Assembly (NCBI GenBank): GCA_964356495.1
Contig: CAYHHR010000004.1
Span: forward strand, 153 to 43,678
Source of the DNA: an uncultured Gammaproteobacteria bacterium
GTDB taxonomy: Bacteria > Patescibacteriota > Patescibacteriia > Magasanikbacterales > GWA2-37-8
DNA: 43,526 bases
Direction: 5' to 3'
In this document: positions 1-43,526 of the stretch, one piece after another
Position numbering within the stretch: position 1 is the first letter of the stretch
How the letters are laid out: each line of letters starts with the position of its first letter
Program-made: the position numbers and the translations under genes
The notes under the pieces: generated by a model
The model's input: the letters and a program-made list of their open reading frames with translations, nothing else
Told to the model about the DNA's origin: nothing
The model's database searches: none

Positions 1-410
1 CGATCCGACGGACACGGGCGCGGCCGGGTTGGAGACGTCGATGATTTGGAGGGTGTTATTAGCACCACCAGTATTAGCCACATAAGCATAACGTCCCTGG
101 ACGTAGATGGAGGAGGGGGCAGCGTCGGTATAGCCCGTCCCGACCGATCCGACGGACACGGGCGCGGCCGGGTTGGAGACGTCGATGATTTGGAGGGTGC
201 TAGAACCCATATTCGCCACATAGGCATACCGCCCTTGGACATAGACGGCGACAGGGCCAGAGTTGGTCCCGACCGAACCGACCGACACGGGCGCGGCCGG
301 ATTGGAGACGTCAAAGACCTGGAGGGTGCTGGAGTTGTAATTCGCAACATAAGCATAACGTCCCTGGACATAGACGGAGTAGGGTTGGAGGCCAGTCCCG
401 ACCGAGCCGA
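1..410. repeat. Coding tandem repeats (about 129-144 bp, 43-48 aa LVIVD-like units)
   Basis: 1-55 recurs identically at 145-199 and more divergently from 274. Confidence 0.9.
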
Positions 411-1038
411 CTGCCGCCGTCGGAACTTTCCCTGCGACGTGGAGCTGAGTGATGGGCGAGGTGGCGCCGATGCCGACGTTATTAAAATTAAAATTCCCCG
501 ATGCATCGCTAATCGGAATATAGGTCGAGGTGGAAGCCGTGCTGGTCGCCGCCACGCCGTCTAAATATTTCGCGTTGAACGCATACGGCGCAGTGGTAAT
601 TTGTTTTCTTGGCGCGAGAGTTTCCGAACCAACTTGAATTTCTAAAAATAAATTTTGATTGTTTTGAAAAATACTCGGATCCAGCGCGTTCGTGCCGGTA
701 TCGCCCAGCGCGACATAAAATAATCCGTTGGTCGGCGTGGTGCTCACGGCGGCCGGCACCCCGATTGTCCCGGAGGCGGTGTAGACGATGGAGCCGCCAG
801 TCAGAGAGTTATATAATTTAAATTTCATGCTCTGCGTCGTAGTCGCCGCCAGCGACCCGACCAGTAAACGCCCTTGATAGGTAATAATCGCCGGCGCCAT
901 AGCCGCGTCTGTCACATGAACTTGAGCGAATACAAAAAAACTTCCTATCACCGCCGTAAATAAGAATATTTTTAGTAATGAAAATTTTATGGACGTTTTA
1001 TTTTGATTCATGAATTGACCAAAATTTCTTGCCATCAT
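1..1038 (-). CDS. Secreted/surface LVIVD-repeat (beta-propeller) protein with tail-fibre-like N-terminal region; 3' end runs off the window
   Basis: Manual minus-strand translation is open from ATG 1038 (alternatives 1035, 1011) to base 1: hydrophobic signal-like segment (LLKIFLFTAVIGSFFVFA), then IITYQGRLL...LEIQVGSETLAPRKQITTAPYA, NVGIGATSPITQLHV, then repeats VYVQGRYAYVAN...TLQIIDVSNPAAPVSVGSVGT. Absent from the ORF track because it has no stop in the window. Confidence 0.85.
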   Translation of the reverse strand, partial: MMARNFGQFMNQNKTSIKFSLLKIFLFTAVIGSFFVFAQVHVTDAAMAPAIITYQGRLLVGSLAATTTQSMKFKLYNSLTGGSIVYTASGTIGVPAAVSTTPTNGLFYVALGDTGTNALDPSIFQNNQNLFLEIQVGSETLAPRKQITTAPYAFNAKYLDGVAATSTASTSTYIPISDASGNFNFNNVGIGATSPITQLHVAGKVPTAAVGSVGTGLQPYSVYVQGRYAYVANYNSSTLQVFDVSNPAAPVSVGSVGTNSGPVAVYVQGRYAYVANMGSSTLQIIDVSNPAAPVSVGSVGTGYTDAAPSSIYVQGRYAYVANTGGANNTLQIIDVSNPAAPVSVGS

Positions 1039-1098
1039 CCCTTCACTTATTTTGATTTCATTATACACCAAAAACTGAGATTCGGATATTACTATATA

Positions 1099-1107
1099 TG
1101 TGGATAA
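1099..1107. promoter_or_regulatory. Consensus DnaA box
   Basis: TGTGGATAA (reverse complement of TTATCCACA) just upstream of the helicase promoter; single copy. Confidence 0.5.
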
Positions 1108-1117
1108 CTTTTGCCAT

Positions 1118-1146
1118 TTGAACAATGAGGATTTTCGGACTATAAT
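1118..1146 (+). promoter_or_regulatory. Sigma70-type promoter for the helicase gene
   Basis: TTGAAC-17 nt-TATAAT, 10 nt before ATG 1157. Confidence 0.75.
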
Positions 1147-1156
1147 AACGCCACCT

Positions 1157-4100
1157 ATGACAGAAAAACGAAAAATGAATCACGCGCAGAATGAAGCTGT
1201 CAAATATACTGACGGCCCGCTTCTGATTGTCGCTGGCGCCGGGACCGGTAAGACGACCGTTATCGCCAATAAAATCGGTTACTTGCTGGAGAATGACCTC
1301 GCGAAACCGGAGGAAATTTTGGCCTTAACTTTCACCGACAAAGCGGCCGAAGAAATGCAAACGCGCGTCGATGAAATTATCGATACTGGTTATACCGATC
1401 TTCAGATCTCTACTTTTCATTCTTTTTGCCAGCGCATCCTCGAACACCACGCCATCGACATCGGACTAAGCAACCAATTTAAACTTCTAACGCCGACGGC
1501 GGCCTGGCTCCTGATGCAAAAACATTTTCGTTCTTTCAATCTTGATTACTACCGACCGCTCGGCAATCCTTACCGCCACATCCACGAACTCCTGAAACAT
1601 TTTTCTAAATGCAAAGACGAACTCATCTCGCCCGAAGATTATCTGTTTCTCGCCGAAGCAAAAGGCAAAGAAAAAGGTGACATGGTAATCGAGGAACAAA
1701 ATCGGCTGACTGAAATTTCCAACGCCTACCACGTCTACAATCAACTCCTTCGCGATAACGCCGCCCTTGATTTTGGCGATCTGATTTATTATACGCACGA
1801 GCTGTTCAGAAAACGGCCGAATGTTTTACAAATATTTCAACAACAATATAAATATATTTTGGTCGACGAATTTCAAGACGTAAATTGGGGACAGTACGCG
1901 CTCCTGAGGCAGCTGGTGATTGGGGGCAAAGGACGGCAAACCCCACCTAACCTCCCCTTGGAAAGGGGAGGGAGCCAACCACAACTAACCGTGGTCGGCG
2001 ATGACGACCAAAGTATTTACGCTTTCCGCGGCGCCAGTGTCTCGAATATCCTTCACTTCAAAGATGATTTTCCAAAGGCAAAAGAGATCGTTTTGAACGA
2101 AAATTATCGCTCTGTTCAGCCAATTCTCGACCTTGCCTATCAGTCAATAAAAAACAATAATCCGGACCGGTTGGAAGTTAAACTCAATATAGACAAGAAA
2201 TTAATTAGCCAGCGATACCTCTCTCCAACTCTCTCCTTTGTGAAGGAGAGAGGGGACAAACCCTCGCCTCCACAGAGGAGAGGGCAGGGAGAGGTTGTTC
2301 ATATCAACGCGCCGACGCTTGATAATGAAGTCGAGGATGTGATAAATGAAATCGCCCGACTGAAAAAAATTGACCGGAAGGCCAGCTGGGATGATTTCGC
2401 GATCCTAGTCAGAGCCAACAATCACGCTGATCCTTTCATCGGCGCGCTTGAGCGGCACGGTCTGCCATACGAATTTTTGTCGTCCGCCGGATTGTTCCGA
2501 CAAAATATTGTTTTGGATTGTCTGGCATTCCTCCGAATTTTAAATAATTATCACATCGATGCCGCCTGGTATAGATTATTATGCCTGCCTTTTTTAAATT
2601 TCAAAGAAAGCGATCTGCAAAAACTAACTCATTTCGCGAAACAAAAATCAATTCCTTATTATGCCGCCTTGAAACGCGGCCGTGAACTCGATTTATCCGA
2701 AGGAGGACTAAAGACGTGCGACACGCTCATCGCGCTGGCGCATGAGGAGATGCAAAAAACACGGACCGACAAGCCATCCGCCCTGCTCGTGGCATTTCTT
2801 GAAAAAATCGGCTATCTGAAATTTTTGGTCGACGAAGAAAAATCCGGCAATCGCGAGTCAAACCGGCGAACTCATCACCTGACGCAATTTTTTGAATTTT
2901 TAAACGAATTCGAAACAACTTCCCCCGATCATCGATTAGTAAATTTCCTCGAGCATTTCGAACTTCTCTCCGAAGCGGGGGAGAAGGGAAGCATGAGCCA
3001 GCCCTCCGACACGCCGGACTCGATCAATATTATGACAATCCACGGTTCCAAAGGATTGGAATTCAAATACGTCTTCGTGGTCAATCTGGTCGAGGATCGT
3101 TTCCCGAGCCGACGCCGTGGCGAGGCGATCGAAATTCCAGTTGAGTTGGTAAAAGAAAAACTTCCCGAGGGCGATAGTCATATCGAGGAAGAACGGCGTT
3201 TATTCTATGTCGCGGTGACCAGAGCGAAAGATCGCCTCTACCTTACGAGCGCCAACGACTACGGCGGCGAACGCGCGAAGAAAATCAGCCGTTTTTTGAA
3301 TGAGCTCGGCTACCACGCTTCCGATGAAGAAAAAAAGAAATTCGAACTTAAAACCACCGAGAAAATTCCTGAAAAAAAGGGTGAGTTTATTTTTGATCTG
3401 CCAAAGTCATTTTCATTTTCGCAAATCCGCTCTTATGATACCTGTCCGTACAAATACAAACTTTCCTCGATTTTAAAAATCCCAACCAAAGGCTCTGGCG
3501 TTCTTAGTTTCGGCTCCTCTATTCACAATACGTTGCTTCATTTTTATTCCAAAGTGAAAGAGCTGAACGAAGTCCAACAAGTGTCATTGTTCGACAAACC
3601 GTTGCCACAAAAAACTTCCTCAGATAAAATTAAGGTCCCGTCACTCGATGAACTGTTGGAAATGTATGAAAAGGATTGGATAGACGATTGGTATCGCGAT
3701 GAGCAACAGCGAGAATTATATTTTAAAAAAGGCAAAGAACTGCTGAAATTATTTTACTCGAAAAATGAAAACAACTGGAACATTCCGGCGGAAATTGAGA
3801 AATCATTCCGCATTAAAATCGGACCATACCTCGTGAAAGGGAGAATCGACCGCATCGACAAAAATAACGACGGCGGAATTGAGATTATTGACTACAAAAC
3901 CGGTAAAAGCAAGGATAAACTCACCGCCGAGGATAAGGAACAGCTACTGATATACCAAATTGTTTTTGAGCAGGTCAGAGAGCTGGGAGAACTCGGCAAA
4001 CCAAGTAAATTAACTTTTTATTATCTCGAAGACGACCTCAGGACTTCCTTCATCGGCGAACCAAAAGACCTGGAAAAATTACAAAAAAAACTGCTCGGAA

Positions 4101-4198
4101 CCATGGACAAAATTTACGAAAAGAATTTTACAGCGACGCCGAGCCAGTTCGCCTGCGGATTTTGCGACTTTAAGGAAATTTGCGAGTACCGTGTATGA
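1157..4198 (+). CDS. UvrD/PcrA-family SF1 helicase fused to a C-terminal PD-(D/E)XK nuclease with Fe-S-type cysteines
   Basis: AGAGTGKT, LTFTDKAA, VDEFQD, VGDDDQSIYAFRGA, NYRS, TIHGSKGLEF, EEERRLFYVAVTRA; C-terminal CPYKY, GRIDRID, IIDYKTG, CGFCDFKEIC. Start moved to ATG 1157, downstream of the promoter. Confidence 0.92.
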   Translation: MTEKRKMNHAQNEAVKYTDGPLLIVAGAGTGKTTVIANKIGYLLENDLAKPEEILALTFTDKAAEEMQTRVDEIIDTGYTDLQISTFHSFCQRILEHHAIDIGLSNQFKLLTPTAAWLLMQKHFRSFNLDYYRPLGNPYRHIHELLKHFSKCKDELISPEDYLFLAEAKGKEKGDMVIEEQNRLTEISNAYHVYNQLLRDNAALDFGDLIYYTHELFRKRPNVLQIFQQQYKYILVDEFQDVNWGQYALLRQLVIGGKGRQTPPNLPLERGGSQPQLTVVGDDDQSIYAFRGASVSNILHFKDDFPKAKEIVLNENYRSVQPILDLAYQSIKNNNPDRLEVKLNIDKKLISQRYLSPTLSFVKERGDKPSPPQRRGQGEVVHINAPTLDNEVEDVINEIARLKKIDRKASWDDFAILVRANNHADPFIGALERHGLPYEFLSSAGLFRQNIVLDCLAFLRILNNYHIDAAWYRLLCLPFLNFKESDLQKLTHFAKQKSIPYYAALKRGRELDLSEGGLKTCDTLIALAHEEMQKTRTDKPSALLVAFLEKIGYLKFLVDEEKSGNRESNRRTHHLTQFFEFLNEFETTSPDHRLVNFLEHFELLSEAGEKGSMSQPSDTPDSINIMTIHGSKGLEFKYVFVVNLVEDRFPSRRRGEAIEIPVELVKEKLPEGDSHIEEERRLFYVAVTRAKDRLYLTSANDYGGERAKKISRFLNELGYHASDEEKKKFELKTTEKIPEKKGEFIFDLPKSFSFSQIRSYDTCPYKYKLSSILKIPTKGSGVLSFGSSIHNTLLHFYSKVKELNEVQQVSLFDKPLPQKTSSDKIKVPSLDELLEMYEKDWIDDWYRDEQQRELYFKKGKELLKLFYSKNENNWNIPAEIEKSFRIKIGPYLVKGRIDRIDKNNDGGIEIIDYKTGKSKDKLTAEDKEQLLIYQIVFEQVRELGELGKPSKLTFYYLEDDLRTSFIGEPKDLEKLQKKLLGTMDKIYEKNFTATPSQFACGFCDFKEICEYRV
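1926..1975 (+). repeat. GC-rich palindromic element (family A) in frame in the helicase
   Basis: Stem CCTCCCCTT-gga-AAGGGGAGG; 49/50 identical to the reverse complement of 19198-19247. Confidence 0.92.
2217..2295. repeat. Double-hairpin palindromic element (family A) in frame in the helicase
   Basis: ACCTCTC...GAGAGGT termini and two internal hairpins; 2260-2295 is 35/36 identical to 42718-42753. Confidence 0.9.
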
Positions 4199-4488
4199 TG
4201 AATTTATTTGGCGACATCCTGAAAAATAGAAACTTAAACTCGCCTCTGGTGCGTGGCGTTCGAGCGTCGCAAATCATCGAGGCGGCGGAGAAAATCCTGA
4301 TCAGCCGATTCGGCGAGGGGATTAAAACCGCTGCCGCCCCCGCGTATTTCAAAAACCAAACCTTGACGATCGCTTGTCTCAGTTCCACTGCCGCCGGCGA
4401 GATCAAGCTCTATGAAAACTCAATTATTGAGGAAATTAATAAAGAGGTGCCCGGCGACCAGGTAACAAAAATTCGATATCTTTCATAG
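4195..4488 (+). CDS. DUF721 / DciA-like protein
   Basis: About 97 aa with the TLTIACLSSTAAGEIKL...IIEEIN...VTKIRY pattern; ATGA overlap with the helicase stop. Confidence 0.65.
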   Translation: MMNLFGDILKNRNLNSPLVRGVRASQIIEAAEKILISRFGEGIKTAAAPAYFKNQTLTIACLSSTAAGEIKLYENSIIEEINKEVPGDQVTKIRYLS

Positions 4489-4490
4489 CC

Positions 4491-4519
4491 TTGCAAACTT
4501 AATAATAATCAGCTAACAT
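4491..4519 (+). promoter_or_regulatory. Sigma70-type promoter for the mre operon
   Basis: TTGCAA-17 nt-TAACAT, 10 nt before ATG 4530. Confidence 0.55.
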
Positions 4520-4529
4520 AGCCAAACAT

Positions 4530-4928
4530 ATGTCCCTACGCTCATATCTTTTCTTAATGTCTATCGCCAGCCTGCTTTCCTGGGCGGTTTGGTTTTTTGT
4601 GGTATTTAGCATCTCGCCGCGTAACGATAATTTCATCGGGCTAATTTCTTTTTATCTAAGCCTATTTATGGCAATCGTCGGAACATACTCCGTGTGCGGT
4701 TTTCTGATCCGGCGTCTTGTCATGAAAAATGACGGCGTCGTTTTCCGGCATGTCAGGCGCACTTTCCGACAGGGTATCCTCCTCGGCCTCGCCGTCATAC
4801 TTATTCTTTTATTACTTGCCCAAGGTCTGCTGTTTTGGTGGAACGCGATCATACTGGTTGTCTTTTTCATTTTTGTCGAACTGATAATTTTTAGTAATTA
4901 CAAGCACAGTAACAGCAACTATGTCTAG
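4530..4928 (+). CDS. Small four-TM membrane protein, unknown function
   Basis: Four hydrophobic segments; overlaps the mreB start. Confidence 0.75.
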   Translation: MSLRSYLFLMSIASLLSWAVWFFVVFSISPRNDNFIGLISFYLSLFMAIVGTYSVCGFLIRRLVMKNDGVVFRHVRRTFRQGILLGLAVILILLLLAQGLLFWWNAIILVVFFIFVELIIFSNYKHSNSNYV

Positions 4929-5973
4929 TTTTTTCCGGAAATTCAGAAAAGAAATCGGAATTGATCTTGGAACCGCCAACACTCTAGTCTACGTAAAAGG
5001 CCGGGGAGTGATAATCAATGAACCGAGCGTAGTCGCGGTAAACACCAAGACCGAGCAAATTCTGGCAGTCGGACACGAAGCGAAGGATATGCTTGGCAAG
5101 ACGCCGCCGCATATCGTGACTACTCGACCGCTCACTCACGGTATTATTTCTGATTTTGAGGTTACTGAAAAAATGCTGCGATATTTTGTTGACAAAGTTT
5201 ATGAAGACAGCTCGCTAAATTTTTTATCACGGCCAAGGATCGTCATCGGCGCGCCGGTAGACATCACCGAGGTTGAACGCCGCGCGATCGGAGACGCTGT
5301 AATGAACAGCGGCTCCCACGAGGTTTGGATCGTCGAAGAATCAATGGCTTCCGCGATCGGCTCCAGAATGCCGGTCCGAGAACCGATCGGAAATTTAATC
5401 GTGGAAATGGGCGGCGGCACCTGCGAAATCGCGGTAATCTCGCTCAGCGGCATCACGACCAGGAAATCAATTAAAATCGCCGGCGATGAATTAAACAGAA
5501 ACATCGTCCAGTACGCCCGCGATGTCTTCAACCTCCTGCTAGGCGAGCGGCAGGCCGAAGAAATCAAAATTAAGGTCGGCTCGGCTATCGATCTGTCCGA
5601 ACCGCTTCAATTTCCGATGCGCGGGCGCGACCTCCTGACCGGATTGCCTCGCGAGGTCATGATCAATGACACGCAAGTTCGAGAGGCAATAATCAAGTCC
5701 CTTCGCGTAATTGTAGACAGCATCAAAGATATTATTGAGATTACGCCGCCAGAGTTAGTCGCCGATATCCACGAACGCGGGATATTGCTCTCTGGCGGCG
5801 GCGCGCTCCTGCGCGGCTTTGACCAGCTCATCCATCGCGCTATCGAAATACCGGTGCGCATCGCTGACGACCCCTTGACTTCAGTCGTGCGCGGACTTGG
5901 CATGTTGCTTGATGATGATAATTTGCTTCGCGATGTGGCGGTTTTCCCTACTATCCCCAGACCCTCAAAATAA
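4921..5973 (+). CDS. mreB: Rod shape-determining protein MreB
   Basis: IGIDLGTANT, NEPSVVA, GGGALLRG actin-like motifs; followed by mreC/mreD/PBP2. Confidence 0.96.
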   Translation: MSSFFRKFRKEIGIDLGTANTLVYVKGRGVIINEPSVVAVNTKTEQILAVGHEAKDMLGKTPPHIVTTRPLTHGIISDFEVTEKMLRYFVDKVYEDSSLNFLSRPRIVIGAPVDITEVERRAIGDAVMNSGSHEVWIVEESMASAIGSRMPVREPIGNLIVEMGGGTCEIAVISLSGITTRKSIKIAGDELNRNIVQYARDVFNLLLGERQAEEIKIKVGSAIDLSEPLQFPMRGRDLLTGLPREVMINDTQVREAIIKSLRVIVDSIKDIIEITPPELVADIHERGILLSGGGALLRGFDQLIHRAIEIPVRIADDPLTSVVRGLGMLLDDDNLLRDVAVFPTIPRPSK

Positions 5974-5997
5974 TGGCCGGGCGCCAGGGTATAAATT

Positions 5998-6801
5998 ATG
6001 ATTAACCCAAAAACACGCAAAATATATCTGGCCGTAGGGGCCGTTTTTATATTGATTGTGGTTTTCCACAATTTAGGCTGGCTTCGCCGATATGAGACAT
6101 GGCTGAGAAATTTCGCGGTCCCCGTCCTCGGAGAAGTCAACGGACTCAGCATCCAAATGGGAAACAACTACCAATTTTTTAAGAACCGCGGCGATTTTAT
6201 CAAAGCCTACAATGAATGCAGTATTGCCGCCGAGAAATACGCGATTCTAACTTCACAGCTAACCCAGCTAAGCGCCGAAAATTCCGAGTTGCAAACGCAG
6301 CTCAATTATTTTAAAAAAAATCAGGTTAAACATATTCTGGCCGAGGTGGTCGGCAAGGAAGTCCTCGGCGCCGGCCAAACAATTATAATCAACCGCGGAA
6401 AAAACGACGGGATCGCGATCAATAATCCGGTCGTGGCCGACGCGGGTATACTGATAGGGAAAATCATTAAAGTTGAGGATACGATTTCAATAGTTAGATT
6501 GCTGAATGATAACTCAAGCCGCATCGGCTCAACGATCCTAAACCACGACAAAAGTCTGGGCGTCGTCGAAGGCGGTTTTGGGATCAGTCTGAAGATGAGC
6601 CTGATCCCTCGCGATGAAGTAGTATTGGTCAATGATCAGGTCGTTACCTCCGGCCATGAGACCACGACGCCAAGAGGGCTCCTCATCGGCAGTATCGCGG
6701 AAATTGAAAACGAACCATACAAACCCTTTCAACAAGCCATCATCACGCCCGCGACTAATCTTTCAAAACTCACGGCGGTGAGCGTCCTCTTGACCCAATA
6801 A
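5998..6801 (+). CDS. mreC: Rod shape-determining protein MreC
   Basis: N-terminal TM, coiled coil, IIINRGKNDGI, VVTSG, PRGLLIG; position in operon. Confidence 0.92.
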   Translation: MINPKTRKIYLAVGAVFILIVVFHNLGWLRRYETWLRNFAVPVLGEVNGLSIQMGNNYQFFKNRGDFIKAYNECSIAAEKYAILTSQLTQLSAENSELQTQLNYFKKNQVKHILAEVVGKEVLGAGQTIIINRGKNDGIAINNPVVADAGILIGKIIKVEDTISIVRLLNDNSSRIGSTILNHDKSLGVVEGGFGISLKMSLIPRDEVVLVNDQVVTSGHETTTPRGLLIGSIAEIENEPYKPFQQAIITPATNLSKLTAVSVLLTQ

Positions 6802-6802
6802 T

Positions 6803-7327
6803 ATGCTTCTGGTTCTAAAAACCCTGATAAAATTTTGTGGGGCGCTGTTATTAATTATCCTCGCGCAAATTGTCGCTTCCTACCTTCTGCCGTCTCCATT
6901 TAACCAAATTAACCTTGCTCTTTTATTATTTCTTTGGCTAGTGGTCTACCGCGGCAACCTCGCCACCCTCTGGCTCGCCTTGTTTGTATCGCTGGCAAAC
7001 GACCTATTTTCTTCGTTGCCATTCGGATTAACCGCGGTCGCGATGATCGCCGCTGTCCTCGGCGCCAAACGAACATTTGAAATCTTCCCCAATTTTACCT
7101 GGTACAACATCTTCTTCCTCGGCGCCGTTGGAATATTTTATTATAAAATATTTTCTTATTTATTTCTTTTATCCAGGTACTTTATTTACAAAAGAACCAA
7201 CGTGATTCAGCCGCCCAATCTATCTAATCTTACAACTGAAATTTTGCTAAACGCGCTAGCCCTCCTCGCGGCGTACGCGATCTCACTTCTTTTCACGAAA
7301 AGGAAAATTGCCTATCATTCATTATAG
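6803..7327 (+). CDS. mreD: MreD-like membrane protein
   Basis: Polytopic membrane protein with DLFSSLPFG, between mreC and PBP2. Confidence 0.7.
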   Translation: MLLVLKTLIKFCGALLLIILAQIVASYLLPSPFNQINLALLLFLWLVVYRGNLATLWLALFVSLANDLFSSLPFGLTAVAMIAAVLGAKRTFEIFPNFTWYNIFFLGAVGIFYYKIFSYLFLLSRYFIYKRTNVIQPPNLSNLTTEILLNALALLAAYAISLLFTKRKIAYHSL

Positions 7328-7333
7328 ACAAAT

Positions 7334-9313
7334 ATGCCGATCAATCCATTTAAGATAGAAAAGGGGCTAACCAGCGGCGGCAACCTCAGGGGAAAATATA
7401 AAACTACCTGGGTGGAAGAATCATTTGATTCGGAAGAGGAAACGCCGGACGGATTATCAATTTCTCATACAAAAAAATACATCGGAACCGGCGTCGACGC
7501 AAAAAAAATCTGGTTTTCTCTGTTTGTCATCGGCCTCGGAATTTTTTTAATTTTTCTCAGAGTATTCCAGCTGGAAATCATCAAGGGCGACTACTACAGT
7601 TCACTGGCGGACGGCAACAGGATTCGCTTACTGCCGATTTTGGCCAATCGGGGAATTATCTACGATCGATTCAACCGCGACCTGATCAAAAACATCCCGA
7701 ATTTTTCTTTGGCAATCGTACCGCAGGATTTCCCGCGTAACGCGGCCGAGCGCGAGCAAATTCTTAACCAACTCTCACGTCTGGCCGGAATTAATCCTGT
7801 TGATGTCGAATCATTGTTAAAAAAATTCGGTCCTTACAGTTATGAGTCCATTACCATAAAAGATCACCTAGACTACGATACCGCTTTGAAACTTTATGTT
7901 AAGAACGACACCCTGCCGGGAGTAATCGTGGAAGGCGGAACCAAACGCGGTTATTATTTCAAAACTAATACCTCCTCGGAGCCGCTCCTGGTGCCAAGCC
8001 TCTCTCACCTGATCGGCTATGTTGGTAAATTGAACGACAGTGAACTCCAAGCCAATCGACCACTAGGTTATTTGGTGTCCGATCTCGTAGGCAAAACCGG
8101 CCTGGAAAAAAATTATGAATCCGACCTGCGCGGCGTCTATGGCAGAAAGAAAATTGAGGTCAACGCGTTCGGCAAGGAACAAAATGTGCTCGCGATGGAG
8201 CCGCCAACACCGGGGAAAAATCTAATCATGTCGCTTGACCTCGACGCTCAAAAGGTAATGGAACGGTTGGTCAAGGAAACCGCCGACAAAACCGGCAATC
8301 ACCGCGTCTCCGCGTTTGCCATGAACCCGGAAAATGGTGAAATCCTCGCGATGGTGAGCTGGCCGACCTATGATAATAATGAGTTTATAAACGGCATCAA
8401 CCAAAAAAAATATTCAGCGTATTTGGATAATCCGGACAATCCGCTTTTTAATCGCGTAATCAGCGGTCTATACCCGCCCGGATCAACCGTCAAATTGATT
8501 GTCGCGGCGGCCGCGCTCGAGGAAGACATCATCACGAAAAATACCAGTATCAACAGCGTCGGTGGCATCGACGTCGGCGGGACATTTTATAAAGACTGGA
8601 AAGCCGGAGGGCACGGTATTACCAATGTCGCGAAAGCGCTTGCCTGGTCGGTAAATAGCTTTTTCTACTATGTGGGCGGCGGGTATAAAAATTTCATCGG
8701 TCTCGGAATTGATCGCCTTGATAAATATTTTTCAATATTCGGACTTGGTCAAAAAACCGCCATCGATATTCCGGGTGAGAGCGCCGGGTTTATTCCGAGC
8801 AAGGATTGGAAATTGAAAGCCAAGGGCGAATCGTGGTATGTCGGCGACACCTACAATGTTTCGATCGGTCAGGGAGACCTCCTTGTGACCCCTCTGCAGG
8901 TCGGCGTTTGGACGGCGGCGGTCGCGAACGGCGGCTATCTAGTCACGCCGCATTTGATACAGAAAATAGTTGACCCGGTGACAAAAAAAGTTACCGACCT
9001 GAATTTTCCGAAAAAGCATATCGATGATATTTCAAACCGTAATTTAGAAACTGTCCGCCAAGGAATGCGCGATTGCGTCACGCTTGGCAGCTGCAAGCAG
9101 CTCGGGGCCTTATCCTTCCAAGCGGCCGGAAAAACCGGCACCGCCCAATGGAGCAAAACTCACCCGACACATGCCTGGTTTACCTCGTTTGCTCCTTATC
9201 AAAATCCCAAAATCGTGGTGACCGTGCTTATCGAGGAAGGCGGGGAAGGGTCGGCCGTCGCTGAACCGATTGCGGAGAAATTTCTTGACTGGTGGGGTAA
9301 AAAATATTTGTAA
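7334..9313 (+). CDS. mrdA: Penicillin-binding protein 2
   Basis: RGIIYDR, GKTGLE, YPPGSTVK (SxxK), SVN, KTGTAQ motifs. Confidence 0.94.
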   Translation: MPINPFKIEKGLTSGGNLRGKYKTTWVEESFDSEEETPDGLSISHTKKYIGTGVDAKKIWFSLFVIGLGIFLIFLRVFQLEIIKGDYYSSLADGNRIRLLPILANRGIIYDRFNRDLIKNIPNFSLAIVPQDFPRNAAEREQILNQLSRLAGINPVDVESLLKKFGPYSYESITIKDHLDYDTALKLYVKNDTLPGVIVEGGTKRGYYFKTNTSSEPLLVPSLSHLIGYVGKLNDSELQANRPLGYLVSDLVGKTGLEKNYESDLRGVYGRKKIEVNAFGKEQNVLAMEPPTPGKNLIMSLDLDAQKVMERLVKETADKTGNHRVSAFAMNPENGEILAMVSWPTYDNNEFINGINQKKYSAYLDNPDNPLFNRVISGLYPPGSTVKLIVAAAALEEDIITKNTSINSVGGIDVGGTFYKDWKAGGHGITNVAKALAWSVNSFFYYVGGGYKNFIGLGIDRLDKYFSIFGLGQKTAIDIPGESAGFIPSKDWKLKAKGESWYVGDTYNVSIGQGDLLVTPLQVGVWTAAVANGGYLVTPHLIQKIVDPVTKKVTDLNFPKKHIDDISNRNLETVRQGMRDCVTLGSCKQLGALSFQAAGKTGTAQWSKTHPTHAWFTSFAPYQNPKIVVTVLIEEGGEGSAVAEPIAEKFLDWWGKKYL

Positions 9314-9323
9314 TATTTACGGT

Positions 9324-9351
9324 TTGACTCTCATTAAAATTGTGCTATACT
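9324..9351 (+). promoter_or_regulatory. Sigma70-type promoter for greA-lysS
   Basis: TTGACT-16 nt-TATACT with extended -10 TG. Confidence 0.7.
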
Positions 9352-9381
9352 AAGACAATAAAAAATATCTATTATTTCAAT

Positions 9382-9843
9382 ATGGATGAAAACATACATT
9401 ACCTTTCGGCCGAAAGCCTCGACGAAATAAAAAAAGAGCTGCTGACGCTGAAAAATTCTACAATTCCGGAAATTGCCAAACGAATCGATGAAGCAAAACA
9501 GCAGGGTGATCTGTCCGAAAATGCCGAATATCACCAGGCGCGGGAGGATATGGCCTGGGCGCAAGGCAGGCTAATCGAGGTTGAGAAGATCATCAACAAC
9601 GCAAAAATTATCGTCAAGCAAAGCACCGGCATGATATCGATAGGGGACACGATTACGGTTGAAATAAATGGCAAAGAAAAAAAATACACTATTGTCGGAC
9701 CGCAGGAAATTAACCCGACAAAAGGCTTAATCTCCAACGAATCTCCGCTCGGAGAGGCCTTTATAGGCCATAAAGTTGGCGAAAAGGTAGAAATAGCGGT
9801 TCCTTCCGGAAAAATGGTTTACCTGATCAAGGAAATCAAATAA
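9382..9843 (+). CDS. greA: Transcription elongation factor GreA
   Basis: GDLSENAEY, ISNESPLGEA; start moved to ATG 9382. Confidence 0.95.
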   Translation: MDENIHYLSAESLDEIKKELLTLKNSTIPEIAKRIDEAKQQGDLSENAEYHQAREDMAWAQGRLIEVEKIINNAKIIVKQSTGMISIGDTITVEINGKEKKYTIVGPQEINPTKGLISNESPLGEAFIGHKVGEKVEIAVPSGKMVYLIKEIK

Positions 9844-9853
9844 ATTTCTTTCT

Positions 9854-11311
9854 ATGGAGCATCAAACCGAAGAGGCCGCTCGCCTTGAGCATCTGGAAAC
9901 CATCCAAAAATCCGGCATTGACCCCTATCCCGCGCGCGTCGTTCGGGCCTACAAACTCCTTGAAGCAAAGGCGCTTACTGAGGGAACGCCGGTAAAAGTA
10001 GTCGGCCGGCTGATGTCGAGGCGAGAAATGGGCAAGCTTACTTTTTGTCATCTTAAGGACGAATCTACCAGCCTCCAAATCGTCCTGTCAAAAACGGACC
10101 TGGGAGAAACAGCTTACGCTTTTTTTAATAAAAATTTTGATCTTGGAGATTTTTTCGAGGTAGACGGGAAAATATTTACCACTCACAAGGGAGAAATCAG
10201 CGTCTTGGCGCAAAAAATCCGAATAATTTCAAAGGCTCTTTTGTCGTTGCCGGAAAAATGGCACGGACTCACCGATCAGGAACAACGTTATCGCAAACGT
10301 TATCTTGATTTACTGAGCAACGATGAATCAATGCGGATCGCCAAAGTCCGAAGCAAACTCGTCCGCGAATTACGGCATTATTTTGACGACCGTGGTTTCT
10401 ATGAGGTCGAAACACCGGTTTTGCAAACGCTTTACGGCGGCGCTTTGGCAAAACCATTCGTCACGCATCACAACGCGCTCGATATTCCGCTCTATCTTCG
10501 CGTCGCGCCCGAGCTTTATCTGAAACGTCTTATCGTCGGCGGATTCGAAAAGGTATATGAGGTCGCGAAATGCTTCCGAAACGAAGGAATTGATCAGAAT
10601 CATAATCCGGAGTTTACCCAAATTGAATTTTATTGGGCCTACGCCGATTACAATATGTTGATGGAACTAGTAGAGGATCTTCTGCCGAAACTAATTACCG
10701 CCGTCGGACTCAGCCTGAAATTTAAAACCGCCGATGGCGAGGTTGATTTTACGCCGCCATATCCGCGAGTTACGATGCGCGATCTGCTTAAGAAACACGC
10801 CAAAATCGACATTGAAGACTTTCCGGATCAAAAATCAATGTACAAAAAAGCTGTTGAACTCAAAATTGAGGATATTCAGAAAAATAATGGACGCGGGAAA
10901 TTAATCGATGACATCTACAAAAAGTTCGCGCGGCCTTTCATAATTAATCCGGTCTTTGTCATCGATCATCCGGTGGAGCTTTCTCCGCTTGCCAAACGTA
11001 AACCGGAAAATCCAAATTACGTGGAACGCTTCCAATTGCTTTGTGTCGGAGGCAACGAATTATGCAACGCTTTTTCCGAATTAAATGACCCCCTCGACCA
11101 GGAAAAGCGCTTTGTAGAGCAGAAGCAGCTTAGTTCAAAGGGTGAAGAAGAAACGATGCCCTATGACGACGATTTCATTGAAGCCCTAAAGCACGGCATG
11201 CCGCCGACCGCGGGCCTCGGGATGGGCGTCGACCGCGTGGTAAAACTTTTGGTTGGAGCGCAGAATCTGAAGGAAGTAATTTTATTTCCGACCCTTCGGC
11301 CAGAAAAATAA
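9854..11311 (+). CDS. lysS: Lysyl-tRNA synthetase (class II)
   Basis: YRKRYLDL, LRVAPELYLKRL, FRNEGID, GMPPTAGLGMGVDR. Confidence 0.97.
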   Translation: MEHQTEEAARLEHLETIQKSGIDPYPARVVRAYKLLEAKALTEGTPVKVVGRLMSRREMGKLTFCHLKDESTSLQIVLSKTDLGETAYAFFNKNFDLGDFFEVDGKIFTTHKGEISVLAQKIRIISKALLSLPEKWHGLTDQEQRYRKRYLDLLSNDESMRIAKVRSKLVRELRHYFDDRGFYEVETPVLQTLYGGALAKPFVTHHNALDIPLYLRVAPELYLKRLIVGGFEKVYEVAKCFRNEGIDQNHNPEFTQIEFYWAYADYNMLMELVEDLLPKLITAVGLSLKFKTADGEVDFTPPYPRVTMRDLLKKHAKIDIEDFPDQKSMYKKAVELKIEDIQKNNGRGKLIDDIYKKFARPFIINPVFVIDHPVELSPLAKRKPENPNYVERFQLLCVGGNELCNAFSELNDPLDQEKRFVEQKQLSSKGEEETMPYDDDFIEALKHGMPPTAGLGMGVDRVVKLLVGAQNLKEVILFPTLRPEK

Positions 11312-11314
11312 TTT

Positions 11315-11719
11315 ATGAAAAAAGTGATGGCGTTTGGAACATTTGACACCCTTCACCCCGGTCATGCATTTTTCCTGAAAAAAGCGCGAAAGCTCGGGGA
11401 TTGCCTCGTGGTAATCGTGGCGAGGGACCGGACCGTGAAAAAAGTAAAAAATCATCCGCCACTCAATACCGAGGATAAACGTGTCAAAAATCTCCTGGCG
11501 CTCGGCCTCGCCGAAAAGGTTTCGCTCGGACGAATCGGAAATGATAAGTACGCTGTAATCCGCGATGAAAATCCGGACGTTATCGCGCTCGGCTATGACC
11601 AAAAATTTTTCATCGACGGACTAAAAAAAGCCTTTCCGGACGCCAAGATTGTCAGAATCAAATCGTTTCACCCGGATATCTACCATAGTTCCATAATAAA
11701 AGGACATTCAGTCATTTGA
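11315..11719 (+). CDS. Cytidylyltransferase-family protein, archaeal-type FAD synthase (RibL)-like
   Basis: FGTFDTLHPGH (HxGH), VIVARD, PDVIALGYDQ. Confidence 0.75.
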   Translation: MKKVMAFGTFDTLHPGHAFFLKKARKLGDCLVVIVARDRTVKKVKNHPPLNTEDKRVKNLLALGLAEKVSLGRIGNDKYAVIRDENPDVIALGYDQKFFIDGLKKAFPDAKIVRIKSFHPDIYHSSIIKGHSVI

Positions 11720-11743
11720 AAAAAATATTTTCGATCAAATTAT

Positions 11744-12982
11744 ATGCTCGACATTAAATTTATCAGGGAGAACAAAAAACTAGTCGAAAAGAATAATCTT
11801 TCCAGAAATGTTAAGGTTGACATGGAACGATTGCTTTCGCTTGATTCAGTGACGAGCGAATTACAAAAAAAGACCGAGGTCTTGAGAGCCAAGAGAAATG
11901 AAAGATCAAAAACAAAACCTTCCGCATCGGAAATTGCCAACCTGAAAAAAGTCGGCGCTGAGATCAGCGCGCTTGAGGATGAGTTAAAAAATAATGATAC
12001 CGAACTTCTGGAGTTATTGATTAAAATCCCAAATATCAACGACCATACAACACCGATTGGAAAAGACGACAGCGAAAATAAAGTTATTAAAACGGTTGGT
12101 CAAAAACCGGTCTTTACTTTCACGGCCAAGGAACACTTTGAGGTCGAGCATGCCAAGGAGGGGATAGACATGGAACGCGGGGCAAAAACATCCGGCTCAA
12201 GATTTTATTATCTCAAAGGCAAAATGGCGATTCTGGAGAGAGCGATCATGCAATATGCGGTTGATTTTATGGTTGCCAGGCAGTTTGAGCTAGTTTTACC
12301 GCCGATTTTAGTGAAAGAATCAGCTATGTATGGCACCGGATTTTTCCCGGCTGACATAAATGAAGTCTATTCCGTAAATCCCGGCGAGGATAATCTGTAT
12401 TTAGTCGGAACTTCCGAAGTGCCGATGATTTACATGCACGCGGACGAAACGCTGGAAGAGAAATTTCTACCCAAAAAATATGTCGCCATCACGCCGTGCT
12501 TCAGACGCGAATCCGGCAGCTACGGGAAAGATACCAAGGGCCTCTTTCGAGTGCATCAATTTTACAAAGTTGAGATGGTGGTTTTTGCCGCTCCCGAACA
12601 ATCGGCGAAGTTGCATGATGAATTATTGAAAGCCGAGGAAGAATTTATCGGTTCGCTTGGATTGCACTACCGGGTCGTAAATGTGTGCTCCGGCGATCTC
12701 GGTTTTCCGGCGGCAAAAAAATTCGATTGCGAGGGTTGGTTTCCAGGGCAGGCGAGATACCGCGAACTTACTTCCACCAGCAACACCACGGACTACCAAG
12801 CCAGACGAAGTAACATTAAATTTAAAACCGACGACGGTAAGCGTCAATTTGTCCACACTCTAAACGGAACAGTCTCAAGCGATCGGCCAATGCTCGCGAT
12901 CATCGAAAATAATCAGCAGTCGGACGGCTCGATAATTATTCCCGAGGTTCTTCAAAAATACACCGGCTTCGATAAAATTTAA
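11744..12982 (+). CDS. serS: Seryl-tRNA synthetase
   Basis: MLDIKFIREN, LVGTSEVP, CFRRESGSYGKDTKGLFRVHQF, HTLNGT. Confidence 0.97.
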   Translation: MLDIKFIRENKKLVEKNNLSRNVKVDMERLLSLDSVTSELQKKTEVLRAKRNERSKTKPSASEIANLKKVGAEISALEDELKNNDTELLELLIKIPNINDHTTPIGKDDSENKVIKTVGQKPVFTFTAKEHFEVEHAKEGIDMERGAKTSGSRFYYLKGKMAILERAIMQYAVDFMVARQFELVLPPILVKESAMYGTGFFPADINEVYSVNPGEDNLYLVGTSEVPMIYMHADETLEEKFLPKKYVAITPCFRRESGSYGKDTKGLFRVHQFYKVEMVVFAAPEQSAKLHDELLKAEEEFIGSLGLHYRVVNVCSGDLGFPAAKKFDCEGWFPGQARYRELTSTSNTTDYQARRSNIKFKTDDGKRQFVHTLNGTVSSDRPMLAIIENNQQSDGSIIIPEVLQKYTGFDKI

Positions 12983-12989
12983 CACGAAT

Positions 12990-14105
12990 ATGCTCAGCTG
13001 GGTGGAAATTTCACGCTCCGCGATCGAGCACAATCTAAAAGCCTTTCGGAATTTAATTGGACCATCGGTCTTATTGATTCCGGTCGTCAAAGCCAATGCC
13101 TACGGACACGGGATTCTTGAAGTCGCCCGCATCTGCGAGGAAACGGCTGAGGTGGATCGGTTGGCGGTAGTTAACCTCGATGAAGCTCTGTTGCTTCGCG
13201 CCGGCGGAATCAAAAAACCTATCCAGGTGTTATCTTTTTATCCGCTCGATGAGGATGCGATAATTGAAGCGCTGAAAAAAAATATTATTCTGCCGATCTA
13301 CCGGCTTGATCAGGCAAAGTTCATCAATCGAGTGGGGGAGAGACTGGGATTGACCGGAGTAGCGCACCTTAAAATTGATGTCGGTACTACCAGAGTCGGC
13401 ATCACACTTGATGATATGGAAGTCTTTGTTTCCGAATTAAGAAAATATTCCCATCTGCGGCTAGAAGGAATTTGGAGTCATTTTTCTTCGAGCGAAGCAG
13501 ACAGCGCCATTACAAAAAAACAATTGTCGACTTTGATTCAAGCGGATGAAATAATGAAAAAGCATGGCATCAAAGTGCCGCTAAAACATGTCGCCTGCAC
13601 AGCCGCGTCACTGCTTTATCCCGATTCAAGGCTCGACGCCGTGCGCATCGGCCTCGGCACCTACGGTCTTTATCCTGCTCCGGCCTGTCAAAAAATCATT
13701 AAACTGCGGCCGGTGCTAAGCTGGAAAAGCACCTTGATCCAGGTCAAAAAGGTTAAAAAGGGGACCAAAATCAGCTACGGCGGCACCCATACCATGAAAA
13801 AAAACGGACTGATCGGAATTATTCCGATTGGTTATTACGACGGATACGATCGCGCCTGGAGCAACACCGCCGAAGTAATCATTAACGGCCGCCGTTGTCC
13901 GATTCGAGGACGCATCTGTATGAACCTAATGATGGTCGAAATCAAAAATAGCAGTAACACCAAGGCGGGGGATACGGTTACCCTTATCGGACGGGAAGTC
14001 AGCGCTGAAATAACCGCTGATGAACTGGCAAAATTATCGCCAAACACGATCAACTACGAAATCACCACCGGAATTAATCCACTTCTTCCGAGAATCGTGG
14101 TATAA
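12990..14105 (+). CDS. alr: Alanine racemase
   Basis: VVKANAYGHG PLP lysine motif, GYYDG, GRICM, TINYE. Confidence 0.95.
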   Translation: MLSWVEISRSAIEHNLKAFRNLIGPSVLLIPVVKANAYGHGILEVARICEETAEVDRLAVVNLDEALLLRAGGIKKPIQVLSFYPLDEDAIIEALKKNIILPIYRLDQAKFINRVGERLGLTGVAHLKIDVGTTRVGITLDDMEVFVSELRKYSHLRLEGIWSHFSSSEADSAITKKQLSTLIQADEIMKKHGIKVPLKHVACTAASLLYPDSRLDAVRIGLGTYGLYPAPACQKIIKLRPVLSWKSTLIQVKKVKKGTKISYGGTHTMKKNGLIGIIPIGYYDGYDRAWSNTAEVIINGRRCPIRGRICMNLMMVEIKNSSNTKAGDTVTLIGREVSAEITADELAKLSPNTINYEITTGINPLLPRIVV

Positions 14106-14132
14106 TGCAGATCAGAGTTTAAATATTATCTG

Positions 14133-15128
14133 ATGCGTTTTTACGGCTCGGGAAAAAAACATCGAGAACAAAAATCGGAAAGAAAAAACTGGCGTTTTTT
14201 GCGTAGAAAAAAACCCAGCCACACTCACTATCGTCAACACGAAGATACGGCGGCGTTAAGATTGTCCAATCCGTACAAAACGAAAAATAAAGGATCCCGA
14301 TTAAAAATCAGAGGAACGATTCTGCCGATATTTATTATTTCCTGGATCGGTCTGTTGCTTTACCTGCCGTATTTCAGAATAAATAAAATTAATTATTCCG
14401 GACTAAAGATCATCAGCCAATCCGAAATTGACAATATCGTCCGCGGTCGGATCACACCTCAAAATATTGCCTGGCCAATAAACAACTATTTCATTTTTAA
14501 CAAAAATTCGCTCACGCAATTATTAAGCGATAAATTTTCATTAAACTCCGTTACCGTAAACAAAGTTTTTCCCGACACTCTCGAAATACAGCTCCAAGAA
14601 AAGACCACTGCCGGGATATATGATAATGGCGAAGCGTATTATTTATTAGGCGGGGACGGCTCAAACATAAAATATCTTCGGAGCGTTAGTACGAGCGAAT
14701 TTATTTCTTTAGCTACCACGACCGTCTCATCAACCTCGAGCAGCACCTCATCATCAACGCCTGCCGCCATCCTCATACATTCGCCAAATTTTCGGGAAAT
14801 ACAAAGGGAGTTCGGCGATTATCCCATCATACATGATCAGAGATCAATAAAAACCAACGAAAAAGACCATTTGCTGGACTCTAAGACAATGCAGGAAATA
14901 ATCGCGTTATATAACGCGCTCCAGCATATCAAGGCGCTCAAAGCCTCGTATTTCCTCATCGACGGAGGAACGGGCATCACCGCCATCACAAACAGGCCGT
15001 TCAAGGTGATATTCCAGCTAAACGGCAACGCTGAGGATGAAATCTCAAAGCTGCAAATTTTTCTCAATAATAACAATCCGTCAGAATATATTGATCTTCG
15101 ATTTGGCGACAGGATTTATTGGAAGTAG
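14133..15128 (+). CDS. FtsQ/DivIB-like POTRA-domain membrane protein
   Basis: Basic N-terminus, single TM, VNKVFPDTLEIQLQE, C-terminal YIDLRFGDRIYWK. Confidence 0.7.
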   Translation: MRFYGSGKKHREQKSERKNWRFLRRKKPSHTHYRQHEDTAALRLSNPYKTKNKGSRLKIRGTILPIFIISWIGLLLYLPYFRINKINYSGLKIISQSEIDNIVRGRITPQNIAWPINNYFIFNKNSLTQLLSDKFSLNSVTVNKVFPDTLEIQLQEKTTAGIYDNGEAYYLLGGDGSNIKYLRSVSTSEFISLATTTVSSTSSSTSSSTPAAILIHSPNFREIQREFGDYPIIHDQRSIKTNEKDHLLDSKTMQEIIALYNALQHIKALKASYFLIDGGTGITAITNRPFKVIFQLNGNAEDEISKLQIFLNNNNPSEYIDLRFGDRIYWK

Positions 15129-15155
15129 GGGGTATTGTGAGGGAAAGATATCCAC

Positions 15156-15184
15156 TTGCATAGTTATACATAACTGAGTATAAT
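15156..15184 (+). promoter_or_regulatory. Sigma70-type promoter of the HNH-recombinase cassette
   Basis: TTGCAT-17 nt-TATAAT. Confidence 0.7.
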
Positions 15185-15202
15185 ATCTCTTACACTCAGT
15201 TA
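15171..15202. other. Candidate tyrosine-recombinase (dif-like) core site
   Basis: TAACTGAGTATAA-TATCTC-TTACACTCAGTTA: 13-bp inverted arms (12/13) around a 6-bp asymmetric spacer. Confidence 0.65.
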
Positions 15203-15216
15203 ATTATCAATAACAT

Positions 15217-15720
15217 ATGCCATTTCCCCACCATAAGATGCTAGATATAGCAAAAAAACTCAACTCAGACTTCAACAAGATTATCAGCGACTTATACCTA
15301 GGAAGTAATTTTTCAGGCCAAGAGATTTCCGATGAACTATTTATTAAAACGGGAATATTTATAACCGCACGATCAATTCAAAGACAACTTAGAAAACTTG
15401 GCATTATCCGAACTTTTAGTGAAGCGTTTAATATTTCAATAAAAAAAGGTCGAAAATCATACGCTCACCTTAGACGTACTATCAAGTCCAAGGCTATGCG
15501 TAAAGGGATATATCCTAAACTAAGATACGAGATTTTTAGCCGTGATAAATTTAAATGTGTATTATGTGGCAACACAGCTGCCGATGACCACCTAGAAGTC
15601 GACCATATTAAGCCCGTTGTCTATGGCGGTACAAATGAACATAGTAATTTGCGAACGCTGTGTGCGGAATGTAACAAAGGAAAAATGCTAGTTGAGGAAC
15701 GAAAATTATTAAAAATATGA
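15217..15720 (+). CDS. HNH endonuclease with putative N-terminal HTH
   Basis: RYEIFSRDKFKCVLCG...LEVDHIKP...GGTNEHSNLRTLCAECNKGK. Confidence 0.9.
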   Translation: MPFPHHKMLDIAKKLNSDFNKIISDLYLGSNFSGQEISDELFIKTGIFITARSIQRQLRKLGIIRTFSEAFNISIKKGRKSYAHLRRTIKSKAMRKGIYPKLRYEIFSRDKFKCVLCGNTAADDHLEVDHIKPVVYGGTNEHSNLRTLCAECNKGKMLVEERKLLKI

Positions 15721-16661
15721 AACTTGGACTCCCCTATTTTGACGATTTTATACTTAATCTAAGGGCCAATAATTTTTCTGATGAGACTGCGTATAATTAC
15801 GAGCGCGATCTTCAAACTTTTGAAAATTTTCTAATTCACGACATAAAAAAAAACTTTTACGAAATTGATAAAACCGATTTACTCAGATACAAAGCATACC
15901 TGTCATCTGTTGATAGAAAAACAGCCAAATCAGCCAAATCCGAAAAAAAACTAAGCAGCTATTCTACGAATCGTATGCTTTCTACGTTGCGCTCCTATCT
16001 AAAATTTATGGAGGATATGGATCATACGCCGCCAATTTCTTCTACAGCAGTTAAGCTAGTCAAAAACATAAAGAAACATGGTCAGGTGCCTGAATTTGAG
16101 GTAATAATAAATGTTATTGAGGCGCCGATGAAATTTGAGGACAATATTAAAATCGCTCTACGTAATCGCGCGATGCTTGAAACCTTGTTTGCAACCGGAA
16201 TGCGCATTTCCGAGCTGCTATCATTAAAGGTAGTACAAATCGACAAAACGGGACGAATTTATGTGTTGGGTAAGGGAAAAAAACAACGATTCGTATATTT
16301 AACTCCTCGAGCGCTCACCCACCTAAAAAATTATCTTGCAAAACGTGCGAGCACATCCGAAATGCTATTTGTTCCCTATAGCGGGCTAAATAATCAAGAA
16401 AAAAATAAAAAATTATCGGCCAACTATTTACAATACAAAATAAAACAATACCGGGAGTTGCTTGGTATAATCACACCTATTAGCGCCCACACTCTACGTC
16501 ACGGATTTGCAACTTATCTAGCTGAGAATGGAGCAAACCCGGCTGCCATTCAGGTATTGCTCGGGCATGAATCACTAGATACTACAACCAGATATGTTCA
16601 TGCGTCAGATAGGTATGCAGAAAAAACCCACCATGATTTTCATCCACTATTCGACGAATAA
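15717..16661 (+). CDS. XerC/XerD-like tyrosine recombinase
   Basis: TGMRISEL, GKGKKQR, HTLRHGFAT, LLGHESLDTTTRY (full R-K-H-R-H-Y set); ATGA overlap with the HNH gene. Confidence 0.93.
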   Translation: MKLGLPYFDDFILNLRANNFSDETAYNYERDLQTFENFLIHDIKKNFYEIDKTDLLRYKAYLSSVDRKTAKSAKSEKKLSSYSTNRMLSTLRSYLKFMEDMDHTPPISSTAVKLVKNIKKHGQVPEFEVIINVIEAPMKFEDNIKIALRNRAMLETLFATGMRISELLSLKVVQIDKTGRIYVLGKGKKQRFVYLTPRALTHLKNYLAKRASTSEMLFVPYSGLNNQEKNKKLSANYLQYKIKQYRELLGIITPISAHTLRHGFATYLAENGANPAAIQVLLGHESLDTTTRYVHASDRYAEKTHHDFHPLFDE

Positions 16662-16694
16662 CTACGAGGTAACGTTATTTGAGCCTAGTTTAAT

Positions 16695-17927
16695 CTACGG
16701 CGCCATGTACGGCATCGGGTTGACCGGGATGCCATTTTGACGCACCTCAAAGTGCAAATGCGGACCAGTCACAAACGGCCCGGCGCCGACCGTCCCGGGC
16801 GTACCACCGGAATAACCGATGATATCGCCGCGATTTACGAATTGATCCTCGGTCACATTTATCCCGCTCAAATGCCCGTAAACGCTCGAGATATTTCCGG
16901 TATGAACAATTAGAATATAACTGTAACACGACGCGACACCGCAACGCCTGGCGCGCGCTATATAACCGGAAGCGGCCGCTTTGATTGGCGTGCCATAACT
17001 GGCCCGAATATCAATCCCGCTGTGCTCAAACACCCGCTTGAACGGATAACCTTCATCATGAAATACGGCGTTGATAACGTGGCTTTGCGCCGGCCAACTC
17101 ATGATTACTGACCCGGACGCGACGATCTTTTGTTCCCTCTCTAATTTTTTTTGCAGCTGCTGTTCAAAGGTACGCTGTTCGGTTTCGATTACCCGGTACT
17201 GTTCTCTTAAACTTGCCAATAATGTTTTAAATCTGGCCTCAGACGATTTTGTTTGGATCAGCAGGGTCTCCTTGGCCGTTTCTTGGCTCACCAATACGCC
17301 TTTTTTGCCCTCCAGTTCATTTTGCAAATTCTGAAAAACCAATTGCTTGGTATGAACTTGCTTCTGGCGTTCGGCGAGATCCTGCATCGCGAGGCGCAGC
17401 GTCTTCACCGAACGTCCGAGATCCGCGTTGATGTTTTCAATCGAACGCAAATCATTATAAAAATCGCTAAAATTATTATAGGTCAGCATTATCTCCAAAT
17501 AATTTTTTTGCTCTCCGGAATGAACGCTTTGAATTATTTTCGCGATCAGTTTCTTCTGTTTGCCAATAATTTTCTGTTTATCTCCAATCGAAATATTGAG
17601 GGCGTCAATTTCGAGTTGATTTTCTTTGATTTTTTCCCTCGTCAATTCGATGTCCGTCCCAATTTGAGAGACGCGATTGCCGATGATGTCAAGCTGATTT
17701 TTCAGCGACACCGCCTGGGTTTCCTTCTCACTGATGGTTTTTTTGTAATTATTGATCGTGTTCTCAAGTTCCTTGATTTTATCCTTTCTTTTGGAAATTT
17801 CCTGATTCAATACCTGAATTTCACCGCTTGACCCGCCAACATTCACCGCAAAAGCAAAAAAAGGCCGGCTCAAAAAGATGCCCATTCCCGTAAAAATAAC
17901 CAAATAAAAAAAATGCTTTACTTTCAT
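16695..17927 (-). CDS. Coiled-coil M23 peptidase (EnvC/CwlO-like)
   Basis: Signal peptide, long coiled coil, HSGID, YGHL, TGPHLHFEVR. Confidence 0.92.
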   Translation of the reverse strand: MKVKHFFYLVIFTGMGIFLSRPFFAFAVNVGGSSGEIQVLNQEISKRKDKIKELENTINNYKKTISEKETQAVSLKNQLDIIGNRVSQIGTDIELTREKIKENQLEIDALNISIGDKQKIIGKQKKLIAKIIQSVHSGEQKNYLEIMLTYNNFSDFYNDLRSIENINADLGRSVKTLRLAMQDLAERQKQVHTKQLVFQNLQNELEGKKGVLVSQETAKETLLIQTKSSEARFKTLLASLREQYRVIETEQRTFEQQLQKKLEREQKIVASGSVIMSWPAQSHVINAVFHDEGYPFKRVFEHSGIDIRASYGTPIKAAASGYIARARRCGVASCYSYILIVHTGNISSVYGHLSGINVTEDQFVNRGDIIGYSGGTPGTVGAGPFVTGPHLHFEVRQNGIPVNPMPYMAP

Positions 17928-17933
17928 ATATTC

Positions 17934-17942
17934 AGTATAGCA
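17934..17942 (-). promoter_or_regulatory. Extended -10 promoter, probably leaderless
   Basis: TGcTATACT 6 nt upstream of ATG 17927. Confidence 0.55.
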
Positions 17943-17969
17943 TATTTTGGAGGATTGAAAAAATAGTCC

Positions 17970-19478
17970 CTAGAGCTTCCCGAGCGCAATTTCTATTCTT
18001 CTGATCGACTCATCTTTTCCAATCGCCTCCGCGATTTCAAATGGCCCCGGGGAATTCGGTTGTCCGGAAAGCGCCACGCGCCAGGGCCAGAGCACACTGC
18101 CGTTTGAATAGCCGTTTTTCACCACCCACTCCCCTACCGATTTCTCCAGATCAGATTTATTCCAATTATTTTCTTTGACGTCGGACAAAAATTTATGAAC
18201 TTCCGGCAAAATTTTCCGCGCTTCTTCGATTGAACCTTTCTTCCAAACCAAAAGCTCCTTTTCATACCCCGGAAGCTTCAAGGCAAACGCCAGCGCCGCC
18301 GGCAATTCAGCAAGAGTGGTCACGCGTTCGCGTTCCAAAGAAATTATTTTTTCGAGCCGTTCTGAATTAACTCCTCCATTAAAATAATCTAAACTTCTGC
18401 CGGCCAATTCAGCGTCAGACAACTTTTTTATATATTCCTTATTAAACCAATTTAATTTATCAACATTAAACACCGCTCCAGTTTTGTTTACTTTTGAGAG
18501 ATTGAATTCCTTAACCAACTCATCCAACGAAAAAATTTCCCGCTCATCGCCAGGATTCCAACCAAGAAAGGCGACGAAATTCACCAGGGCCTCCGGTAAA
18601 TAGCCATTCTTTTGGTAATCAGCTACCGCGACGTCACCTTGCCGTTTACTTAACTTCGATTTATCGGCGTTAAGCAAAAGCGGCAAATGCGCAAACTCGG
18701 GCGCGTTCCAACCAAAACATTTATATAGTTGTATATGCTTTGGCGTACTGCTGATCCACTCGTCGCCACGAATTACGTGCGTGATTTCCATCAGATGATC
18801 ATCGACGACTACCGCCAGATGATAGGTTGGAAATCCGTCCGACTTCATCAAAACCTGATCATCTACCAAAGCATTTTTTATTTTTACCTCGCCATGGATT
18901 AAATCCTTGAAAATCGTCTCACCTTCTTTTGGCATTTTCAGACGTACCACATGATTCTCCCCGGCCACGATTTTCTTTTTTGCTTCATCGCTGCTGACAG
19001 TTTTCAAACATTGCTGATCATAACCCGTAGGCTGTTTATTTTGTTGCTGAGTTTCACGAAGTTTTTGCAAACGATCAGGCGTACAGAAACAATAATACGC
19101 ACTCCCCTTCTCCAGAAGTTCTTCGGCAAATTTTTTATAGATATCTAGACGTTCTGACTGAACATACGGCCCCTTTTCACCATTCTGAACAATCTTCGCT
19201 CCCTCCCCTTTCCAAGGGGAGGCTAGGTGGGGTTTGCCGTCCTTTGCGACCTCGCCACTCAACATAACACCCCCATCCGGCACAATACCAGCCCAATAAA
19301 GAGACTTCAAAATATTTTCAGTTCCGTCCGCCACGAACCGCTCCCGATCGGTATCCTCGATACGCAACAAAAATTTTCCGCCCTGATTTTTCGCGAATAA
19401 ATACGAATACAAAGCGGTACGAAGACCGCCGACATGAAGATAACCGGTTGGGCTGGGAGCAAAACGGGTGCGGATCAC
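17970..19478 (-). CDS. gltX: Glutamyl-tRNA synthetase
   Basis: IRTRFAPSPTGYLHVG, RIEDTD, KLSKR; likely GTG start 19478 in a GTGA overlap with the upstream stop. Confidence 0.96.
   Translation of the reverse strand: MIRTRFAPSPTGYLHVGGLRTALYSYLFAKNQGGKFLLRIEDTDRERFVADGTENILKSLYWAGIVPDGGVMLSGEVAKDGKPHLASPWKGEGAKIVQNGEKGPYVQSERLDIYKKFAEELLEKGSAYYCFCTPDRLQKLRETQQQNKQPTGYDQQCLKTVSSDEAKKKIVAGENHVVRLKMPKEGETIFKDLIHGEVKIKNALVDDQVLMKSDGFPTYHLAVVVDDHLMEITHVIRGDEWISSTPKHIQLYKCFGWNAPEFAHLPLLLNADKSKLSKRQGDVAVADYQKNGYLPEALVNFVAFLGWNPGDEREIFSLDELVKEFNLSKVNKTGAVFNVDKLNWFNKEYIKKLSDAELAGRSLDYFNGGVNSERLEKIISLERERVTTLAELPAALAFALKLPGYEKELLVWKKGSIEEARKILPEVHKFLSDVKENNWNKSDLEKSVGEWVVKNGYSNGSVLWPWRVALSGQPNSPGPFEIAEAIGKDESIRRIEIALGKL
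19198..19247 (-). repeat. Family A palindromic element in frame in gltX
   Basis: 49/50 identical to 1926-1975; encodes AKDGKPHLASPWKGEGA. Confidence 0.92.
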
Positions 19479-20269
19479 ACTTTTTCTTTTAAAATTAAAT
19501 AAGAAAATTTCAGCGTCGCGTTGAGAATTCTGCCGAAACGCCTCGGCTGTTTCCACAAACGATACAGCCATTCTAAACCAATTTGACGCATAAGTCTAGG
19601 AGCGCGCCGAATAAATTCGGACAAATAATCAAACGCGCCGCCTACCCCCATGCCGATTTTTACGCTCGGCATTTTTACTAAATTTTCGGCCAGCCACTTC
19701 TCCTGTTTCCCCATGCCGAACGCCACAAACAAAATATCAGGCTTTGTTTCATTAATTTTTTTAATTGAAAATTGATCATTGGAATTTGATTGGAAATTGG
19801 AAATTGGAAATTGGAAATTTTCGTCAATAGTAGGCCCTTTGTCATACCCAGCAATTTTTAATCCAGGAAATTTTTTTAATAAATTTTCACTCGCCATTTT
19901 GACGACCTCATCGCTCAGGCTCCCCAATAAATAGATTGAATACTTTTTTTGTTCAGCGAGTTTGCACAGATCAACCATAAAATCAACTCCGGTGATTCGG
20001 TCCAACCCACCCCTACCCCGCCCAAGCGGGGAATTGTTTTTTCCAAAATACCGCCTGGCGAGCCATAGACCAAACCCATCGCAGAGATTCAGCGATCCCC
20101 TATTTAGAACTTCTCTAAAATACACATCTGTTTGCGCCATAACCAGCATTTCCGGGTTAGGTGTAAATATCAGGTGCTGACCGCTGGAAAAAATAAATGA
20201 TTCGGCTTTTTTGACAGCCTCACCCCCTGAAAAATCATCGATACGTATACCCAAAATAGTATTATTCAT
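19475..20269 (-). CDS. WecB/TagA/CpsF family glycosyltransferase
   Basis: TPNPE, RITGVD, PDILFVAFGMGKQE, GVGGAFD, GLEWLYRL..QPRR. Confidence 0.93.
   Translation of the reverse strand: MNNTILGIRIDDFSGGEAVKKAESFIFSSGQHLIFTPNPEMLVMAQTDVYFREVLNRGSLNLCDGFGLWLARRYFGKNNSPLGRGRGGLDRITGVDFMVDLCKLAEQKKYSIYLLGSLSDEVVKMASENLLKKFPGLKIAGYDKGPTIDENFQFPISNFQSNSNDQFSIKKINETKPDILFVAFGMGKQEKWLAENLVKMPSVKIGMGVGGAFDYLSEFIRRAPRLMRQIGLEWLYRLWKQPRRFGRILNATLKFSYLILKEKV
19763..19821. repeat. Heptamer tandem repeat (family B) in frame
   Basis: GGAAATT x4 perfect (19792-19819) plus degenerate units; encodes NFQFPISNFQSNSNDQFSI. Confidence 0.88.
20002..20036. repeat. Family A palindromic element in frame in the TagA-like gene
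   Basis: 35/35 identical to 42431-42465; hairpin CCCCGC-ccaa-GCGGGG; encodes NSPLGRGRGGL. Confidence 0.92.
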
Positions 20270-20309
20270 GATATAATAAACCTGTTAAATCAACCAAATT
20301 ATACCACAG

Positions 20310-20338
20310 TTGACAAATAAATAAAGAGTTGATAATAT
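20310..20338 (+). promoter_or_regulatory. Sigma70-type promoter for clpB
   Basis: TTGACA-17 nt-TAATAT with extended TG. Confidence 0.75.
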
Positions 20339-20343
20339 TCCTT

Positions 20344-20370
20344 TTATCACTCAGACTATCAGAGTGCTAA
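20344..20370 (+). promoter_or_regulatory. CIRCE operator (HrcA site)
   Basis: TTATCACTC-N9-GAGTGCTAA, one mismatch to TTAGCACTC-N9-GAGTGCTAA, between the promoter and the clpB ATG. Confidence 0.9.
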
Positions 20371-20378
20371 ATCAATAT

Positions 20379-23027
<2,649 letters not shown>

Positions 23028-23089
23028 CACATTTTCTCGTTTTGACTTCTCTATTCACAAACCGCCTGCCATGCTATAATTATAAGCGT

Positions 23090-25315
23090 ATGGTGCTTTC
23101 GTTTCTAAAAAAATTTACGCTGGGATTGGCGGTGTTTTTCGTTTTACCTAACGCCGTTCTGGCACAGGCCGACTTCAATCCTTCCTTCATAATTTCGGAT
23201 CCGGAAATGCAAGACTACCGCAGTCTGGATCGGAACGATATCCAGGCATTCCTGAACGACAAAGGCAGCTATATCCGAACCGGACAGTTCGAGGATGCAA
23301 GTGGCACGATGAAATATGCCGCTGATATAATCTATACCGCTTCTCAAAATTACCAAATTAATCCGAAATTTTTATTGGTAACACTCCAAAAAGAACAAAG
23401 CCTCGTGACCGATGACACACCAACTCAGCGGCAGCTCGACTGGGCGACTGGTTACGCGGTTTGCGACGGCTGCTATCTCAGTGATCCCAGGGTTCAAAAG
23501 TATCGCGGCCTCGGCAAGCAGATCGACGGCACGGCCGGCGTCATCCGATGGTACTACGACAATCAGGACCGTCCGGTGGTAAAGAAAAAAGATACCCCGA
23601 TCCGCATCGACGACACTGATGTTACTCCGGCGACCTGGGCAACCGCGTTTTTATATACCTACACTCCTCACCTTCACGGCAACGCCAATTTCTGGCGTAT
23701 TTGGAGCACCTGGTTTTCACAGGTTTATCCCAACGGAACCCTGCTCCAATCCGCAAGTTCAAGCGATTATTGGCTGATCGATAACGGCAATCGCCGAAGG
23801 TTCAGAAGCAGAACCGCCCTCATCACGCGCGTTGACCCGAGACTGGCAATCAAAACCAGCGAAGTCGATCTTCAGAATTATAAAATCGGACCGGATATCG
23901 CCTTCCCAAATTATTCGCTTTTGCATACCGAATCATCGACCTTTCTGCTTGATTATGACACGCTGCGGCCATTCGCTTCCGATGCAGTTGTCGCGAAGTT
24001 AGGTTTCAACCCTGACGAACTGATCGATGTCGCCGAGTCAGACCTCATCGGGTACAACATCGGGACGACAATCACCGCTTCATCGACCGCCCCGCAAGGA
24101 ATAATTTTTAAAATTTCCGACGCGCCCAACACCTTTTACCTCATGAAAGATGGCGTGCTATACCCGATTATTGATCAGATGATTTTGCAAACTAATTTTA
24201 AATCCCTGCCGATAGAAAAACATAAACTTAAAGAACTTTCCGCCTATCAAACGGCCGATAACCCGATTAAATTCAACGATGGCGCCCTGATCCAGGTTCA
24301 AAATAGCGGCATCATTTATGTGATGGATAATGGTAGGAAACGTCCGCTCGCCGACGATGACACCTTCCTGGCGCTCGGTTACAAAAAGTCAAACATCATC
24401 ACCGTCAAATCGCTTACTGCCATGAATCTCCCAACCGGTGATCAAATTTTTGTAAACAACAATCTCACATCAGCGCGCAACAAATATTTAGGCGACAGCG
24501 AAACTCCGGTCAGTGATCTGTACGGCAAAACCGCCTCCGCCTCATACCTGGTTGCCGAATATCCAAGCGGTCGAATTGTTTCCGGAAAAAATGTCGACAG
24601 CAGGCGTTCGATTGCTTCACTCACAAAGCTTCTGACAGCCTATGAAGCGATTCATGAGGATTTCAAATTAAAAGGCGCCACCGTTTATGATGATAAAAAA
24701 TATAATTCCGACGGCAATACCCTAAATCTAAAAAATGGCGAAAAAGTTCGCAATCAAGACATGTTCTATACGATGCTTATCGGGTCGGATAACAGTGCCG
24801 CGCGCCTGGTCGCTCAAAACACCTCCATCGACGAGGACAGCCTGGTCCGAAAAATCGGTCTTCGCCTCGAGAAATGGGGCGCTGATTACACCAGTGTGAA
24901 AGATGTGACCGGATTGGACGCCAACAATAAATCCACCCCCCGCGATCTTCTAAAAATTTTTACCAAAGTACTGGACAACAAAACCATCAGGGATGCTCTT
25001 AGCTCGCCGTCCTACACCTATACTGAACTTAAATCCCGTGATAAAATATCTACGCATCGCTTCAAGAATACCAACCAGATTCTCACTAATATTCCTCTCA
25101 AAAAAAGAGACTACCGGATACTTGCCACTAAGACAGGCTATACTGACGAAGCGGGCGGAGTTATGATTATGCTGGTCGAAGCCAAAAAGACAAAAAAACA
25201 ATACGTCATTGTGACCCTCGGAAACTCAAACTACAAAAAACGTTTCGAGGAACCGCATAAGATCGCTGAATGGATTACTACCTCCAATTTAACCCTTACT
25301 AACAAAAAGAAATAA
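23090..25315 (+). CDS. Secreted multidomain protein with C-terminal S11 D-Ala-D-Ala carboxypeptidase
   Basis: Signal peptide; SIASLTK, SDN, KTGYT motifs; TGcTATAAT at 23072-23080 supports ATG 23090. Confidence 0.82.
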   Translation: MVLSFLKKFTLGLAVFFVLPNAVLAQADFNPSFIISDPEMQDYRSLDRNDIQAFLNDKGSYIRTGQFEDASGTMKYAADIIYTASQNYQINPKFLLVTLQKEQSLVTDDTPTQRQLDWATGYAVCDGCYLSDPRVQKYRGLGKQIDGTAGVIRWYYDNQDRPVVKKKDTPIRIDDTDVTPATWATAFLYTYTPHLHGNANFWRIWSTWFSQVYPNGTLLQSASSSDYWLIDNGNRRRFRSRTALITRVDPRLAIKTSEVDLQNYKIGPDIAFPNYSLLHTESSTFLLDYDTLRPFASDAVVAKLGFNPDELIDVAESDLIGYNIGTTITASSTAPQGIIFKISDAPNTFYLMKDGVLYPIIDQMILQTNFKSLPIEKHKLKELSAYQTADNPIKFNDGALIQVQNSGIIYVMDNGRKRPLADDDTFLALGYKKSNIITVKSLTAMNLPTGDQIFVNNNLTSARNKYLGDSETPVSDLYGKTASASYLVAEYPSGRIVSGKNVDSRRSIASLTKLLTAYEAIHEDFKLKGATVYDDKKYNSDGNTLNLKNGEKVRNQDMFYTMLIGSDNSAARLVAQNTSIDEDSLVRKIGLRLEKWGADYTSVKDVTGLDANNKSTPRDLLKIFTKVLDNKTIRDALSSPSYTYTELKSRDKISTHRFKNTNQILTNIPLKKRDYRILATKTGYTDEAGGVMIMLVEAKKTKKQYVIVTLGNSNYKKRFEEPHKIAEWITTSNLTLTNKKK

Positions 25316-25318
25316 TGT

Positions 25319-26113
25319 ATGTCGTTAGTCTTTGCCGCGATTACGCCTCATCCGCCTTTGCTTATCCCATCAATCGGCAAGGACGCGATTAAAAAAATCG
25401 AGCGCACGCGCCAGGCATTTCTGAAATTAGAGGAAGATCTATACGCCGTTCACCCCGATGTTATAGTTATTATTTCGCCGCATGGCCGGCAATTTCCAGA
25501 CGCGTTTATCATTAACATGGCGCCAAAATATGAAAGCGACCTAAAGGAATTTGGGGATCTTGCCACTAAAATTTCCTTTAACGGCGACATCACTCTGCCA
25601 TACAATATCCGCTCTGCCTGCAACATCGATCATACCTGTGAAACCGTCATCATCAGCGAACCGAAGCTTGATCACGGCATAGTCGTTCCGCTTTTCTATT
25701 TAACAAAACATCTGCCGGACACAAAAATTTTACCGATCAGTTTTTCAGAATTTGATGAAAAGACGCATCTTGAATTTGGCGCTATCCTGAAAGATCAAAT
25801 CATGACAAACAATAAACGAATAGCGGTGATTGCGTCCGCGGATTTATCACACGCGCTTTCAAATGACGCGCCGGCCGGATTTAATAAAAACGGCGAAATT
25901 TTTGACAAAAAAATTCAAGAAGTGCTCGCTTCCCACAATACCGCCGGATTACTTTCCCTAGACAAAGAACTCGTCAGCGGAGCCTCGGAGTGCGGCCTCC
26001 GCTCAATTTTAATTCTCATGGGAATATTGCGTGACGTAAATTACCGCTACGAATCCTACGCCTACGAAGCTCCTTTCGGCGTCGGCTATCTCACAGCCAA
26101 TTTTATAATCTAA
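25319..26113 (+). CDS. Memo/LigB-like protein (AmmeMemoRadiSam B-like)
   Basis: PHPP, ISPH, LDHG, SADLSH, ECG, YEAPFGVGY. Confidence 0.82.
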   Translation: MSLVFAAITPHPPLLIPSIGKDAIKKIERTRQAFLKLEEDLYAVHPDVIVIISPHGRQFPDAFIINMAPKYESDLKEFGDLATKISFNGDITLPYNIRSACNIDHTCETVIISEPKLDHGIVVPLFYLTKHLPDTKILPISFSEFDEKTHLEFGAILKDQIMTNNKRIAVIASADLSHALSNDAPAGFNKNGEIFDKKIQEVLASHNTAGLLSLDKELVSGASECGLRSILILMGILRDVNYRYESYAYEAPFGVGYLTANFII

Positions 26114-26115
26114 AT

Positions 26116-27975
26116 ATGATCGCAGCCGTGGTACCGATCAAACGGGGAAAAATCACTCTCCCCTTTTTTGATTATGAAATACCGGGAGACATGTCCGATA
26201 AAATCAAAATCGGCCAGTTGGTGGAGATACCGCTTCGCGGCAGGAATGAGTTCGGAGTTGTTCGGTCGCTTGCGCGCGCGTCGTCGATTAAAAATTTAAA
26301 GTCCATCGGCAAAATCATCCACGAAAGACCATTTTTTAATCCTGAAAGCCTTAAATTCTTCGAAGAAATTTCAGAACTATACCATACCTCCCTCGGCAGT
26401 ATAATTAAGTCCGCCCTCCCGCCAATGCAAAAAAGGATGCTGAACAAATTAATTGTTCAAGCTCCGGAACCGACAACGGCCAAAAAAATATTCAAAAAAC
26501 CAAACTTATTTGTTTACAATAATTTAGCTGATAAAAAATCATACCTGAAAAAAATTATCTCGGCCGCCGGTCAAACCCTTATCATCATACCTGAAGCCGC
26601 CGATGCGGGCGAAATTATCAATTTGCTGCCGAACTCAAAATCAATCGGTTTTGTAACCAGCTATCTTTCCAACAAAGATCTTTTCAACGCCTGGGTAAAA
26701 ATTTGGCAGGGTGAAACGAAAATTATCGTTGGCACTCGCCGGGCGCTGATGATGTCGTTTAATAATCTGGAGACAATCATTATCGACGAAGACTGGAGCC
26801 CCAGCCACAAAAGCTGGGATTCCGCGCCGCGCCTGCACGCCAGGGACGCGGCCATAATCGCCGCGAAATACTTTGGCGCCGCCATCCACATCATCGGCCA
26901 CACGCCGACAGTTGAGAACTATTTTTTCGCGCGGCATAATGTTTACGACCATCAGCCGGAAGCTATTCTTCCTCGCCCTCTAACATTAAATCTCATCGAT
27001 CTGCGGCATGAGACCAGGATGAAAAATTTCGGATCGCTCAGCGACGTTCTTCAGAACGCGCTTCTCGAAGCAAAAAGCGGCGGCATATTCCTCTACTGCA
27101 ACCGCCGCGGCAGCGCTTCATATGTGATGTGTCGTGATTGCTCGGCCGTCCTCAGGTGCCATAAATGCAAGCAAGCGCAGACCTATCACGAATCCCGCGG
27201 CGAAATGACCTGCCATTATTGCCGGATTGCTCAACCAATGCCGTCGGGCTGTGCCGGTTGCGGCGGCGTTAATTTGTTGTATTATGGAAAAGGAACGGAA
27301 GCTGTCATTCGTGAAATCAAAAAACTTCTACCGAATGACGGGAGGGAAATTATTAATATCGAAAATTCCGAGGACACCCTGAAACTAATAAAACCGGAAA
27401 CAGACCAAATAATAATCGGCACTCAGCTTGCCTGGTCGCATCTCAATTGGAAAAAAATATCGTTGATGGCGTTTGTTGATGCCGACACTCCCCTATTTGT
27501 TCCAGAATATCGTTCGACCGAACACCTGTGGGATCTACTGCGAGATGCGGCTTTCCGAATGAACGAAACCGGCGCTCTTTATGTTCAAACCAACCACCCC
27601 GAACATCCGGTCTACGCGAACCTTCCGAATCCGGAAGCTTTTTATGCCGTCGAACTTGAGCAACGGAAAATTTTTGGTTACCCCCCACATAAATATTTAC
27701 TCAAACTTTTCTTTGGCGCCGCCACCAAGGAATCCGGCAAAGCGGAAGGAGAGCGATTGTTCCGCCAACTTGGCGGGTTGACTAAAGGGCCGACTGATAT
27801 TAAAATAACCCCGCCACTGGAGCTTTTTCCGCCCTTTCAGAAAGGCAGGTATTGGCAGGCCATTATCCTAAAGCTTTCATACGCGGATTATAAACAGCAA
27901 CTGCGCGCGATAATGAAGATTGTCCCGGAAACCTGGAAAGTCGACCCCAACCCTAATACACTCCTTAGCCTATAA
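26116..27975 (+). CDS. priA: Primosomal protein N' (PriA) with degenerate helicase motifs
   Basis: FDYEIP..GQLVEIP, IVGTR, NRRG, CRDC/CHKC/CHYC/CAGC zinc region, GYPP; priA-def-fmt context. Confidence 0.85.
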   Translation: MIAAVVPIKRGKITLPFFDYEIPGDMSDKIKIGQLVEIPLRGRNEFGVVRSLARASSIKNLKSIGKIIHERPFFNPESLKFFEEISELYHTSLGSIIKSALPPMQKRMLNKLIVQAPEPTTAKKIFKKPNLFVYNNLADKKSYLKKIISAAGQTLIIIPEAADAGEIINLLPNSKSIGFVTSYLSNKDLFNAWVKIWQGETKIIVGTRRALMMSFNNLETIIIDEDWSPSHKSWDSAPRLHARDAAIIAAKYFGAAIHIIGHTPTVENYFFARHNVYDHQPEAILPRPLTLNLIDLRHETRMKNFGSLSDVLQNALLEAKSGGIFLYCNRRGSASYVMCRDCSAVLRCHKCKQAQTYHESRGEMTCHYCRIAQPMPSGCAGCGGVNLLYYGKGTEAVIREIKKLLPNDGREIINIENSEDTLKLIKPETDQIIIGTQLAWSHLNWKKISLMAFVDADTPLFVPEYRSTEHLWDLLRDAAFRMNETGALYVQTNHPEHPVYANLPNPEAFYAVELEQRKIFGYPPHKYLLKLFFGAATKESGKAEGERLFRQLGGLTKGPTDIKITPPLELFPPFQKGRYWQAIILKLSYADYKQQLRAIMKIVPETWKVDPNPNTLLSL

Positions 27976-27979
27976 ATAT

Positions 27980-28468
27980 ATGGTCTACGACATCGTAATC
28001 GAACCAAACCCAATGCTCCACGCGCCAAGCGCGCCGGTTTCTCCGGATGAGATTAAAAGCCGTGAAATGCAAAAATTCATAAAGGACATGATCGAGACCA
28101 TGTATGTTAAAAACGGCGTTGGACTTGCGGCCGTTCAGGTTGGACGACCAATCCTGCTTTTTACGCTTATCAAGGAATTCAACGACCTAAACAAACACGA
28201 GGACCTGGTGCTTTTCAATCCGACCTGGAAAAAATTATCTCTGATTTCACTAACCGACGAAGAAGGCTGCCTCTCGGTGCCGAGAATGTACGGCCAACGA
28301 AAACGAGTCGCGAAAATTAATGTCACCGCTCTGGATAAAAACGGAAAAAAAATTGAATTCATCGCCGAAAATTTCTTCGCTCGAATCATCCAGCATGAAG
28401 TTGACCATCTCAACGGACACTTATACGTTGAGAAGGCCACCAGCCTTCGTCGCGTTGAACCCCGATAA
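27980..28468 (+). CDS. def: Peptide deformylase
   Basis: GVGLAAVQVG, EGCLS, QHEVDHLNG; start moved to ATG 27980. Confidence 0.96.
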   Translation: MVYDIVIEPNPMLHAPSAPVSPDEIKSREMQKFIKDMIETMYVKNGVGLAAVQVGRPILLFTLIKEFNDLNKHEDLVLFNPTWKKLSLISLTDEEGCLSVPRMYGQRKRVAKINVTALDKNGKKIEFIAENFFARIIQHEVDHLNGHLYVEKATSLRRVEPR

Positions 28469-28471
28469 CAT

Positions 28472-29389
28472 ATGCGCATAAAAATCGTTTTCTTCGGAAC
28501 GCATGACTTCGGCGCGGCAATGTTGAGCGCCCTGATTGAAAATAAAAATTATGACATCGTCTCCGTCATAACCCAGCCCGATCGGCCGGTTGGACGAGAA
28601 CATAAATTACAAAAATCTGCCGTGAAGATTCTCGCTGAGCAACACGGATTAGATATCTTTCAACCCGAATCGCTTAAAAATTGGACATTGGACATTGGGG
28701 TTTGGGATTTGGCGGTGGTCTGCCAATACGGCCTGATCATACCGAAAACGATTTTAGGACTGCCGAGGTTTGGTTTTATTAATATCCACACCTCCCTGCT
28801 GCCGAAATATCGCGGCGCTTCTCCGATCCAGACCGCAATTTTGAACGGAGAAACCGAGACTGGAGTTACGATTATGCTCATGGACGAAAGAATGGATCAT
28901 GGCAAAATTCTCTCGCAAGCAAAAATAAAAATTTTGCCCGATGATACCTATCTTGATCTGCAGGAAAAGATGGAGCCGGTCGCTCGCGAACTGCTTTTAA
29001 AAACCCTGCCCGAATATCTGGAGGGGAAAATAAAATCGGCAGCGCAAGATGAAAATCACGCGACGTTTTGTAAAATATTCACTCGTGACGACGGACGGAT
29101 CGACTGGAAAAAATCCGCGGCAGAGATTTACAATCAATACCGCGGCCTATCACCGTGGCCCGGAATTTGGACAATGTGGGGCGACAAAAGACTGAAGCTT
29201 CTTGAAATCAAAGTTTCCGATTTAAAAATTCCGTCTGGCGAAATAAAAATAAACGACAAAAAAATTTTTGTCGGTACAAAAAATGGCGCTGTCGAAATCT
29301 TATTGCTGCAGCTCGAAGGTAAAAAAGAACAAACAGCCGCCGATTTTATTTCCGGCTACTCGACATTTGACTCGGCGATCTTAACATAA
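28472..29389 (+). CDS. fmt: Methionyl-tRNA formyltransferase
   Basis: VITQPDRPVGR, NIHTSLLPKYRGASPIQ, MDHG. Confidence 0.96.
   Translation: MRIKIVFFGTHDFGAAMLSALIENKNYDIVSVITQPDRPVGREHKLQKSAVKILAEQHGLDIFQPESLKNWTLDIGVWDLAVVCQYGLIIPKTILGLPRFGFINIHTSLLPKYRGASPIQTAILNGETETGVTIMLMDERMDHGKILSQAKIKILPDDTYLDLQEKMEPVARELLLKTLPEYLEGKIKSAAQDENHATFCKIFTRDDGRIDWKKSAAEIYNQYRGLSPWPGIWTMWGDKRLKLLEIKVSDLKIPSGEIKINDKKIFVGTKNGAVEILLLQLEGKKEQTAADFISGYSTFDSAILT
28676..28711. repeat. Heptamer tandem repeat (family B) in frame in fmt
   Basis: AAAAATT GGACATT GGACATT GGGGTTT GGGATTT; encodes KNWTLDIGVWDL. Confidence 0.7.
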
Positions 29390-29391
29390 AT

Positions 29392-30795
29392 ATGCCGAAT
29401 AAATTACGCGCGACTTACCTGCTTTTAATCTATCTCGGAATAAGAGTCTTCTCTTTTTATCTCCAGCCAGCCACTCCGCTGAATCAAAATCCGCATTTTT
29501 TAAATACCTCGATCGCAATCATAATCCTTCTTATCGCCGCGGCCTTGCTCATCAAAAAAAACATCTTCGGCTGGTATATAATTGCCGGAGAGATGATCCT
29601 GGGAGGGTCCGGAAGCTTTCTGCAAATTTTCGGCGTTTCGCTGCGGTCGCTCCTGCTTCTTACCAGCCTAACAATCTATTTCTTGCAAAACATTAAAAGC
29701 ATCCATAAAATTGAAAAAGATAAATTAGTTATTGGCGAAATGTTAATTATCGCCGCGCTTGGTCTTTCGCGCGGCTGGTACTTTTCAAACCCGCGCCCCG
29801 CTGTTATTTCTGACGCTATCCCGTATCTTTTTTTACTTTATTATTTTCCGCTGCGCGATCTGCTAAAAAACGATACGTGGCGAAAATTCTGCTATTCCGC
29901 ATTACAGGTCGCTATTTTGGGCGGAGCCATATTTATCCTTTTCACCTATATCGGCCTTGCCAGCGGCAATTTCCAGCTCCAGGACGCGTTCTATCACTGG
30001 TTTCGGGATATTGCGAACGGGAAGATCACTTTAATTGAATTTAATTTCTACCGCATCGCGCTCAACGAACAATTACTGCTTGTCCCGATTCTGCTGTACT
30101 TTATATACAACGCGATCCATAAAAAACAAAAATATTTATTTGTTATTTTGTTGCTTTTCTTGCTCTCTCTCAACCTGACCAGAATTTACCTGATCGCGCT
30201 CGTAATTGGAATGCTGATAGTATTTACCAGAAAAAACTGGAAGCGCTGGTTGCTAATATCGGTCGGCTCGCTGTCGGTATTTTTTATTATTTTCTCCGGA
30301 CTTTTCCTGATTTCGAGCGGAGGAAAAAGTTTCGGCCTGGAAGTCTTCGGCCTCCGAATCCAAAGCATCGTGACTCCAAACCTTGAAAAAAGTTCGCTCA
30401 GCCGCCTGCTCCTATTACCAAAAATATTTAACCAGATTGTCGAACATCCGTTTTTTGGCAGGGGCCTGGGATCCACTGTTTCGGTTTTCAGCCCGGTCGA
30501 AAATAAAATCATCACCACCGCTAGCTACGACTGGGGCTACCTGGAAATTTTGGCTGAGCTAGGTGTCGTTGGCTTAGGTATTTGGATACTTTTTTTATTT
30601 AATATTGGTTTGAAATTAAAATATCTGCTTCGCTGGCAGACTGCCGCGTTTGTCGCGCTTTTGATCATCAACCTAACCTCACCGGCGATATTTCACGTCT
30701 TTGGCATTACCCTGCTCGCGCTACTGCTCGCTATCGGATCGAATGCTTATCCAGAACCGCCTGCCGGGCCGCCTCATACTCCCGAACAGCTTTAG
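29392..30795 (+). CDS. O-antigen ligase/Wzy-like polytopic membrane protein
   Basis: Many TMs; SSLSRL...HPFFGRGLG...YLEILAELGVVG. Confidence 0.78.
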   Translation: MPNKLRATYLLLIYLGIRVFSFYLQPATPLNQNPHFLNTSIAIIILLIAAALLIKKNIFGWYIIAGEMILGGSGSFLQIFGVSLRSLLLLTSLTIYFLQNIKSIHKIEKDKLVIGEMLIIAALGLSRGWYFSNPRPAVISDAIPYLFLLYYFPLRDLLKNDTWRKFCYSALQVAILGGAIFILFTYIGLASGNFQLQDAFYHWFRDIANGKITLIEFNFYRIALNEQLLLVPILLYFIYNAIHKKQKYLFVILLLFLLSLNLTRIYLIALVIGMLIVFTRKNWKRWLLISVGSLSVFFIIFSGLFLISSGGKSFGLEVFGLRIQSIVTPNLEKSSLSRLLLLPKIFNQIVEHPFFGRGLGSTVSVFSPVENKIITTASYDWGYLEILAELGVVGLGIWILFLFNIGLKLKYLLRWQTAAFVALLIINLTSPAIFHVFGITLLALLLAIGSNAYPEPPAGPPHTPEQL

Positions 30796-31444
30796 TCTTC
30801 CACGGTAGCCGATAAAAAAAACTCGGCAACCAATTGCTTATCCCCTTTCGGCCGCGGACGATCTTTCTGAACAAAACTTCAGGAACAAAAATGCCGATTT
30901 GTTTTTTTTCAAGCATTGTAAGCCACAAATCCCAATCTTGAAAACGTTTGATGCTTTTATCAAACGGGACAACGGCGGCTTTCCTAATCAGCGAGGTTGT
31001 ATCGATATAATTATTTTGTTTCAAACTAACGGCATCAAACGACCGGCCTTTCATTTTTTTCCAGCCAAACCGGTACTGCGAATACGCGTAACCGGCTGCC
31101 AAATTTAACTCTAAAGCCGCGAGCATTTTCTCCAGCATTTGCTCCGTCCCGATCGTATCGGCATCCCAAAAAATTACGTAATCACCATTAGCTTCCGACA
31201 GACCGCGATTGCGCGCCGTGGCTGCCCCTTGATTTTCTTGTCGAATAATTTTGATGGACAAATTTTGTATCCAATCATTTTTCTGAATTTTATCAGCCGT
31301 TTCCTTGAAATTATCAGTACTGCCATCATCAACGATAACAACTTCGATCGGCCGATAGGTTTGTTTATAAAGAGAAAACAACGACCGCTCAAGAGAATGA
31401 GCGTGGTTGTAAACCGGAATAATAACACTAATCAACGATCCCAT
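30731..31444 (-). CDS. GT2 glycosyltransferase
   Basis: ISVIIPVYN, VDDGSTD, ARNRG, WDAD, QDWDLW; start moved to ATG 31444. Confidence 0.92.
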   Translation of the reverse strand: MGSLISVIIPVYNHAHSLERSLFSLYKQTYRPIEVVIVDDGSTDNFKETADKIQKNDWIQNLSIKIIRQENQGAATARNRGLSEANGDYVIFWDADTIGTEQMLEKMLAALELNLAAGYAYSQYRFGWKKMKGRSFDAVSLKQNNYIDTTSLIRKAAVVPFDKSIKRFQDWDLWLTMLEKKQIGIFVPEVLFRKIVRGRKGISNWLPSFFYRLPWKTKAVREYEAARQAVLDKHSIR

Positions 31445-31454
31445 CGGAATTTTA

Positions 31455-32570
31455 TTAAATATCAAGTTTGGAAATCTGTGTCTCCCAGCGAAATTCCTTC
31501 TGCACCCGCTCCCTGCCATTACGGCCAAGTTCGGCGGCAAATTTTTCGTTACTAAGCAATGACGCGATTGAATTAACCACCGCCTTACTCTGATAGACAT
31601 CGACCACAATTCCGGTCCGCATATTTTCCACCGCCTCCTCTACCCCGCCGACCCGTCCGGCAATAATTGGAACGCCGCTGGCTGATGCTTCAAGAAAAAC
31701 GCTTCCCCAGCTCTCCTCGGCTTCCTCATCCTGATGGCTAAGAAGCACAAACAGATCGGCGAGCTGATAATATTGCGGGAGTTCATCGTTCGGCAAGGCG
31801 CCAAGAAAACGCACGACATTTTGCAAATAATTCCTCTGCACCAGATCAACAATAGTTTGTTTCTTCGGACCGTCTCCGATGAAAAGCCAGACGATATTTG
31901 GAATCTCGTGGCAAACCTCGCTGAGAAGCCTGATGATGTGCGGGTAACCCTTGCCATCTACCATGCGGCTGACAGTCAACACGACTTTCTTGCCCTGCAA
32001 GGCCAATTTATTTTTTAACGCGATAAGCCGTTCAACGGGAATTTTTTCCAGAAAATGGTCGCTCGGACACGGATAAAAAACCGTCAGCGAACCGGGAATT
32101 TCGATCTTTTGCTTAACTTTATTTTCCAAAAAACGACTATTAACCACCGTTCTTCGCGCGTGACGAATGACAAATGAAAATAGCGTTTTTTTCCAGTTAT
32201 TTTTTGTGCCAACCGCGACATCCGAACCGTGCAAAAAAATTACATACGGTATTTTTTTTATTTTCAGCATCATCCACGCCAGATAGCCGCACGGCAACAC
32301 TTGATGAATATGAATTTCTGAAATCTTCTCCGTCTTCATGATACTTAAAATTTGAAAAAATATCCTGAGCCAATGCGGCCAAAAAGGAAAATACGGATTA
32401 AAGCGATATGTTTTCCACGAATTTTTCTCGTCAAATTCTTTAGCTCCCGGCATTTCCGGAGCATAAAGCACATATTCATCCGATTTGGTGTGAAGAAGAA
32501 AGTTGTGAATATATGAAGAAATCCCGCCAACTTGGGGAGGATACTCGAGCGTCACTATAAGTTTCTTCAT
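31455..32570 (-). CDS. GT4 glycosyltransferase
   Basis: YPPQVGGI, ESWGSVFLEA (Ex7E), GGVEEAV. Confidence 0.9.
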   Translation of the reverse strand: MKKLIVTLEYPPQVGGISSYIHNFLLHTKSDEYVLYAPEMPGAKEFDEKNSWKTYRFNPYFPFWPHWLRIFFQILSIMKTEKISEIHIHQVLPCGYLAWMMLKIKKIPYVIFLHGSDVAVGTKNNWKKTLFSFVIRHARRTVVNSRFLENKVKQKIEIPGSLTVFYPCPSDHFLEKIPVERLIALKNKLALQGKKVVLTVSRMVDGKGYPHIIRLLSEVCHEIPNIVWLFIGDGPKKQTIVDLVQRNYLQNVVRFLGALPNDELPQYYQLADLFVLLSHQDEEAEESWGSVFLEASASGVPIIAGRVGGVEEAVENMRTGIVVDVYQSKAVVNSIASLLSNEKFAAELGRNGRERVQKEFRWETQISKLDI

Positions 32571-34009
32571 ACTATTTTTCTTAGACTAATTCTTTGCAGA
32601 TAATTTTTTAAAAGCGCGCGATCGACCGCGCCGGTTAGCAACAACAACGCCCCATACACCACTACGCCAATCGGAATTGTAAAAATAATACTAAAATTTA
32701 GCGTAAGGAAATATACCAAAACTGCCATAATAACAGCCAAACATAAAATGCGCGCGCCGTTACGCAAAAGTTTTTCACTCGGCAACGCAATAACTCGACG
32801 TACAAACACGAGGCCGAGCAGCCACAAAACGATGTTACTAAAAAGCGCGACATACGCCGCGCCGATAATCCCAAATTTTGGAATTAAAATTAAATTTAGG
32901 ATTATATTTACAACCAAAACAGTCGCGATAAGCCCAGTCTGAATTTTCTGATGGTTAGTAGCATTTAAAAGCGCGCCAGAAATAATGCTTAAGTAGCTGA
33001 AAAATAAACTAACCAACAATATTCTGAAAACCGGCACCGACGGCAGATACTGAATTCCATAAAGACGAACAATTACCGGCCGAGCGATCGCGATGAGGCC
33101 GAGCGAAAGCGGAAAAATAATTATAAATAAATATTTCCAGGCCCGAACAAACAATTCGCCTATTTTACTCGGATCAGTGATAGTGAGACTGCTCATCGCC
33201 GGGTAAACGCTGGCGGAAAGCGCCATCGGAATAAATTGAAACGCAAAAGTCATCTTGTATGGGACGCTCCACCAGCCAAGATCCTGAGGTGTCAGTAGTT
33301 TGGACATAATGAGCGTATCGCTGTACGAATATAATCTTCCCAAAATTCCGGCCAGGGCAAAAGGCACCGCCAATAATATAAACTGCCTAAAAATTTTCGA
33401 ATCTATCCTCGGCGAAATTTTGAAATGATAAACTCGCCTGACAAAAAAAGCGCCATAAAAAACGAGCACGGCGCTCGGAATAGTATACGCGGCGATCAGC
33501 CAAATCAAAGATCCATGCAATAGCAAGGCGGTCGTGCCGATGGCCAATGTCAGGATTTGAGAAATAACGATCGCGACCGATTCGTAAATCAAATTTTTCT
33601 GCGCGCGAAAAATGCTGAAAAAACTCGACTGCAGGTTGTCAAAAAACATCGTCACACCGGAGAGCAATATCAGATTGCGAAGCTCGAGAGGATATTTTAA
33701 TATGACGGTAAAAAAAACTACCAAAAAATATGTGGCGATACCAAACAAAATTTTGGAGGCCAGGACTGTGTTCATATAATCCCCCGCGCGGTCGGTAAAC
33801 TTCGCGGCCTCGCGCGTCAAGATCGGCCCCAGACCAAAATCGGCGACGACTGTAAAAATCGTCGTAAAAGTGATGGCAAAAAAATAACTCCCCGTATTTC
33901 CGACGCCGATGATCCTCGCTACGATCGTAAAATAAACGAAAGAAACAATCTTTTGCAGGATTGAGGCAAGCGTCAGAAATGAAGTATTTTGCGCGACTGA
34001 ATAAGACAT
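32567..34009 (-). CDS. Wzx-type polysaccharide flippase (MOP family)
   Basis: VAQNT start, DFGL..ILTRE, LIPKFGIIGAA, many TMs; ATG 34009 supported by the promoter. Confidence 0.88.
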   Translation of the reverse strand: MSYSVAQNTSFLTLASILQKIVSFVYFTIVARIIGVGNTGSYFFAITFTTIFTVVADFGLGPILTREAAKFTDRAGDYMNTVLASKILFGIATYFLVVFFTVILKYPLELRNLILLSGVTMFFDNLQSSFFSIFRAQKNLIYESVAIVISQILTLAIGTTALLLHGSLIWLIAAYTIPSAVLVFYGAFFVRRVYHFKISPRIDSKIFRQFILLAVPFALAGILGRLYSYSDTLIMSKLLTPQDLGWWSVPYKMTFAFQFIPMALSASVYPAMSSLTITDPSKIGELFVRAWKYLFIIIFPLSLGLIAIARPVIVRLYGIQYLPSVPVFRILLVSLFFSYLSIISGALLNATNHQKIQTGLIATVLVVNIILNLILIPKFGIIGAAYVALFSNIVLWLLGLVFVRRVIALPSEKLLRNGARILCLAVIMAVLVYFLTLNFSIIFTIPIGVVVYGALLLLTGAVDRALLKNYLQRISLRKIV

Positions 34010-34016
34010 AGGATTA

Positions 34017-34045
34017 ATTTTACCTCGCTTAACACGAAAAGACAA
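34017..34045 (-). promoter_or_regulatory. Sigma70-type promoter for the flippase operon, probably leaderless
   Basis: TTGTCT-17 nt-TAAAAT, 7 nt before ATG 34009. Confidence 0.6.
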
Positions 34046-34050
34046 GGCAG

Positions 34051-34113
34051 AAAAAACAGGCGTCACTCCTGCTTCCAAAATTATAGAAGCAAAAGTGATG
34101 AACGCCTGTTTTT
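34051..34113. terminator. Long imperfect hairpin, probable terminator after the peptidase pair
   Basis: AAAAACAGGCGT...GCTTC-loop-GAAGC...ACGCCTGTTTTT. Confidence 0.6.
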
Positions 34114-34127
34114 AGCGCGAGCACCAC

Positions 34128-34817
34128 CTAGAGCCCACGGGGGCGAGATCTTTGGATTATCAGCTTGGATTTTCGAATGAGGTAGCGGCGGCATTGCGGG
34201 CAAAATTTCTCAATAATGGCCCGATCGAGGACGGCTCCAAACAAACCCCTCCGAATCTTTGGAAATGATGTCCCGCCCTGCATGATGCATTCGTTGGCAC
34301 AATGTCTGCCATATTTTCTGCCGGTCACGCTAGCCTTACGAGCGTCTGAAATCAACCCGTACATATGCCCTAGCTCGTGAAGAACCAACATCTTAAAATA
34401 TTTCTCGGAGTAGGTTCGACTCCTGGTGCGAGCAACAGATACGATCACGCCGTGTGTGCCGTGAGCCAAACCATCAATCAATAGTGGATCATCCGAGGAA
34501 AAACGAAGATCACGATTGAGGATGATGATGTACTGCGGCCGCTTGTCGATATGTTCAAATCGACTGTCTAGGTCTTCGGCGACCAGATCATGGAGTCGAT
34601 CACCGTCAATCCTTTTCTTGCGACGTTTACCAATACGAGCCTCTGACAAGTAGGAACGAATATCTCGCCCCGCTTCATCAGTTAGGTCCGACTCAACAAC
34701 CACTACCCGACCCAAGAGACCGCAAAGTTTCAGAAAAACCTTAACGGCGCTCTTTACATACTTCATCTGCTTATCCTTAACTGCCTTTTCTCTGACCACG
34801 TAAATAGGCCGCAACAT
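34128..34817 (-). CDS. Archaemetzincin-like zinc metallopeptidase, paralog 2
   Basis: HELGHMYGL...HCANECIM...FCPQC; ATG 34817 aligns with the paralog start and has GAGG 6 nt upstream. Confidence 0.75.
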   Translation of the reverse strand: MLRPIYVVREKAVKDKQMKYVKSAVKVFLKLCGLLGRVVVVESDLTDEAGRDIRSYLSEARIGKRRKKRIDGDRLHDLVAEDLDSRFEHIDKRPQYIIILNRDLRFSSDDPLLIDGLAHGTHGVIVSVARTRSRTYSEKYFKMLVLHELGHMYGLISDARKASVTGRKYGRHCANECIMQGGTSFPKIRRGLFGAVLDRAIIEKFCPQCRRYLIRKSKLIIQRSRPRGL

Positions 34818-34847
34818 GACCTGCCTCACTTTTCAAAGGGCTGTGTG

Positions 34848-35534
34848 TTAACGATTGGATCTTATTTTCCAGCCTTCAACTGCGAGATGAACAAAACATC
34901 GCAGGCAGAAACTTTTGCAGAGCGCTCGATCAAGCTCGATACCGACGAGACCAAAAGAAGGTTCGGCGGTCTCCCGCATGATGCACTTGTTGGCACAATG
35001 TTTTCCGTGTTCTCCGACGAACACGTCCGCCGTGCGAGTCTCCGGAATCAAACCAAACATGTGTCCTAACTCATGAATGGTTGTATTCTTGATGCGTTCC
35101 TCCGTGTCGTCTGCGAGTCGAGTCTTAGAAAAATAATCCCGGACCGTAATGATCGCGTTGTATGCCTTAGTGCGCAGACCATAGATCTGGAATTGATCAG
35201 TCCTGGAATAGCGAAGATCGCGATCGACGACAATGACGTAATACGGTCGTAGATTTGTGGGACACGACAAATTCCGCTTATCACAATACTGAGAAAACAA
35301 ATCAGCCAGAAGGTCGGAATCAACCATTAAGTTCGGCGGACTACCGAACGATGCTTCTGCCAGACTGTGTTCCAGCTCCATTCTAGCACCAACGATTACG
35401 TCGTCGATACACACAACAGGCACTAGATCAAAGACGCCCAAGAGCTGCAGGAATGCACTGAGAGCGTCCATTACGTACGAGATCTGCTTGTAACTGATTG
35501 CTGCTTCACTAACCACACAAATTGGCCTAATCAC
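34848..35534 (-). CDS. Archaemetzincin-like zinc metallopeptidase, paralog 1
   Basis: HELGHMFGL...HCANKCIM...FCLRC; GTG start with GAGG 6 nt upstream. Confidence 0.75.
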   Translation of the reverse strand: MIRPICVVSEAAISYKQISYVMDALSAFLQLLGVFDLVPVVCIDDVIVGARMELEHSLAEASFGSPPNLMVDSDLLADLFSQYCDKRNLSCPTNLRPYYVIVVDRDLRYSRTDQFQIYGLRTKAYNAIITVRDYFSKTRLADDTEERIKNTTIHELGHMFGLIPETRTADVFVGEHGKHCANKCIMRETAEPSFGLVGIELDRALCKSFCLRCFVHLAVEGWKIRSNR

Positions 35535-35603
35535 GTCCTACCTCGCTTGTTGTTAAAGAAACGCCTTATTGACCTTAACACGATTATCTGAAGCTGGTCA
35601 AAC

Positions 35604-35636
35604 AAAAAAACCCTGTACCACGTCGGGTACAGGGTT
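35604..35636 (-). terminator. Rho-independent terminator after rpsI
   Basis: CCCTGTACC stem followed by T7 on the minus strand. Confidence 0.88.
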
Positions 35637-35647
35637 GAAGTACATTT

Positions 35648-36055
35648 TTAGCGTTTTGACCACTGCGGTGCGCGACGAGCTTTCTTCAAGCCAAACTTCT
35701 TGCGTTCCTTGACGCGAGCGTCACGGCTAAGAAGACCAAGGCTCTTCAAGGTCTTTTTGAAATCTTCGTTCCAGACCACAAGAGCGCGGGCAATTCCATG
35801 CTGAACCGCCACTGACTGGCCTTTCATTCCGCCGCCAACCACCTTGATCGAAAAATCAAGATCCTTTTCCTTACCCAACGCTTTCAATGGCGCGAGAATA
35901 GTCGTTTGCATCGTGAAGTGGGAAAAATACTGTTCCATCGGCTTGCCATTCACGACAATCCTGCCGGTTCCTTTGTCGACGCGAACACGGGCAACCGCTG
36001 ATTTGCGGCGGCCGACGGCGCGATTTTGTTTTTCTTTAACGTTAAGTTTAGTCAT
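35648..36055 (-). CDS. rpsI: 30S ribosomal protein S9
   Basis: GRRKSAVARV, ERKKFGLKKARRAPQWSKR. Confidence 0.98.
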   Translation of the reverse strand: MTKLNVKEKQNRAVGRRKSAVARVRVDKGTGRIVVNGKPMEQYFSHFTMQTTILAPLKALGKEKDLDFSIKVVGGGMKGQSVAVQHGIARALVVWNEDFKKTLKSLGLLSRDARVKERKKFGLKKARRAPQWSKR

Positions 36056-36064
36056 AACTAGAAA

Positions 36065-36418
36065 TTATTTAAAATGAAGCCTCGTCATTCGTCCGGCGCG
36101 CAATTTATTCTTTGGCAACATTTTCATTACCGCGAGACTAAGAATCTCACGCATATCCTTCATCATCATTTTTGCCGGGATTTCCTTCAAACCGCCCGGA
36201 TGCATACTGTGGTGGCGATAAATTTTTTGTTCAATTTTCTTGCCGGTAAAAACCATTTTATCAACATTGGACACTTCTACCTTGTCGCCTTTGTCGATAT
36301 GAAGTTCATAAGTAGGCTTATGCTTACCCATAAGAAGAGTGGCAATTTGAGTGGCAAGCCTTCCGGGAGCCTGGCCGGTCGCGTCGATTTCTTGTTTATG
36401 GTGTTTTGTACGTGTCAT
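36065..36418 (-). CDS. rplM: 50S ribosomal protein L13 (short form)
   Basis: IDATGQAPGRLAT, GKHKPTY, MLPKNKL. Confidence 0.95.
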   Translation of the reverse strand: MTRTKHHKQEIDATGQAPGRLATQIATLLMGKHKPTYELHIDKGDKVEVSNVDKMVFTGKKIEQKIYRHHSMHPGGLKEIPAKMMMKDMREILSLAVMKMLPKNKLRAGRMTRLHFK

Positions 36419-36419
36419 A

Positions 36420-36770
36420 TTAAACTAATTCAATAAGTACTTCCTCGGATCCGTCCCCTACTCGATTCTTCAGAACTGTCGTCCTGGTGTAGCCGCCCTT
36501 GCGTTCCAAATAGCGCGGACCAAGCTTTTCAAGTAATTTATTCACGGCATTTTTGGTGTGGAGACGCTTAAGCAACCAACGGCGGGAATTAAGATCGTCT
36601 GTCTTCGCTCTGGTAATCATCCTCTCAACTAATGAACGCGCCGCCTTGGCTTTCGCCTTGGTGGTCTTCATTTTTTCGTACAAAATTAAACTCTCAGCCA
36701 ATCCGGTCAGGAGCGCGCGGCGTGGTCCGGTCTTGCGGTCAAGTGTAACTTTTCTTTTTTGATGTCGCAT
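36420..36770 (-). CDS. rplQ: 50S ribosomal protein L17
   Basis: MRHQK, TTKAKAK, GGYTR, RVGDG. Confidence 0.97.
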   Translation of the reverse strand: MRHQKRKVTLDRKTGPRRALLTGLAESLILYEKMKTTKAKAKAARSLVERMITRAKTDDLNSRRWLLKRLHTKNAVNKLLEKLGPRYLERKGGYTRTTVLKNRVGDGSEEVLIELV

Positions 36771-36785
36771 ATTTTATTTGTTAAA

Positions 36786-36821
36786 ATCCGCCTCTCCGGC
36801 GGATGCGCCGATGAGGCGCAT
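36786..36821. repeat. Twin short hairpins between rpoA and rplQ
   Basis: ATCCGCC-tctcc-GGCGGAT overlapping ATGCGCC-gatga-GGCGCAT. Confidence 0.7.
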
Positions 36822-37645
36822 TATTCGTCTCCCTTTTTCTTTTTGGTTTTGCGTTTTGGTTTTTCAGCCTTTACTTCCTCTTCAGTTTCAACTTTTTTTG
36901 AAACAACAACTTCCTCGGCTACAGATACAGCTTCCTCACTCTTTGATGCTGCACCCTCAGCTGAACCGTTTGCCACAATCGTAAAGTGGTCCATCAAAAT
37001 TTGGGTGGCCTGCGCGAGCGCTTCGCGTGGAGAAATAGTTCCGTTCGTTTCAATCAACATGTTCAATTTCTCATAGTTCGTGATGTCGCCGACGCGGGTA
37101 TATTCCACATGATAACCTACATCGCGTACCGGGGTGTAAACCGAATCAGTAAGAATGGTGCCGAGATCCTGGTGCTGGCGATCCTTCTCTTCGACCGGGC
37201 GATAACCACGGCCGCGGCCGACGGCAATTTCCATGTCCAAGGTACGGCCTTTGGTAAGATTGCAAATCACTAAATCTTTATTGATAATTTCGACATTGCT
37301 GTTTGGCTCAATGTCTCCAGCGGTAACCGGACCCGGGCCTTTTTTTGAAATATTCAAAACAACCATTTCATCGGTAAAAATTTTAACCGCGAGCTGTTTT
37401 AGGTTAAGCATAATCTCAACAACGTCTTCTTTGACGCCTTCGATCGTGCTGAACTCATGCTGTACTCCTTTGACTTTGAAATATTCAACGGCGGAACCAG
37501 GCAAAGAGGAAAGCAAAACGCGGCGCAGAGCATTACCAAGAGTGGTGCCATAGCCGTGGTAACACGGGGTAATGACTACCGTCGCGGTATGCGGCTGAGC
37601 GCCGGCCTCGAATTCCACCTTGGAGGGTAATAGATAGTTCTCCAT
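36821..37645 (-). CDS. rpoA: RNA polymerase alpha subunit lacking a recognisable alpha-CTD
   Basis: GYGTTLGNALRRVLLSSLPG, HEFSTIEGVKED, ETNGTISP; ends in a charged low-complexity tail at 274 aa. Confidence 0.96.
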   Translation of the reverse strand: MENYLLPSKVEFEAGAQPHTATVVITPCYHGYGTTLGNALRRVLLSSLPGSAVEYFKVKGVQHEFSTIEGVKEDVVEIMLNLKQLAVKIFTDEMVVLNISKKGPGPVTAGDIEPNSNVEIINKDLVICNLTKGRTLDMEIAVGRGRGYRPVEEKDRQHQDLGTILTDSVYTPVRDVGYHVEYTRVGDITNYEKLNMLIETNGTISPREALAQATQILMDHFTIVANGSAEGAASKSEEAVSVAEEVVVSKKVETEEEVKAEKPKRKTKKKKGDE

Positions 37646-37666
37646 AATATATAAAATACGTTAAAA

Positions 37667-38275
37667 TTAACGTGAGTAAAACCCAATGATGGACTTCGCG
37701 TCAAAGTTGGGATTTTCAACCGTCGGATTATTTAAAACTTTTGCTGATAATTTTTTGGAGTCAACAGCCAACCATGATGGCATTTCCTTCGTGTTGATCG
37801 TTTCAGCGATATTTTCAAATAATTTGCTCTTCTTGCTGGTCGCGTGCAATTCAACCGCTTCTCCGACGCGAACCCGATAAGACGGAATATCAAGCGACTT
37901 GCCGTTCACGAGCACATGACCGTGAGTCACAAGCTGGCGGGCGGCGGCGCGAGATGGCGCGAGGCCACTGCGGTAGACCACATTATCAAGACGAGATTCC
38001 AAATAACTTAAGAGGAACTTGCTGGTGTCGCCTGATTTCTTCGATGCTTCAGCAACGTAGTTAGAAAATTGGCGCTCTAGTATTCCGTAAATTCGTTTTA
38101 CTTTTTGTTTTTCACGAAGCTGTTTGCCGAAACCTGACATCTTAACGCGTTTCTGATTTGGTCCGTGTTGACCAGGCGGATAACTGCGTTTCGTAATCGG
38201 GCACTTGGCAGAGTCGCAAAGCTTCTCGCCGTACTTGCGGCATAATTTGTGTTTTGGTCTTATATCTCGAGCCAT
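37667..38275 (-). CDS. rpsD: 30S ribosomal protein S4
   Basis: PPGQHG, QLREKQK, LESRLDNVVYR, ARQLVTHGH. Confidence 0.98.
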   Translation of the reverse strand: MARDIRPKHKLCRKYGEKLCDSAKCPITKRSYPPGQHGPNQKRVKMSGFGKQLREKQKVKRIYGILERQFSNYVAEASKKSGDTSKFLLSYLESRLDNVVYRSGLAPSRAAARQLVTHGHVLVNGKSLDIPSYRVRVGEAVELHATSKKSKLFENIAETINTKEMPSWLAVDSKKLSAKVLNNPTVENPNFDAKSIIGFYSR

Positions 38276-38298
38276 AGTATTAGAAATCCATTAAATTA

Positions 38299-38760
38299 TT
38301 AGACGCGGCGGCGCTTTGGCGGACGGCAACCGTTGTGCGGGATCGGAGTCATGTCGGTAATCTGCAAAACATTGAGACCATTGGTGTGGAGGGCGCGGAT
38401 CGCGCTTTCGCGGCCGCCACCGATGCCTTTGATAAATACGTTAACTTCTTTCACGCCATAATCTGCAACTTTCTCCATCAAATCCTTTACTACCACGCTC
38501 GCGGCATATGGAGTCGCCTTCTTTGGCCCCTTGAAACCGGTGCTTCCTGAGGATGACCAACCAAGAACGGCGCCGTTTGGATCAGTAATGGTAAGGATGG
38601 TATTGTTGTAGGTGGCCTGAATATAGGCGTTACCCTTTGGCACCTGGCGAACAACTCTTTTCTTTTTTGGCTTCACATCAACCGACGGCTTCATTCCGGT
38701 AGCCGAGGCGGAGACCTTAGCGGTCGTTGGAACGGTAGTTTTAATTGGTTGCTCAGTCAT
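38299..38760 (-). CDS. rpsK: 30S ribosomal protein S11
   Basis: ATYNNT, TPYAA, TPIPHNGCRPPKRRRV. Confidence 0.98.
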   Translation of the reverse strand: MTEQPIKTTVPTTAKVSASATGMKPSVDVKPKKKRVVRQVPKGNAYIQATYNNTILTITDPNGAVLGWSSSGSTGFKGPKKATPYAASVVVKDLMEKVADYGVKEVNVFIKGIGGGRESAIRALHTNGLNVLQITDMTPIPHNGCRPPKRRRV

Positions 38761-38769
38761 ATTATAAAA

Positions 38770-39156
38770 TTATGTTTTCAGTCCAGATGGCTTCTTGCCG
38801 CTAACAGCCGTCTTTCGTACATTGCCGCGAACAGTGCGTGAGTTTGTCTTGGTGCGCTGTCCACGAACCGGCAAGTGCTTCATGTGGCGAATGCCGCGGA
38901 AGCATTTGATGTCTTTCATGGCTTTGACGTTGGACTGAATCTCGCGTCTGAGGTCGCCTTCAATCTTGTAAGTCTTCTCGACGATCGCGCGGATGGTATC
39001 CTGCTGTTCGTTGGTCAAATTCTTAGTGCGAATATTGCCGTCAATTTTCGCGGACTCCAAAACCTTTCTGGCAAGGGTCGGTCCGATGCCAAAAACGTAT
39101 CGAAGTGAAATTTCGATTTTTTTCTCATTTGGAATGTTGATACCCGAGATACGCAT
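38770..39156 (-). CDS. rpsM: 30S ribosomal protein S13
   Basis: MRISGINIP, EGDLRR, LPVRGQRTKTNSRT. Confidence 0.98.
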   Translation of the reverse strand: MRISGINIPNEKKIEISLRYVFGIGPTLARKVLESAKIDGNIRTKNLTNEQQDTIRAIVEKTYKIEGDLRREIQSNVKAMKDIKCFRGIRHMKHLPVRGQRTKTNSRTVRGNVRKTAVSGKKPSGLKT

Positions 39157-39167
39157 ACTCTTTTTTT

Positions 39168-39196
39168 GAAAATTGAAAAATTAAAAATTGAAAATT
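39168..39196. repeat. Heptamer-like repeat (family B), intergenic
   Basis: GAAAATT GAAAAATT AAAAATT GAAAATT between rpmJ and rpsM. Confidence 0.6.
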
Positions 39197-39202
39197 CTCT
39201 CA

Positions 39203-39316
39203 TTAGCCCTGGCGCTGTTTATGTTTCTTGCTTTCACAAATCACGCGCAAAGCTCCATTGCGGCGTACAATTTTACATTTTTGACAGATTTTTTTGACTG
39301 AAGCGCGAACCTTCAT
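39203..39316 (-). CDS. rpmJ: 50S ribosomal protein L36 (not in the ORF track)
   Basis: Manual translation [37 protein letters not shown], between infA and rpsM. Confidence 0.97.
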
Positions 39317-39325
39317 ATATAAATT

Positions 39326-39405
39326 GATTACACAGATAAGCCATAGGCTTCGCAGATTACGCAGATTAATTGACAGTATCTGCGGCGCGAAAGCGCATCT
39401 GCGTT
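39326..39405. repeat. CGCAGAT/ATCTGCG inverted-repeat element (family C)
   Basis: CACAGAT, CGCAGATTACGCAGATT, then ATCTGCG x2, with nested AAGCC-ata-GGCTT and GCGC-gaaa-GCGC hairpins. Confidence 0.75.
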
Positions 39406-39507
39406 ATTCAATAAAAAATATATCAACCACTGCCGCGATATCGTCGCTCAATCTTTCATCGAGCTCCACCGCACCGGCTGATACAAATTCTATTTATGGA
39501 TGATTTT

Positions 39508-39723
39508 TTAATACCGTAAAGTAATTCTACCTTTGGTCAGATCGTATGGAGTCATCTCTACTTTTACTCTGTCTCCAATCGATAACCGAATTTTGTTCAA
39601 ACGCATCTTACCTGACAAATGAGCGATGATGCTCTGACCGCTTTCCAGGGTTACCCGGAAGGTGGCGGCCGGCAACAGGTCTTCGACCTGGCCATCAAGT
39701 TCGATGATGTCGTTTTTAGCCAT
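39508..39723 (-). CDS. infA: Translation initiation factor IF-1
   Basis: [26 protein letters not shown]. Confidence 0.98.
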
Positions 39724-39748
39724 TTAGAATTTTACTTAACTGGGCGAT

Positions 39749-39777
39749 AGTATAGCCCAAGATGAATTAATAGTCAA
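39749..39777 (-). promoter_or_regulatory. Sigma70-type promoter for the infA-rpmJ-alpha operon
   Basis: TTGACT-17 nt-TATACT. Confidence 0.8.
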
Positions 39778-39821
39778 GTACCCCATATTAGGACACCTGA
39801 ATAAATTTAAATTTTGCCTTA

Positions 39822-39920
39822 AAATCTAGCTTCTAAATCCTAAATCCCAATTTCCAAATCCCAAACAAATTACAAATCACAAACGTGATTGGAAATTGGA
39901 ATTTGTGATTTGGGATTTTT
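39822..39920. repeat. Inverted pair of heptamer arrays (family B) overlapping the GtrA 3' end
   Basis: AAATCCT AAATCCC AATTTCC AAATCCC ... facing GGAAATT GGAATTT GTGATTT GGGATTT. Confidence 0.85.
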
Positions 39921-40323
39921 CAATCCGGTACACCCAATACTTATAAAGAAGGAAGTTCCAGGCCACCGACAGAGCGATATTCAGCGTACGCGCGTATAGA
40001 TAGTAAACACCAAAACGGTCATGAAGTAAATAGATCCAAACTACTGAAAATAAGTAGTTAAATACTGCTAAAATAAGGAACTTGATCATCTGCCGATGAG
40101 TTACCCCCACGGCTTTGAACGACCAATGCTTGTTTAGAAGGAAAACTCCGGTCACGATTACCGGCTGATTTATAACCACGGCAAGCGTTGGCGAAAAATG
40201 CAGATACTCTTTCAAGAAATACAAACTGCCGATATCAGCAAGAAACGCGCTTATACCAATAATAAAATATTTTGTAAATTCTTTACGCATTGACCAAAAA
40301 TGAAGAATTACGCTCCTTAACAT
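39877..40323 (-). CDS. GtrA-family membrane protein
   Basis: FTKYFIIG, FLLNKHWSF, WNFLLYKYWVY; four TMs. Confidence 0.85.
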   Translation of the reverse strand: MLRSVILHFWSMRKEFTKYFIIGISAFLADIGSLYFLKEYLHFSPTLAVVINQPVIVTGVFLLNKHWSFKAVGVTHRQMIKFLILAVFNYLFSVVWIYLLHDRFGVYYLYARTLNIALSVAWNFLLYKYWVYRIEKSQITNSNFQSRL

Positions 40324-40325
40324 AG

Positions 40326-42257
40326 TTATTCTAGGATGGCTTTAATACGGCGAACACCGGCGCCAACCGCTTCTTCCTTGATAATTTTAAATTTACCGAG
40401 CAGGCCGGTATGCTCGACGTGGGGGCCGCCACAAACCTCGCGGCTAAACGTCGGAGATGTCGGATCTGCTACCGCAGGACGCTCAGCGTCCCCAACCGTG
40501 TAAACCTTAACTTTGTCCTGATACTTATTCTCGAAGAGCCCGATCGCGCCTTTTGCTTTCGCGTCCTTAAAACTCATTTCTTCGCAAATCACGCGGTAAT
40601 CATTATCGATAGCGTCATTGACCAAATCCTGAACCTTTGCTAATTCCTCAGCCGTCATTTTCTGCGGATGACTAAAATCAAAACGCATGCGTTCCGTCGT
40701 GATGTTGCTCCCCTTCTGATTCGCGTGCGATCCAAGCACATTGTGAAGCGCGGCGTGCAATAGGTGCGTGGCAGTATGATATTTAGTGGACATCTCACTA
40801 TGATCCGCCATACCTCCGGCAAATTTCTGTTCAGCGCCGGCGCGAGATGTCTCCTGATGCTGTTTAAACGCTTCCTCAAATCCGGCCACATCCACCGAGA
40901 GACTGTTCTCGAGCGCGAGTTCCTGCGTCATTTCAAGTGGAAATCCGTAAGTATCATAAAGTTTGAAGGCATGCCTCCCGGAAATTTCTTTGATAACAAA
41001 TCCAGTCTTTTCGAACGAAGTTCGGAAACCGCCGATGAGGCGGTCAAATTCCTTGAGGCCCTGTTCAACAGTATTTCTAAATTTACTTTCCTCACCTTCA
41101 ATCTCAGTCAACACAAAATCCTGATTCCTTTTTAACTCCGGATAAACCCCACCCCCTGCCCCTGCCCCTCCCCTATTAGGGGAGGGATTGAGGGAGGGGT
41201 CGGAAAATATTTTAATTACTTTCTTCGCGACCTCGCCCGCAAAATTTTCCTTGATGCCAAGTTGTCGGCCATAACGCACGGCGCGTCGGATTAATCGGCG
41301 AACCAAATATCCCTGATCGGTATTTGATGGACCAATCCCGCGATCGTCGCCAATGATCATCGTCGCGGTACGGATATGGTCAGCGATAATTCGCATCGAA
41401 CGAGTTACATTTCCACCCTCTATATATTCATGTCCGGAAAGATCCTGAATCGTCTGTATAAGCGGCCAAAAAGTATCAATTTGAAAAACATCGGCAAAAC
41501 CATTTAAAACCATCAGCGTGCGCTCAAGACCCATGCCGGTATCAACATTTTTTTGTTTTAACGGTTCATAAACATATTGGTCATTGGAATTTGGGATTTG
41601 TGATTTCACTTTATTGTACTGCATGAAGACGTCATTCCAAATCTCCAACCAATTATCCTCGTCATTGCCTGGATTACTACCAGCTGGCGGAAGTTCGGTC
41701 TTCCCTGCCCAATAAAACATCTCCGTGTCAGGCCCGCACGGACCGGTCTGACCAGCCGGCCCCCACCAATTATTTTTTCTTGGTAAATAGGCAATTCGTT
41801 CCTCTGGCAAGCCGAGCGACATCCAAATTTCAGCCGCTTCATCATCACGCGGAATGTTAATTTCTTTTTCCCCGGCAAAAACCGAGACTGCCAATTTGCG
41901 TTTATCTAAATTTAAATTTGCCGGCGAAGTCAAAAATTCCCAACTCCATTTGATCGCGTCTTCCTTGAAATAATCGCCCAGCGACCAGTTTCCCATCATT
42001 TCAAAAAAGGTGTCATGGCGATTGTCGCCGACTTCATCGATATCCTGAGTGCGAATGCATTTTTGGACACTAGCCAGGCGCTTGCCGCCCGGATGTTTTG
42101 CCCCTAGCAGATACGGCACGAGCGGATGCATGCCGGCGGTGGTAAATAATACCGTCGGATCGTTCTCCGGAATAACCGAAGCAGAAGGGATAATGGTATG
42201 TTCCTTTGATCTGAAAAATTCGAGATATTTTTTCCGAAGTTCCTCTGAAGTTAGCAT
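40326..42257 (-). CDS. alaS: Alanyl-tRNA synthetase (short form without C-Ala domain)
   Basis: DPTVLFTTAGM, TFFEMMGNWS, DTGMGLER, HTATHLL, CGGPH, GVRRIKA. Confidence 0.96.
   Translation of the reverse strand: MLTSEELRKKYLEFFRSKEHTIIPSASVIPENDPTVLFTTAGMHPLVPYLLGAKHPGGKRLASVQKCIRTQDIDEVGDNRHDTFFEMMGNWSLGDYFKEDAIKWSWEFLTSPANLNLDKRKLAVSVFAGEKEINIPRDDEAAEIWMSLGLPEERIAYLPRKNNWWGPAGQTGPCGPDTEMFYWAGKTELPPAGSNPGNDEDNWLEIWNDVFMQYNKVKSQIPNSNDQYVYEPLKQKNVDTGMGLERTLMVLNGFADVFQIDTFWPLIQTIQDLSGHEYIEGGNVTRSMRIIADHIRTATMIIGDDRGIGPSNTDQGYLVRRLIRRAVRYGRQLGIKENFAGEVAKKVIKIFSDPSLNPSPNRGGAGAGGGVYPELKRNQDFVLTEIEGEESKFRNTVEQGLKEFDRLIGGFRTSFEKTGFVIKEISGRHAFKLYDTYGFPLEMTQELALENSLSVDVAGFEEAFKQHQETSRAGAEQKFAGGMADHSEMSTKYHTATHLLHAALHNVLGSHANQKGSNITTERMRFDFSHPQKMTAEELAKVQDLVNDAIDNDYRVICEEMSFKDAKAKGAIGLFENKYQDKVKVYTVGDAERPAVADPTSPTFSREVCGGPHVEHTGLLGKFKIIKEEAVGAGVRRIKAILE
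41146..41200. repeat. Family A palindromic element in frame in alaS
   Basis: ACCCC...GGGGT termini, stem CCCTCCCCT-att-AGGGGAGGG; encodes DPSLNPSPNRGGAGAGGGV. Confidence 0.88.
41577..41606. repeat. Heptamer repeat (family B) in frame in alaS
   Basis: GGTCATT GGAATTT GGGATTT GTGATTT; encodes KSQIPNSNDQ. Confidence 0.8.
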
Positions 42258-42261
42258 AAAT

Positions 42262-42332
42262 TATTTTCTAGCGCAGTGAGAGAAATGAATTTATTCATTT
42301 CTGAACCAGCGACGAAAATATGGGCGAAGCCC
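42262..42332. repeat. Nested hairpins in the mnmA-alaS spacer
   Basis: AGAAATGAAT-tt-ATTCATTTCT inside TATTTTC...GAAAATA, plus GGGC-gaa-GCCC. Confidence 0.65.
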
Positions 42333-43526
42333 CTATTTTATCGCTCCGCCACCCAAACATTCACCTTTTTTGTAGAATACGGCGAACTGTCCTGGTGTCA
42401 CGGCGCGTTGGGGAGTTGCAAATTTTACGACCAACCCACCCCTACCCCGCCCAAGCGGGGAATTGCTGACAGTACACTTCTGAAGCGGTTGCCGGTGACG
42501 CAATCGTACTTCACATTTTAATGGAAATTTCGGCGTTTGTCCAGAAATCCAATTTACGTTTTCCACTTCACATTCCTTTTTGTAAAGCAACGGATCATCC
42601 TCAAAACCAACAATCAACTCGTTGGTTTTTTGATTTTTGGCAACTATGAAATACGGACGAGTGTCGACGTGAGACCTCTCTTCTCGTTCTCTCCTCTGCG
42701 GAGGCGAGAAAGAATCGACCCTCGCCTCCGCAGAGGAGAGGGCAGGGAGAGGTCTGGCCACACCAATTCGTTCACCAATTGTATAAAAAGATAGCCCCTC
42801 GTGAGTGCCGATAATTGCGCCGTTAAATAAAATATCTCCCGGTTTTGGCGGAATACGCTTCTGAAGGAACTCCTTCATCGGAACTTCACCGATAAAACAA
42901 ATTCCCATACTCTCTTCTTTGTCGGCAGTCGGCAAATTAAACTTCTCCGCCAGCTTCCTTACCTCCGGTTTGGTATAACTTCCGACTGGAAACATGCTAT
43001 ACGCTAATTGTTTTTGATTTAGCTGATGCAAAAAATATGTTTGATCTTTATTGGCGTCCTTGGCTTCTAATAATTTGATTGGAAATTGGAAATTGAAAAT
43101 TGGAAATTCCCGCCCAAGGCGGGCATAGTGTCCGGTCGCCAAAAAATCAAACCCCAGTTCCTTCGCTTTATCGAGCCAGCTGCCAAATTTTATAAATGAA
43201 TTGCACATCACATCCGGATTCGGCGTTCTCCCCTTTTCATATTCAGCGTACATATACGCGAGAACTTTTTCCGAATATTCTTTTTTGAAATCTAATTTCA
43301 AAACTGGAATCCCAAGTTTGGCGGCGACCCTGACCGCGTCTCGATAATCCGACAACCAACAATCACTCCCACTCCCTCTGTGTTCTCCCTCTCTGGCAGA
43401 GGGAGATATTGTCCCCCTCTTACCAAGAGGGGGCTCGGGGGGAGTTGCCGGAGTCTCATCATAATTTATCATAAACGCGCCGGTGACATCATACTTTCCC
43501 GACGCAACCAAAAGAGCGGCGGCGAC
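42333..43526 (-). CDS. mnmA: tRNA 2-thiouridylase MnmA (5' end outside the window)
   Basis: GRTPNPDVMCN, ATGHYAR, KDQTYFL, ESMGICFIG, TPGQFAVFY; frame open to the window end. Confidence 0.96.
   Translation of the reverse strand, partial: VAAALLVASGKYDVTGAFMINYDETPATPPEPPLGKRGTISPSAREGEHRGSGSDCWLSDYRDAVRVAAKLGIPVLKLDFKKEYSEKVLAYMYAEYEKGRTPNPDVMCNSFIKFGSWLDKAKELGFDFLATGHYARLGREFPIFNFQFPIKLLEAKDANKDQTYFLHQLNQKQLAYSMFPVGSYTKPEVRKLAEKFNLPTADKEESMGICFIGEVPMKEFLQKRIPPKPGDILFNGAIIGTHEGLSFYTIGERIGVARPLPALSSAEARVDSFSPPQRREREERSHVDTRPYFIVAKNQKTNELIVGFEDDPLLYKKECEVENVNWISGQTPKFPLKCEVRLRHRQPLQKCTVSNSPLGRGRGGLVVKFATPQRAVTPGQFAVFYKKGECLGGGAIK
42431..42465. repeat. Family A element in frame in mnmA
   Basis: Identical to 20002-20036. 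Confidence 0.92.
42672..42755. repeat. Family A double-hairpin element in frame in mnmA
   Basis: AGACCTCTC...GAGAGGTCT termini; right half 35/36 identical to 2260-2295. Confidence 0.9.
43079..43123. repeat. Heptamer repeat (family B) plus a small hairpin in frame in mnmA
   Basis: GGAAATT GGAAATT GAAAATT GGAAATT then CCCGCC-caa-GGCGGG; encodes RLGREFPIFNFQFP. Confidence 0.82.
43365..43445. repeat. Family A double-hairpin element in frame in mnmA
   Basis: ACTCCC...GGGAGT termini; stems TCTCCCTCT-ctggc-AGAGGGAGA and CCCCCTCTT-acc-AAGAGGGGG. Confidence 0.88.

What the first reader, a model, noticed from the sequence alone, without database searches (positions are those of the whole stretch)
1926..43445. 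A family of short palindromic elements inserted in frame in housekeeping genes
Seen: at least 8 GC-rich purine/pyrimidine-strand elements of 35-85 bp lie inside ORFs without breaking frame: helicase 1926-1975 and 2217-2295, gltX 19198-19247, TagA-like 20002-20036, alaS 41146-41200, mnmA 42431-42465, 42672-42755 and 43365-43445. The shared unit is a C-rich leader (ACCCC/ACCTCTC/ACTCCC) followed by a hairpin such as CCTCCCC-loop-GGGGAGG. It occurs singly or as inverted doublets with matching termini. Copies in unrelated genes are 49/50, 35/36 and 35/35 identical, and I saw no intergenic copy in this window. Established: REP/REPIN-type repeats are normally extragenic; Rickettsia palindromic elements are the known precedent for repeats adding peptides to proteins. 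Inference: a recently active non-autonomous mobile element, mobilised by an enzyme encoded elsewhere, is adding Pro/Gly/Arg-rich loops to core enzymes. I recall similar hairpins flanking DUF559/Vsr-like endonuclease genes but cannot verify that here.
Basis: partly seen in the sequence, partly recalled or inferred. Interest (0 to 1): 0.88.

Follow-up and report, generated by a model that had tools for sequence, protein, structure and literature searches.

The report
Hairpin repeats inside genes, linked to DUF559
A tiny groundwater bacterium carries several families of short hairpin DNA repeats inserted in frame into essential genes, and the same repeats bracket small Vsr-like (DUF559) endonuclease genes that probably spread them.

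Summary
All 8 elements are at the stated coordinates, fold as hairpins and are read in frame. Same-genus genomes show empty sites for all 8, with net gains of 15-81 nt, all multiples of 3.

They are not one family. At least five GC-rich families (A-E) share one plan: a pyrimidine leader plus a hairpin, as singlets or inverted doublets. Each has about 25-57 units in this 850-kb genome. Units lie in both orientations and several phases, so they encode different peptides. 51 of 619 ORFs of at least 150 aa carry one or more.

The main new result concerns DUF559. The genome has 7 DUF559 (Vsr-like PD-(D/E)XK) genes, each bracketed by units of one family. The same architecture recurs in other genera and phyla: 34 of 80 loci against 0 of 75 controls. 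DUF559 count tracks hairpin count across 31 relatives. At one tsaC site the states run empty, solo doublet, then doublet-DUF559-doublet.

No RAYT or TnpB was found. That DUF559 moves the elements is inferred, not shown. My searches found no paper describing the link.

The parts
1926..1975 (+). Family A singlet (pyrimidine leader plus CCTCCCCTT/AAGGGGAGG hairpin) in frame in the UvrD/PDDEXK helicase, read as GKGRQTPPNLPLERGGS
   Evidence: There is a 51-nt (17-aa) gap in the G003 orthologue.
2217..2295 (.). Family B inverted doublet (terminal inverted repeats ACCTCTC...GAGAGGT around two hairpins) in frame in the helicase
   Evidence: z -4.7. Absent in G003, with a net gain of 14 aa (42 nt).
19198..19247 (-). 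Family A singlet in frame in gltX. Same orientation relative to the gene as the helicase copy but another phase, read as AKDGKPHLASPWKGEGA
   Evidence: There is a 51-nt gap in G001 and G003.
20002..20036 (+). Family C singlet (CCCCGC/GCGGGG hairpin) in frame in the WecG/TagA-family gene, read as NSPLGRGRGGL
   Evidence: There is a 30-nt gap in G001 and a 10-aa gap in G001 and G003.
41146..41200 (-). D-like element (CCCTCCCCTA/TAGGGGAGGG hairpin with C-rich/G-rich termini) in frame in alaS
   Evidence: Clean 51-nt insertion absent in G002 and G001. Bridged by public contigs X1 record 1 and X2 record 11.
42431..42465 (+). Family C singlet in frame in mnmA, identical to the 20002-20036 copy
   Evidence: Net gain of 15 nt against G002 and G001.
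42672..42755 (.). Family B inverted doublet in frame in mnmA. It is shared with G002 inside a 170-nt run of identity
   Evidence: 81-nt gap in G001. Identical run 42770-42601 against 81% overall identity; the next-longest run is 37 nt.
43365..43445 (.). Family E inverted doublet in frame near the N-terminus of mnmA
   Evidence: Net gain of 72 nt against G002, G001 and G003. Bridged by contigs X2 record 16 and X6 record 32.
1100..4198 (+). Host gene: UvrD-like helicase with a C-terminal PD-(D/E)XK nuclease domain
   Evidence: Pfam PF00580, PF13361, PF12705
17970..19571 (-). Host gene: glutamyl-tRNA synthetase
   Evidence: Pfam PF00749, PF19269
19475..20269 (-). Host gene: WecG/TagA/CpsF-family glycosyltransferase
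   Evidence: Pfam PF03808
40326..42257 (-). Host gene: alanyl-tRNA synthetase
   Evidence: Pfam PF01411, PF07973
42333..43526 (-). Host gene: mnmA (tRNA 2-thiouridylase), cut by the window end. It carries three GC-rich elements plus one AT-rich repeat
   Evidence: Pfam PF03054, PF20258, PF20259. The AF2 model has low-confidence coil at the inserts.

Best explanation
SHOWN. The window's 8 elements belong to at least five families (A-E) of short GC-rich hairpin repeats. They were inserted at the DNA level into conserved genes after this lineage split from same-genus relatives. The unit is a pyrimidine-rich leader followed by a pyrimidine/purine hairpin. It occurs as singlets of about 30-51 nt or as inverted doublets of about 72-84 nt. 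Net insertions are multiples of 3, and the consensus sequences are free of stop codons in 4-5 of 6 frames. They are therefore simply translated as extra Pro/Gly/Arg/Ser-rich coil in tolerated loops. The same units bracket compact DUF559 genes (about 130-150 aa, Vsr-like PD-(D/E)XK endonuclease). Related DUF559 proteins have related flanks across genera. Orthologous sites show every state: empty, solo doublet, and doublet-DUF559-doublet.

INFERRED. The autonomous element is the module repeat-DUF559-repeat. The short elements are its non-autonomous relatives. Some are probably what remains after recombination between the flanking direct repeats deletes the gene, as with a solo LTR. Others are copied in trans. 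The DUF559 nuclease recognises its cognate hairpin and leader and makes the nick or break. Host repair or replication then turns that break into a new copy. Alleles carrying an element also pass between related lineages by homologous recombination, which would explain the identical tract shared with G002. Selection then keeps only copies that are 3n long, stop-free and in loops.
For: All 8 elements are in frame.

Empty sites exist for all 8. alaS gains a clean 51 nt. mnmA gains 72, 81 and 15 nt. The helicase gains 51 and 42 nt, gltX 51 nt and TagA 30 nt. On contigs C2 and C7, 10 further element sites had both flanks located. 9 of them show a net gain in G000 against at least one of G001 and G003, of about 18-90 nt. 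The tenth, C2:12541, shows only +6 nt against G003 in a short ORF and is uncertain.

Copy numbers from nhmmer are A 57, B 49, C 26 and E 30 units. Units deep inside ORFs of at least 150 aa number A 20/57, B 41/49, C 18/26 and E 21/30. 51 of 619 such ORFs are hosts, and 18 of those carry 2 or more families.

One element is read in both orientations and 2-3 phases. Stop-free frames are A 4/6, B 5/6, C 5/6, E 5/6 and D-like 4/6. The D-like family has two stop codons in each of its closed frames and is mostly intergenic.

G002 holds 118 matches to the window query, mostly A, B and C copies at 90-100% identity. G001 (4 matches) and G003 (13 matches) show syntenic matches only.

The genome has 7 DUF559 genes. 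All are bracketed by units: A twice, E once, D-like three times and B doublets once. Their proteins cluster by flank family (Spearman 0.40, Mantel 3/2000).

Of 16 DUF559 loci in other relatives, 12 could be located, and their flanks carry hairpin units (BLAST inverted-repeat E 2e-16 to 0.04, weak for two). They include the family C cognate in G002.

Among 80 relatives across phyla, a flanking inverted repeat of at least 30 bits occurs in 34 of 80, against 0 of 75 offset controls.

Across 31 relatives the hairpin-motif count tracks the DUF559 count. G000 has 92 and 7, G002 78 and 4, G001 2 and 0, G003 2 and 0. Spearman is 0.65 and Fisher (6, 1, 2, 22) gives p = 2.5e-4. Relatives are not independent samples.

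Presence/absence of whole modules is seen. The G002 L053 module lies opposite an empty G000 site. G002 L069 has unit-DUF559-unit-spacer-unit where G000 has only the doublet.

At one tsaC site G001 and G003 are empty, G002 has a solo B doublet, and G000 has doublet-DUF559-doublet. G018 has a DUF559 at the same site with other hairpins.

Among adjacent same-family unit pairs 120-4000 nt apart, five are inverted pairs 380-440 nt apart. Four of those five enclose DUF559. The fifth encloses ordinary protein sequence.

The nearest solved structure is 3HRL, an 'endonuclease-like protein' (E 4e-10). DUF559 is grouped with Vsr and the homing endonuclease I-Bth0305I in PMC3424549 (passages read).
Against: No biochemical or genetic evidence shows that DUF559 cuts or moves these repeats.

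Family C has 26 units here but no cognate DUF559 in this 96%-complete assembly. G016 has 50 hairpin motifs and no DUF559, while G007 has 2 DUF559 genes and only 4 motifs.

PD-(D/E)XK nucleases hydrolyse DNA and are not known to carry out strand transfer (my knowledge). A transposition-like step would therefore need host functions.

No target-site duplication and no clear target motif were seen. Net gains vary within a family (C: +15, +27, +30; A: +51 at four sites, +42/+33 at one). Insertion is either imprecise or followed by trimming.

G001 lacks DUF559 yet carries an in-frame palindromic element of another family at the same uvrB site. In-frame colonisation is therefore not exclusive to DUF559-linked repeats.

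My ORF caller is crude. It dropped the real TagA ORF and called spurious short ORFs over intergenic copies. No RNA or protein data are available.
Confidence: 0.6

Rival explanations
1. DUF559 genes are secondary parasites, not mobilisers. On this reading they are homing-type endonuclease genes that target pre-existing hairpin doublets, or sites next to them. That would explain why each clade sits between its own repeats. The short elements would then spread by another route, such as a host replication or repair process acting on hairpins, or an unidentified enzyme.
For: Family C is abundant in G000 without a cognate DUF559. G016 has 50 motifs and no DUF559. G000 C21:12928-13052 is a plain doublet where G002 has a DUF559 beside the doublet, which can be read as insertion rather than deletion. 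DUF559 occupies the same tsaC site in two genera with different flanking hairpins, which looks like site-specific homing. The same intergenic site holds an A-type module in G002 and a D-like module in G000.
Against: Only 7 DUF559 genes stand against more than 100 repeat units, so most supposed targets are unoccupied. DUF559 count and hairpin count rise together across relatives. The architecture recurs across phyla with the repeat always at both ends. No other transposase candidate was found for PF01797 or PF07282.
Confidence: 0.25
2. The repeats are host-serving sequence motifs that happen to be tolerated in genes, and DUF559 is a repair or defence nuclease acting on them. Possible roles include recombination or uptake signals, transcription or translation pause sites, or terminators when intergenic.
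For: Many intergenic family A doublets sit between gene ends, like terminators. The one characterised DUF559 protein seen in my reading, Caulobacter VsrA, is described as a Vsr-like repair nuclease (PMC12907096, passage read). The 170-nt identical tract shows recombination around an element.
Against: Distribution is patchy within one genus: G000 and G002 are full, while G001 and G003 lack these families. Copies are near-identical beside diverged host genes. Positions, orientations and phases are arbitrary. Whole modules are present or absent between genomes. All of this is typical of selfish spread, not of a conserved host function.
Confidence: 0.08
3. The inserts are not translated as written. 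On this reading they are removed or skipped at the RNA or ribosome level, like the bypass elements of some yeast mitochondria, so the proteins are unchanged.
For: Nothing direct. The strong hairpins and the precedent of translational bypass of GC-cluster-derived inserts, which I recall and did not look up, make it conceivable.
Against: All 8 window copies, and every unit counted deep in ORFs, keep the frame and lack stop codons. Net gains are multiples of 3. Copies sitting in a phase where the consensus has a stop carry a substitution that removes it, for example TAA to CAA in family A. None of this would be needed if the inserts were skipped.
Confidence: 0.04

Closest known systems
Rickettsia palindromic elements (RPE) (recalled: Ogata et al. 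2000; not read here. PMC1779305 appeared only in a search listing)
   Same: Both are short palindromic repeats in a reduced genome. Both are inserted in frame in unrelated housekeeping genes, add peptide loops without destroying the protein, and also occur in intergenic copies.
   Different: There is no sequence relationship. These elements are shorter (30-84 nt), GC-rich in a 46% GC genome, and form several families built from a leader-plus-hairpin unit. They have a candidate cognate enzyme gene (DUF559) bracketed by the same repeats, whereas to my knowledge no such gene is known for RPEs.
REP/REPIN elements with RAYT (Y1) transposases
   Same: Both have hairpin repeats with a short 5' leader, occurring as singlets and inverted doublets. 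In both, an enzyme gene is flanked by its own repeat family, enzyme and repeat co-vary, and there are few enzyme copies against many repeats.
   Different: The associated enzyme is a PD-(D/E)XK Vsr-like nuclease, not a Y1 HUH transposase; PF01797 was not found. The elements are mostly intragenic rather than extragenic. DUF559 genes are multi-copy and patchy within a genus. I did not look for the GTAG/CGTC tag.
MITEs derived from insertion sequences
   Same: The B and E doublets have terminal inverted repeats. They look like internally deleted versions of a longer gene-bearing module, and an orthologous site shows the doublet against the full module.
   Different: No target-site duplication was seen. 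The parent encodes a small nuclease rather than a DDE, serine or Y1 transposase. DDE families were not searched systematically.
Vsr-like homing endonucleases (EDxHD family, I-Bth0305I; PMC3239194 and PMC2677866, search listing only)
   Same: The nuclease superfamily clade is the same: Vsr/DUF559/3r3p are grouped in PMC3424549. The gene is selfish and patchy. The same tsaC site is occupied in two genera, and the shared allele has a co-conversion-like identical tract.
   Different: There is no intron or intein host. The gene sits between hairpin repeats and, in tsaC, is fused in frame to the host protein. Dispersal to many unrelated sites is not classic homing.
Mitochondrial GC clusters, double-hairpin elements and byp elements of fungi (recalled, not read)
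   Same: Both are short GC-rich palindromic mobile elements in compact genomes that can sit inside coding regions.
   Different: The setting is an organelle and the sequences differ. Some of those elements are bypassed by ribosomes, whereas here everything indicates plain translation.

Membership tests
Rickettsia palindromic elements (RPE) | Palindromic repeat inserted in frame in protein-coding genes | tested here: met
   8 of 8 window copies are in frame. 51 of 619 ORFs of at least 150 aa are hosts.
Rickettsia palindromic elements (RPE) | Sequence membership in one of the RPE families of Rickettsia | not tested
   No RPE sequence was at hand. The organism is a small-genome groundwater bacterium whose DUF559 relatives are mostly labelled Patescibacteria. 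This is an analogy, not membership.
REP/REPIN-RAYT system | Associated Y1 (HUH) transposase of the IS200/IS605 type (RAYT) | tested here: not met
   PF01797 gave 0 matches in G000 (96% complete), while the control rang in 6 of 14 genomes.
REP/REPIN-RAYT system | Enzyme gene flanked by its own repeat family, with repeats as inverted doublets | tested here: met
   Met in form, but with DUF559 as the enzyme: 7 of 7 genes are flanked.
REP/REPIN-RAYT system | Extragenic location | tested here: not met
   Units deep inside ORFs: B 41/49, E 21/30, C 18/26.
MITE (IS-derived) | Terminal inverted repeats | tested here: met
   The B and E doublets pair at their termini. Singlets have none.
MITE (IS-derived) | Target-site duplication | tested here: not met
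   None was visible at the clean alaS junction or around 26 family C copies. Divergence limits resolution at other sites.
MITE (IS-derived) | Parent IS encoding a transposase | tested here: inconclusive
   PF01797 and PF07282 were not found. DDE and serine transposase families were not searched. The only gene found between repeat ends is DUF559.
DUF559 / Vsr-like PD-(D/E)XK endonucleases (the flanked genes) | Match to Pfam PF04480 above the curated cut-off | tested here: met
   7 matches of 84-105 bits against a cut-off of 20.6. 3HRL at E 4e-10.
DUF559 / Vsr-like PD-(D/E)XK endonucleases (the flanked genes) | Conserved acidic/His core residues | tested here: met
   D53, E64, D66, H70 and K78, among others, are invariant in 7 of 7. 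Assigning them as catalytic residues rests on my knowledge of the fold, not on a test.
Homing endonuclease genes | Recurrent occupation of one specific target site in homologous genes, with empty alleles in relatives | tested here: met
   At the tsaC site G000 and G018 are occupied, G002 has a solo doublet, and G001 and G003 are empty.
Homing endonuclease genes | Residence in a self-splicing intron or intein | tested here: not met
   Pfam finds only Sua5_yciO_yrdC plus DUF559 in the fused ORF. The other six copies are free-standing between repeats.

The most novel reading that the evidence does not exclude
DUF559 (Vsr-like PD-(D/E)XK) nucleases bracketed by cognate pyrimidine/purine hairpins define an undescribed and widespread class of compact bacterial mobile element. 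It would be a nuclease-driven counterpart of the RAYT/REPIN system. It occurs in Patescibacteria and also in records labelled Nitrospira, cyanobacteria, Anaerolineae and others. Its miniature derivatives have evolved to be 3n long and stop-free, so they can colonise the coding sequence of essential genes in genomes with almost no intergenic space. In doing so they continually add new surface loops to core enzymes.
Probability: 0.45. Interest if true: 0.9.

Novelty: new variant of a known kind. Interest (0 to 1): 0.8.

Why it matters
Three reasons.

(1) It gives a concrete, testable function and substrate for DUF559. The proposal is that DUF559 acts on cognate hairpin repeats.

(2) It shows how selfish DNA can persist in ultra-compact genomes (91% coding here). 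It does so by living inside genes without breaking them. It also provides a natural series of states (empty, solo repeat, full module) with which to study the process.

(3) It matters for annotation and phylogenomics of candidate-phyla genomes. About 8% of the longer ORFs here carry lineage-specific inserts of 10-28 aa. These will distort alignments, domain calls and structure predictions. The repeats also break assemblies: the close relative G002 is in about 180 contigs, and public contigs end inside the repeats.

Tried and rejected
Rejected readings.
- Assembly artefact. Independent public contigs from two studies bridge the alaS and N-terminal mnmA elements and run from unique flanks into the others.
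- Ancient conserved peptide loops. Same-genus orthologues lack them.
- Protein-level module. The same DNA is read in different phases and orientations.
- RAYT or TnpB as mobiliser. PF01797 and PF07282 were not found.
- Known RNA family. Rfam found nothing at gathering threshold on the window, and only sub-threshold hairpin noise on 10 DUF559 loci.
- Genes broken by elements. Two suspicious cases, with the element between same-frame ORFs, turned out to be separate genes: pheS|pheT and PFOR-beta|flavodoxin. The other non-ORF units were judged only from neighbour lists.

Steps that led nowhere.
- A reverse transcriptase exists (one RVT_1 gene). It merely carries a family A insert, and I found nothing linking it to the repeats.
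- No RNA holder was listed among public runs, so expression and retention in mRNA could not be examined.
- No contig joint matched an element boundary, so no empty allele was seen in those runs. These are contigs, not reads, so this says little.
- The AF2 model of MnmA was only moderate (mean pLDDT 61.6, 11-row alignment). Low-confidence coil coincides with the inserts but also with another segment, 193-211.
- My regex located only 14 of 23 DUF559 loci for the protein-versus-flank test. Two of those 14 (L062 and L069) picked the same gene.
- A pyrimidine-leader/purine-arm triplex idea was considered from the sequences but not tested.
Supplementary files of papers were not consulted.

Full report
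SETTING. The window is contig C4:153-43678 of an 850-kb, 44-contig genome with 46% GC, estimated 96% complete. Public runs that hold the sequence are labelled groundwater metagenome where a label is given. The closest DUF559 relatives come mostly from records labelled Patescibacteria or candidate-phyla lineages. My simple ORF caller gives 869 ORFs and a coding fraction of 91%.

THE OBSERVATION. Translating the five host ORFs shows every element read through in frame. Pfam identifies the hosts as a UvrD-type helicase with a PD-(D/E)XK domain, GltX, a WecG/TagA-family transferase, AlaS and MnmA. The quoted identities are correct. As single-stranded DNA the singlets fold into one hairpin. The doublets fold into a terminal stem carrying two hairpins, or into one long hairpin. 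Z-scores run from -1.9 to -7.9 against shuffles.

A family-independent count finds 120 perfect GC-rich pyrimidine/purine hairpins in the genome, against 0-3 in shuffled genomes. Of these, 45 lie deep in long ORFs, 24 elsewhere in ORFs and 51 outside ORFs.

MORE THAN ONE FAMILY. Self-comparison of the genome gives 269 repeat intervals in more than 12 families. The window's elements fall into five GC-rich families:
- A: 1926 and 19198
- B: 2217 and 42672
- C: 20002 and 42431
- E: 43365
- a D-like family: 41146

They share an architecture but not a sequence. Iterated nhmmer finds 57 A, 49 B, 26 C and 30 E units. The D seed recovered only itself.

Location differs by family. Units at least 30 codons from both ends of an ORF of at least 150 aa number B 41/49, E 21/30, C 18/26 and A 20/57. 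The D-like family is mostly intergenic, with only 1 of 32 intervals deep in an ORF. In total 51 of 619 ORFs of at least 150 aa are hosts, and 18 of these carry at least two families.

The ORF caller makes errors in both directions. It lost the true TagA ORF. It also called short spurious ORFs over two intergenic B doublets that flank the rpmH-rnpA-yidD genes. The 'deep' criterion excludes the latter.

DNA-LEVEL ELEMENTS, NOT PROTEIN MODULES. Each family occurs in both orientations relative to the host gene and in two or three phases. One DNA sequence therefore yields unrelated peptides. Family C, for example, is read as ANPPLPRPSGEL, NSPLGRGRGGL, QPTPTPPKRG or PRLGGVGVGW.

The consensus sequences are open in 4-5 of 6 frames. 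Family A copies that sit in the phase where the consensus has TAA carry CAA or TAC instead.

EMPTY SITES. I aligned the mnmA-alaS region at the DNA level with two same-genus genomes:
- The alaS element is a clean 51-nt insertion, absent in G002 and G001.
- The N-terminal mnmA doublet is a net gain of 72 nt, absent in both.
- The family C copy is a net gain of 15 nt, absent in both.
- The B doublet is a gain of 81 nt, absent in G001 but present in G002.

The helicase elements (+51 and +42 nt) are absent in G003. The gltX element (+51 nt) is absent in G001 and G003. The TagA element (+30 nt) is absent in G001, and the protein alignment shows the same 10-aa gap in G003.

On two further contigs, 10 element sites had both flanks located. 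9 of these 10 show a net gain in G000 against at least one of G001 and G003, ranging from about 18 to 90 nt. Family A gives +51 at four of five sites overall. The tenth site, C2:12541, shows only +6 nt against G003 in a short ORF and is uncertain.

At one uvrB site G001 is not empty. It carries an in-frame palindrome of a different family. Other genera have their own GC-rich inserts at the same MnmA loops. These loops are therefore tolerant hot spots.

No target-site duplication or clear target motif was seen.

RECENCY AND EXCHANGE. G002 holds 118 matches to a 19.4-kb window query, nearly all of them A, B or C copies at 90-100% identity. G001 and G003 give only syntenic matches. Host genes of G000 and G002 are about 72-81% identical. 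The repeats are thus far more alike than their hosts.

Around the one shared element there is a 170-nt run of identity (42770-42601), made of 84 nt of element plus 86 nt of flank. Overall identity is 81% and the next-longest run is 37 nt. The simplest reading is a recent recombination tract that carried the element between lineages.

Public contigs from two studies bridge the alaS and N-terminal mnmA elements. Other contigs end inside the repeats. Summed depth over family C is about 100 times the flanking depth, so the repeat is abundant in those communities. No RNA run was listed.

THE DUF559 LINK. G000 has no Y1 transposase, no TnpB and one reverse transcriptase. It has seven DUF559 genes. 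Every one is a short ORF bracketed by inverted units of a single repeat family:
- A at C2:8550/9000 and at C18:14296/14761
- E at C13:1915/2334
- D-like at three loci
- whole B doublets at C21:15885-15963 and 16399-16477

The seven proteins share invariant D, E, D, H and K positions and group by flank family. The nearest solved structure is 3HRL. A review groups Vsr, DUF559 and the I-Bth0305I homing endonuclease in one PD-(D/E)XK clade (PMC3424549, passages).

Of the 16 DUF559 loci in other relatives, 12 could be located, and their flanks carry hairpin units (two only as weak inverted-repeat matches). They include a family C cognate in G002, A-like flanks in G015 and G030, and D-like flanks in G004. 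The other 4 were not located by my script.

For 14 of 23 loci that my regex could place, protein identity correlates with flank similarity (Spearman 0.40; Mantel 3 of 2000 permutations). Two of those 14 picked the same gene.

Five adjacent same-family unit pairs lie in inverted order 380-440 nt apart. Four of them enclose DUF559, and the fifth encloses ordinary protein sequence.

BREADTH. Of the best 80, I labelled 38 as Patescibacteria lineages from their record titles. The other 42 carry labels such as Nitrospira, cyanobacteria, Anaerolineae, Bacteroidales and 'uncultured Gammaproteobacteria'.

A flanking inverted repeat of at least 30 bits is present in 34 of 80 (15/38 and 19/42), against 0 of 75 for windows offset by 500 nt. 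The repeats share the CCCCTCC...GGAGGGG hairpin theme.

Across G000 and its 30 relatives, the count of the motif CCCCTN{3,8}AGGGG follows the DUF559 count:

| Genome | Motif count | DUF559 genes |
|---|---|---|
| G000 | 92 | 7 |
| G002 | 78 | 4 |
| G030 | 35 | 1 |
| G004 | 31 | 3 |
| G015 | 25 | 4 |
| G018 | 16 | 1 |
| G001 | 2 | 0 |
| G003 | 2 | 0 |

Spearman is 0.65. Fisher on 6, 1, 2, 22 gives p = 2.5e-4. The reversed-pattern control is uncorrelated. Relatives are not independent, so these p-values overstate the case. Exceptions are G016 (50 motifs, no DUF559), G007 (4 motifs, 2 genes) and G024 (5 motifs, 1 gene).

FILLED, SOLO AND EMPTY STATES.
- A roughly 620-nt module in G002 (L053) lies opposite an empty AT-rich intergenic site in G000 C32.
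- G002 L069 has unit-DUF559-unit-spacer-unit where G000 C21:12928-13052 has only unit-spacer-unit. This is what recombination between the two direct units would leave.
- The only Sua5/YrdC (tsaC) gene of each genome shows the full series at one position. G001 and G003 are uninterrupted. G002 has a solo in-frame B doublet. G000 has doublet-DUF559-doublet, all in one 379-aa open frame. G018 has a DUF559 at the same position between different hairpins.

INTERPRETATION. The following are shown:
- lineage-specific, in-frame, DNA-level insertion of several hairpin families;
- their identity with the repeats that bracket DUF559 genes;
- co-variation of enzyme and repeat;
- co-occurrence across relatives;
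- presence/absence of whole modules.

The following are inferred: that repeat-DUF559-repeat is the autonomous unit, that its nuclease starts copying or movement, and that solo doublets arise by deletion. I put about 0.6 on this. I put about 0.25 on the alternative that DUF559 genes home into pre-existing repeats that spread by other means.

Plain translation of the inserts is favoured by frame conservation, stop avoidance and 3n lengths. The MnmA model places the inserts in low-confidence coil, but it is only moderate (pLDDT 61.6).

LITERATURE.
- The search for 'DUF559' returned 25 papers. By title and abstract none concerns repeats or mobility.
- I read passages of four. These were the PD-(D/E)XK review, the Caulobacter VsrA paper and a Thermosynechococcus paper that mentions a DUF559/EDxHD gene among inteins. 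The fourth was a survey of programmed inversions, which lists 'DUF559 domain-containing protein' as enriched (odds ratio 14.3) among genes at predicted invertible, inverted-repeat-flanked loci (PMC9881135). That is consistent with the architecture seen here, but the paper does not discuss it.
- Three searches combined palindromic elements, Rickettsia palindromic elements, in-frame insertion, candidate-phyla names, Vsr-like homing endonucleases, and REPIN or RAYT. They found nothing describing this system.
- The library lacks most subscription journals and I could not see supplements, so prior description elsewhere is possible.
- The comparisons with RPEs and with mitochondrial GC clusters rest on my recall.

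Noticed in passing
window 19751-19819 (TagA-family gene), 41570-41606 (alaS), 43058-43108 (mnmA); also 28667-28703 and 39868-39918: A second, AT-rich repeat (GATTGGAAATTGGAAATT type) also lies in frame in the same genes, read as NFQFPI-like peptides. It is absent or different in G001 at the mnmA and TagA sites. Genome-wide, 9 of 24 intervals are deep in ORFs and 9 are intergenic. Summed depth in the metagenomes is very high.
   Followed up: partly
G001 locus L160, opposite G000 C2:7671-7751 (uvrB-like ORF); G000 family 'comp10', e.g. C5:29192-29282: Another palindromic family (TGTCATYCTGAG...CTCAGRATGACA ends, about 85-90 nt) sits in frame in G001 at the very uvrB site where G000 has a family B doublet. 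G001 has no full DUF559 gene.
   Followed up: partly
G000 C21:15540-16679 (locus L046) and G018 locus L051/L183: The only Sua5/YrdC (tsaC) gene is interrupted in frame by a DUF559 domain with its repeats, giving a single 379-aa ORF (394 aa in G018). I do not know whether the fusion still works as TsaC.
   Followed up: partly
G000 C30:7299-8345 (locus L050): The genome's single reverse-transcriptase gene (RVT_1) itself carries a family A unit in frame.
   Followed up: no
G000 C28:4642-4673 and C9:13591-13628 (loci L187, L188): Units fill very short spacers between adjacent genes: about 55 nt between the pheS stop and the apparent pheT ATG, and 48 nt between PFOR-beta and flavodoxin. In the first case the pheS stop codon abuts the element end.
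   Followed up: yes
G000 families 'comp6', 'comp7', 'comp8', e.g. window 39159-39199; C2:19544-19628: AT-rich palindromic families about 85-95 nt long are strictly intergenic or at gene ends. At least one of them (comp8 type) is shared with G001 and G003, unlike the GC-rich families.
   Followed up: no
window 1-564: Tandem repeats of about 129-144 nt, 83-98% identical, lie within an open reading frame at the left end of the window, presumably a repetitive protein.
   Followed up: no
G000 C1:32520-33688 against G002 locus L067: The same intergenic site downstream of an orthologous large gene holds a D-like DUF559 module in G000 and a family A DUF559 module in G002. This suggests repeated use or replacement at one site.
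   Followed up: partly

Follow-up and report, generated by a model that had tools for sequence, protein, structure and literature searches.

A dif-like site, an HNH endonuclease gene, and a xer gene form a probable chromosome dimer resolution module that was exchanged as a unit in Candidatus Magasanikbacteria

The window, the whole stretch of 43,526 nucleotides that was analyzed from the genome labeled G000, contains a dif-like site followed by an HNH endonuclease gene and a xer gene. The three lie between an ftsQ-like gene and an M23 peptidase gene, and the orientation of the ORFs in the window flips at the peptidase gene. In what follows, genomes of relatives are labeled G0xx (G002 being a congener) and further GTDB loci L1xx. 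Class A denotes the type of site and Xer found in the window, and class B denotes the other type found in relatives. The features of the locus, in window coordinates, are as follows.

14133..15128, + strand: ftsQ-like gene (Pfam POTRA_1, 3.7e-05), left neighbor of the module
15134..16699, + strand: swapped module (dif-like site, HNH gene, and xer) between the ftsQ-like and M23 peptidase genes, without nucleotide homology to G002
15156..15184, + strand: sigma-70-like promoter TTGCAT-17-TATAAT, read from the sequence, with TTGCAT at 15156-15161 and the -10 hexamer at 15179-15184, within the left arm of the site
15171..15202, + strand: 32-bp palindrome TAACTGAGTATAA-TATCTC-TTACACTCAGTTA, with 13-nt arms (12/13 complementary) and a 6-bp spacer
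15173-15200, + strand: 28-bp dif-type core (11-6-11), with left arm ACTGAGTATAA at 15173-15183, spacer TATCTC at 15184-15189, and right arm TTACACTCAGT at 15190-15200
15217..15720, + strand: HNH endonuclease gene, 167 aa, first gene of the operon, with a predicted N-terminal HTH-like helical domain and a predicted C-terminal Cys4 HNH nuclease
15717..16661, + strand: xer, 314 aa, XerC/XerD/XerA-like by Pfam and NCBIfam, its start overlapping the HNH stop (ATGA)
16695..17927, - strand: M23 peptidase gene (Pfam Peptidase_M23, 1.7e-25), right neighbor, convergent with xer

The initial annotation had described a dif-like palindrome at 15171-15202 that overlaps the -10 element of a TTGCAT-17-TATAAT promoter and precedes an HNH gene coupled by ATGA to an intact tyrosine recombinase gene. 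The palindrome was found at those coordinates with the 12/13 arm match and the 6-bp spacer, the promoter overlap is present in G000, and the gene arrangement was borne out by the ORFs and by Pfam. Two details were refined. The inverted arms do span 13 bp, but the dif core proper is 11-6-11, with two further symmetric bases on either side extending it to 32 bp. The -10 hexamer does lie inside the left arm in G000, where the promoter hexamers match the consensus at 9 of 12 positions, but 14 of 23 relatives have a stronger TTGACN-17-TATAAT promoter whose -10 sits at the site's left edge rather than within it. No other 13-6-13 inverted repeat with one mismatch or none occurs in the whole window; 14 of 200 windows simulated with a first-order Markov model (7%) also yielded at least one such repeat. 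Taken alone, the palindrome is only marginally beyond chance, and it is its conservation among related genomes that makes it real.

The Xer protein matches Pfam Phage_integrase (7.4e-37) and SAM_1. It aligns to Escherichia coli XerD (PDB 1a0p) at 8e-26 and more weakly to XerH (5jjv, 9.2e-14). Aligned with XerD, it keeps the motif columns ATGxR, GKGxK, HxLRH, and LLGH...Y, and their R, K, H-x-x-R, H/W, and Y residues are what we take to be the tyrosine recombinase catalytic set. Scores against the NCBIfam equivalog models fell below their cut-offs for XerC (TIGR02224, 194 bits, cut-off 335), XerD (TIGR02225, 182 bits, cut-off 330), XerA (NF040815, 172.3 bits, cut-off 220), and XerS (NF003462, 84.6 bits, cut-off 267). 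The xer gene gives the only PF00589 match in G000, so that with the XerC and XerD scores below cut-off no XerC/XerD pair was recognized; this count comes from an assembly of 44 contigs that is 96% complete, and a second recombinase may be unassembled. G019 likewise has a single PF00589 match, and the extra integrase-like genes of other relatives are not common to them. In G000, a single 793-aa frame on contig C26 encodes FtsK together with its gamma domain (PF01580, 192 bits; PF09397, 99 bits).

The HNH domain spans residues 114 to 156 of the 167-aa HNH protein (Pfam HNH_5, 5.6e-12; HNH, 1.8e-11). A family of 37 proteins was assembled, and C114, C117, D129, H130, N144, C149, and C152 are invariant in 30 members. 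In a structural model (pLDDT 86.8), residues 1 to 65 form a helical domain whose VIA-align neighbors are the GcrA DNA-binding domain (Z 6.7), the ISCth4 transposase HTH (Z 6.0, rmsd 1.2), and Tc3 (Z 5.5). This domain had been called HTH-like from the sequence, and its best structural neighbors are indeed HTH DNA-binding domains; with middling Z scores of 5.5 to 6.7, the model makes an HTH likely. The nuclease part has an HNH fold (Z 8.0 to the GVE2 HNH endonuclease). A Foldseek search of the model against the PDB returned no match at an E value of ≤0.001, and the weaker matches were all HNH domains.

Conservation of the site was assessed in 26 class-A loci, 10 of them orthologues from 41 relatives and 16 of them additional unique loci from GTDB. 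All 10 class-A xer orthologues (60 to 82% identical) have the palindrome upstream, as do 14 of the 16 additional loci, 24/26 overall, so that site and recombinase go together. The remaining two loci, L133 and L137, have a more canonical dif, ACTGCGTATAA-TGCNCC-TTATGTGAAGT (N = T or A), identical to the E. coli and F. alni dif sites at 19 to 21 of 28 positions (sequences from PMC3025954), to E. coli dif alone at 19 to 20, and to published dif sites overall at 17 to 21. The window's core matches published dif sites at 12 to 16 of 28 positions, 16 being reached with E. coli and B. subtilis, and its inner edges, ATAA/TTA, are dif-like. A genome-wide search for the 32-bp palindrome, allowing up to three mismatches, returned a single copy in G000.

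Across the 41 genomes, the type of site follows the type of recombinase. Each of the 10 class-A genomes has exactly one copy of the class-A core, and the 31 others have none. The class-B core, GTCGTATAACATAGATTAANNGAC, is likewise single-copy in 13 genomes, all of which have a class-B Xer and none a class-A Xer. Each genome has exactly one Xer class, and the two classes never occur together. Class-A and class-B sites have an inner GTATAA...TTA in common and differ in their outer arms and spacer. We also retrieved 80 metagenome loci by the exact 24-nt core, 77 of which have at least 150 nt of downstream sequence, and in 74 of these 77 a xer-like gene or the HNH gene adjoins the core. At 6 metagenome loci, an identical 24-nt core lies beside a recombinase-like protein that is 23 to 28% identical, is apparently inactive, and has a C-terminal extension with a GRADLG...EV.T motif. 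Site class and Xer class are therefore not paired everywhere, and in L132 and 12 metagenome loci the site points the other way with respect to xer. In five relatives' loci without an insert, the site lies about 29 to 54 bp from xer (measured to the start of the BLAST match; other markers give different distances), compared to 514 bp in G000, because the HNH gene lies between the two. The site and the recombinase gene thus adjoin as one module, in the manner of XerS/difSL.

Changes in the arms are symmetric, position 4 varying between C and T together with G and A and the outermost position between T and G together with A and C. Such compensatory changes would suit a hairpin in RNA or DNA (a leader structure, say, or the terminator of the ftsQ-like gene) just as well as a site bound by a dimeric protein, and the repeat is predicted to fold at -10.8 kcal/mol (z-score, -4.6). 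A hairpin in place of a protein-bound recombination site is nevertheless extremely improbable. The repeat is not followed by a U-run, four positions of the spacer, which would be the loop, are nearly invariant, and an A/C mismatch in the arms is conserved in 21 to 23 of 23 sites, neither of which a hairpin would favor. By sequence reading, the L133 and L137 sites are also too asymmetric for good pairing.

The initial annotation had proposed checking by cumulative GC skew whether the site lies at the replication terminus, and in relatives it does. In the closed genome of G021 (963,177 bp), the site, at 572,579, is roughly opposite dnaA (105.5 kb), and cumulative GC skew peaks 522 bp from it, at 572,057. 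The skew-based estimate of the origin in G021, 181 kb, disagrees with the position of dnaA because of a noisy stretch between 100 and 180 kb. In six contig-level relatives (G014, G007, G019, G030, G023, and G020), skew turns from positive to negative on passing the site from upstream to downstream, with the local skew maximum 460 to 1,591 bp away. Class-B sites lie at a similar switch, with the local maximum about 9 bp off in G024 and 49 to 72 bp off in G003, and the same ftsQ-like neighbor precedes class-A and class-B sites in relatives. In the 43.5-kb contig of G000, skew changes from about -0.015 upstream to -0.091 downstream of the site with no change of sign, and the terminus position in G000 rests on the alr-ftsQ-site-xer synteny with relatives. 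A strand-bias scan of closed G021 for KOPS-like polar words of 7 or 8 nt gave none that stood out; there were many moderately skewed A/T-rich words, the best being GGGGATT (106 versus 20).

These positions bear on whether the palindrome could be only an operator, bound by Xer or another regulator, with the true dif elsewhere in the chromosome. In G000, and likewise in 14 of 23 relatives with strong predicted promoters, the site overlaps the predicted -10 or the region of transcription start, and autoregulation via the site is proposed for difSL/xerS in the available text of PMC1914069. An operator would not need to lie at a skew switch, yet the site does so in closed G021 and six relatives. 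It also has the architecture of dif, and closely related variants come near to canonical dif. No other candidate was found in G000, where a scan for the core with up to three mismatches gave only scattered weak matches besides the site and a scan for the class-B site with up to five mismatches gave none. We consider an operator-only role very unlikely. The palindrome cannot serve mainly as a plain operator for the HNH protein: of the 24 site-bearing class-A loci, 16 show no HNH similarity by tblastn and yet retain the site.

The HNH gene, in contrast to the site, is sporadic. By tblastn, it is intact in 5 of the 26 unique class-A loci and present as a remnant in 3. The other 18 have the recombinase with neither form, which answers the question raised at the outset of whether relatives carry the recombinase without the HNH gene. 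The gene is also found in 7 of the 77 metagenome loci and in none of 20 class-B loci. Several loci without a full gene retain traces of it. In HNH-less L121, the start and last codons of the HNH gene persist as a mini-ORF, MPNLSKI*, and the ATGA overlap with xer is kept; G020 retains MPNFHI*; and G007, L120, and G013 have in-frame fusions. Where the HNH gene is present in G019 and G023, coupling to xer is preserved by overlaps of 4 nt and 8 nt, respectively. The gene was removed independently among loci, with differing breakpoints, and HNH-bearing loci are scattered in a quick Xer tree with weakly supported forks. No repeats or second site flanking the HNH gene were found. Contigs of four DNA runs from two studies contain the HNH-bearing form; an HNH-less variant of the strain or a joint skipping the HNH gene was not seen in these contigs, which drop rare variants. 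Together, the footprints indicate one old HNH insertion followed by losses rather than repeated homing. Sporadic occurrence at one fixed position among syntenic loci, decayed copies, and an intact HNH motif joined to an HTH-like DNA-binding domain are what is seen for a free-standing homing endonuclease gene.

Rather than a selfish gene product, the HNH protein might be a working accessory of the Xer/dif system, its HTH domain binding at or near dif and its nuclease aiding terminus processing, guarding dif from elements integrating there, or regulating the operon. This proposal touches only the HNH gene and is compatible with the site being dif. It is consistent with the predicted cotranscription of the HNH gene with xer, with translational coupling at all three junctions read, and with the invariance of the catalytic residues over 30 family members. 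At full length, the family was also found only at this position: when 41 relatives were searched whole, the three full-length matches and one remnant all lay between site and xer, and only G000 matched the family at full length in a 401-genome sample of the class. Nuclease-like partners occur at other CPR dif/xer loci as well, for example the six with the GRADLG...EV.T extension. Against an accessory role, the gene is missing from 18/26 class-A and 70/77 metagenome loci, was removed independently with different breakpoints, and is carried by 0/20 class-B loci. A gene for a needed partner would not be lost this often, and we regard an accessory function as unlikely.

Comparison with congeners indicates how the locus reached its present form. 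In a blastn alignment of G000 with G002, homology stops at 15133, 5 nt past the stop of the ftsQ-like gene, and resumes at 16700, at the stop of the M23 peptidase gene, with 73% nucleotide identity from there on. All three congeners have a different site and Xer class in the same slot between the ftsQ-like and M23 peptidase genes. The window's Xer is only 28% identical to that of G002 but 82 to 84% identical to Xer proteins of other genera. The flanking genes give the opposite picture: the C-terminal third of the FtsQ-like protein is 56% identical to that of G002 compared to 34 to 41% in other loci, and the C-terminal third of the M23 peptidase is 83% identical compared to 70 to 75%. Cotransfer of flanking gene ends was ruled out in this way, since the closeness of the flanks to the congener extends to the very edge of the module. 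Ahead of the site, the intergenic DNA could not be aligned even among congeners, and so the left boundary of the swap is fixed only as after the stop of the ftsQ-like gene. The cassette (15134-16699), which had looked AT rich by eye, has a G+C content of 0.370, below the 0.456 of the window and the 0.459 of the genome. In the 26 class-A loci, G+C of xer minus that of its flanks averages -0.009, and no clear link was found across loci between G+C discordance and the presence of the HNH gene. We conclude that in the lineage of G000 a different dif/xer class gave way, in place, to the entire site-HNH-xer unit.

A replacement this precise, foreign composition, and a patchy phylogenetic distribution could also mark the integration module of a mobile element, or an IMEX-like element at dif, with no housekeeping role. 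A site beside a recombinase gene resembles integration modules, as is remarked for difSL-xerS in the available portion of PMC1914069. This explanation is highly improbable. The cassette is invariably found in one chromosomal slot, behind the ftsQ-like gene at the terminus, and it has no cargo and no second site or flanking direct repeat. There is one Xer class per genome, with A and B never together in 41 genomes, and the 24-nt core had 0 matches in viral contigs. An IMEX in particular was rejected, as no second dif-like site or flanking repeat was found and the cassette encodes its own recombinase. The initial annotation had offered two options. The second, a mobile or defense module, holds insofar as the whole unit was swapped in; a defense role is without support. 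The first, a single-Xer dimer resolution locus invaded by a free-standing HNH endonuclease gene, is supported by the comparative evidence.

We propose, with good but not full confidence, that the cassette is a chromosome dimer resolution module at the terminus of a Candidatus Magasanikbacteria (CPR) chromosome, that the HNH gene is an optional insert, and that the unit was transferred in whole. By analogy with known Xer systems, the 28-bp core of the palindrome would be the dif site. Xer, as the sole tyrosine recombinase, would bind both near-identical arms as a homodimer and synapse two sister copies, and strands would be exchanged across the 6-bp spacer once the septal FtsK translocase, with its gamma domain, has united the sites. 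Xer binding probably also represses transcription of its own gene, since the site overlaps the operon promoter. The HNH gene entered between site/promoter and xer as an optional insertion that took over the first translation start, leaving xer coupled through ATGA. Behaving like a homing-type gene of the free-standing kind, it was present in the ancestor of this Xer clade and has since been deleted or broken repeatedly. The site-HNH-xer unit reached the lineage of G000 by horizontal transfer, displacing the dif/Xer class of the congeners exactly in place. A further step, which we regard as speculative and improbable, is that the HNH protein is what mobilizes whole dif/xer specificity modules: in a cell that has acquired foreign DNA, it would cut the resident, incompatible allele (class B or HNH-less class A), and repair would replace site, nuclease, and recombinase together. 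If so, an essential chromosome maintenance system would travel between CPR lineages in the way of a homing cassette, with the nuclease decaying after its module has become fixed.

The CPR/Patescibacteria make up a large share of bacterial diversity. A full-text literature search found, in the passages it returned, no description of a chromosome dimer resolution system in this group. The site marks the terminus to within about 0.5 to 1.6 kb and could aid in orienting and checking CPR assemblies. Two sharply distinct classes of site and recombinase in one chromosomal slot, even within a genus, amount to a natural specificity experiment, and the exchange of an essential-type site/enzyme pair as one unit shows how such a pair can be replaced. 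The locus is also a counterexample to the idea, put forward in the available text of PMC1914069, that linkage of dif to xer shields the site from insertions. Here an HNH gene was inserted at that position and persisted by taking first place in the xer operon, translationally coupled to xer.

Four Xer systems, described below from the available portions of the cited papers, resemble the module in part. XerS/difSL of streptococci and lactococci, like the module here, has a single recombinase, a site directly upstream of its gene, a terminus location, and FtsK (PMC1914069, PMC5357621). The XerS/difSL paper proposed autoregulation via the site and the replacement of an older Xer system by an acquired module (PMC1914069). 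The sites differ, difSL being 31 bp with an 11-bp center (PMC5357621) and the window's site being 11-6-11 and nearly palindromic, and an HNH gene separates site and xer here, whereas the XerS paper argued that the arrangement might prevent insertions (PMC1914069). XerH/difH of Helicobacter and Campylobacter is also a single-recombinase system with the site linked to the gene in most species and, as here, with two dif/Xer systems within one taxon (PMC2731167, PMC5357621). However, XerH is distant from the window's Xer (5jjv matching more weakly than XerD), and difH differs in its arms and spacer (PMC5357621).

Archaeal XerA/dif likewise combines a single XerC/D-like recombinase with a nearly palindromic 11-6-11 site; P. 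abyssi dif shares 15 of 28 positions with the core in the window (PMC2958812). XerA is among the best NCBIfam matches of the window's Xer (172 bits), though under the cut-off of 220. The Thermococcales dif is not adjacent to xerA (PMC2958812), whereas the window's site is linked to xer, and archaea are described as lacking FtsK (PMC5357621), whereas G000 encodes FtsK, complete with its gamma domain. The classical XerC/XerD-dif system, that of E. coli and most bacteria, has the same 11-6-11 architecture, ATAA/TTA inner edges, terminus position, and FtsK gamma domain (PMC3025954, PMC5357621). XerC and XerD are the best sequence relatives (194 and 182 bits, far under the equivalog cut-offs; 1a0p, 8e-26). 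In contrast to XerC/XerD-dif, the window has one recombinase rather than two, the gene is linked to the site, and the arms are near-identical rather than specific for XerC and XerD.

The HNH gene compares best with the free-standing homing endonuclease genes of phages, such as seg and mob of T4. Like these, it joins a small HNH nuclease to a separate DNA-binding domain and occurs sporadically at a fixed intergenic position, with decayed copies. Unlike these, it belongs to a bacterial chromosome, where it opens the operon of an essential-type housekeeping module. Its footprints indicate one ancient insertion and repeated loss.

The module in the window lies between an ftsQ-like gene and an M23 peptidase gene and consists of the following features.

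Plus strand, neighbors of the module: serS, alr, and an ftsQ-like POTRA gene (by ORF and domain reading)
15156 (TTGCAT) and 15179 (TATAAT): promoter-like elements separated by 17 bp
15171-15202: palindrome TAACTGAGTATAA-TATCTC-TTACACTCAGTTA (the site)
15217-15720, plus strand: HNH ORF, 167 aa
15717-16661, plus strand: tyrosine recombinase gene (xer), 314 aa, with a start that overlaps the HNH stop (ATGA)
Minus strand, neighbors of the module: M23 peptidase gene, gltX, and further genes (by ORF and domain reading)

This agrees with the initial annotation in the placement of TATAAT within the left arm, the 12 of 13 complementary arm positions, the overlapping gene pair, and the AT-richness of the cassette (G+C content of 0.370 versus 0.459 for the genome). 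Gene orientation converges immediately past xer. The palindrome is the sole 13-6-13 repeat with no more than one mismatch in the window, and because 14 of 200 simulated windows also contained at least one such repeat, it is by itself weak evidence.

The genome of the window (G000; 850 kb in 44 contigs, 96% complete, with the window on contig C4) contains one match to PF00589, as does the relative G019. Other relatives carry extra integrase-like genes that are not common to them, in the closed genome G021 beside a G+C-rich island. The best model scores of Xer were 194 bits for XerC, 182 for XerD, and 172 for archaeal XerA, all below the curated cut-offs, and it scored 85 bits with the XerS model. 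The closest solved structure is that of Escherichia coli XerD, the catalytic motif columns are conserved, and an FtsK with a gamma domain was found in G000. By sequence, Xer is a divergent XerC/D-like enzyme that would act alone; the incompleteness of the G000 assembly weakens the picture of a single recombinase.

When the recombinase was used as a query against 41 related genomes, a close ortholog (class A) was found in 10, and identity was 75 to 82% across eight additional genera of the family and 60% in a different family. The remaining relatives, all three congeners among them, have only a homolog that is ∼28 to 37% identical (class B). Each of the 10 class-A genes is preceded by the palindrome, which in every case follows the ftsQ-like gene. 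In the class-A relatives the palindrome ends 29 to 54 bp before the start of the xer BLAST match, or 267 to 542 bp in loci with an insert. Scanning of GTDB species genomes yielded 18 further loci, 16 of them new (L125 is G020 and L131 is G007), and 14 of the 16 carry the site. The initial annotation had named, as a refuting outcome, that the palindrome is only a plain operator of the HNH protein. The site cannot be just that, since a tblastn match to the HNH protein, intact or remnant, was found in just 8 of 26 class-A loci, and the site goes with the recombinase rather than with the HNH gene.

The two new loci without the site, L133 and L137, are Magasanikbacteria loci whose Xer is 63% identical to that of the window. 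They instead bear ACTGCGTATAA-TGCNCC-TTATGTGAAGT (N is T or A) ∼60 nt before xer, equal to the dif sites of E. coli and F. alni (PMC3025954) at 19 to 21 of 28 positions. The 28-bp core of the window agrees with E. coli dif at 16 of its positions and with Pyrococcus abyssi dif (PMC2958812) at 15. In an alignment of 23 sites, no variation occurs at positions 5 to 14 or over most of the right arm, arm changes are symmetric, and one A/C asymmetry is retained. The L133 and L137 sites are asymmetric and near-canonical, and L136 has an intermediate form; the three suggest a graded transition between canonical and palindromic sites.

Site class and recombinase class are strictly paired in the 41 genomes. 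Every one of the 10 class-A genomes has exactly one copy of the class-A 24-nt core (≤2 mismatches), and the other 31 have none. In front of class-B genes, after the same ftsQ-like gene, lies a different 10-6-10 site, CGTCGTATAA-CATAGA-TTAAGCGACG, whose core has one copy in each of 13 family genomes, including all three congeners, and none in any class-A genome. Even with ≤5 mismatches, the class-B site was absent from G000 and G021, and neither genes nor sites of the two classes were ever found together in the 41 genomes. Two observations from outside this set weaken the picture. Six metagenome loci (L161, L197, L200, L207, L221, and L228) pair the same 24-nt core with a 450- to 460-aa recombinase-like protein (e.g., L197:240-1592, minus strand) that is 23 to 28% identical to the Xer of the window, matches the Pfam integrase weakly (28 to 41 bits), and has no catalytic motif strings recognizable by eye. 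Its C-terminal extension has a GRADLG...EV.T motif reminiscent of PD-(D/E)xK nucleases. Furthermore, site orientation relative to xer varies across lineages, because the site adjoins xer but is inverted in L132 and 12 metagenome loci (L166, L167, L170, L181, L199, L214, L215, L220, L231, L236, L238, and L239).

The left half-site, TTGAGTATAAT, has three extra exact copies in G021:C1 (104981, 580042, and 648884), one of them ∼560 bp before dnaA; these may be chance promoters because the half-site contains TATAAT. A contig piece from run X3, from another organism in the same groundwater sample, matches the window only at 15172-15203, with an identical 32-mer in a different context and an ATG-started ORF directly after it, without an HNH gene.

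The suggestion that the site might lie at the replication terminus was borne out by GC skew in relatives. In G021 (963,177 bp, analyzed whole), dnaA is at 105.5 kb, skew is positive from ∼180 to 560 kb and negative beyond, and the cumulative maximum at 572,057 adjoins the site at 572,579. By simple arithmetic, the chance of a random G021 position falling that close is ∼0.1%. Skew also switches from positive to negative at the site in six contig-level relatives (G014, G007, G019, G030, G023, and G020), with local cumulative maxima 460 to 1,591 bp from it; G005 and G013 were left out because the site is too near a contig end. Class-B sites show the same switch in G003, G010, and G024 and a weaker one in G008 and G018, with the maximum ∼9 bp away in G024 and 49 to 72 bp away in G003. 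For G000, synteny with these relatives would place the site at the terminus, while the skew of its own contig just steps from −0.015 to −0.091. None of the polar words searched stood out, which also counts against the picture. A G+C-rich stretch of G021:C1 (∼146 to 170 kb; 0.63 at 150 to 170 kb versus ∼0.44 elsewhere) adjoins two integrase-like genes (146.6 and 157.8 kb), disturbs the skew near the origin, and is probably an integrated element or foreign DNA.

The module differs from that of its congeners in place. Nucleotide homology to the congener G002 breaks off at 15133, which is 5 nt beyond the stop codon of the ftsQ-like gene, and is found again from 16700, at the stop codon of the M23 peptidase gene. 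Flanking proteins are nearest to those of G002 up to the module, with 56% (ftsQ side) and 83% (M23 side) identity in the adjacent thirds versus 34 to 41% and 70 to 75% in other loci. Xer is 28% identical to that of G002 and 82 to 84% identical to those of other genera. Module G+C content is 6 to 9 points below that of the flanks and genome; across the 26 class-A loci, xer minus flanks averages −0.009. Neither repeats nor a second site was detected, and the flanks showed no sign of co-conversion. The simplest reading is that site and enzyme were horizontally replaced together.

The HNH protein belongs to a family of 37 proteins of ∼160 to 170 aa with a conserved N-terminal helical domain and a C-terminal HNH domain with invariant Cys4, D-H, and N residues. 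In its predicted structure (pLDDT 86.8), the C-terminal part resembles HNH nucleases, most closely the GVE2 HNH endonuclease (Z 8.0), and residues 1 to 65 resemble HTH DNA-binding domains with middling Z. As the initial annotation had anticipated, relatives with the recombinase and without the HNH gene exist: among the 26 class-A loci the gene is intact in 5 (G000, G019, G023, L122, and L128) and a remnant in 3 (G014, with a TGA, L123, and L124). It was found in 0 of 20 class-B loci. The exact core was found in 80 metagenome loci, 77 with at least 150 nt downstream; of these, 7 have the HNH gene and 9 some other insert. A 401-genome sample of the class had a full-length family match in G000 only, and HNH-bearing loci are scattered over a quick Xer tree.

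Several HNH-less loci retain traces. In L121, whose sister L128 has the HNH gene, the first six codons and the last codons survive as a mini-ORF (MPNLSKI*) that still overlaps xer by ATGA, G020 retains MPNFHI*, and in G007, L120, and G013 the HNH start is fused in frame to xer. By these traces, the gene was present in the clade ancestor and was deleted many times with different breakpoints. Such decay is expected of a selfish endonuclease gene. In class B, unrelated small genes also occupy the space from the dif-like site to xer in G003 (C1:146894-148432), G008 (C2:83766-84612), and G015 (C6; L021:1016-1434), with ORFs of 194 aa (reverse strand), 167 aa (G+C rich), and 72 aa (Cys rich); this space looks like an insertion hotspot. 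L122 (CAYHBZ010000001.1) and L128 (CAZBWU010000003.1) are titled "uncultured Gammaproteobacteria," labels that look wrong because both contigs carry a CPR-type site-HNH-xer locus.

A strong TTGACN-17(18)-TATAAT promoter whose −10 falls on the left edge of the site is present in 14 of 23 loci, while G000 pairs TTGCAT with the internal TATAAT instead. With either arrangement the −10 or the start region is covered by the site, and repression of the operon by dif-bound Xer would therefore be expected. A DnaA-box-like 9-mer (consensus TGTGGATAA) is found in 13 of 23 class-A loci (L004, L120-L124, L130, L135, and others), 8 of them perfect, at a constant spacing immediately before the −35 and 39 to 42 nt ahead of the site; one further locus has it in the opposite orientation, and G000 has only a copy with 2 mismatches, likewise in the opposite orientation (ATATCCACT, 15148-15156). 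The expectation per window of that size in G021 is ∼0.06. The 9-mer might link xer expression to DnaA.

Autorepression via the site has been proposed for difSL/xerS, as has protection of dif against insertions that would sever xer from its promoter (PMC1914069). The HNH gene is an insertion of the kind that this idea concerns, tolerated because it is co-oriented with and translationally coupled to xer. Full-text searches, judged from listings and abstracts, found nothing on dif/Xer in CPR bacteria or on endonuclease genes inside dif/xer modules. In its probable mode of action the module resembles the single-recombinase systems XerS/difSL, XerH/difH, and archaeal XerA/dif but falls outside each by the membership tests applied. 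The window adds site and recombinase classes that are strictly paired across 41 genomes, an in-place swap inside one genus, and an HNH gene with deletion footprints.

Follow-up and report, generated by a model that had tools for sequence, protein, structure and literature searches.

A solo arm of a nuclease-linked hairpin repeat lies in frame inside gltX and a helicase gene of a Patescibacteria genome

Two copies of one repeat inside two genes

The window, meaning the whole stretch of 43,526 nucleotides that was analysed, belongs to the 850-kb genome (G000, 96% complete) of a groundwater Patescibacteria bacterium and contains two essential protein-coding genes that share an inserted sequence. 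The first (1100..4198, plus strand) encodes a UvrD/PcrA-type helicase fused to a PD-(D/E)XK nuclease domain, with Pfam matches to UvrD-helicase, UvrD_C and PDDEXK_1; the database form of this protein begins at residue 20. The second is gltX (17970..19571, minus strand), which encodes glutamyl-tRNA synthetase (GluRS; Pfam tRNA-synt_1c). As the preliminary description had stated, the 50-mer at 1926-1975 on the plus strand and the reverse complement of 19198-19247 have one mismatch (CCTAACC versus CCTAGCC), and no such match arose in 100 dinucleotide-shuffled versions of the window. The GluRS copy extends its match to the interior of full-length elements by three more bases upstream (GTC). The size of 50 bp given earlier holds for this shared core and not for the net insertion, which amounts to 51 nt, or 17 codons, in each gene when counted against orthologues. 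These solo arms occupy 1925..1975 in the helicase gene (plus strand, phase 1) and 19197..19247 in gltX (minus strand, phase 0).

The helicase reads the 50-mer as GKGRQTPPNLPLERGGS, placed between DEFQD and VVGDDDQ, and GluRS reads it as AKDGKPHLASPWKGEGA, directly before GPYVQSER. The third sense frame yields QRTANPT*PPLGKGRE, in which the sole mismatch falls in the stop codon: the helicase copy has TAA there and the GluRS copy TAG. Conceptual translation bears out the earlier claim that the two genes use different frames and that a stop closes the third. The predicted peptide stretches across the inserts of gltX and the helicase would include ...GEVAKDGKPHLASPWKGEGAKIV... and ...VIGGKGRQTPPNLPLERGGSQPQ....

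Each copy contains the same 9-bp hairpin (CCTCCCCTT / GGA loop / AAGGGGAGG), predicted both as RNA and as DNA, at 1951..1971 (plus strand) in the helicase gene and at 19202..19222 (minus strand) in gltX. In the helicase copy, a mirror tract CCCCACC (1941-1947, plus strand) and then a TAA linker, which is the third-frame stop, lie 5' of the hairpin; gltX likewise has its mirror tract and a TAG linker just 5' of the hairpin on the minus strand. The helicase gene also holds a second in-frame repeat insert (2213..2299, plus strand; LSPTLSFVKERGDKPSPPQRRGQGEV). This insert is of another triplex-hairpin family, members of which flank the DUF559 gene at C21:16011 of the same genome.

In AlphaFold models, both arm inserts are predicted to be coil located in loops, and they are the lowest-confidence parts. 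The helicase arm insert has a pLDDT below 50 at model residues 260-271, as does the second insert at residues 359-376, and the GluRS insert lies as coil between strands E100-104 and E127-130, its residues 111-120 having a mean pLDDT of 53. PDB alignments of both proteins pass over the inserts. The preliminary description had asked whether the inserts are disordered surface loops; their modelling as low-confidence coil loops supports its interpretation.

Logan contigs break inside the repeat and summed depth is higher over it, which could point to a collapsed or chimeric repeat in the assembly. However, the repeat is only 50 nt long, the sequences on either side of an insert are parts of a single gene, collinear and in frame with orthologues, and the same kind of insert is present in other assemblies. 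X1 and X4 contigs (run X1 may be the window's own source sample) reach 27-30 nt into the arm from unique gltX sequence, compared with a bridging rule of 31 nt, and no insert-free joint is found among the Logan contigs listed. We regard the chance that the copies are an assembly artefact as negligible.

The repeat family and its DUF559 nuclease genes

An nhmmer profile of the arm detects 44 arms (E < 1e-5) in the 850-kb genome. Grouped at a score of at least 38 bits, they make up 28 elements: 12 short doublets, two long pairs and 14 solos, two of which have a weaker partner arm, giving about 14 doublets and about 12 solo arms. The short doublets are ~125 bp long, lack a nuclease gene and lie at gene boundaries; two inverted ~50-nt arms surround a spacer of 26-31 nt and form terminal inverted repeats. 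In the long form (n = 2), inverted arms bracket a gene for a DUF559 (Vsr-like PD-(D/E)XK) nuclease within a cassette of ~500 bp, and the ORFs of both pairs match Pfam PF04480 (E = 1.8e-23 and 3.9e-26). The 50-mer is one arm of this selfish, G/C-rich hairpin-plus-mirror-tract repeat, which is of the BoxC/PIT/TM kind. It is more than the shared DNA of the preliminary description: a solo arm of a larger nuclease-carrying element, it belongs to a known class of triplex motif, and the stop in its third frame is the nuclease's own.

This last point follows from the way in which gene and arm overlap. The 5' half of this arm, the A arm, doubles as the final ~9 codons of the nuclease gene, whose stop codon is the TAG or TAA of the linker. 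The C18 DUF559 nuclease ends ...APQRTANPT at the TAG of its arm, and at least three further close homologues among the 120 matches listed end in the same way. Pro/Gly-rich C-terminal tails occur in 16 of the 120 listed DUF559 homologues (several phyla), versus 7 of 1243 internal windows.

An arm consists of a pyrimidine tract, a 3-nt linker and a hairpin whose 5' strand mirrors the tract, and its single strand could fold as an intramolecular triplex. Among the arms that flank DUF559 genes, a full mirror tract (with A allowed for T) is found in 11 of 14, representing seven genes and nine stem sequences, against a match fraction of 0.28 as background at other offsets. The three misses are a direct-repeat family, a terminator hairpin that was picked by the script and an arm with a 22-nt insertion in its linker. 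A scan for a generalised triplex-hairpin motif returns 132 motifs in the genome and none in a block-shuffled genome; 45 of these motifs lie inside ORFs of at least 200 aa with at least 60 aa on each side. The stability of the arm hairpin is not exceptional relative to shuffles (z = -1.50 and -0.77 as RNA; -2.73 and -1.90 as DNA) by folding scores that cover Watson-Crick and wobble pairs only. Rfam searches at gathering thresholds give no match in the window.

Seven nuclease-arm sets exist in the 850-kb genome, six with inverted arms and one with direct repeats. In all seven sets the arm sequence is specific to its DUF559 paralogue, and nuclease similarity follows arm similarity: paralogues with common arms are 74% and 81% identical, and other pairs are 35-65% identical. 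A Sua5/YrdC gene of this genome holds a complete DUF559 cassette in frame. Because the arms bracket the nuclease gene and covary with it, DUF559 may move or maintain them, and the triplex fold may be what it recognises. A tentative proposal, which we find plausible but short of probable, is that DUF559 is the missing partner enzyme of BoxC/PIT/TM repeats and would recognise the fold of its own arm (hairpin plus third strand) and copy or re-insert it. Our literature search, conducted mostly at the title and abstract level, found no paper linking these repeats to DUF559. The presence of seven nuclease-arm sets in one 850-kb genome, the colonisation of housekeeping coding sequences in any frame and the homing-like return to the same loops in separate lineages all fit a structure-guided activity of this sort.

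DUF559 could instead be a passenger of the homing type, aimed at arms or doublets that are already present, and the arms would then spread through host replication and repair (slippage or hairpin-templated synthesis) or by an unseen enzyme. Vsr-like nucleases are described as homing endonucleases (PMC3424549; bioRxiv 10.1101/2022.08.31.505936), and E. coli TM repeats are reported with no mobility genes beside them in the account of Holder et al. (2015, PMC4666352). A native AAAGGA in RecG overlaps the 5' end of its arm, which fits a microhomology-templated event. Transposition chemistry is not visible, and a passenger aimed at the arms would fit equally well. No recognised transposase is encoded by the long form, which has DUF559 only, and Y1 transposase (PF01797) has no match in G000. 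The copies in the helicase, GluRS, RecG and AtpG show no direct repeats beside them that would mark a target-site duplication, as far as their ends can be placed: copy ends are sharp only in some cases, and the flanks are too diverged from insert-free orthologues to place them to the base. Against a passenger role, the nuclease paralogues follow their own arms in seven sets, the C-terminus and stop codon of the nuclease are encoded by the arm, and the doublet spacer has no evident similarity, by eye, to the sequence beside the nuclease ORF. We judge it possible but rather unlikely that DUF559 is only a passenger.

Frame use and distribution of the intragenic arms

Eight solo arms are found inside genes. 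Tabulated by frame and orientation, all eight are in the sense orientation, none has a stop in the frame that is used, and all three frames are represented. Phase 1 is used in the helicase, RecG and UvrD-like helicase 2 (UvrD2), phase 0 in GluRS and AtpG, and phase 2 in UvrB, RT and UvrA. The three phase 2 copies all carry CCCAAC instead of CCTAAC or CCTAGC, and they lack the third-frame stop because this T>C change removes it; the third frame is in use only among copies with this substitution. Net insert lengths relative to insert-free orthologues are multiples of three in six of six cases (51, 51, 42, 42, 51/48 and 111 nt). The stop-free frames, the CCCAAC copies and these lengths support the earlier suggestion that surviving insertions are filtered by ORF integrity.

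Not every host gene is demonstrably intact. The arm at C11:6118 lies inside uvrA, which is broken near the insert: the arm and a second repeat are succeeded by an in-frame TAG that is six codons past the second repeat and 20 codons past the arm. The AtpG copy has mismatches to the helicase copy at 8 of 50 positions. At the AtpG site, genomes G002 and G003 have a non-arm loop of similar length; a G002 ORF in L050 was considered as the AtpG orthologue and rejected (27% identity), the true orthologue being the one with the non-arm loop.

Inserts of this kind might not be translated at all if they were cut from the mRNA or bypassed by the ribosome. Their 50-nt size and hairpin recall the 50-nt gap of T4 gene 60 and the 27-55-nt byps of yeast mitochondria, as these are outlined in a preprint (bioRxiv 10.1101/2022.08.31.505936). 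However, bypassed or excised inserts escape constraints on length and frame, and for this reason the consistent multiples of three, the stop-free frame used in every copy and the stop-removing substitution in third-frame copies speak against such a process, which we consider extremely improbable. Bypass is not needed here because the inserts keep the frame and lack stops, so that reading through suffices, and judging from these coding features the inserts are presumably translated.

The inserts are polymorphic among related genomes. GluRS orthologues lack the insert in G001, G003 and G015 (with the 17-codon gap counted against G001 and G003), and helicase orthologues lack exactly 17 codons in both G003 and G022; a helicase orthologue was not recovered from G001 or G002. 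G001 is the nearest genome to G000 by pairwise identity of RecG, UvrB and UvrD2. The RecG, UvrB, UvrD2 and GluRS inserts are all absent from it, and it has no arm match and a weak DUF559 match. The RecG insert nevertheless shares its site between G000 and G002, and the UvrD2 insert does so among G000, G002 and locus L064. At this UvrD2 site the arm core is almost invariant in the three genomes, whereas its flanks are 59-65% identical; at third-codon positions the genomes agree in 12 of 13 cases within the core, versus 40-46% identity of third positions elsewhere. Together with the use of three frames over eight hosts, this identity at third positions supports the view put forward earlier that conservation acts on the DNA and not on the peptide.

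Near-invariance of a core within diverged flanks might also be expected if intragenic copies were kept for a benefit to the host, such as replication or translation pausing, tuning of repair genes or landmarks for recombination and repair. The uniform sense orientation of the eight copies would agree with this, as would the prevalence of DNA-repair ATPases among the hosts (five of eight: UvrA, UvrB, two UvrD-type helicases and RecG), a category that was picked after the data were seen. The closest relative, however, does without the RecG, UvrB, UvrD2 and GluRS inserts, the AtpG copy is decaying, and in E. coli PIT elements are described as acting neither as promoters nor as terminators (Holder et al. 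2015, PMC4666352). Retention for a host benefit is unlikely on these grounds.

The orientation bias itself is unexplained by an ORF filter, since two of the three antisense frames of the arm are open too. In the congener G002, every intragenic arm is likewise sense. For other triplex-hairpin families of the genome, 29 sense and 16 antisense cases are counted, so a sense-only rule fails beyond the family of the 50-mer.

The helicase and GluRS sites are permissive. Some insert is present at the helicase site in 20 of 117 orthologues, including related arms and full doublets, and the GluRS loop segment is at least 40 aa long in 7 of 119 sequences (query included), compared with 25-31 aa in 90. 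Of 41 related genomes, four contain the arm pattern, and each of these belongs to the 10 with a strong DUF559 match. Random insertion followed by a filter does not account for the reuse of the RecG and UvrD2 sites. Repeated hits to the same loops across many lineages could suggest that the inserted peptides are adaptive protein modules selected for function, and the evolution of proteins via in-frame palindromic elements has been proposed for Rickettsia (PMC10969869). But since the eight hosts between them use every sense frame of the family, no single peptide can be the conserved unit. One DNA gives three different peptides, each of them about one-third Pro/Gly; in models they are low-confidence coil, and the compared orthologues of related genomes manage without them. 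We regard adaptive selection of the peptides as very unlikely.

The most probable explanation, in which we have considerable confidence, is that a solo arm of a selfish triplex-hairpin repeat inserted in GluRS and the helicase and was tolerated through an ORF filter. Solo A arms would have entered surface loops of the two proteins, adding a net 51 nt to each gene, and would now be read through as parts of the protein. They may be tolerated by virtue of their composition: the arm is made up of runs of C and runs of G, stops are absent from four of its six frames, and whichever frame is read, the peptide is about one-third Pro/Gly. Selection would then retain copies that have a net length divisible by three and no stop in the frame used, and their near-identity would stem from copying of the DNA, or constraint on it, and not from the peptide.

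Occurrence of the same DNA in three frames of eight housekeeping genes, coupled with a stop-rescuing point change, is a clean natural experiment, and as far as sequence comparison goes it shows selection that appears to act on the nucleic acid and only to filter the protein. With about one-third of the 132 triplex-hairpin motifs in ORFs, lineage-specific loops may often be repeat insertions, and such loops matter for protein-family work and structure prediction on Candidate Phyla Radiation genomes. DUF559 is also a candidate enzyme for BoxC/PIT/TM repeats, which were reported by Holder et al. (2015, PMC4666352) without a function or mobility gene. If true, the partnership between DUF559 and its arms would be a new class of structure-guided mobile element.

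Comparison with known systems

The short doublets resemble MITEs in their terminal inverted repeats and differ in that the long form, which would stand in for the parent element, encodes DUF559 rather than a transposase. In REP/REPIN-RAYT systems, inverted repeat copies lie on either side of a gene for a Y1 transposase (RAYT). The family of the 50-mer likewise has singlets and inverted doublets as well as a gene enclosed by repeats (for REPs as described in PMC3733652). Here, however, the flanked gene encodes a PD-(D/E)XK DUF559 protein in a genome with no Y1 transposase match, and arm copies are not confined to extragenic DNA.

The nuclease itself invites comparison with homing cassettes. I-Bth0305I is a Vsr-like homing endonuclease (PMC3424549; PMC3239194), and in T4-like phages Mob genes have been described as replaced by VSR-like ones (bioRxiv 10.1101/2022.08.31.505936). 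As portrayed in these sources, such a cassette is a compact mobile unit with a small Vsr-fold nuclease that can sit inside genes, and the long form likewise has a Vsr/DUF559 PD-(D/E)XK ORF. It differs in having no intron or intein, and its ends are structured inverted repeats that multiply without the gene as well. Translational-bypass inserts are short (27-55 nt), GC-rich, hairpin-forming and mobile, and they occur in essential genes (as depicted in bioRxiv 10.1101/2022.08.31.505936). Inserts of that type disrupt the frame or contain stops, and the ribosome skips them, whereas the arms described here are in frame and stop-free.

Rickettsia palindromic elements (RPEs) provide a closer parallel for the location of the inserts. 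As summarised in a review (PMC10969869) of work that includes Ogata et al. (2000, 2002), they are selfish palindromic DNAs of about 150 bp that lie in frame inside unrelated housekeeping genes and are read through; each family is presented with a conserved peptide, and the site is proposed to be a tolerated part of the protein structure. The family examined here has neither a single-frame conserved peptide nor the ~150-bp length: its 50-nt arm is used in three frames, contains a triplex-type mirror tract, is linked to a nuclease gene and resides in a Patescibacteria host. A literature search for in-frame repeat insertions in the Candidate Phyla Radiation found nothing specific, and the present case extends the observation of selfish DNA in coding genes from Rickettsia to this group and to another class of repeat.

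The arm layout is most like that of BoxC/PIT/TM repeats. TM repeats of E. coli consist of a C-rich stem, a short loop, a G-rich stem, a 3-nt loop and a block that mirrors the stem, and the order of blocks in the arm matches this pattern as printed by Holder et al. (2015, PMC4666352). Further similarities are the large number of near-identical copies in a genome, a patchy distribution among close relatives and the presence of some palindromic doublets. The TMECO repeats are characterised in that paper as 'always located intergenically', and it reports that no mobility genes were found. In the genome studied here, the stems of the arms differ in sequence and the exact TMECO pattern has no match on either strand of its 850 kb; 45 of the 132 motifs are deep in long ORFs, and arms bracket DUF559 genes. 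By its layout, the arm family is not a member of the E. coli TMECO family itself but is a member of the wider BoxC/PIT/TM class.

A repeat read in two frames

The 50-mers at 1926-1975 (+) and at the reverse complement of 19198-19247 differ at one base (CCTAACC versus CCTAGCC), and the 50-mer has no match in 100 dinucleotide-preserving shuffles of the window. The first lies in a 1032-codon ORF (1100-4198, +; Pfam UvrD-helicase, UvrD_C and PDDEXK_1) that reads it as GKGRQTPPNLPLERGGS, flanked by DEFQD and VVGDDDQ. The second lies in the 533-codon GluRS (gltX) gene (17970-19571, -; Pfam tRNA-synt_1c and Anticodon_2), where it becomes AKDGKPHLASPWKGEGA directly ahead of GPYVQSER. The third sense frame is QRTANPT*PPLGKGRE, whose stop, TAA or TAG, holds the sole mismatch between the copies. 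Sequence comparison and ORF translation bear out what the preliminary description reported here: the same DNA used in two frames, the stop in the third frame of both copies and the positions of the two inserts. Everything it described is present in the sequence, and the shared 50-mer is real. It belongs, as a solo arm, to a triplex-motif repeat family tied to a DUF559 nuclease cassette, and it sits in frame in surface loops.

Both genes have gained a net 17 codons (51 nt) in codon-threaded alignments of GluRS with related genomes G001 and G003 and of the helicase with G003 and G022. The 17 residues are absent from the GluRS orthologues of G001 (same genus, GluRS 76-79% identical), G003 and G015 and from the helicase orthologues of G003 and G022; the helicase comparison excludes G001 and the congener G002, from which no orthologue was recovered, and the GluRS comparison excludes G002, whose gene (contig C172, locus L032) is cut by the contig end at residue 249. 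The 50-nt core is bounded by identical bases (GCAAAGG...GGGAGC) in the helicase, GluRS and RecG copies, and the AtpG copy has the same ends with two substitutions. No flanking direct repeats are seen at these four intragenic copies. In RecG the first bases of the arm overlap a native AAAGGA, and the net gain is 42 nt. Both flanks of each window insert belong to one gene and are collinear and in frame with orthologues. Contigs of run X1, which may be the source sample of the window, and of run X4 pass from unique gltX DNA into the arm for 27-30 nt, which is contig-level rather than read-level evidence and just under the 31-nt bridging rule; no insert-free joint at gltX occurs among the listed contigs. 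The runs listed for gltX include no RNA run.

Structure modelling, suggested earlier as a check for disordered surface loops, places both inserts in low-confidence coil. When GluRS is aligned by HMMER to solved GluRS structures, the alignments break at the insert, a point that corresponds to the junction of residues 73 and 74 in the Thermus thermophilus enzyme. In an AlphaFold2 model (119 sequences, mean pLDDT 91.9) the insert forms a coil tip on a beta-hairpin whose strands are 100-104 and 127-130, and residues 111-120 average pLDDT 53. In the alignment of the helicase with PcrA, a gap falls past the helix that follows motif II and ahead of the motif III strand. Its model (117 sequences, mean pLDDT 86.0) falls below 50 at residues 2-4, 260-271, 289-293 and 359-376, of which 260-271 are the arm insert and 359-376 a second repeat insert (2213-2299). 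All six frames of the arm encode five to six Pro or Gly per 16 residues because C-runs and G-runs specify these amino acids. Some insert occurs at the helicase site in 20 of 117 orthologues, including related arms, full doublets and unrelated repeat families. The GluRS loop segment reaches at least 40 residues in 7 of 119 sequences (query included), one of which carries a related arm in the same frame, and spans 25-31 residues in 90. Both loops are repeatedly used insertion spots.

At the same motif II-III site, the G015 helicase orthologue (locus L037, alignment A2) has a longer, unrelated-looking Pro/Gly-rich insert. The second in-frame insert of the window helicase, at 2213-2299 (+), reads LSPTLSFVKERGDKPSPPQRRGQGEV and belongs to another triplex-hairpin family, the one flanking a DUF559 gene at C21:16011 of G000, the genome that contains the window; a sizeable minority of the 117 aligned sequences are also longer at this site. 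An alanyl-tRNA synthetase gene (ORF 40326-42257, -; Pfam tRNA-synt_2c) contains at 41154-41198 two overlapping triplex-hairpin motifs whose stem is CCCTCCC, read in frame as PSLNPSPNRGGAGAG.

Frame, orientation and level of conservation

Eight solo A-type arms lie well within conserved G000 genes. Tabulating their frame and orientation, as the preliminary description proposed, shows that all eight are in the sense orientation and that all three phases are used: phase 1 in the helicase, RecG and a second UvrD-type helicase (UvrD2), phase 0 in GluRS and ATP synthase gamma, and phase 2 in UvrB, a reverse transcriptase and UvrA. The phase 2 arms all have CCCAAC, which removes the stop. Stop-free arms make up 4 of 18 A1-type arms, and each of them is read in phase 2; besides the three above, they include the cassette copy on contig C2 (CCTACC), where the nuclease ORF reads through. 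All six measurable net insert lengths are divisible by three. The net length is 51 nt in the helicase and GluRS, 42 nt in RecG and UvrB, and for UvrD2 51 nt in G000, 48 nt in G002 and 111 nt in locus L064, which has a full in-frame doublet. Intragenic arm copies in G002 are likewise all sense, and short doublets of this family are never deep within a G000 gene, adjoining stop codons or lying just upstream of genes instead.

The frames, lengths and orientation are consistent with a filter for ORF integrity, and the claim that such a filter acts on surviving insertions gains support from the 3n lengths and the use of the stop-free frame. There are two alternatives: the insert might be removed at the RNA level, or ribosomes might bypass it. 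The frame table, net lengths, orientation and doublet location argue against each of them, and the inserted arms are most likely translated. A complication occurs in uvrA (C11:5681-7600; locus L112, 882-2801), which has a stop-free A arm in phase 2 followed by a second repeat. Six codons past the latter is an in-frame TAG (…SQLINF*PIVRGRKGEY…), beyond which the UvrA interaction domain follows in the same frame. The gene may be a pseudogene or split, or the TAG may be a strain variant or an error; the TAG counts against a simple picture in which arms are always harmless.

The inference that conservation acts on the DNA rather than the peptide is also supported. Read in its three frames, the arm yields three peptides that are unrelated to one another. 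In UvrD2, where the insertion site is shared, 37 of 39 nt of the arm core agree between G000 and G002 and 38 of 39 between G000 and L064, and by hand count 12 of 13 third-codon positions match in each comparison, whereas the remainder of the gene is 65% (G002) and 59% (L064) identical to G000, with third positions at 46% and 40%. Constraint, gene conversion or recent independent insertion from conserved master copies could each account for this. Retention is not universal, since the AtpG arm differs from the helicase copy at 8 of 50 positions. The loop that G002 and G003 have at that site is of nearly equal length and is not an arm.

The DUF559 cassette and reuse of sites

A profile search finds 44 arm copies at E<1e-5 in G000 (850,269 bases, 44 contigs, 46% G+C), in which the window is contig C4; the arms are of type A, with two subtypes, and type B. 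The names given to the nearest homologues of GluRS and the helicase put this genome among Candidatus Magasanikbacteria / Patescibacteria. Grouping arms at 38 bits or more gives 28 elements (12 short doublets, 2 long pairs and 14 solos), although a weaker partner arm beside two of the solos makes the practical count close to 14 doublets and 12 solos. The form seen most often is a doublet of about 125 bp, in which a reverse-complemented B arm, a 26-31-nt spacer and an A arm follow one another. The long pairs, at C2 8549-9048 and C18 14295-14809, enclose ORFs that match DUF559 (PF04480; E 1.8e-23 and 3.9e-26), a Vsr-like PD-(D/E)XK nuclease. In the C18 copy the nuclease sequence runs to ...APQRTANPT and stops at the A-arm TAG. 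The "unused" third frame is thus the one in which the nuclease C-terminus is natively encoded, and the stop in it is the nuclease stop codon. Of the 120 homologues listed, at least three further close ones have this ending, and two have reading frames that extend into the hairpin.

All seven DUF559 genes of G000 are arm-flanked, six by their own inverted pair and the seventh (C21:16011) by direct repeats. Paralogues with common arms are 74% and 81% identical, versus 35-65% for other pairs. The arm pattern occurs in 4 of 41 related genomes (38 matches in G000, 42 in G002 and 2 each in G015 and G022), all within the 10 that have a strong DUF559 match, although these counts are not independent because the genomes are kin; the match is weak in G001 and absent in G003. 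Arm-type Pro/Gly-rich tails are found in 16 of 120 DUF559 homologues from several phyla, compared with 7 of 1243 internal windows. A complete cassette is in frame within a Sua5/YciO/YrdC gene (C21:15543-16679, -; locus L111). No Y1 transposase was found in G000. DUF559 may move or maintain the arms. Judged on titles, abstract openings and term counts, no paper found by the searches for DUF559 and Vsr-like endonucleases describes this link. The Sua5 cassette is flanked by direct, not inverted, family-2 repeat copies, and its ORF stays open for 379 codons up to the contig end.

The RecG insert occupies the same codon in G000 and G002, and the UvrD2 insert is shared by G000, G002 and L064. Both are absent from G003 and from G001, which by identity is nearest to G000 (RecG 88%, UvrB 90%, UvrD2 71%). 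The differing net sizes at UvrD2 (51, 48 and 111 nt) and the equal lengths of the insert-free G001 and G003 genes lean towards repeated gain at one site. The 5' flank of the G000 insert resembles the spacer-arm junction of L064, which would suit one old full-length insertion followed by in-frame deletions and clean losses. Whichever history holds, something beyond chance is implied, either site preference or precise excision. Random insertion followed by a filter fits poorly with the shared RecG and UvrD2 sites, the sense-only arms and the hosts, five of eight being DNA-repair ATPases (UvrA, UvrB, two UvrD-type helicases and RecG), a category chosen after seeing the data and counted regardless of gene length.

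Full in-frame doublets of this or a related family also occur in two Patescibacteria-type records, L064, with two in its UvrD-type helicase, and L074, with two in a 529-codon ORF that also holds the common repeat peptide RSFATAQDD. Single exact arm matches in contigs binned as Gemmatimonadota (L075; 65% G+C, beside an N run) and Gammaproteobacteria (L076) could reflect misbinning or wider spread.

Relation to known triplex-motif elements

Each arm consists, in this order, of a pyrimidine tract, a 2-5-nt linker, a pyrimidine strand that mirrors the tract and forms one side of a 7-10-bp hairpin, and the purine strand of that hairpin. The mirror is complete in 11 of the 14 arms flanking DUF559 genes when A is allowed for T, across nine different stem sequences, versus a background match of 0.28 at other offsets. 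The three misses are a direct-repeat family, a nearby terminator hairpin picked instead and a 22-nt linker insertion. A generalised scan finds 132 motifs in G000 and none in a block-shuffled copy; the exact E. coli TM pattern has no match in G000. Deep inside 34 long ORFs lie 45 of the 132, with mixed orientation across all triplex-hairpin families (29 sense, 16 antisense). Their hosts include UvrB, UvrC, RecG, RecR, SMC, an SMC/RecF-like protein, DnaE, DnaX, SecA, several aminoacyl-tRNA synthetases and many enzymes that modify tRNA or rRNA.

The layout of the arm is that printed for the G/C-rich "TM" motif (BoxC, PIT elements; Holder et al. 2015, PMC4666352), and by this layout the repeat belongs to the BoxC/PIT/TM class. 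According to that paper, the E. coli motif occurs only between genes, and neither a transposase nor an integrase has ever turned up in its vicinity. Unlike the elements as reported there, the G000 arms are also intragenic and are tied to a partner gene, DUF559. Rickettsia palindromic elements have a similar mode of action, but the G000 arm is not one of them.
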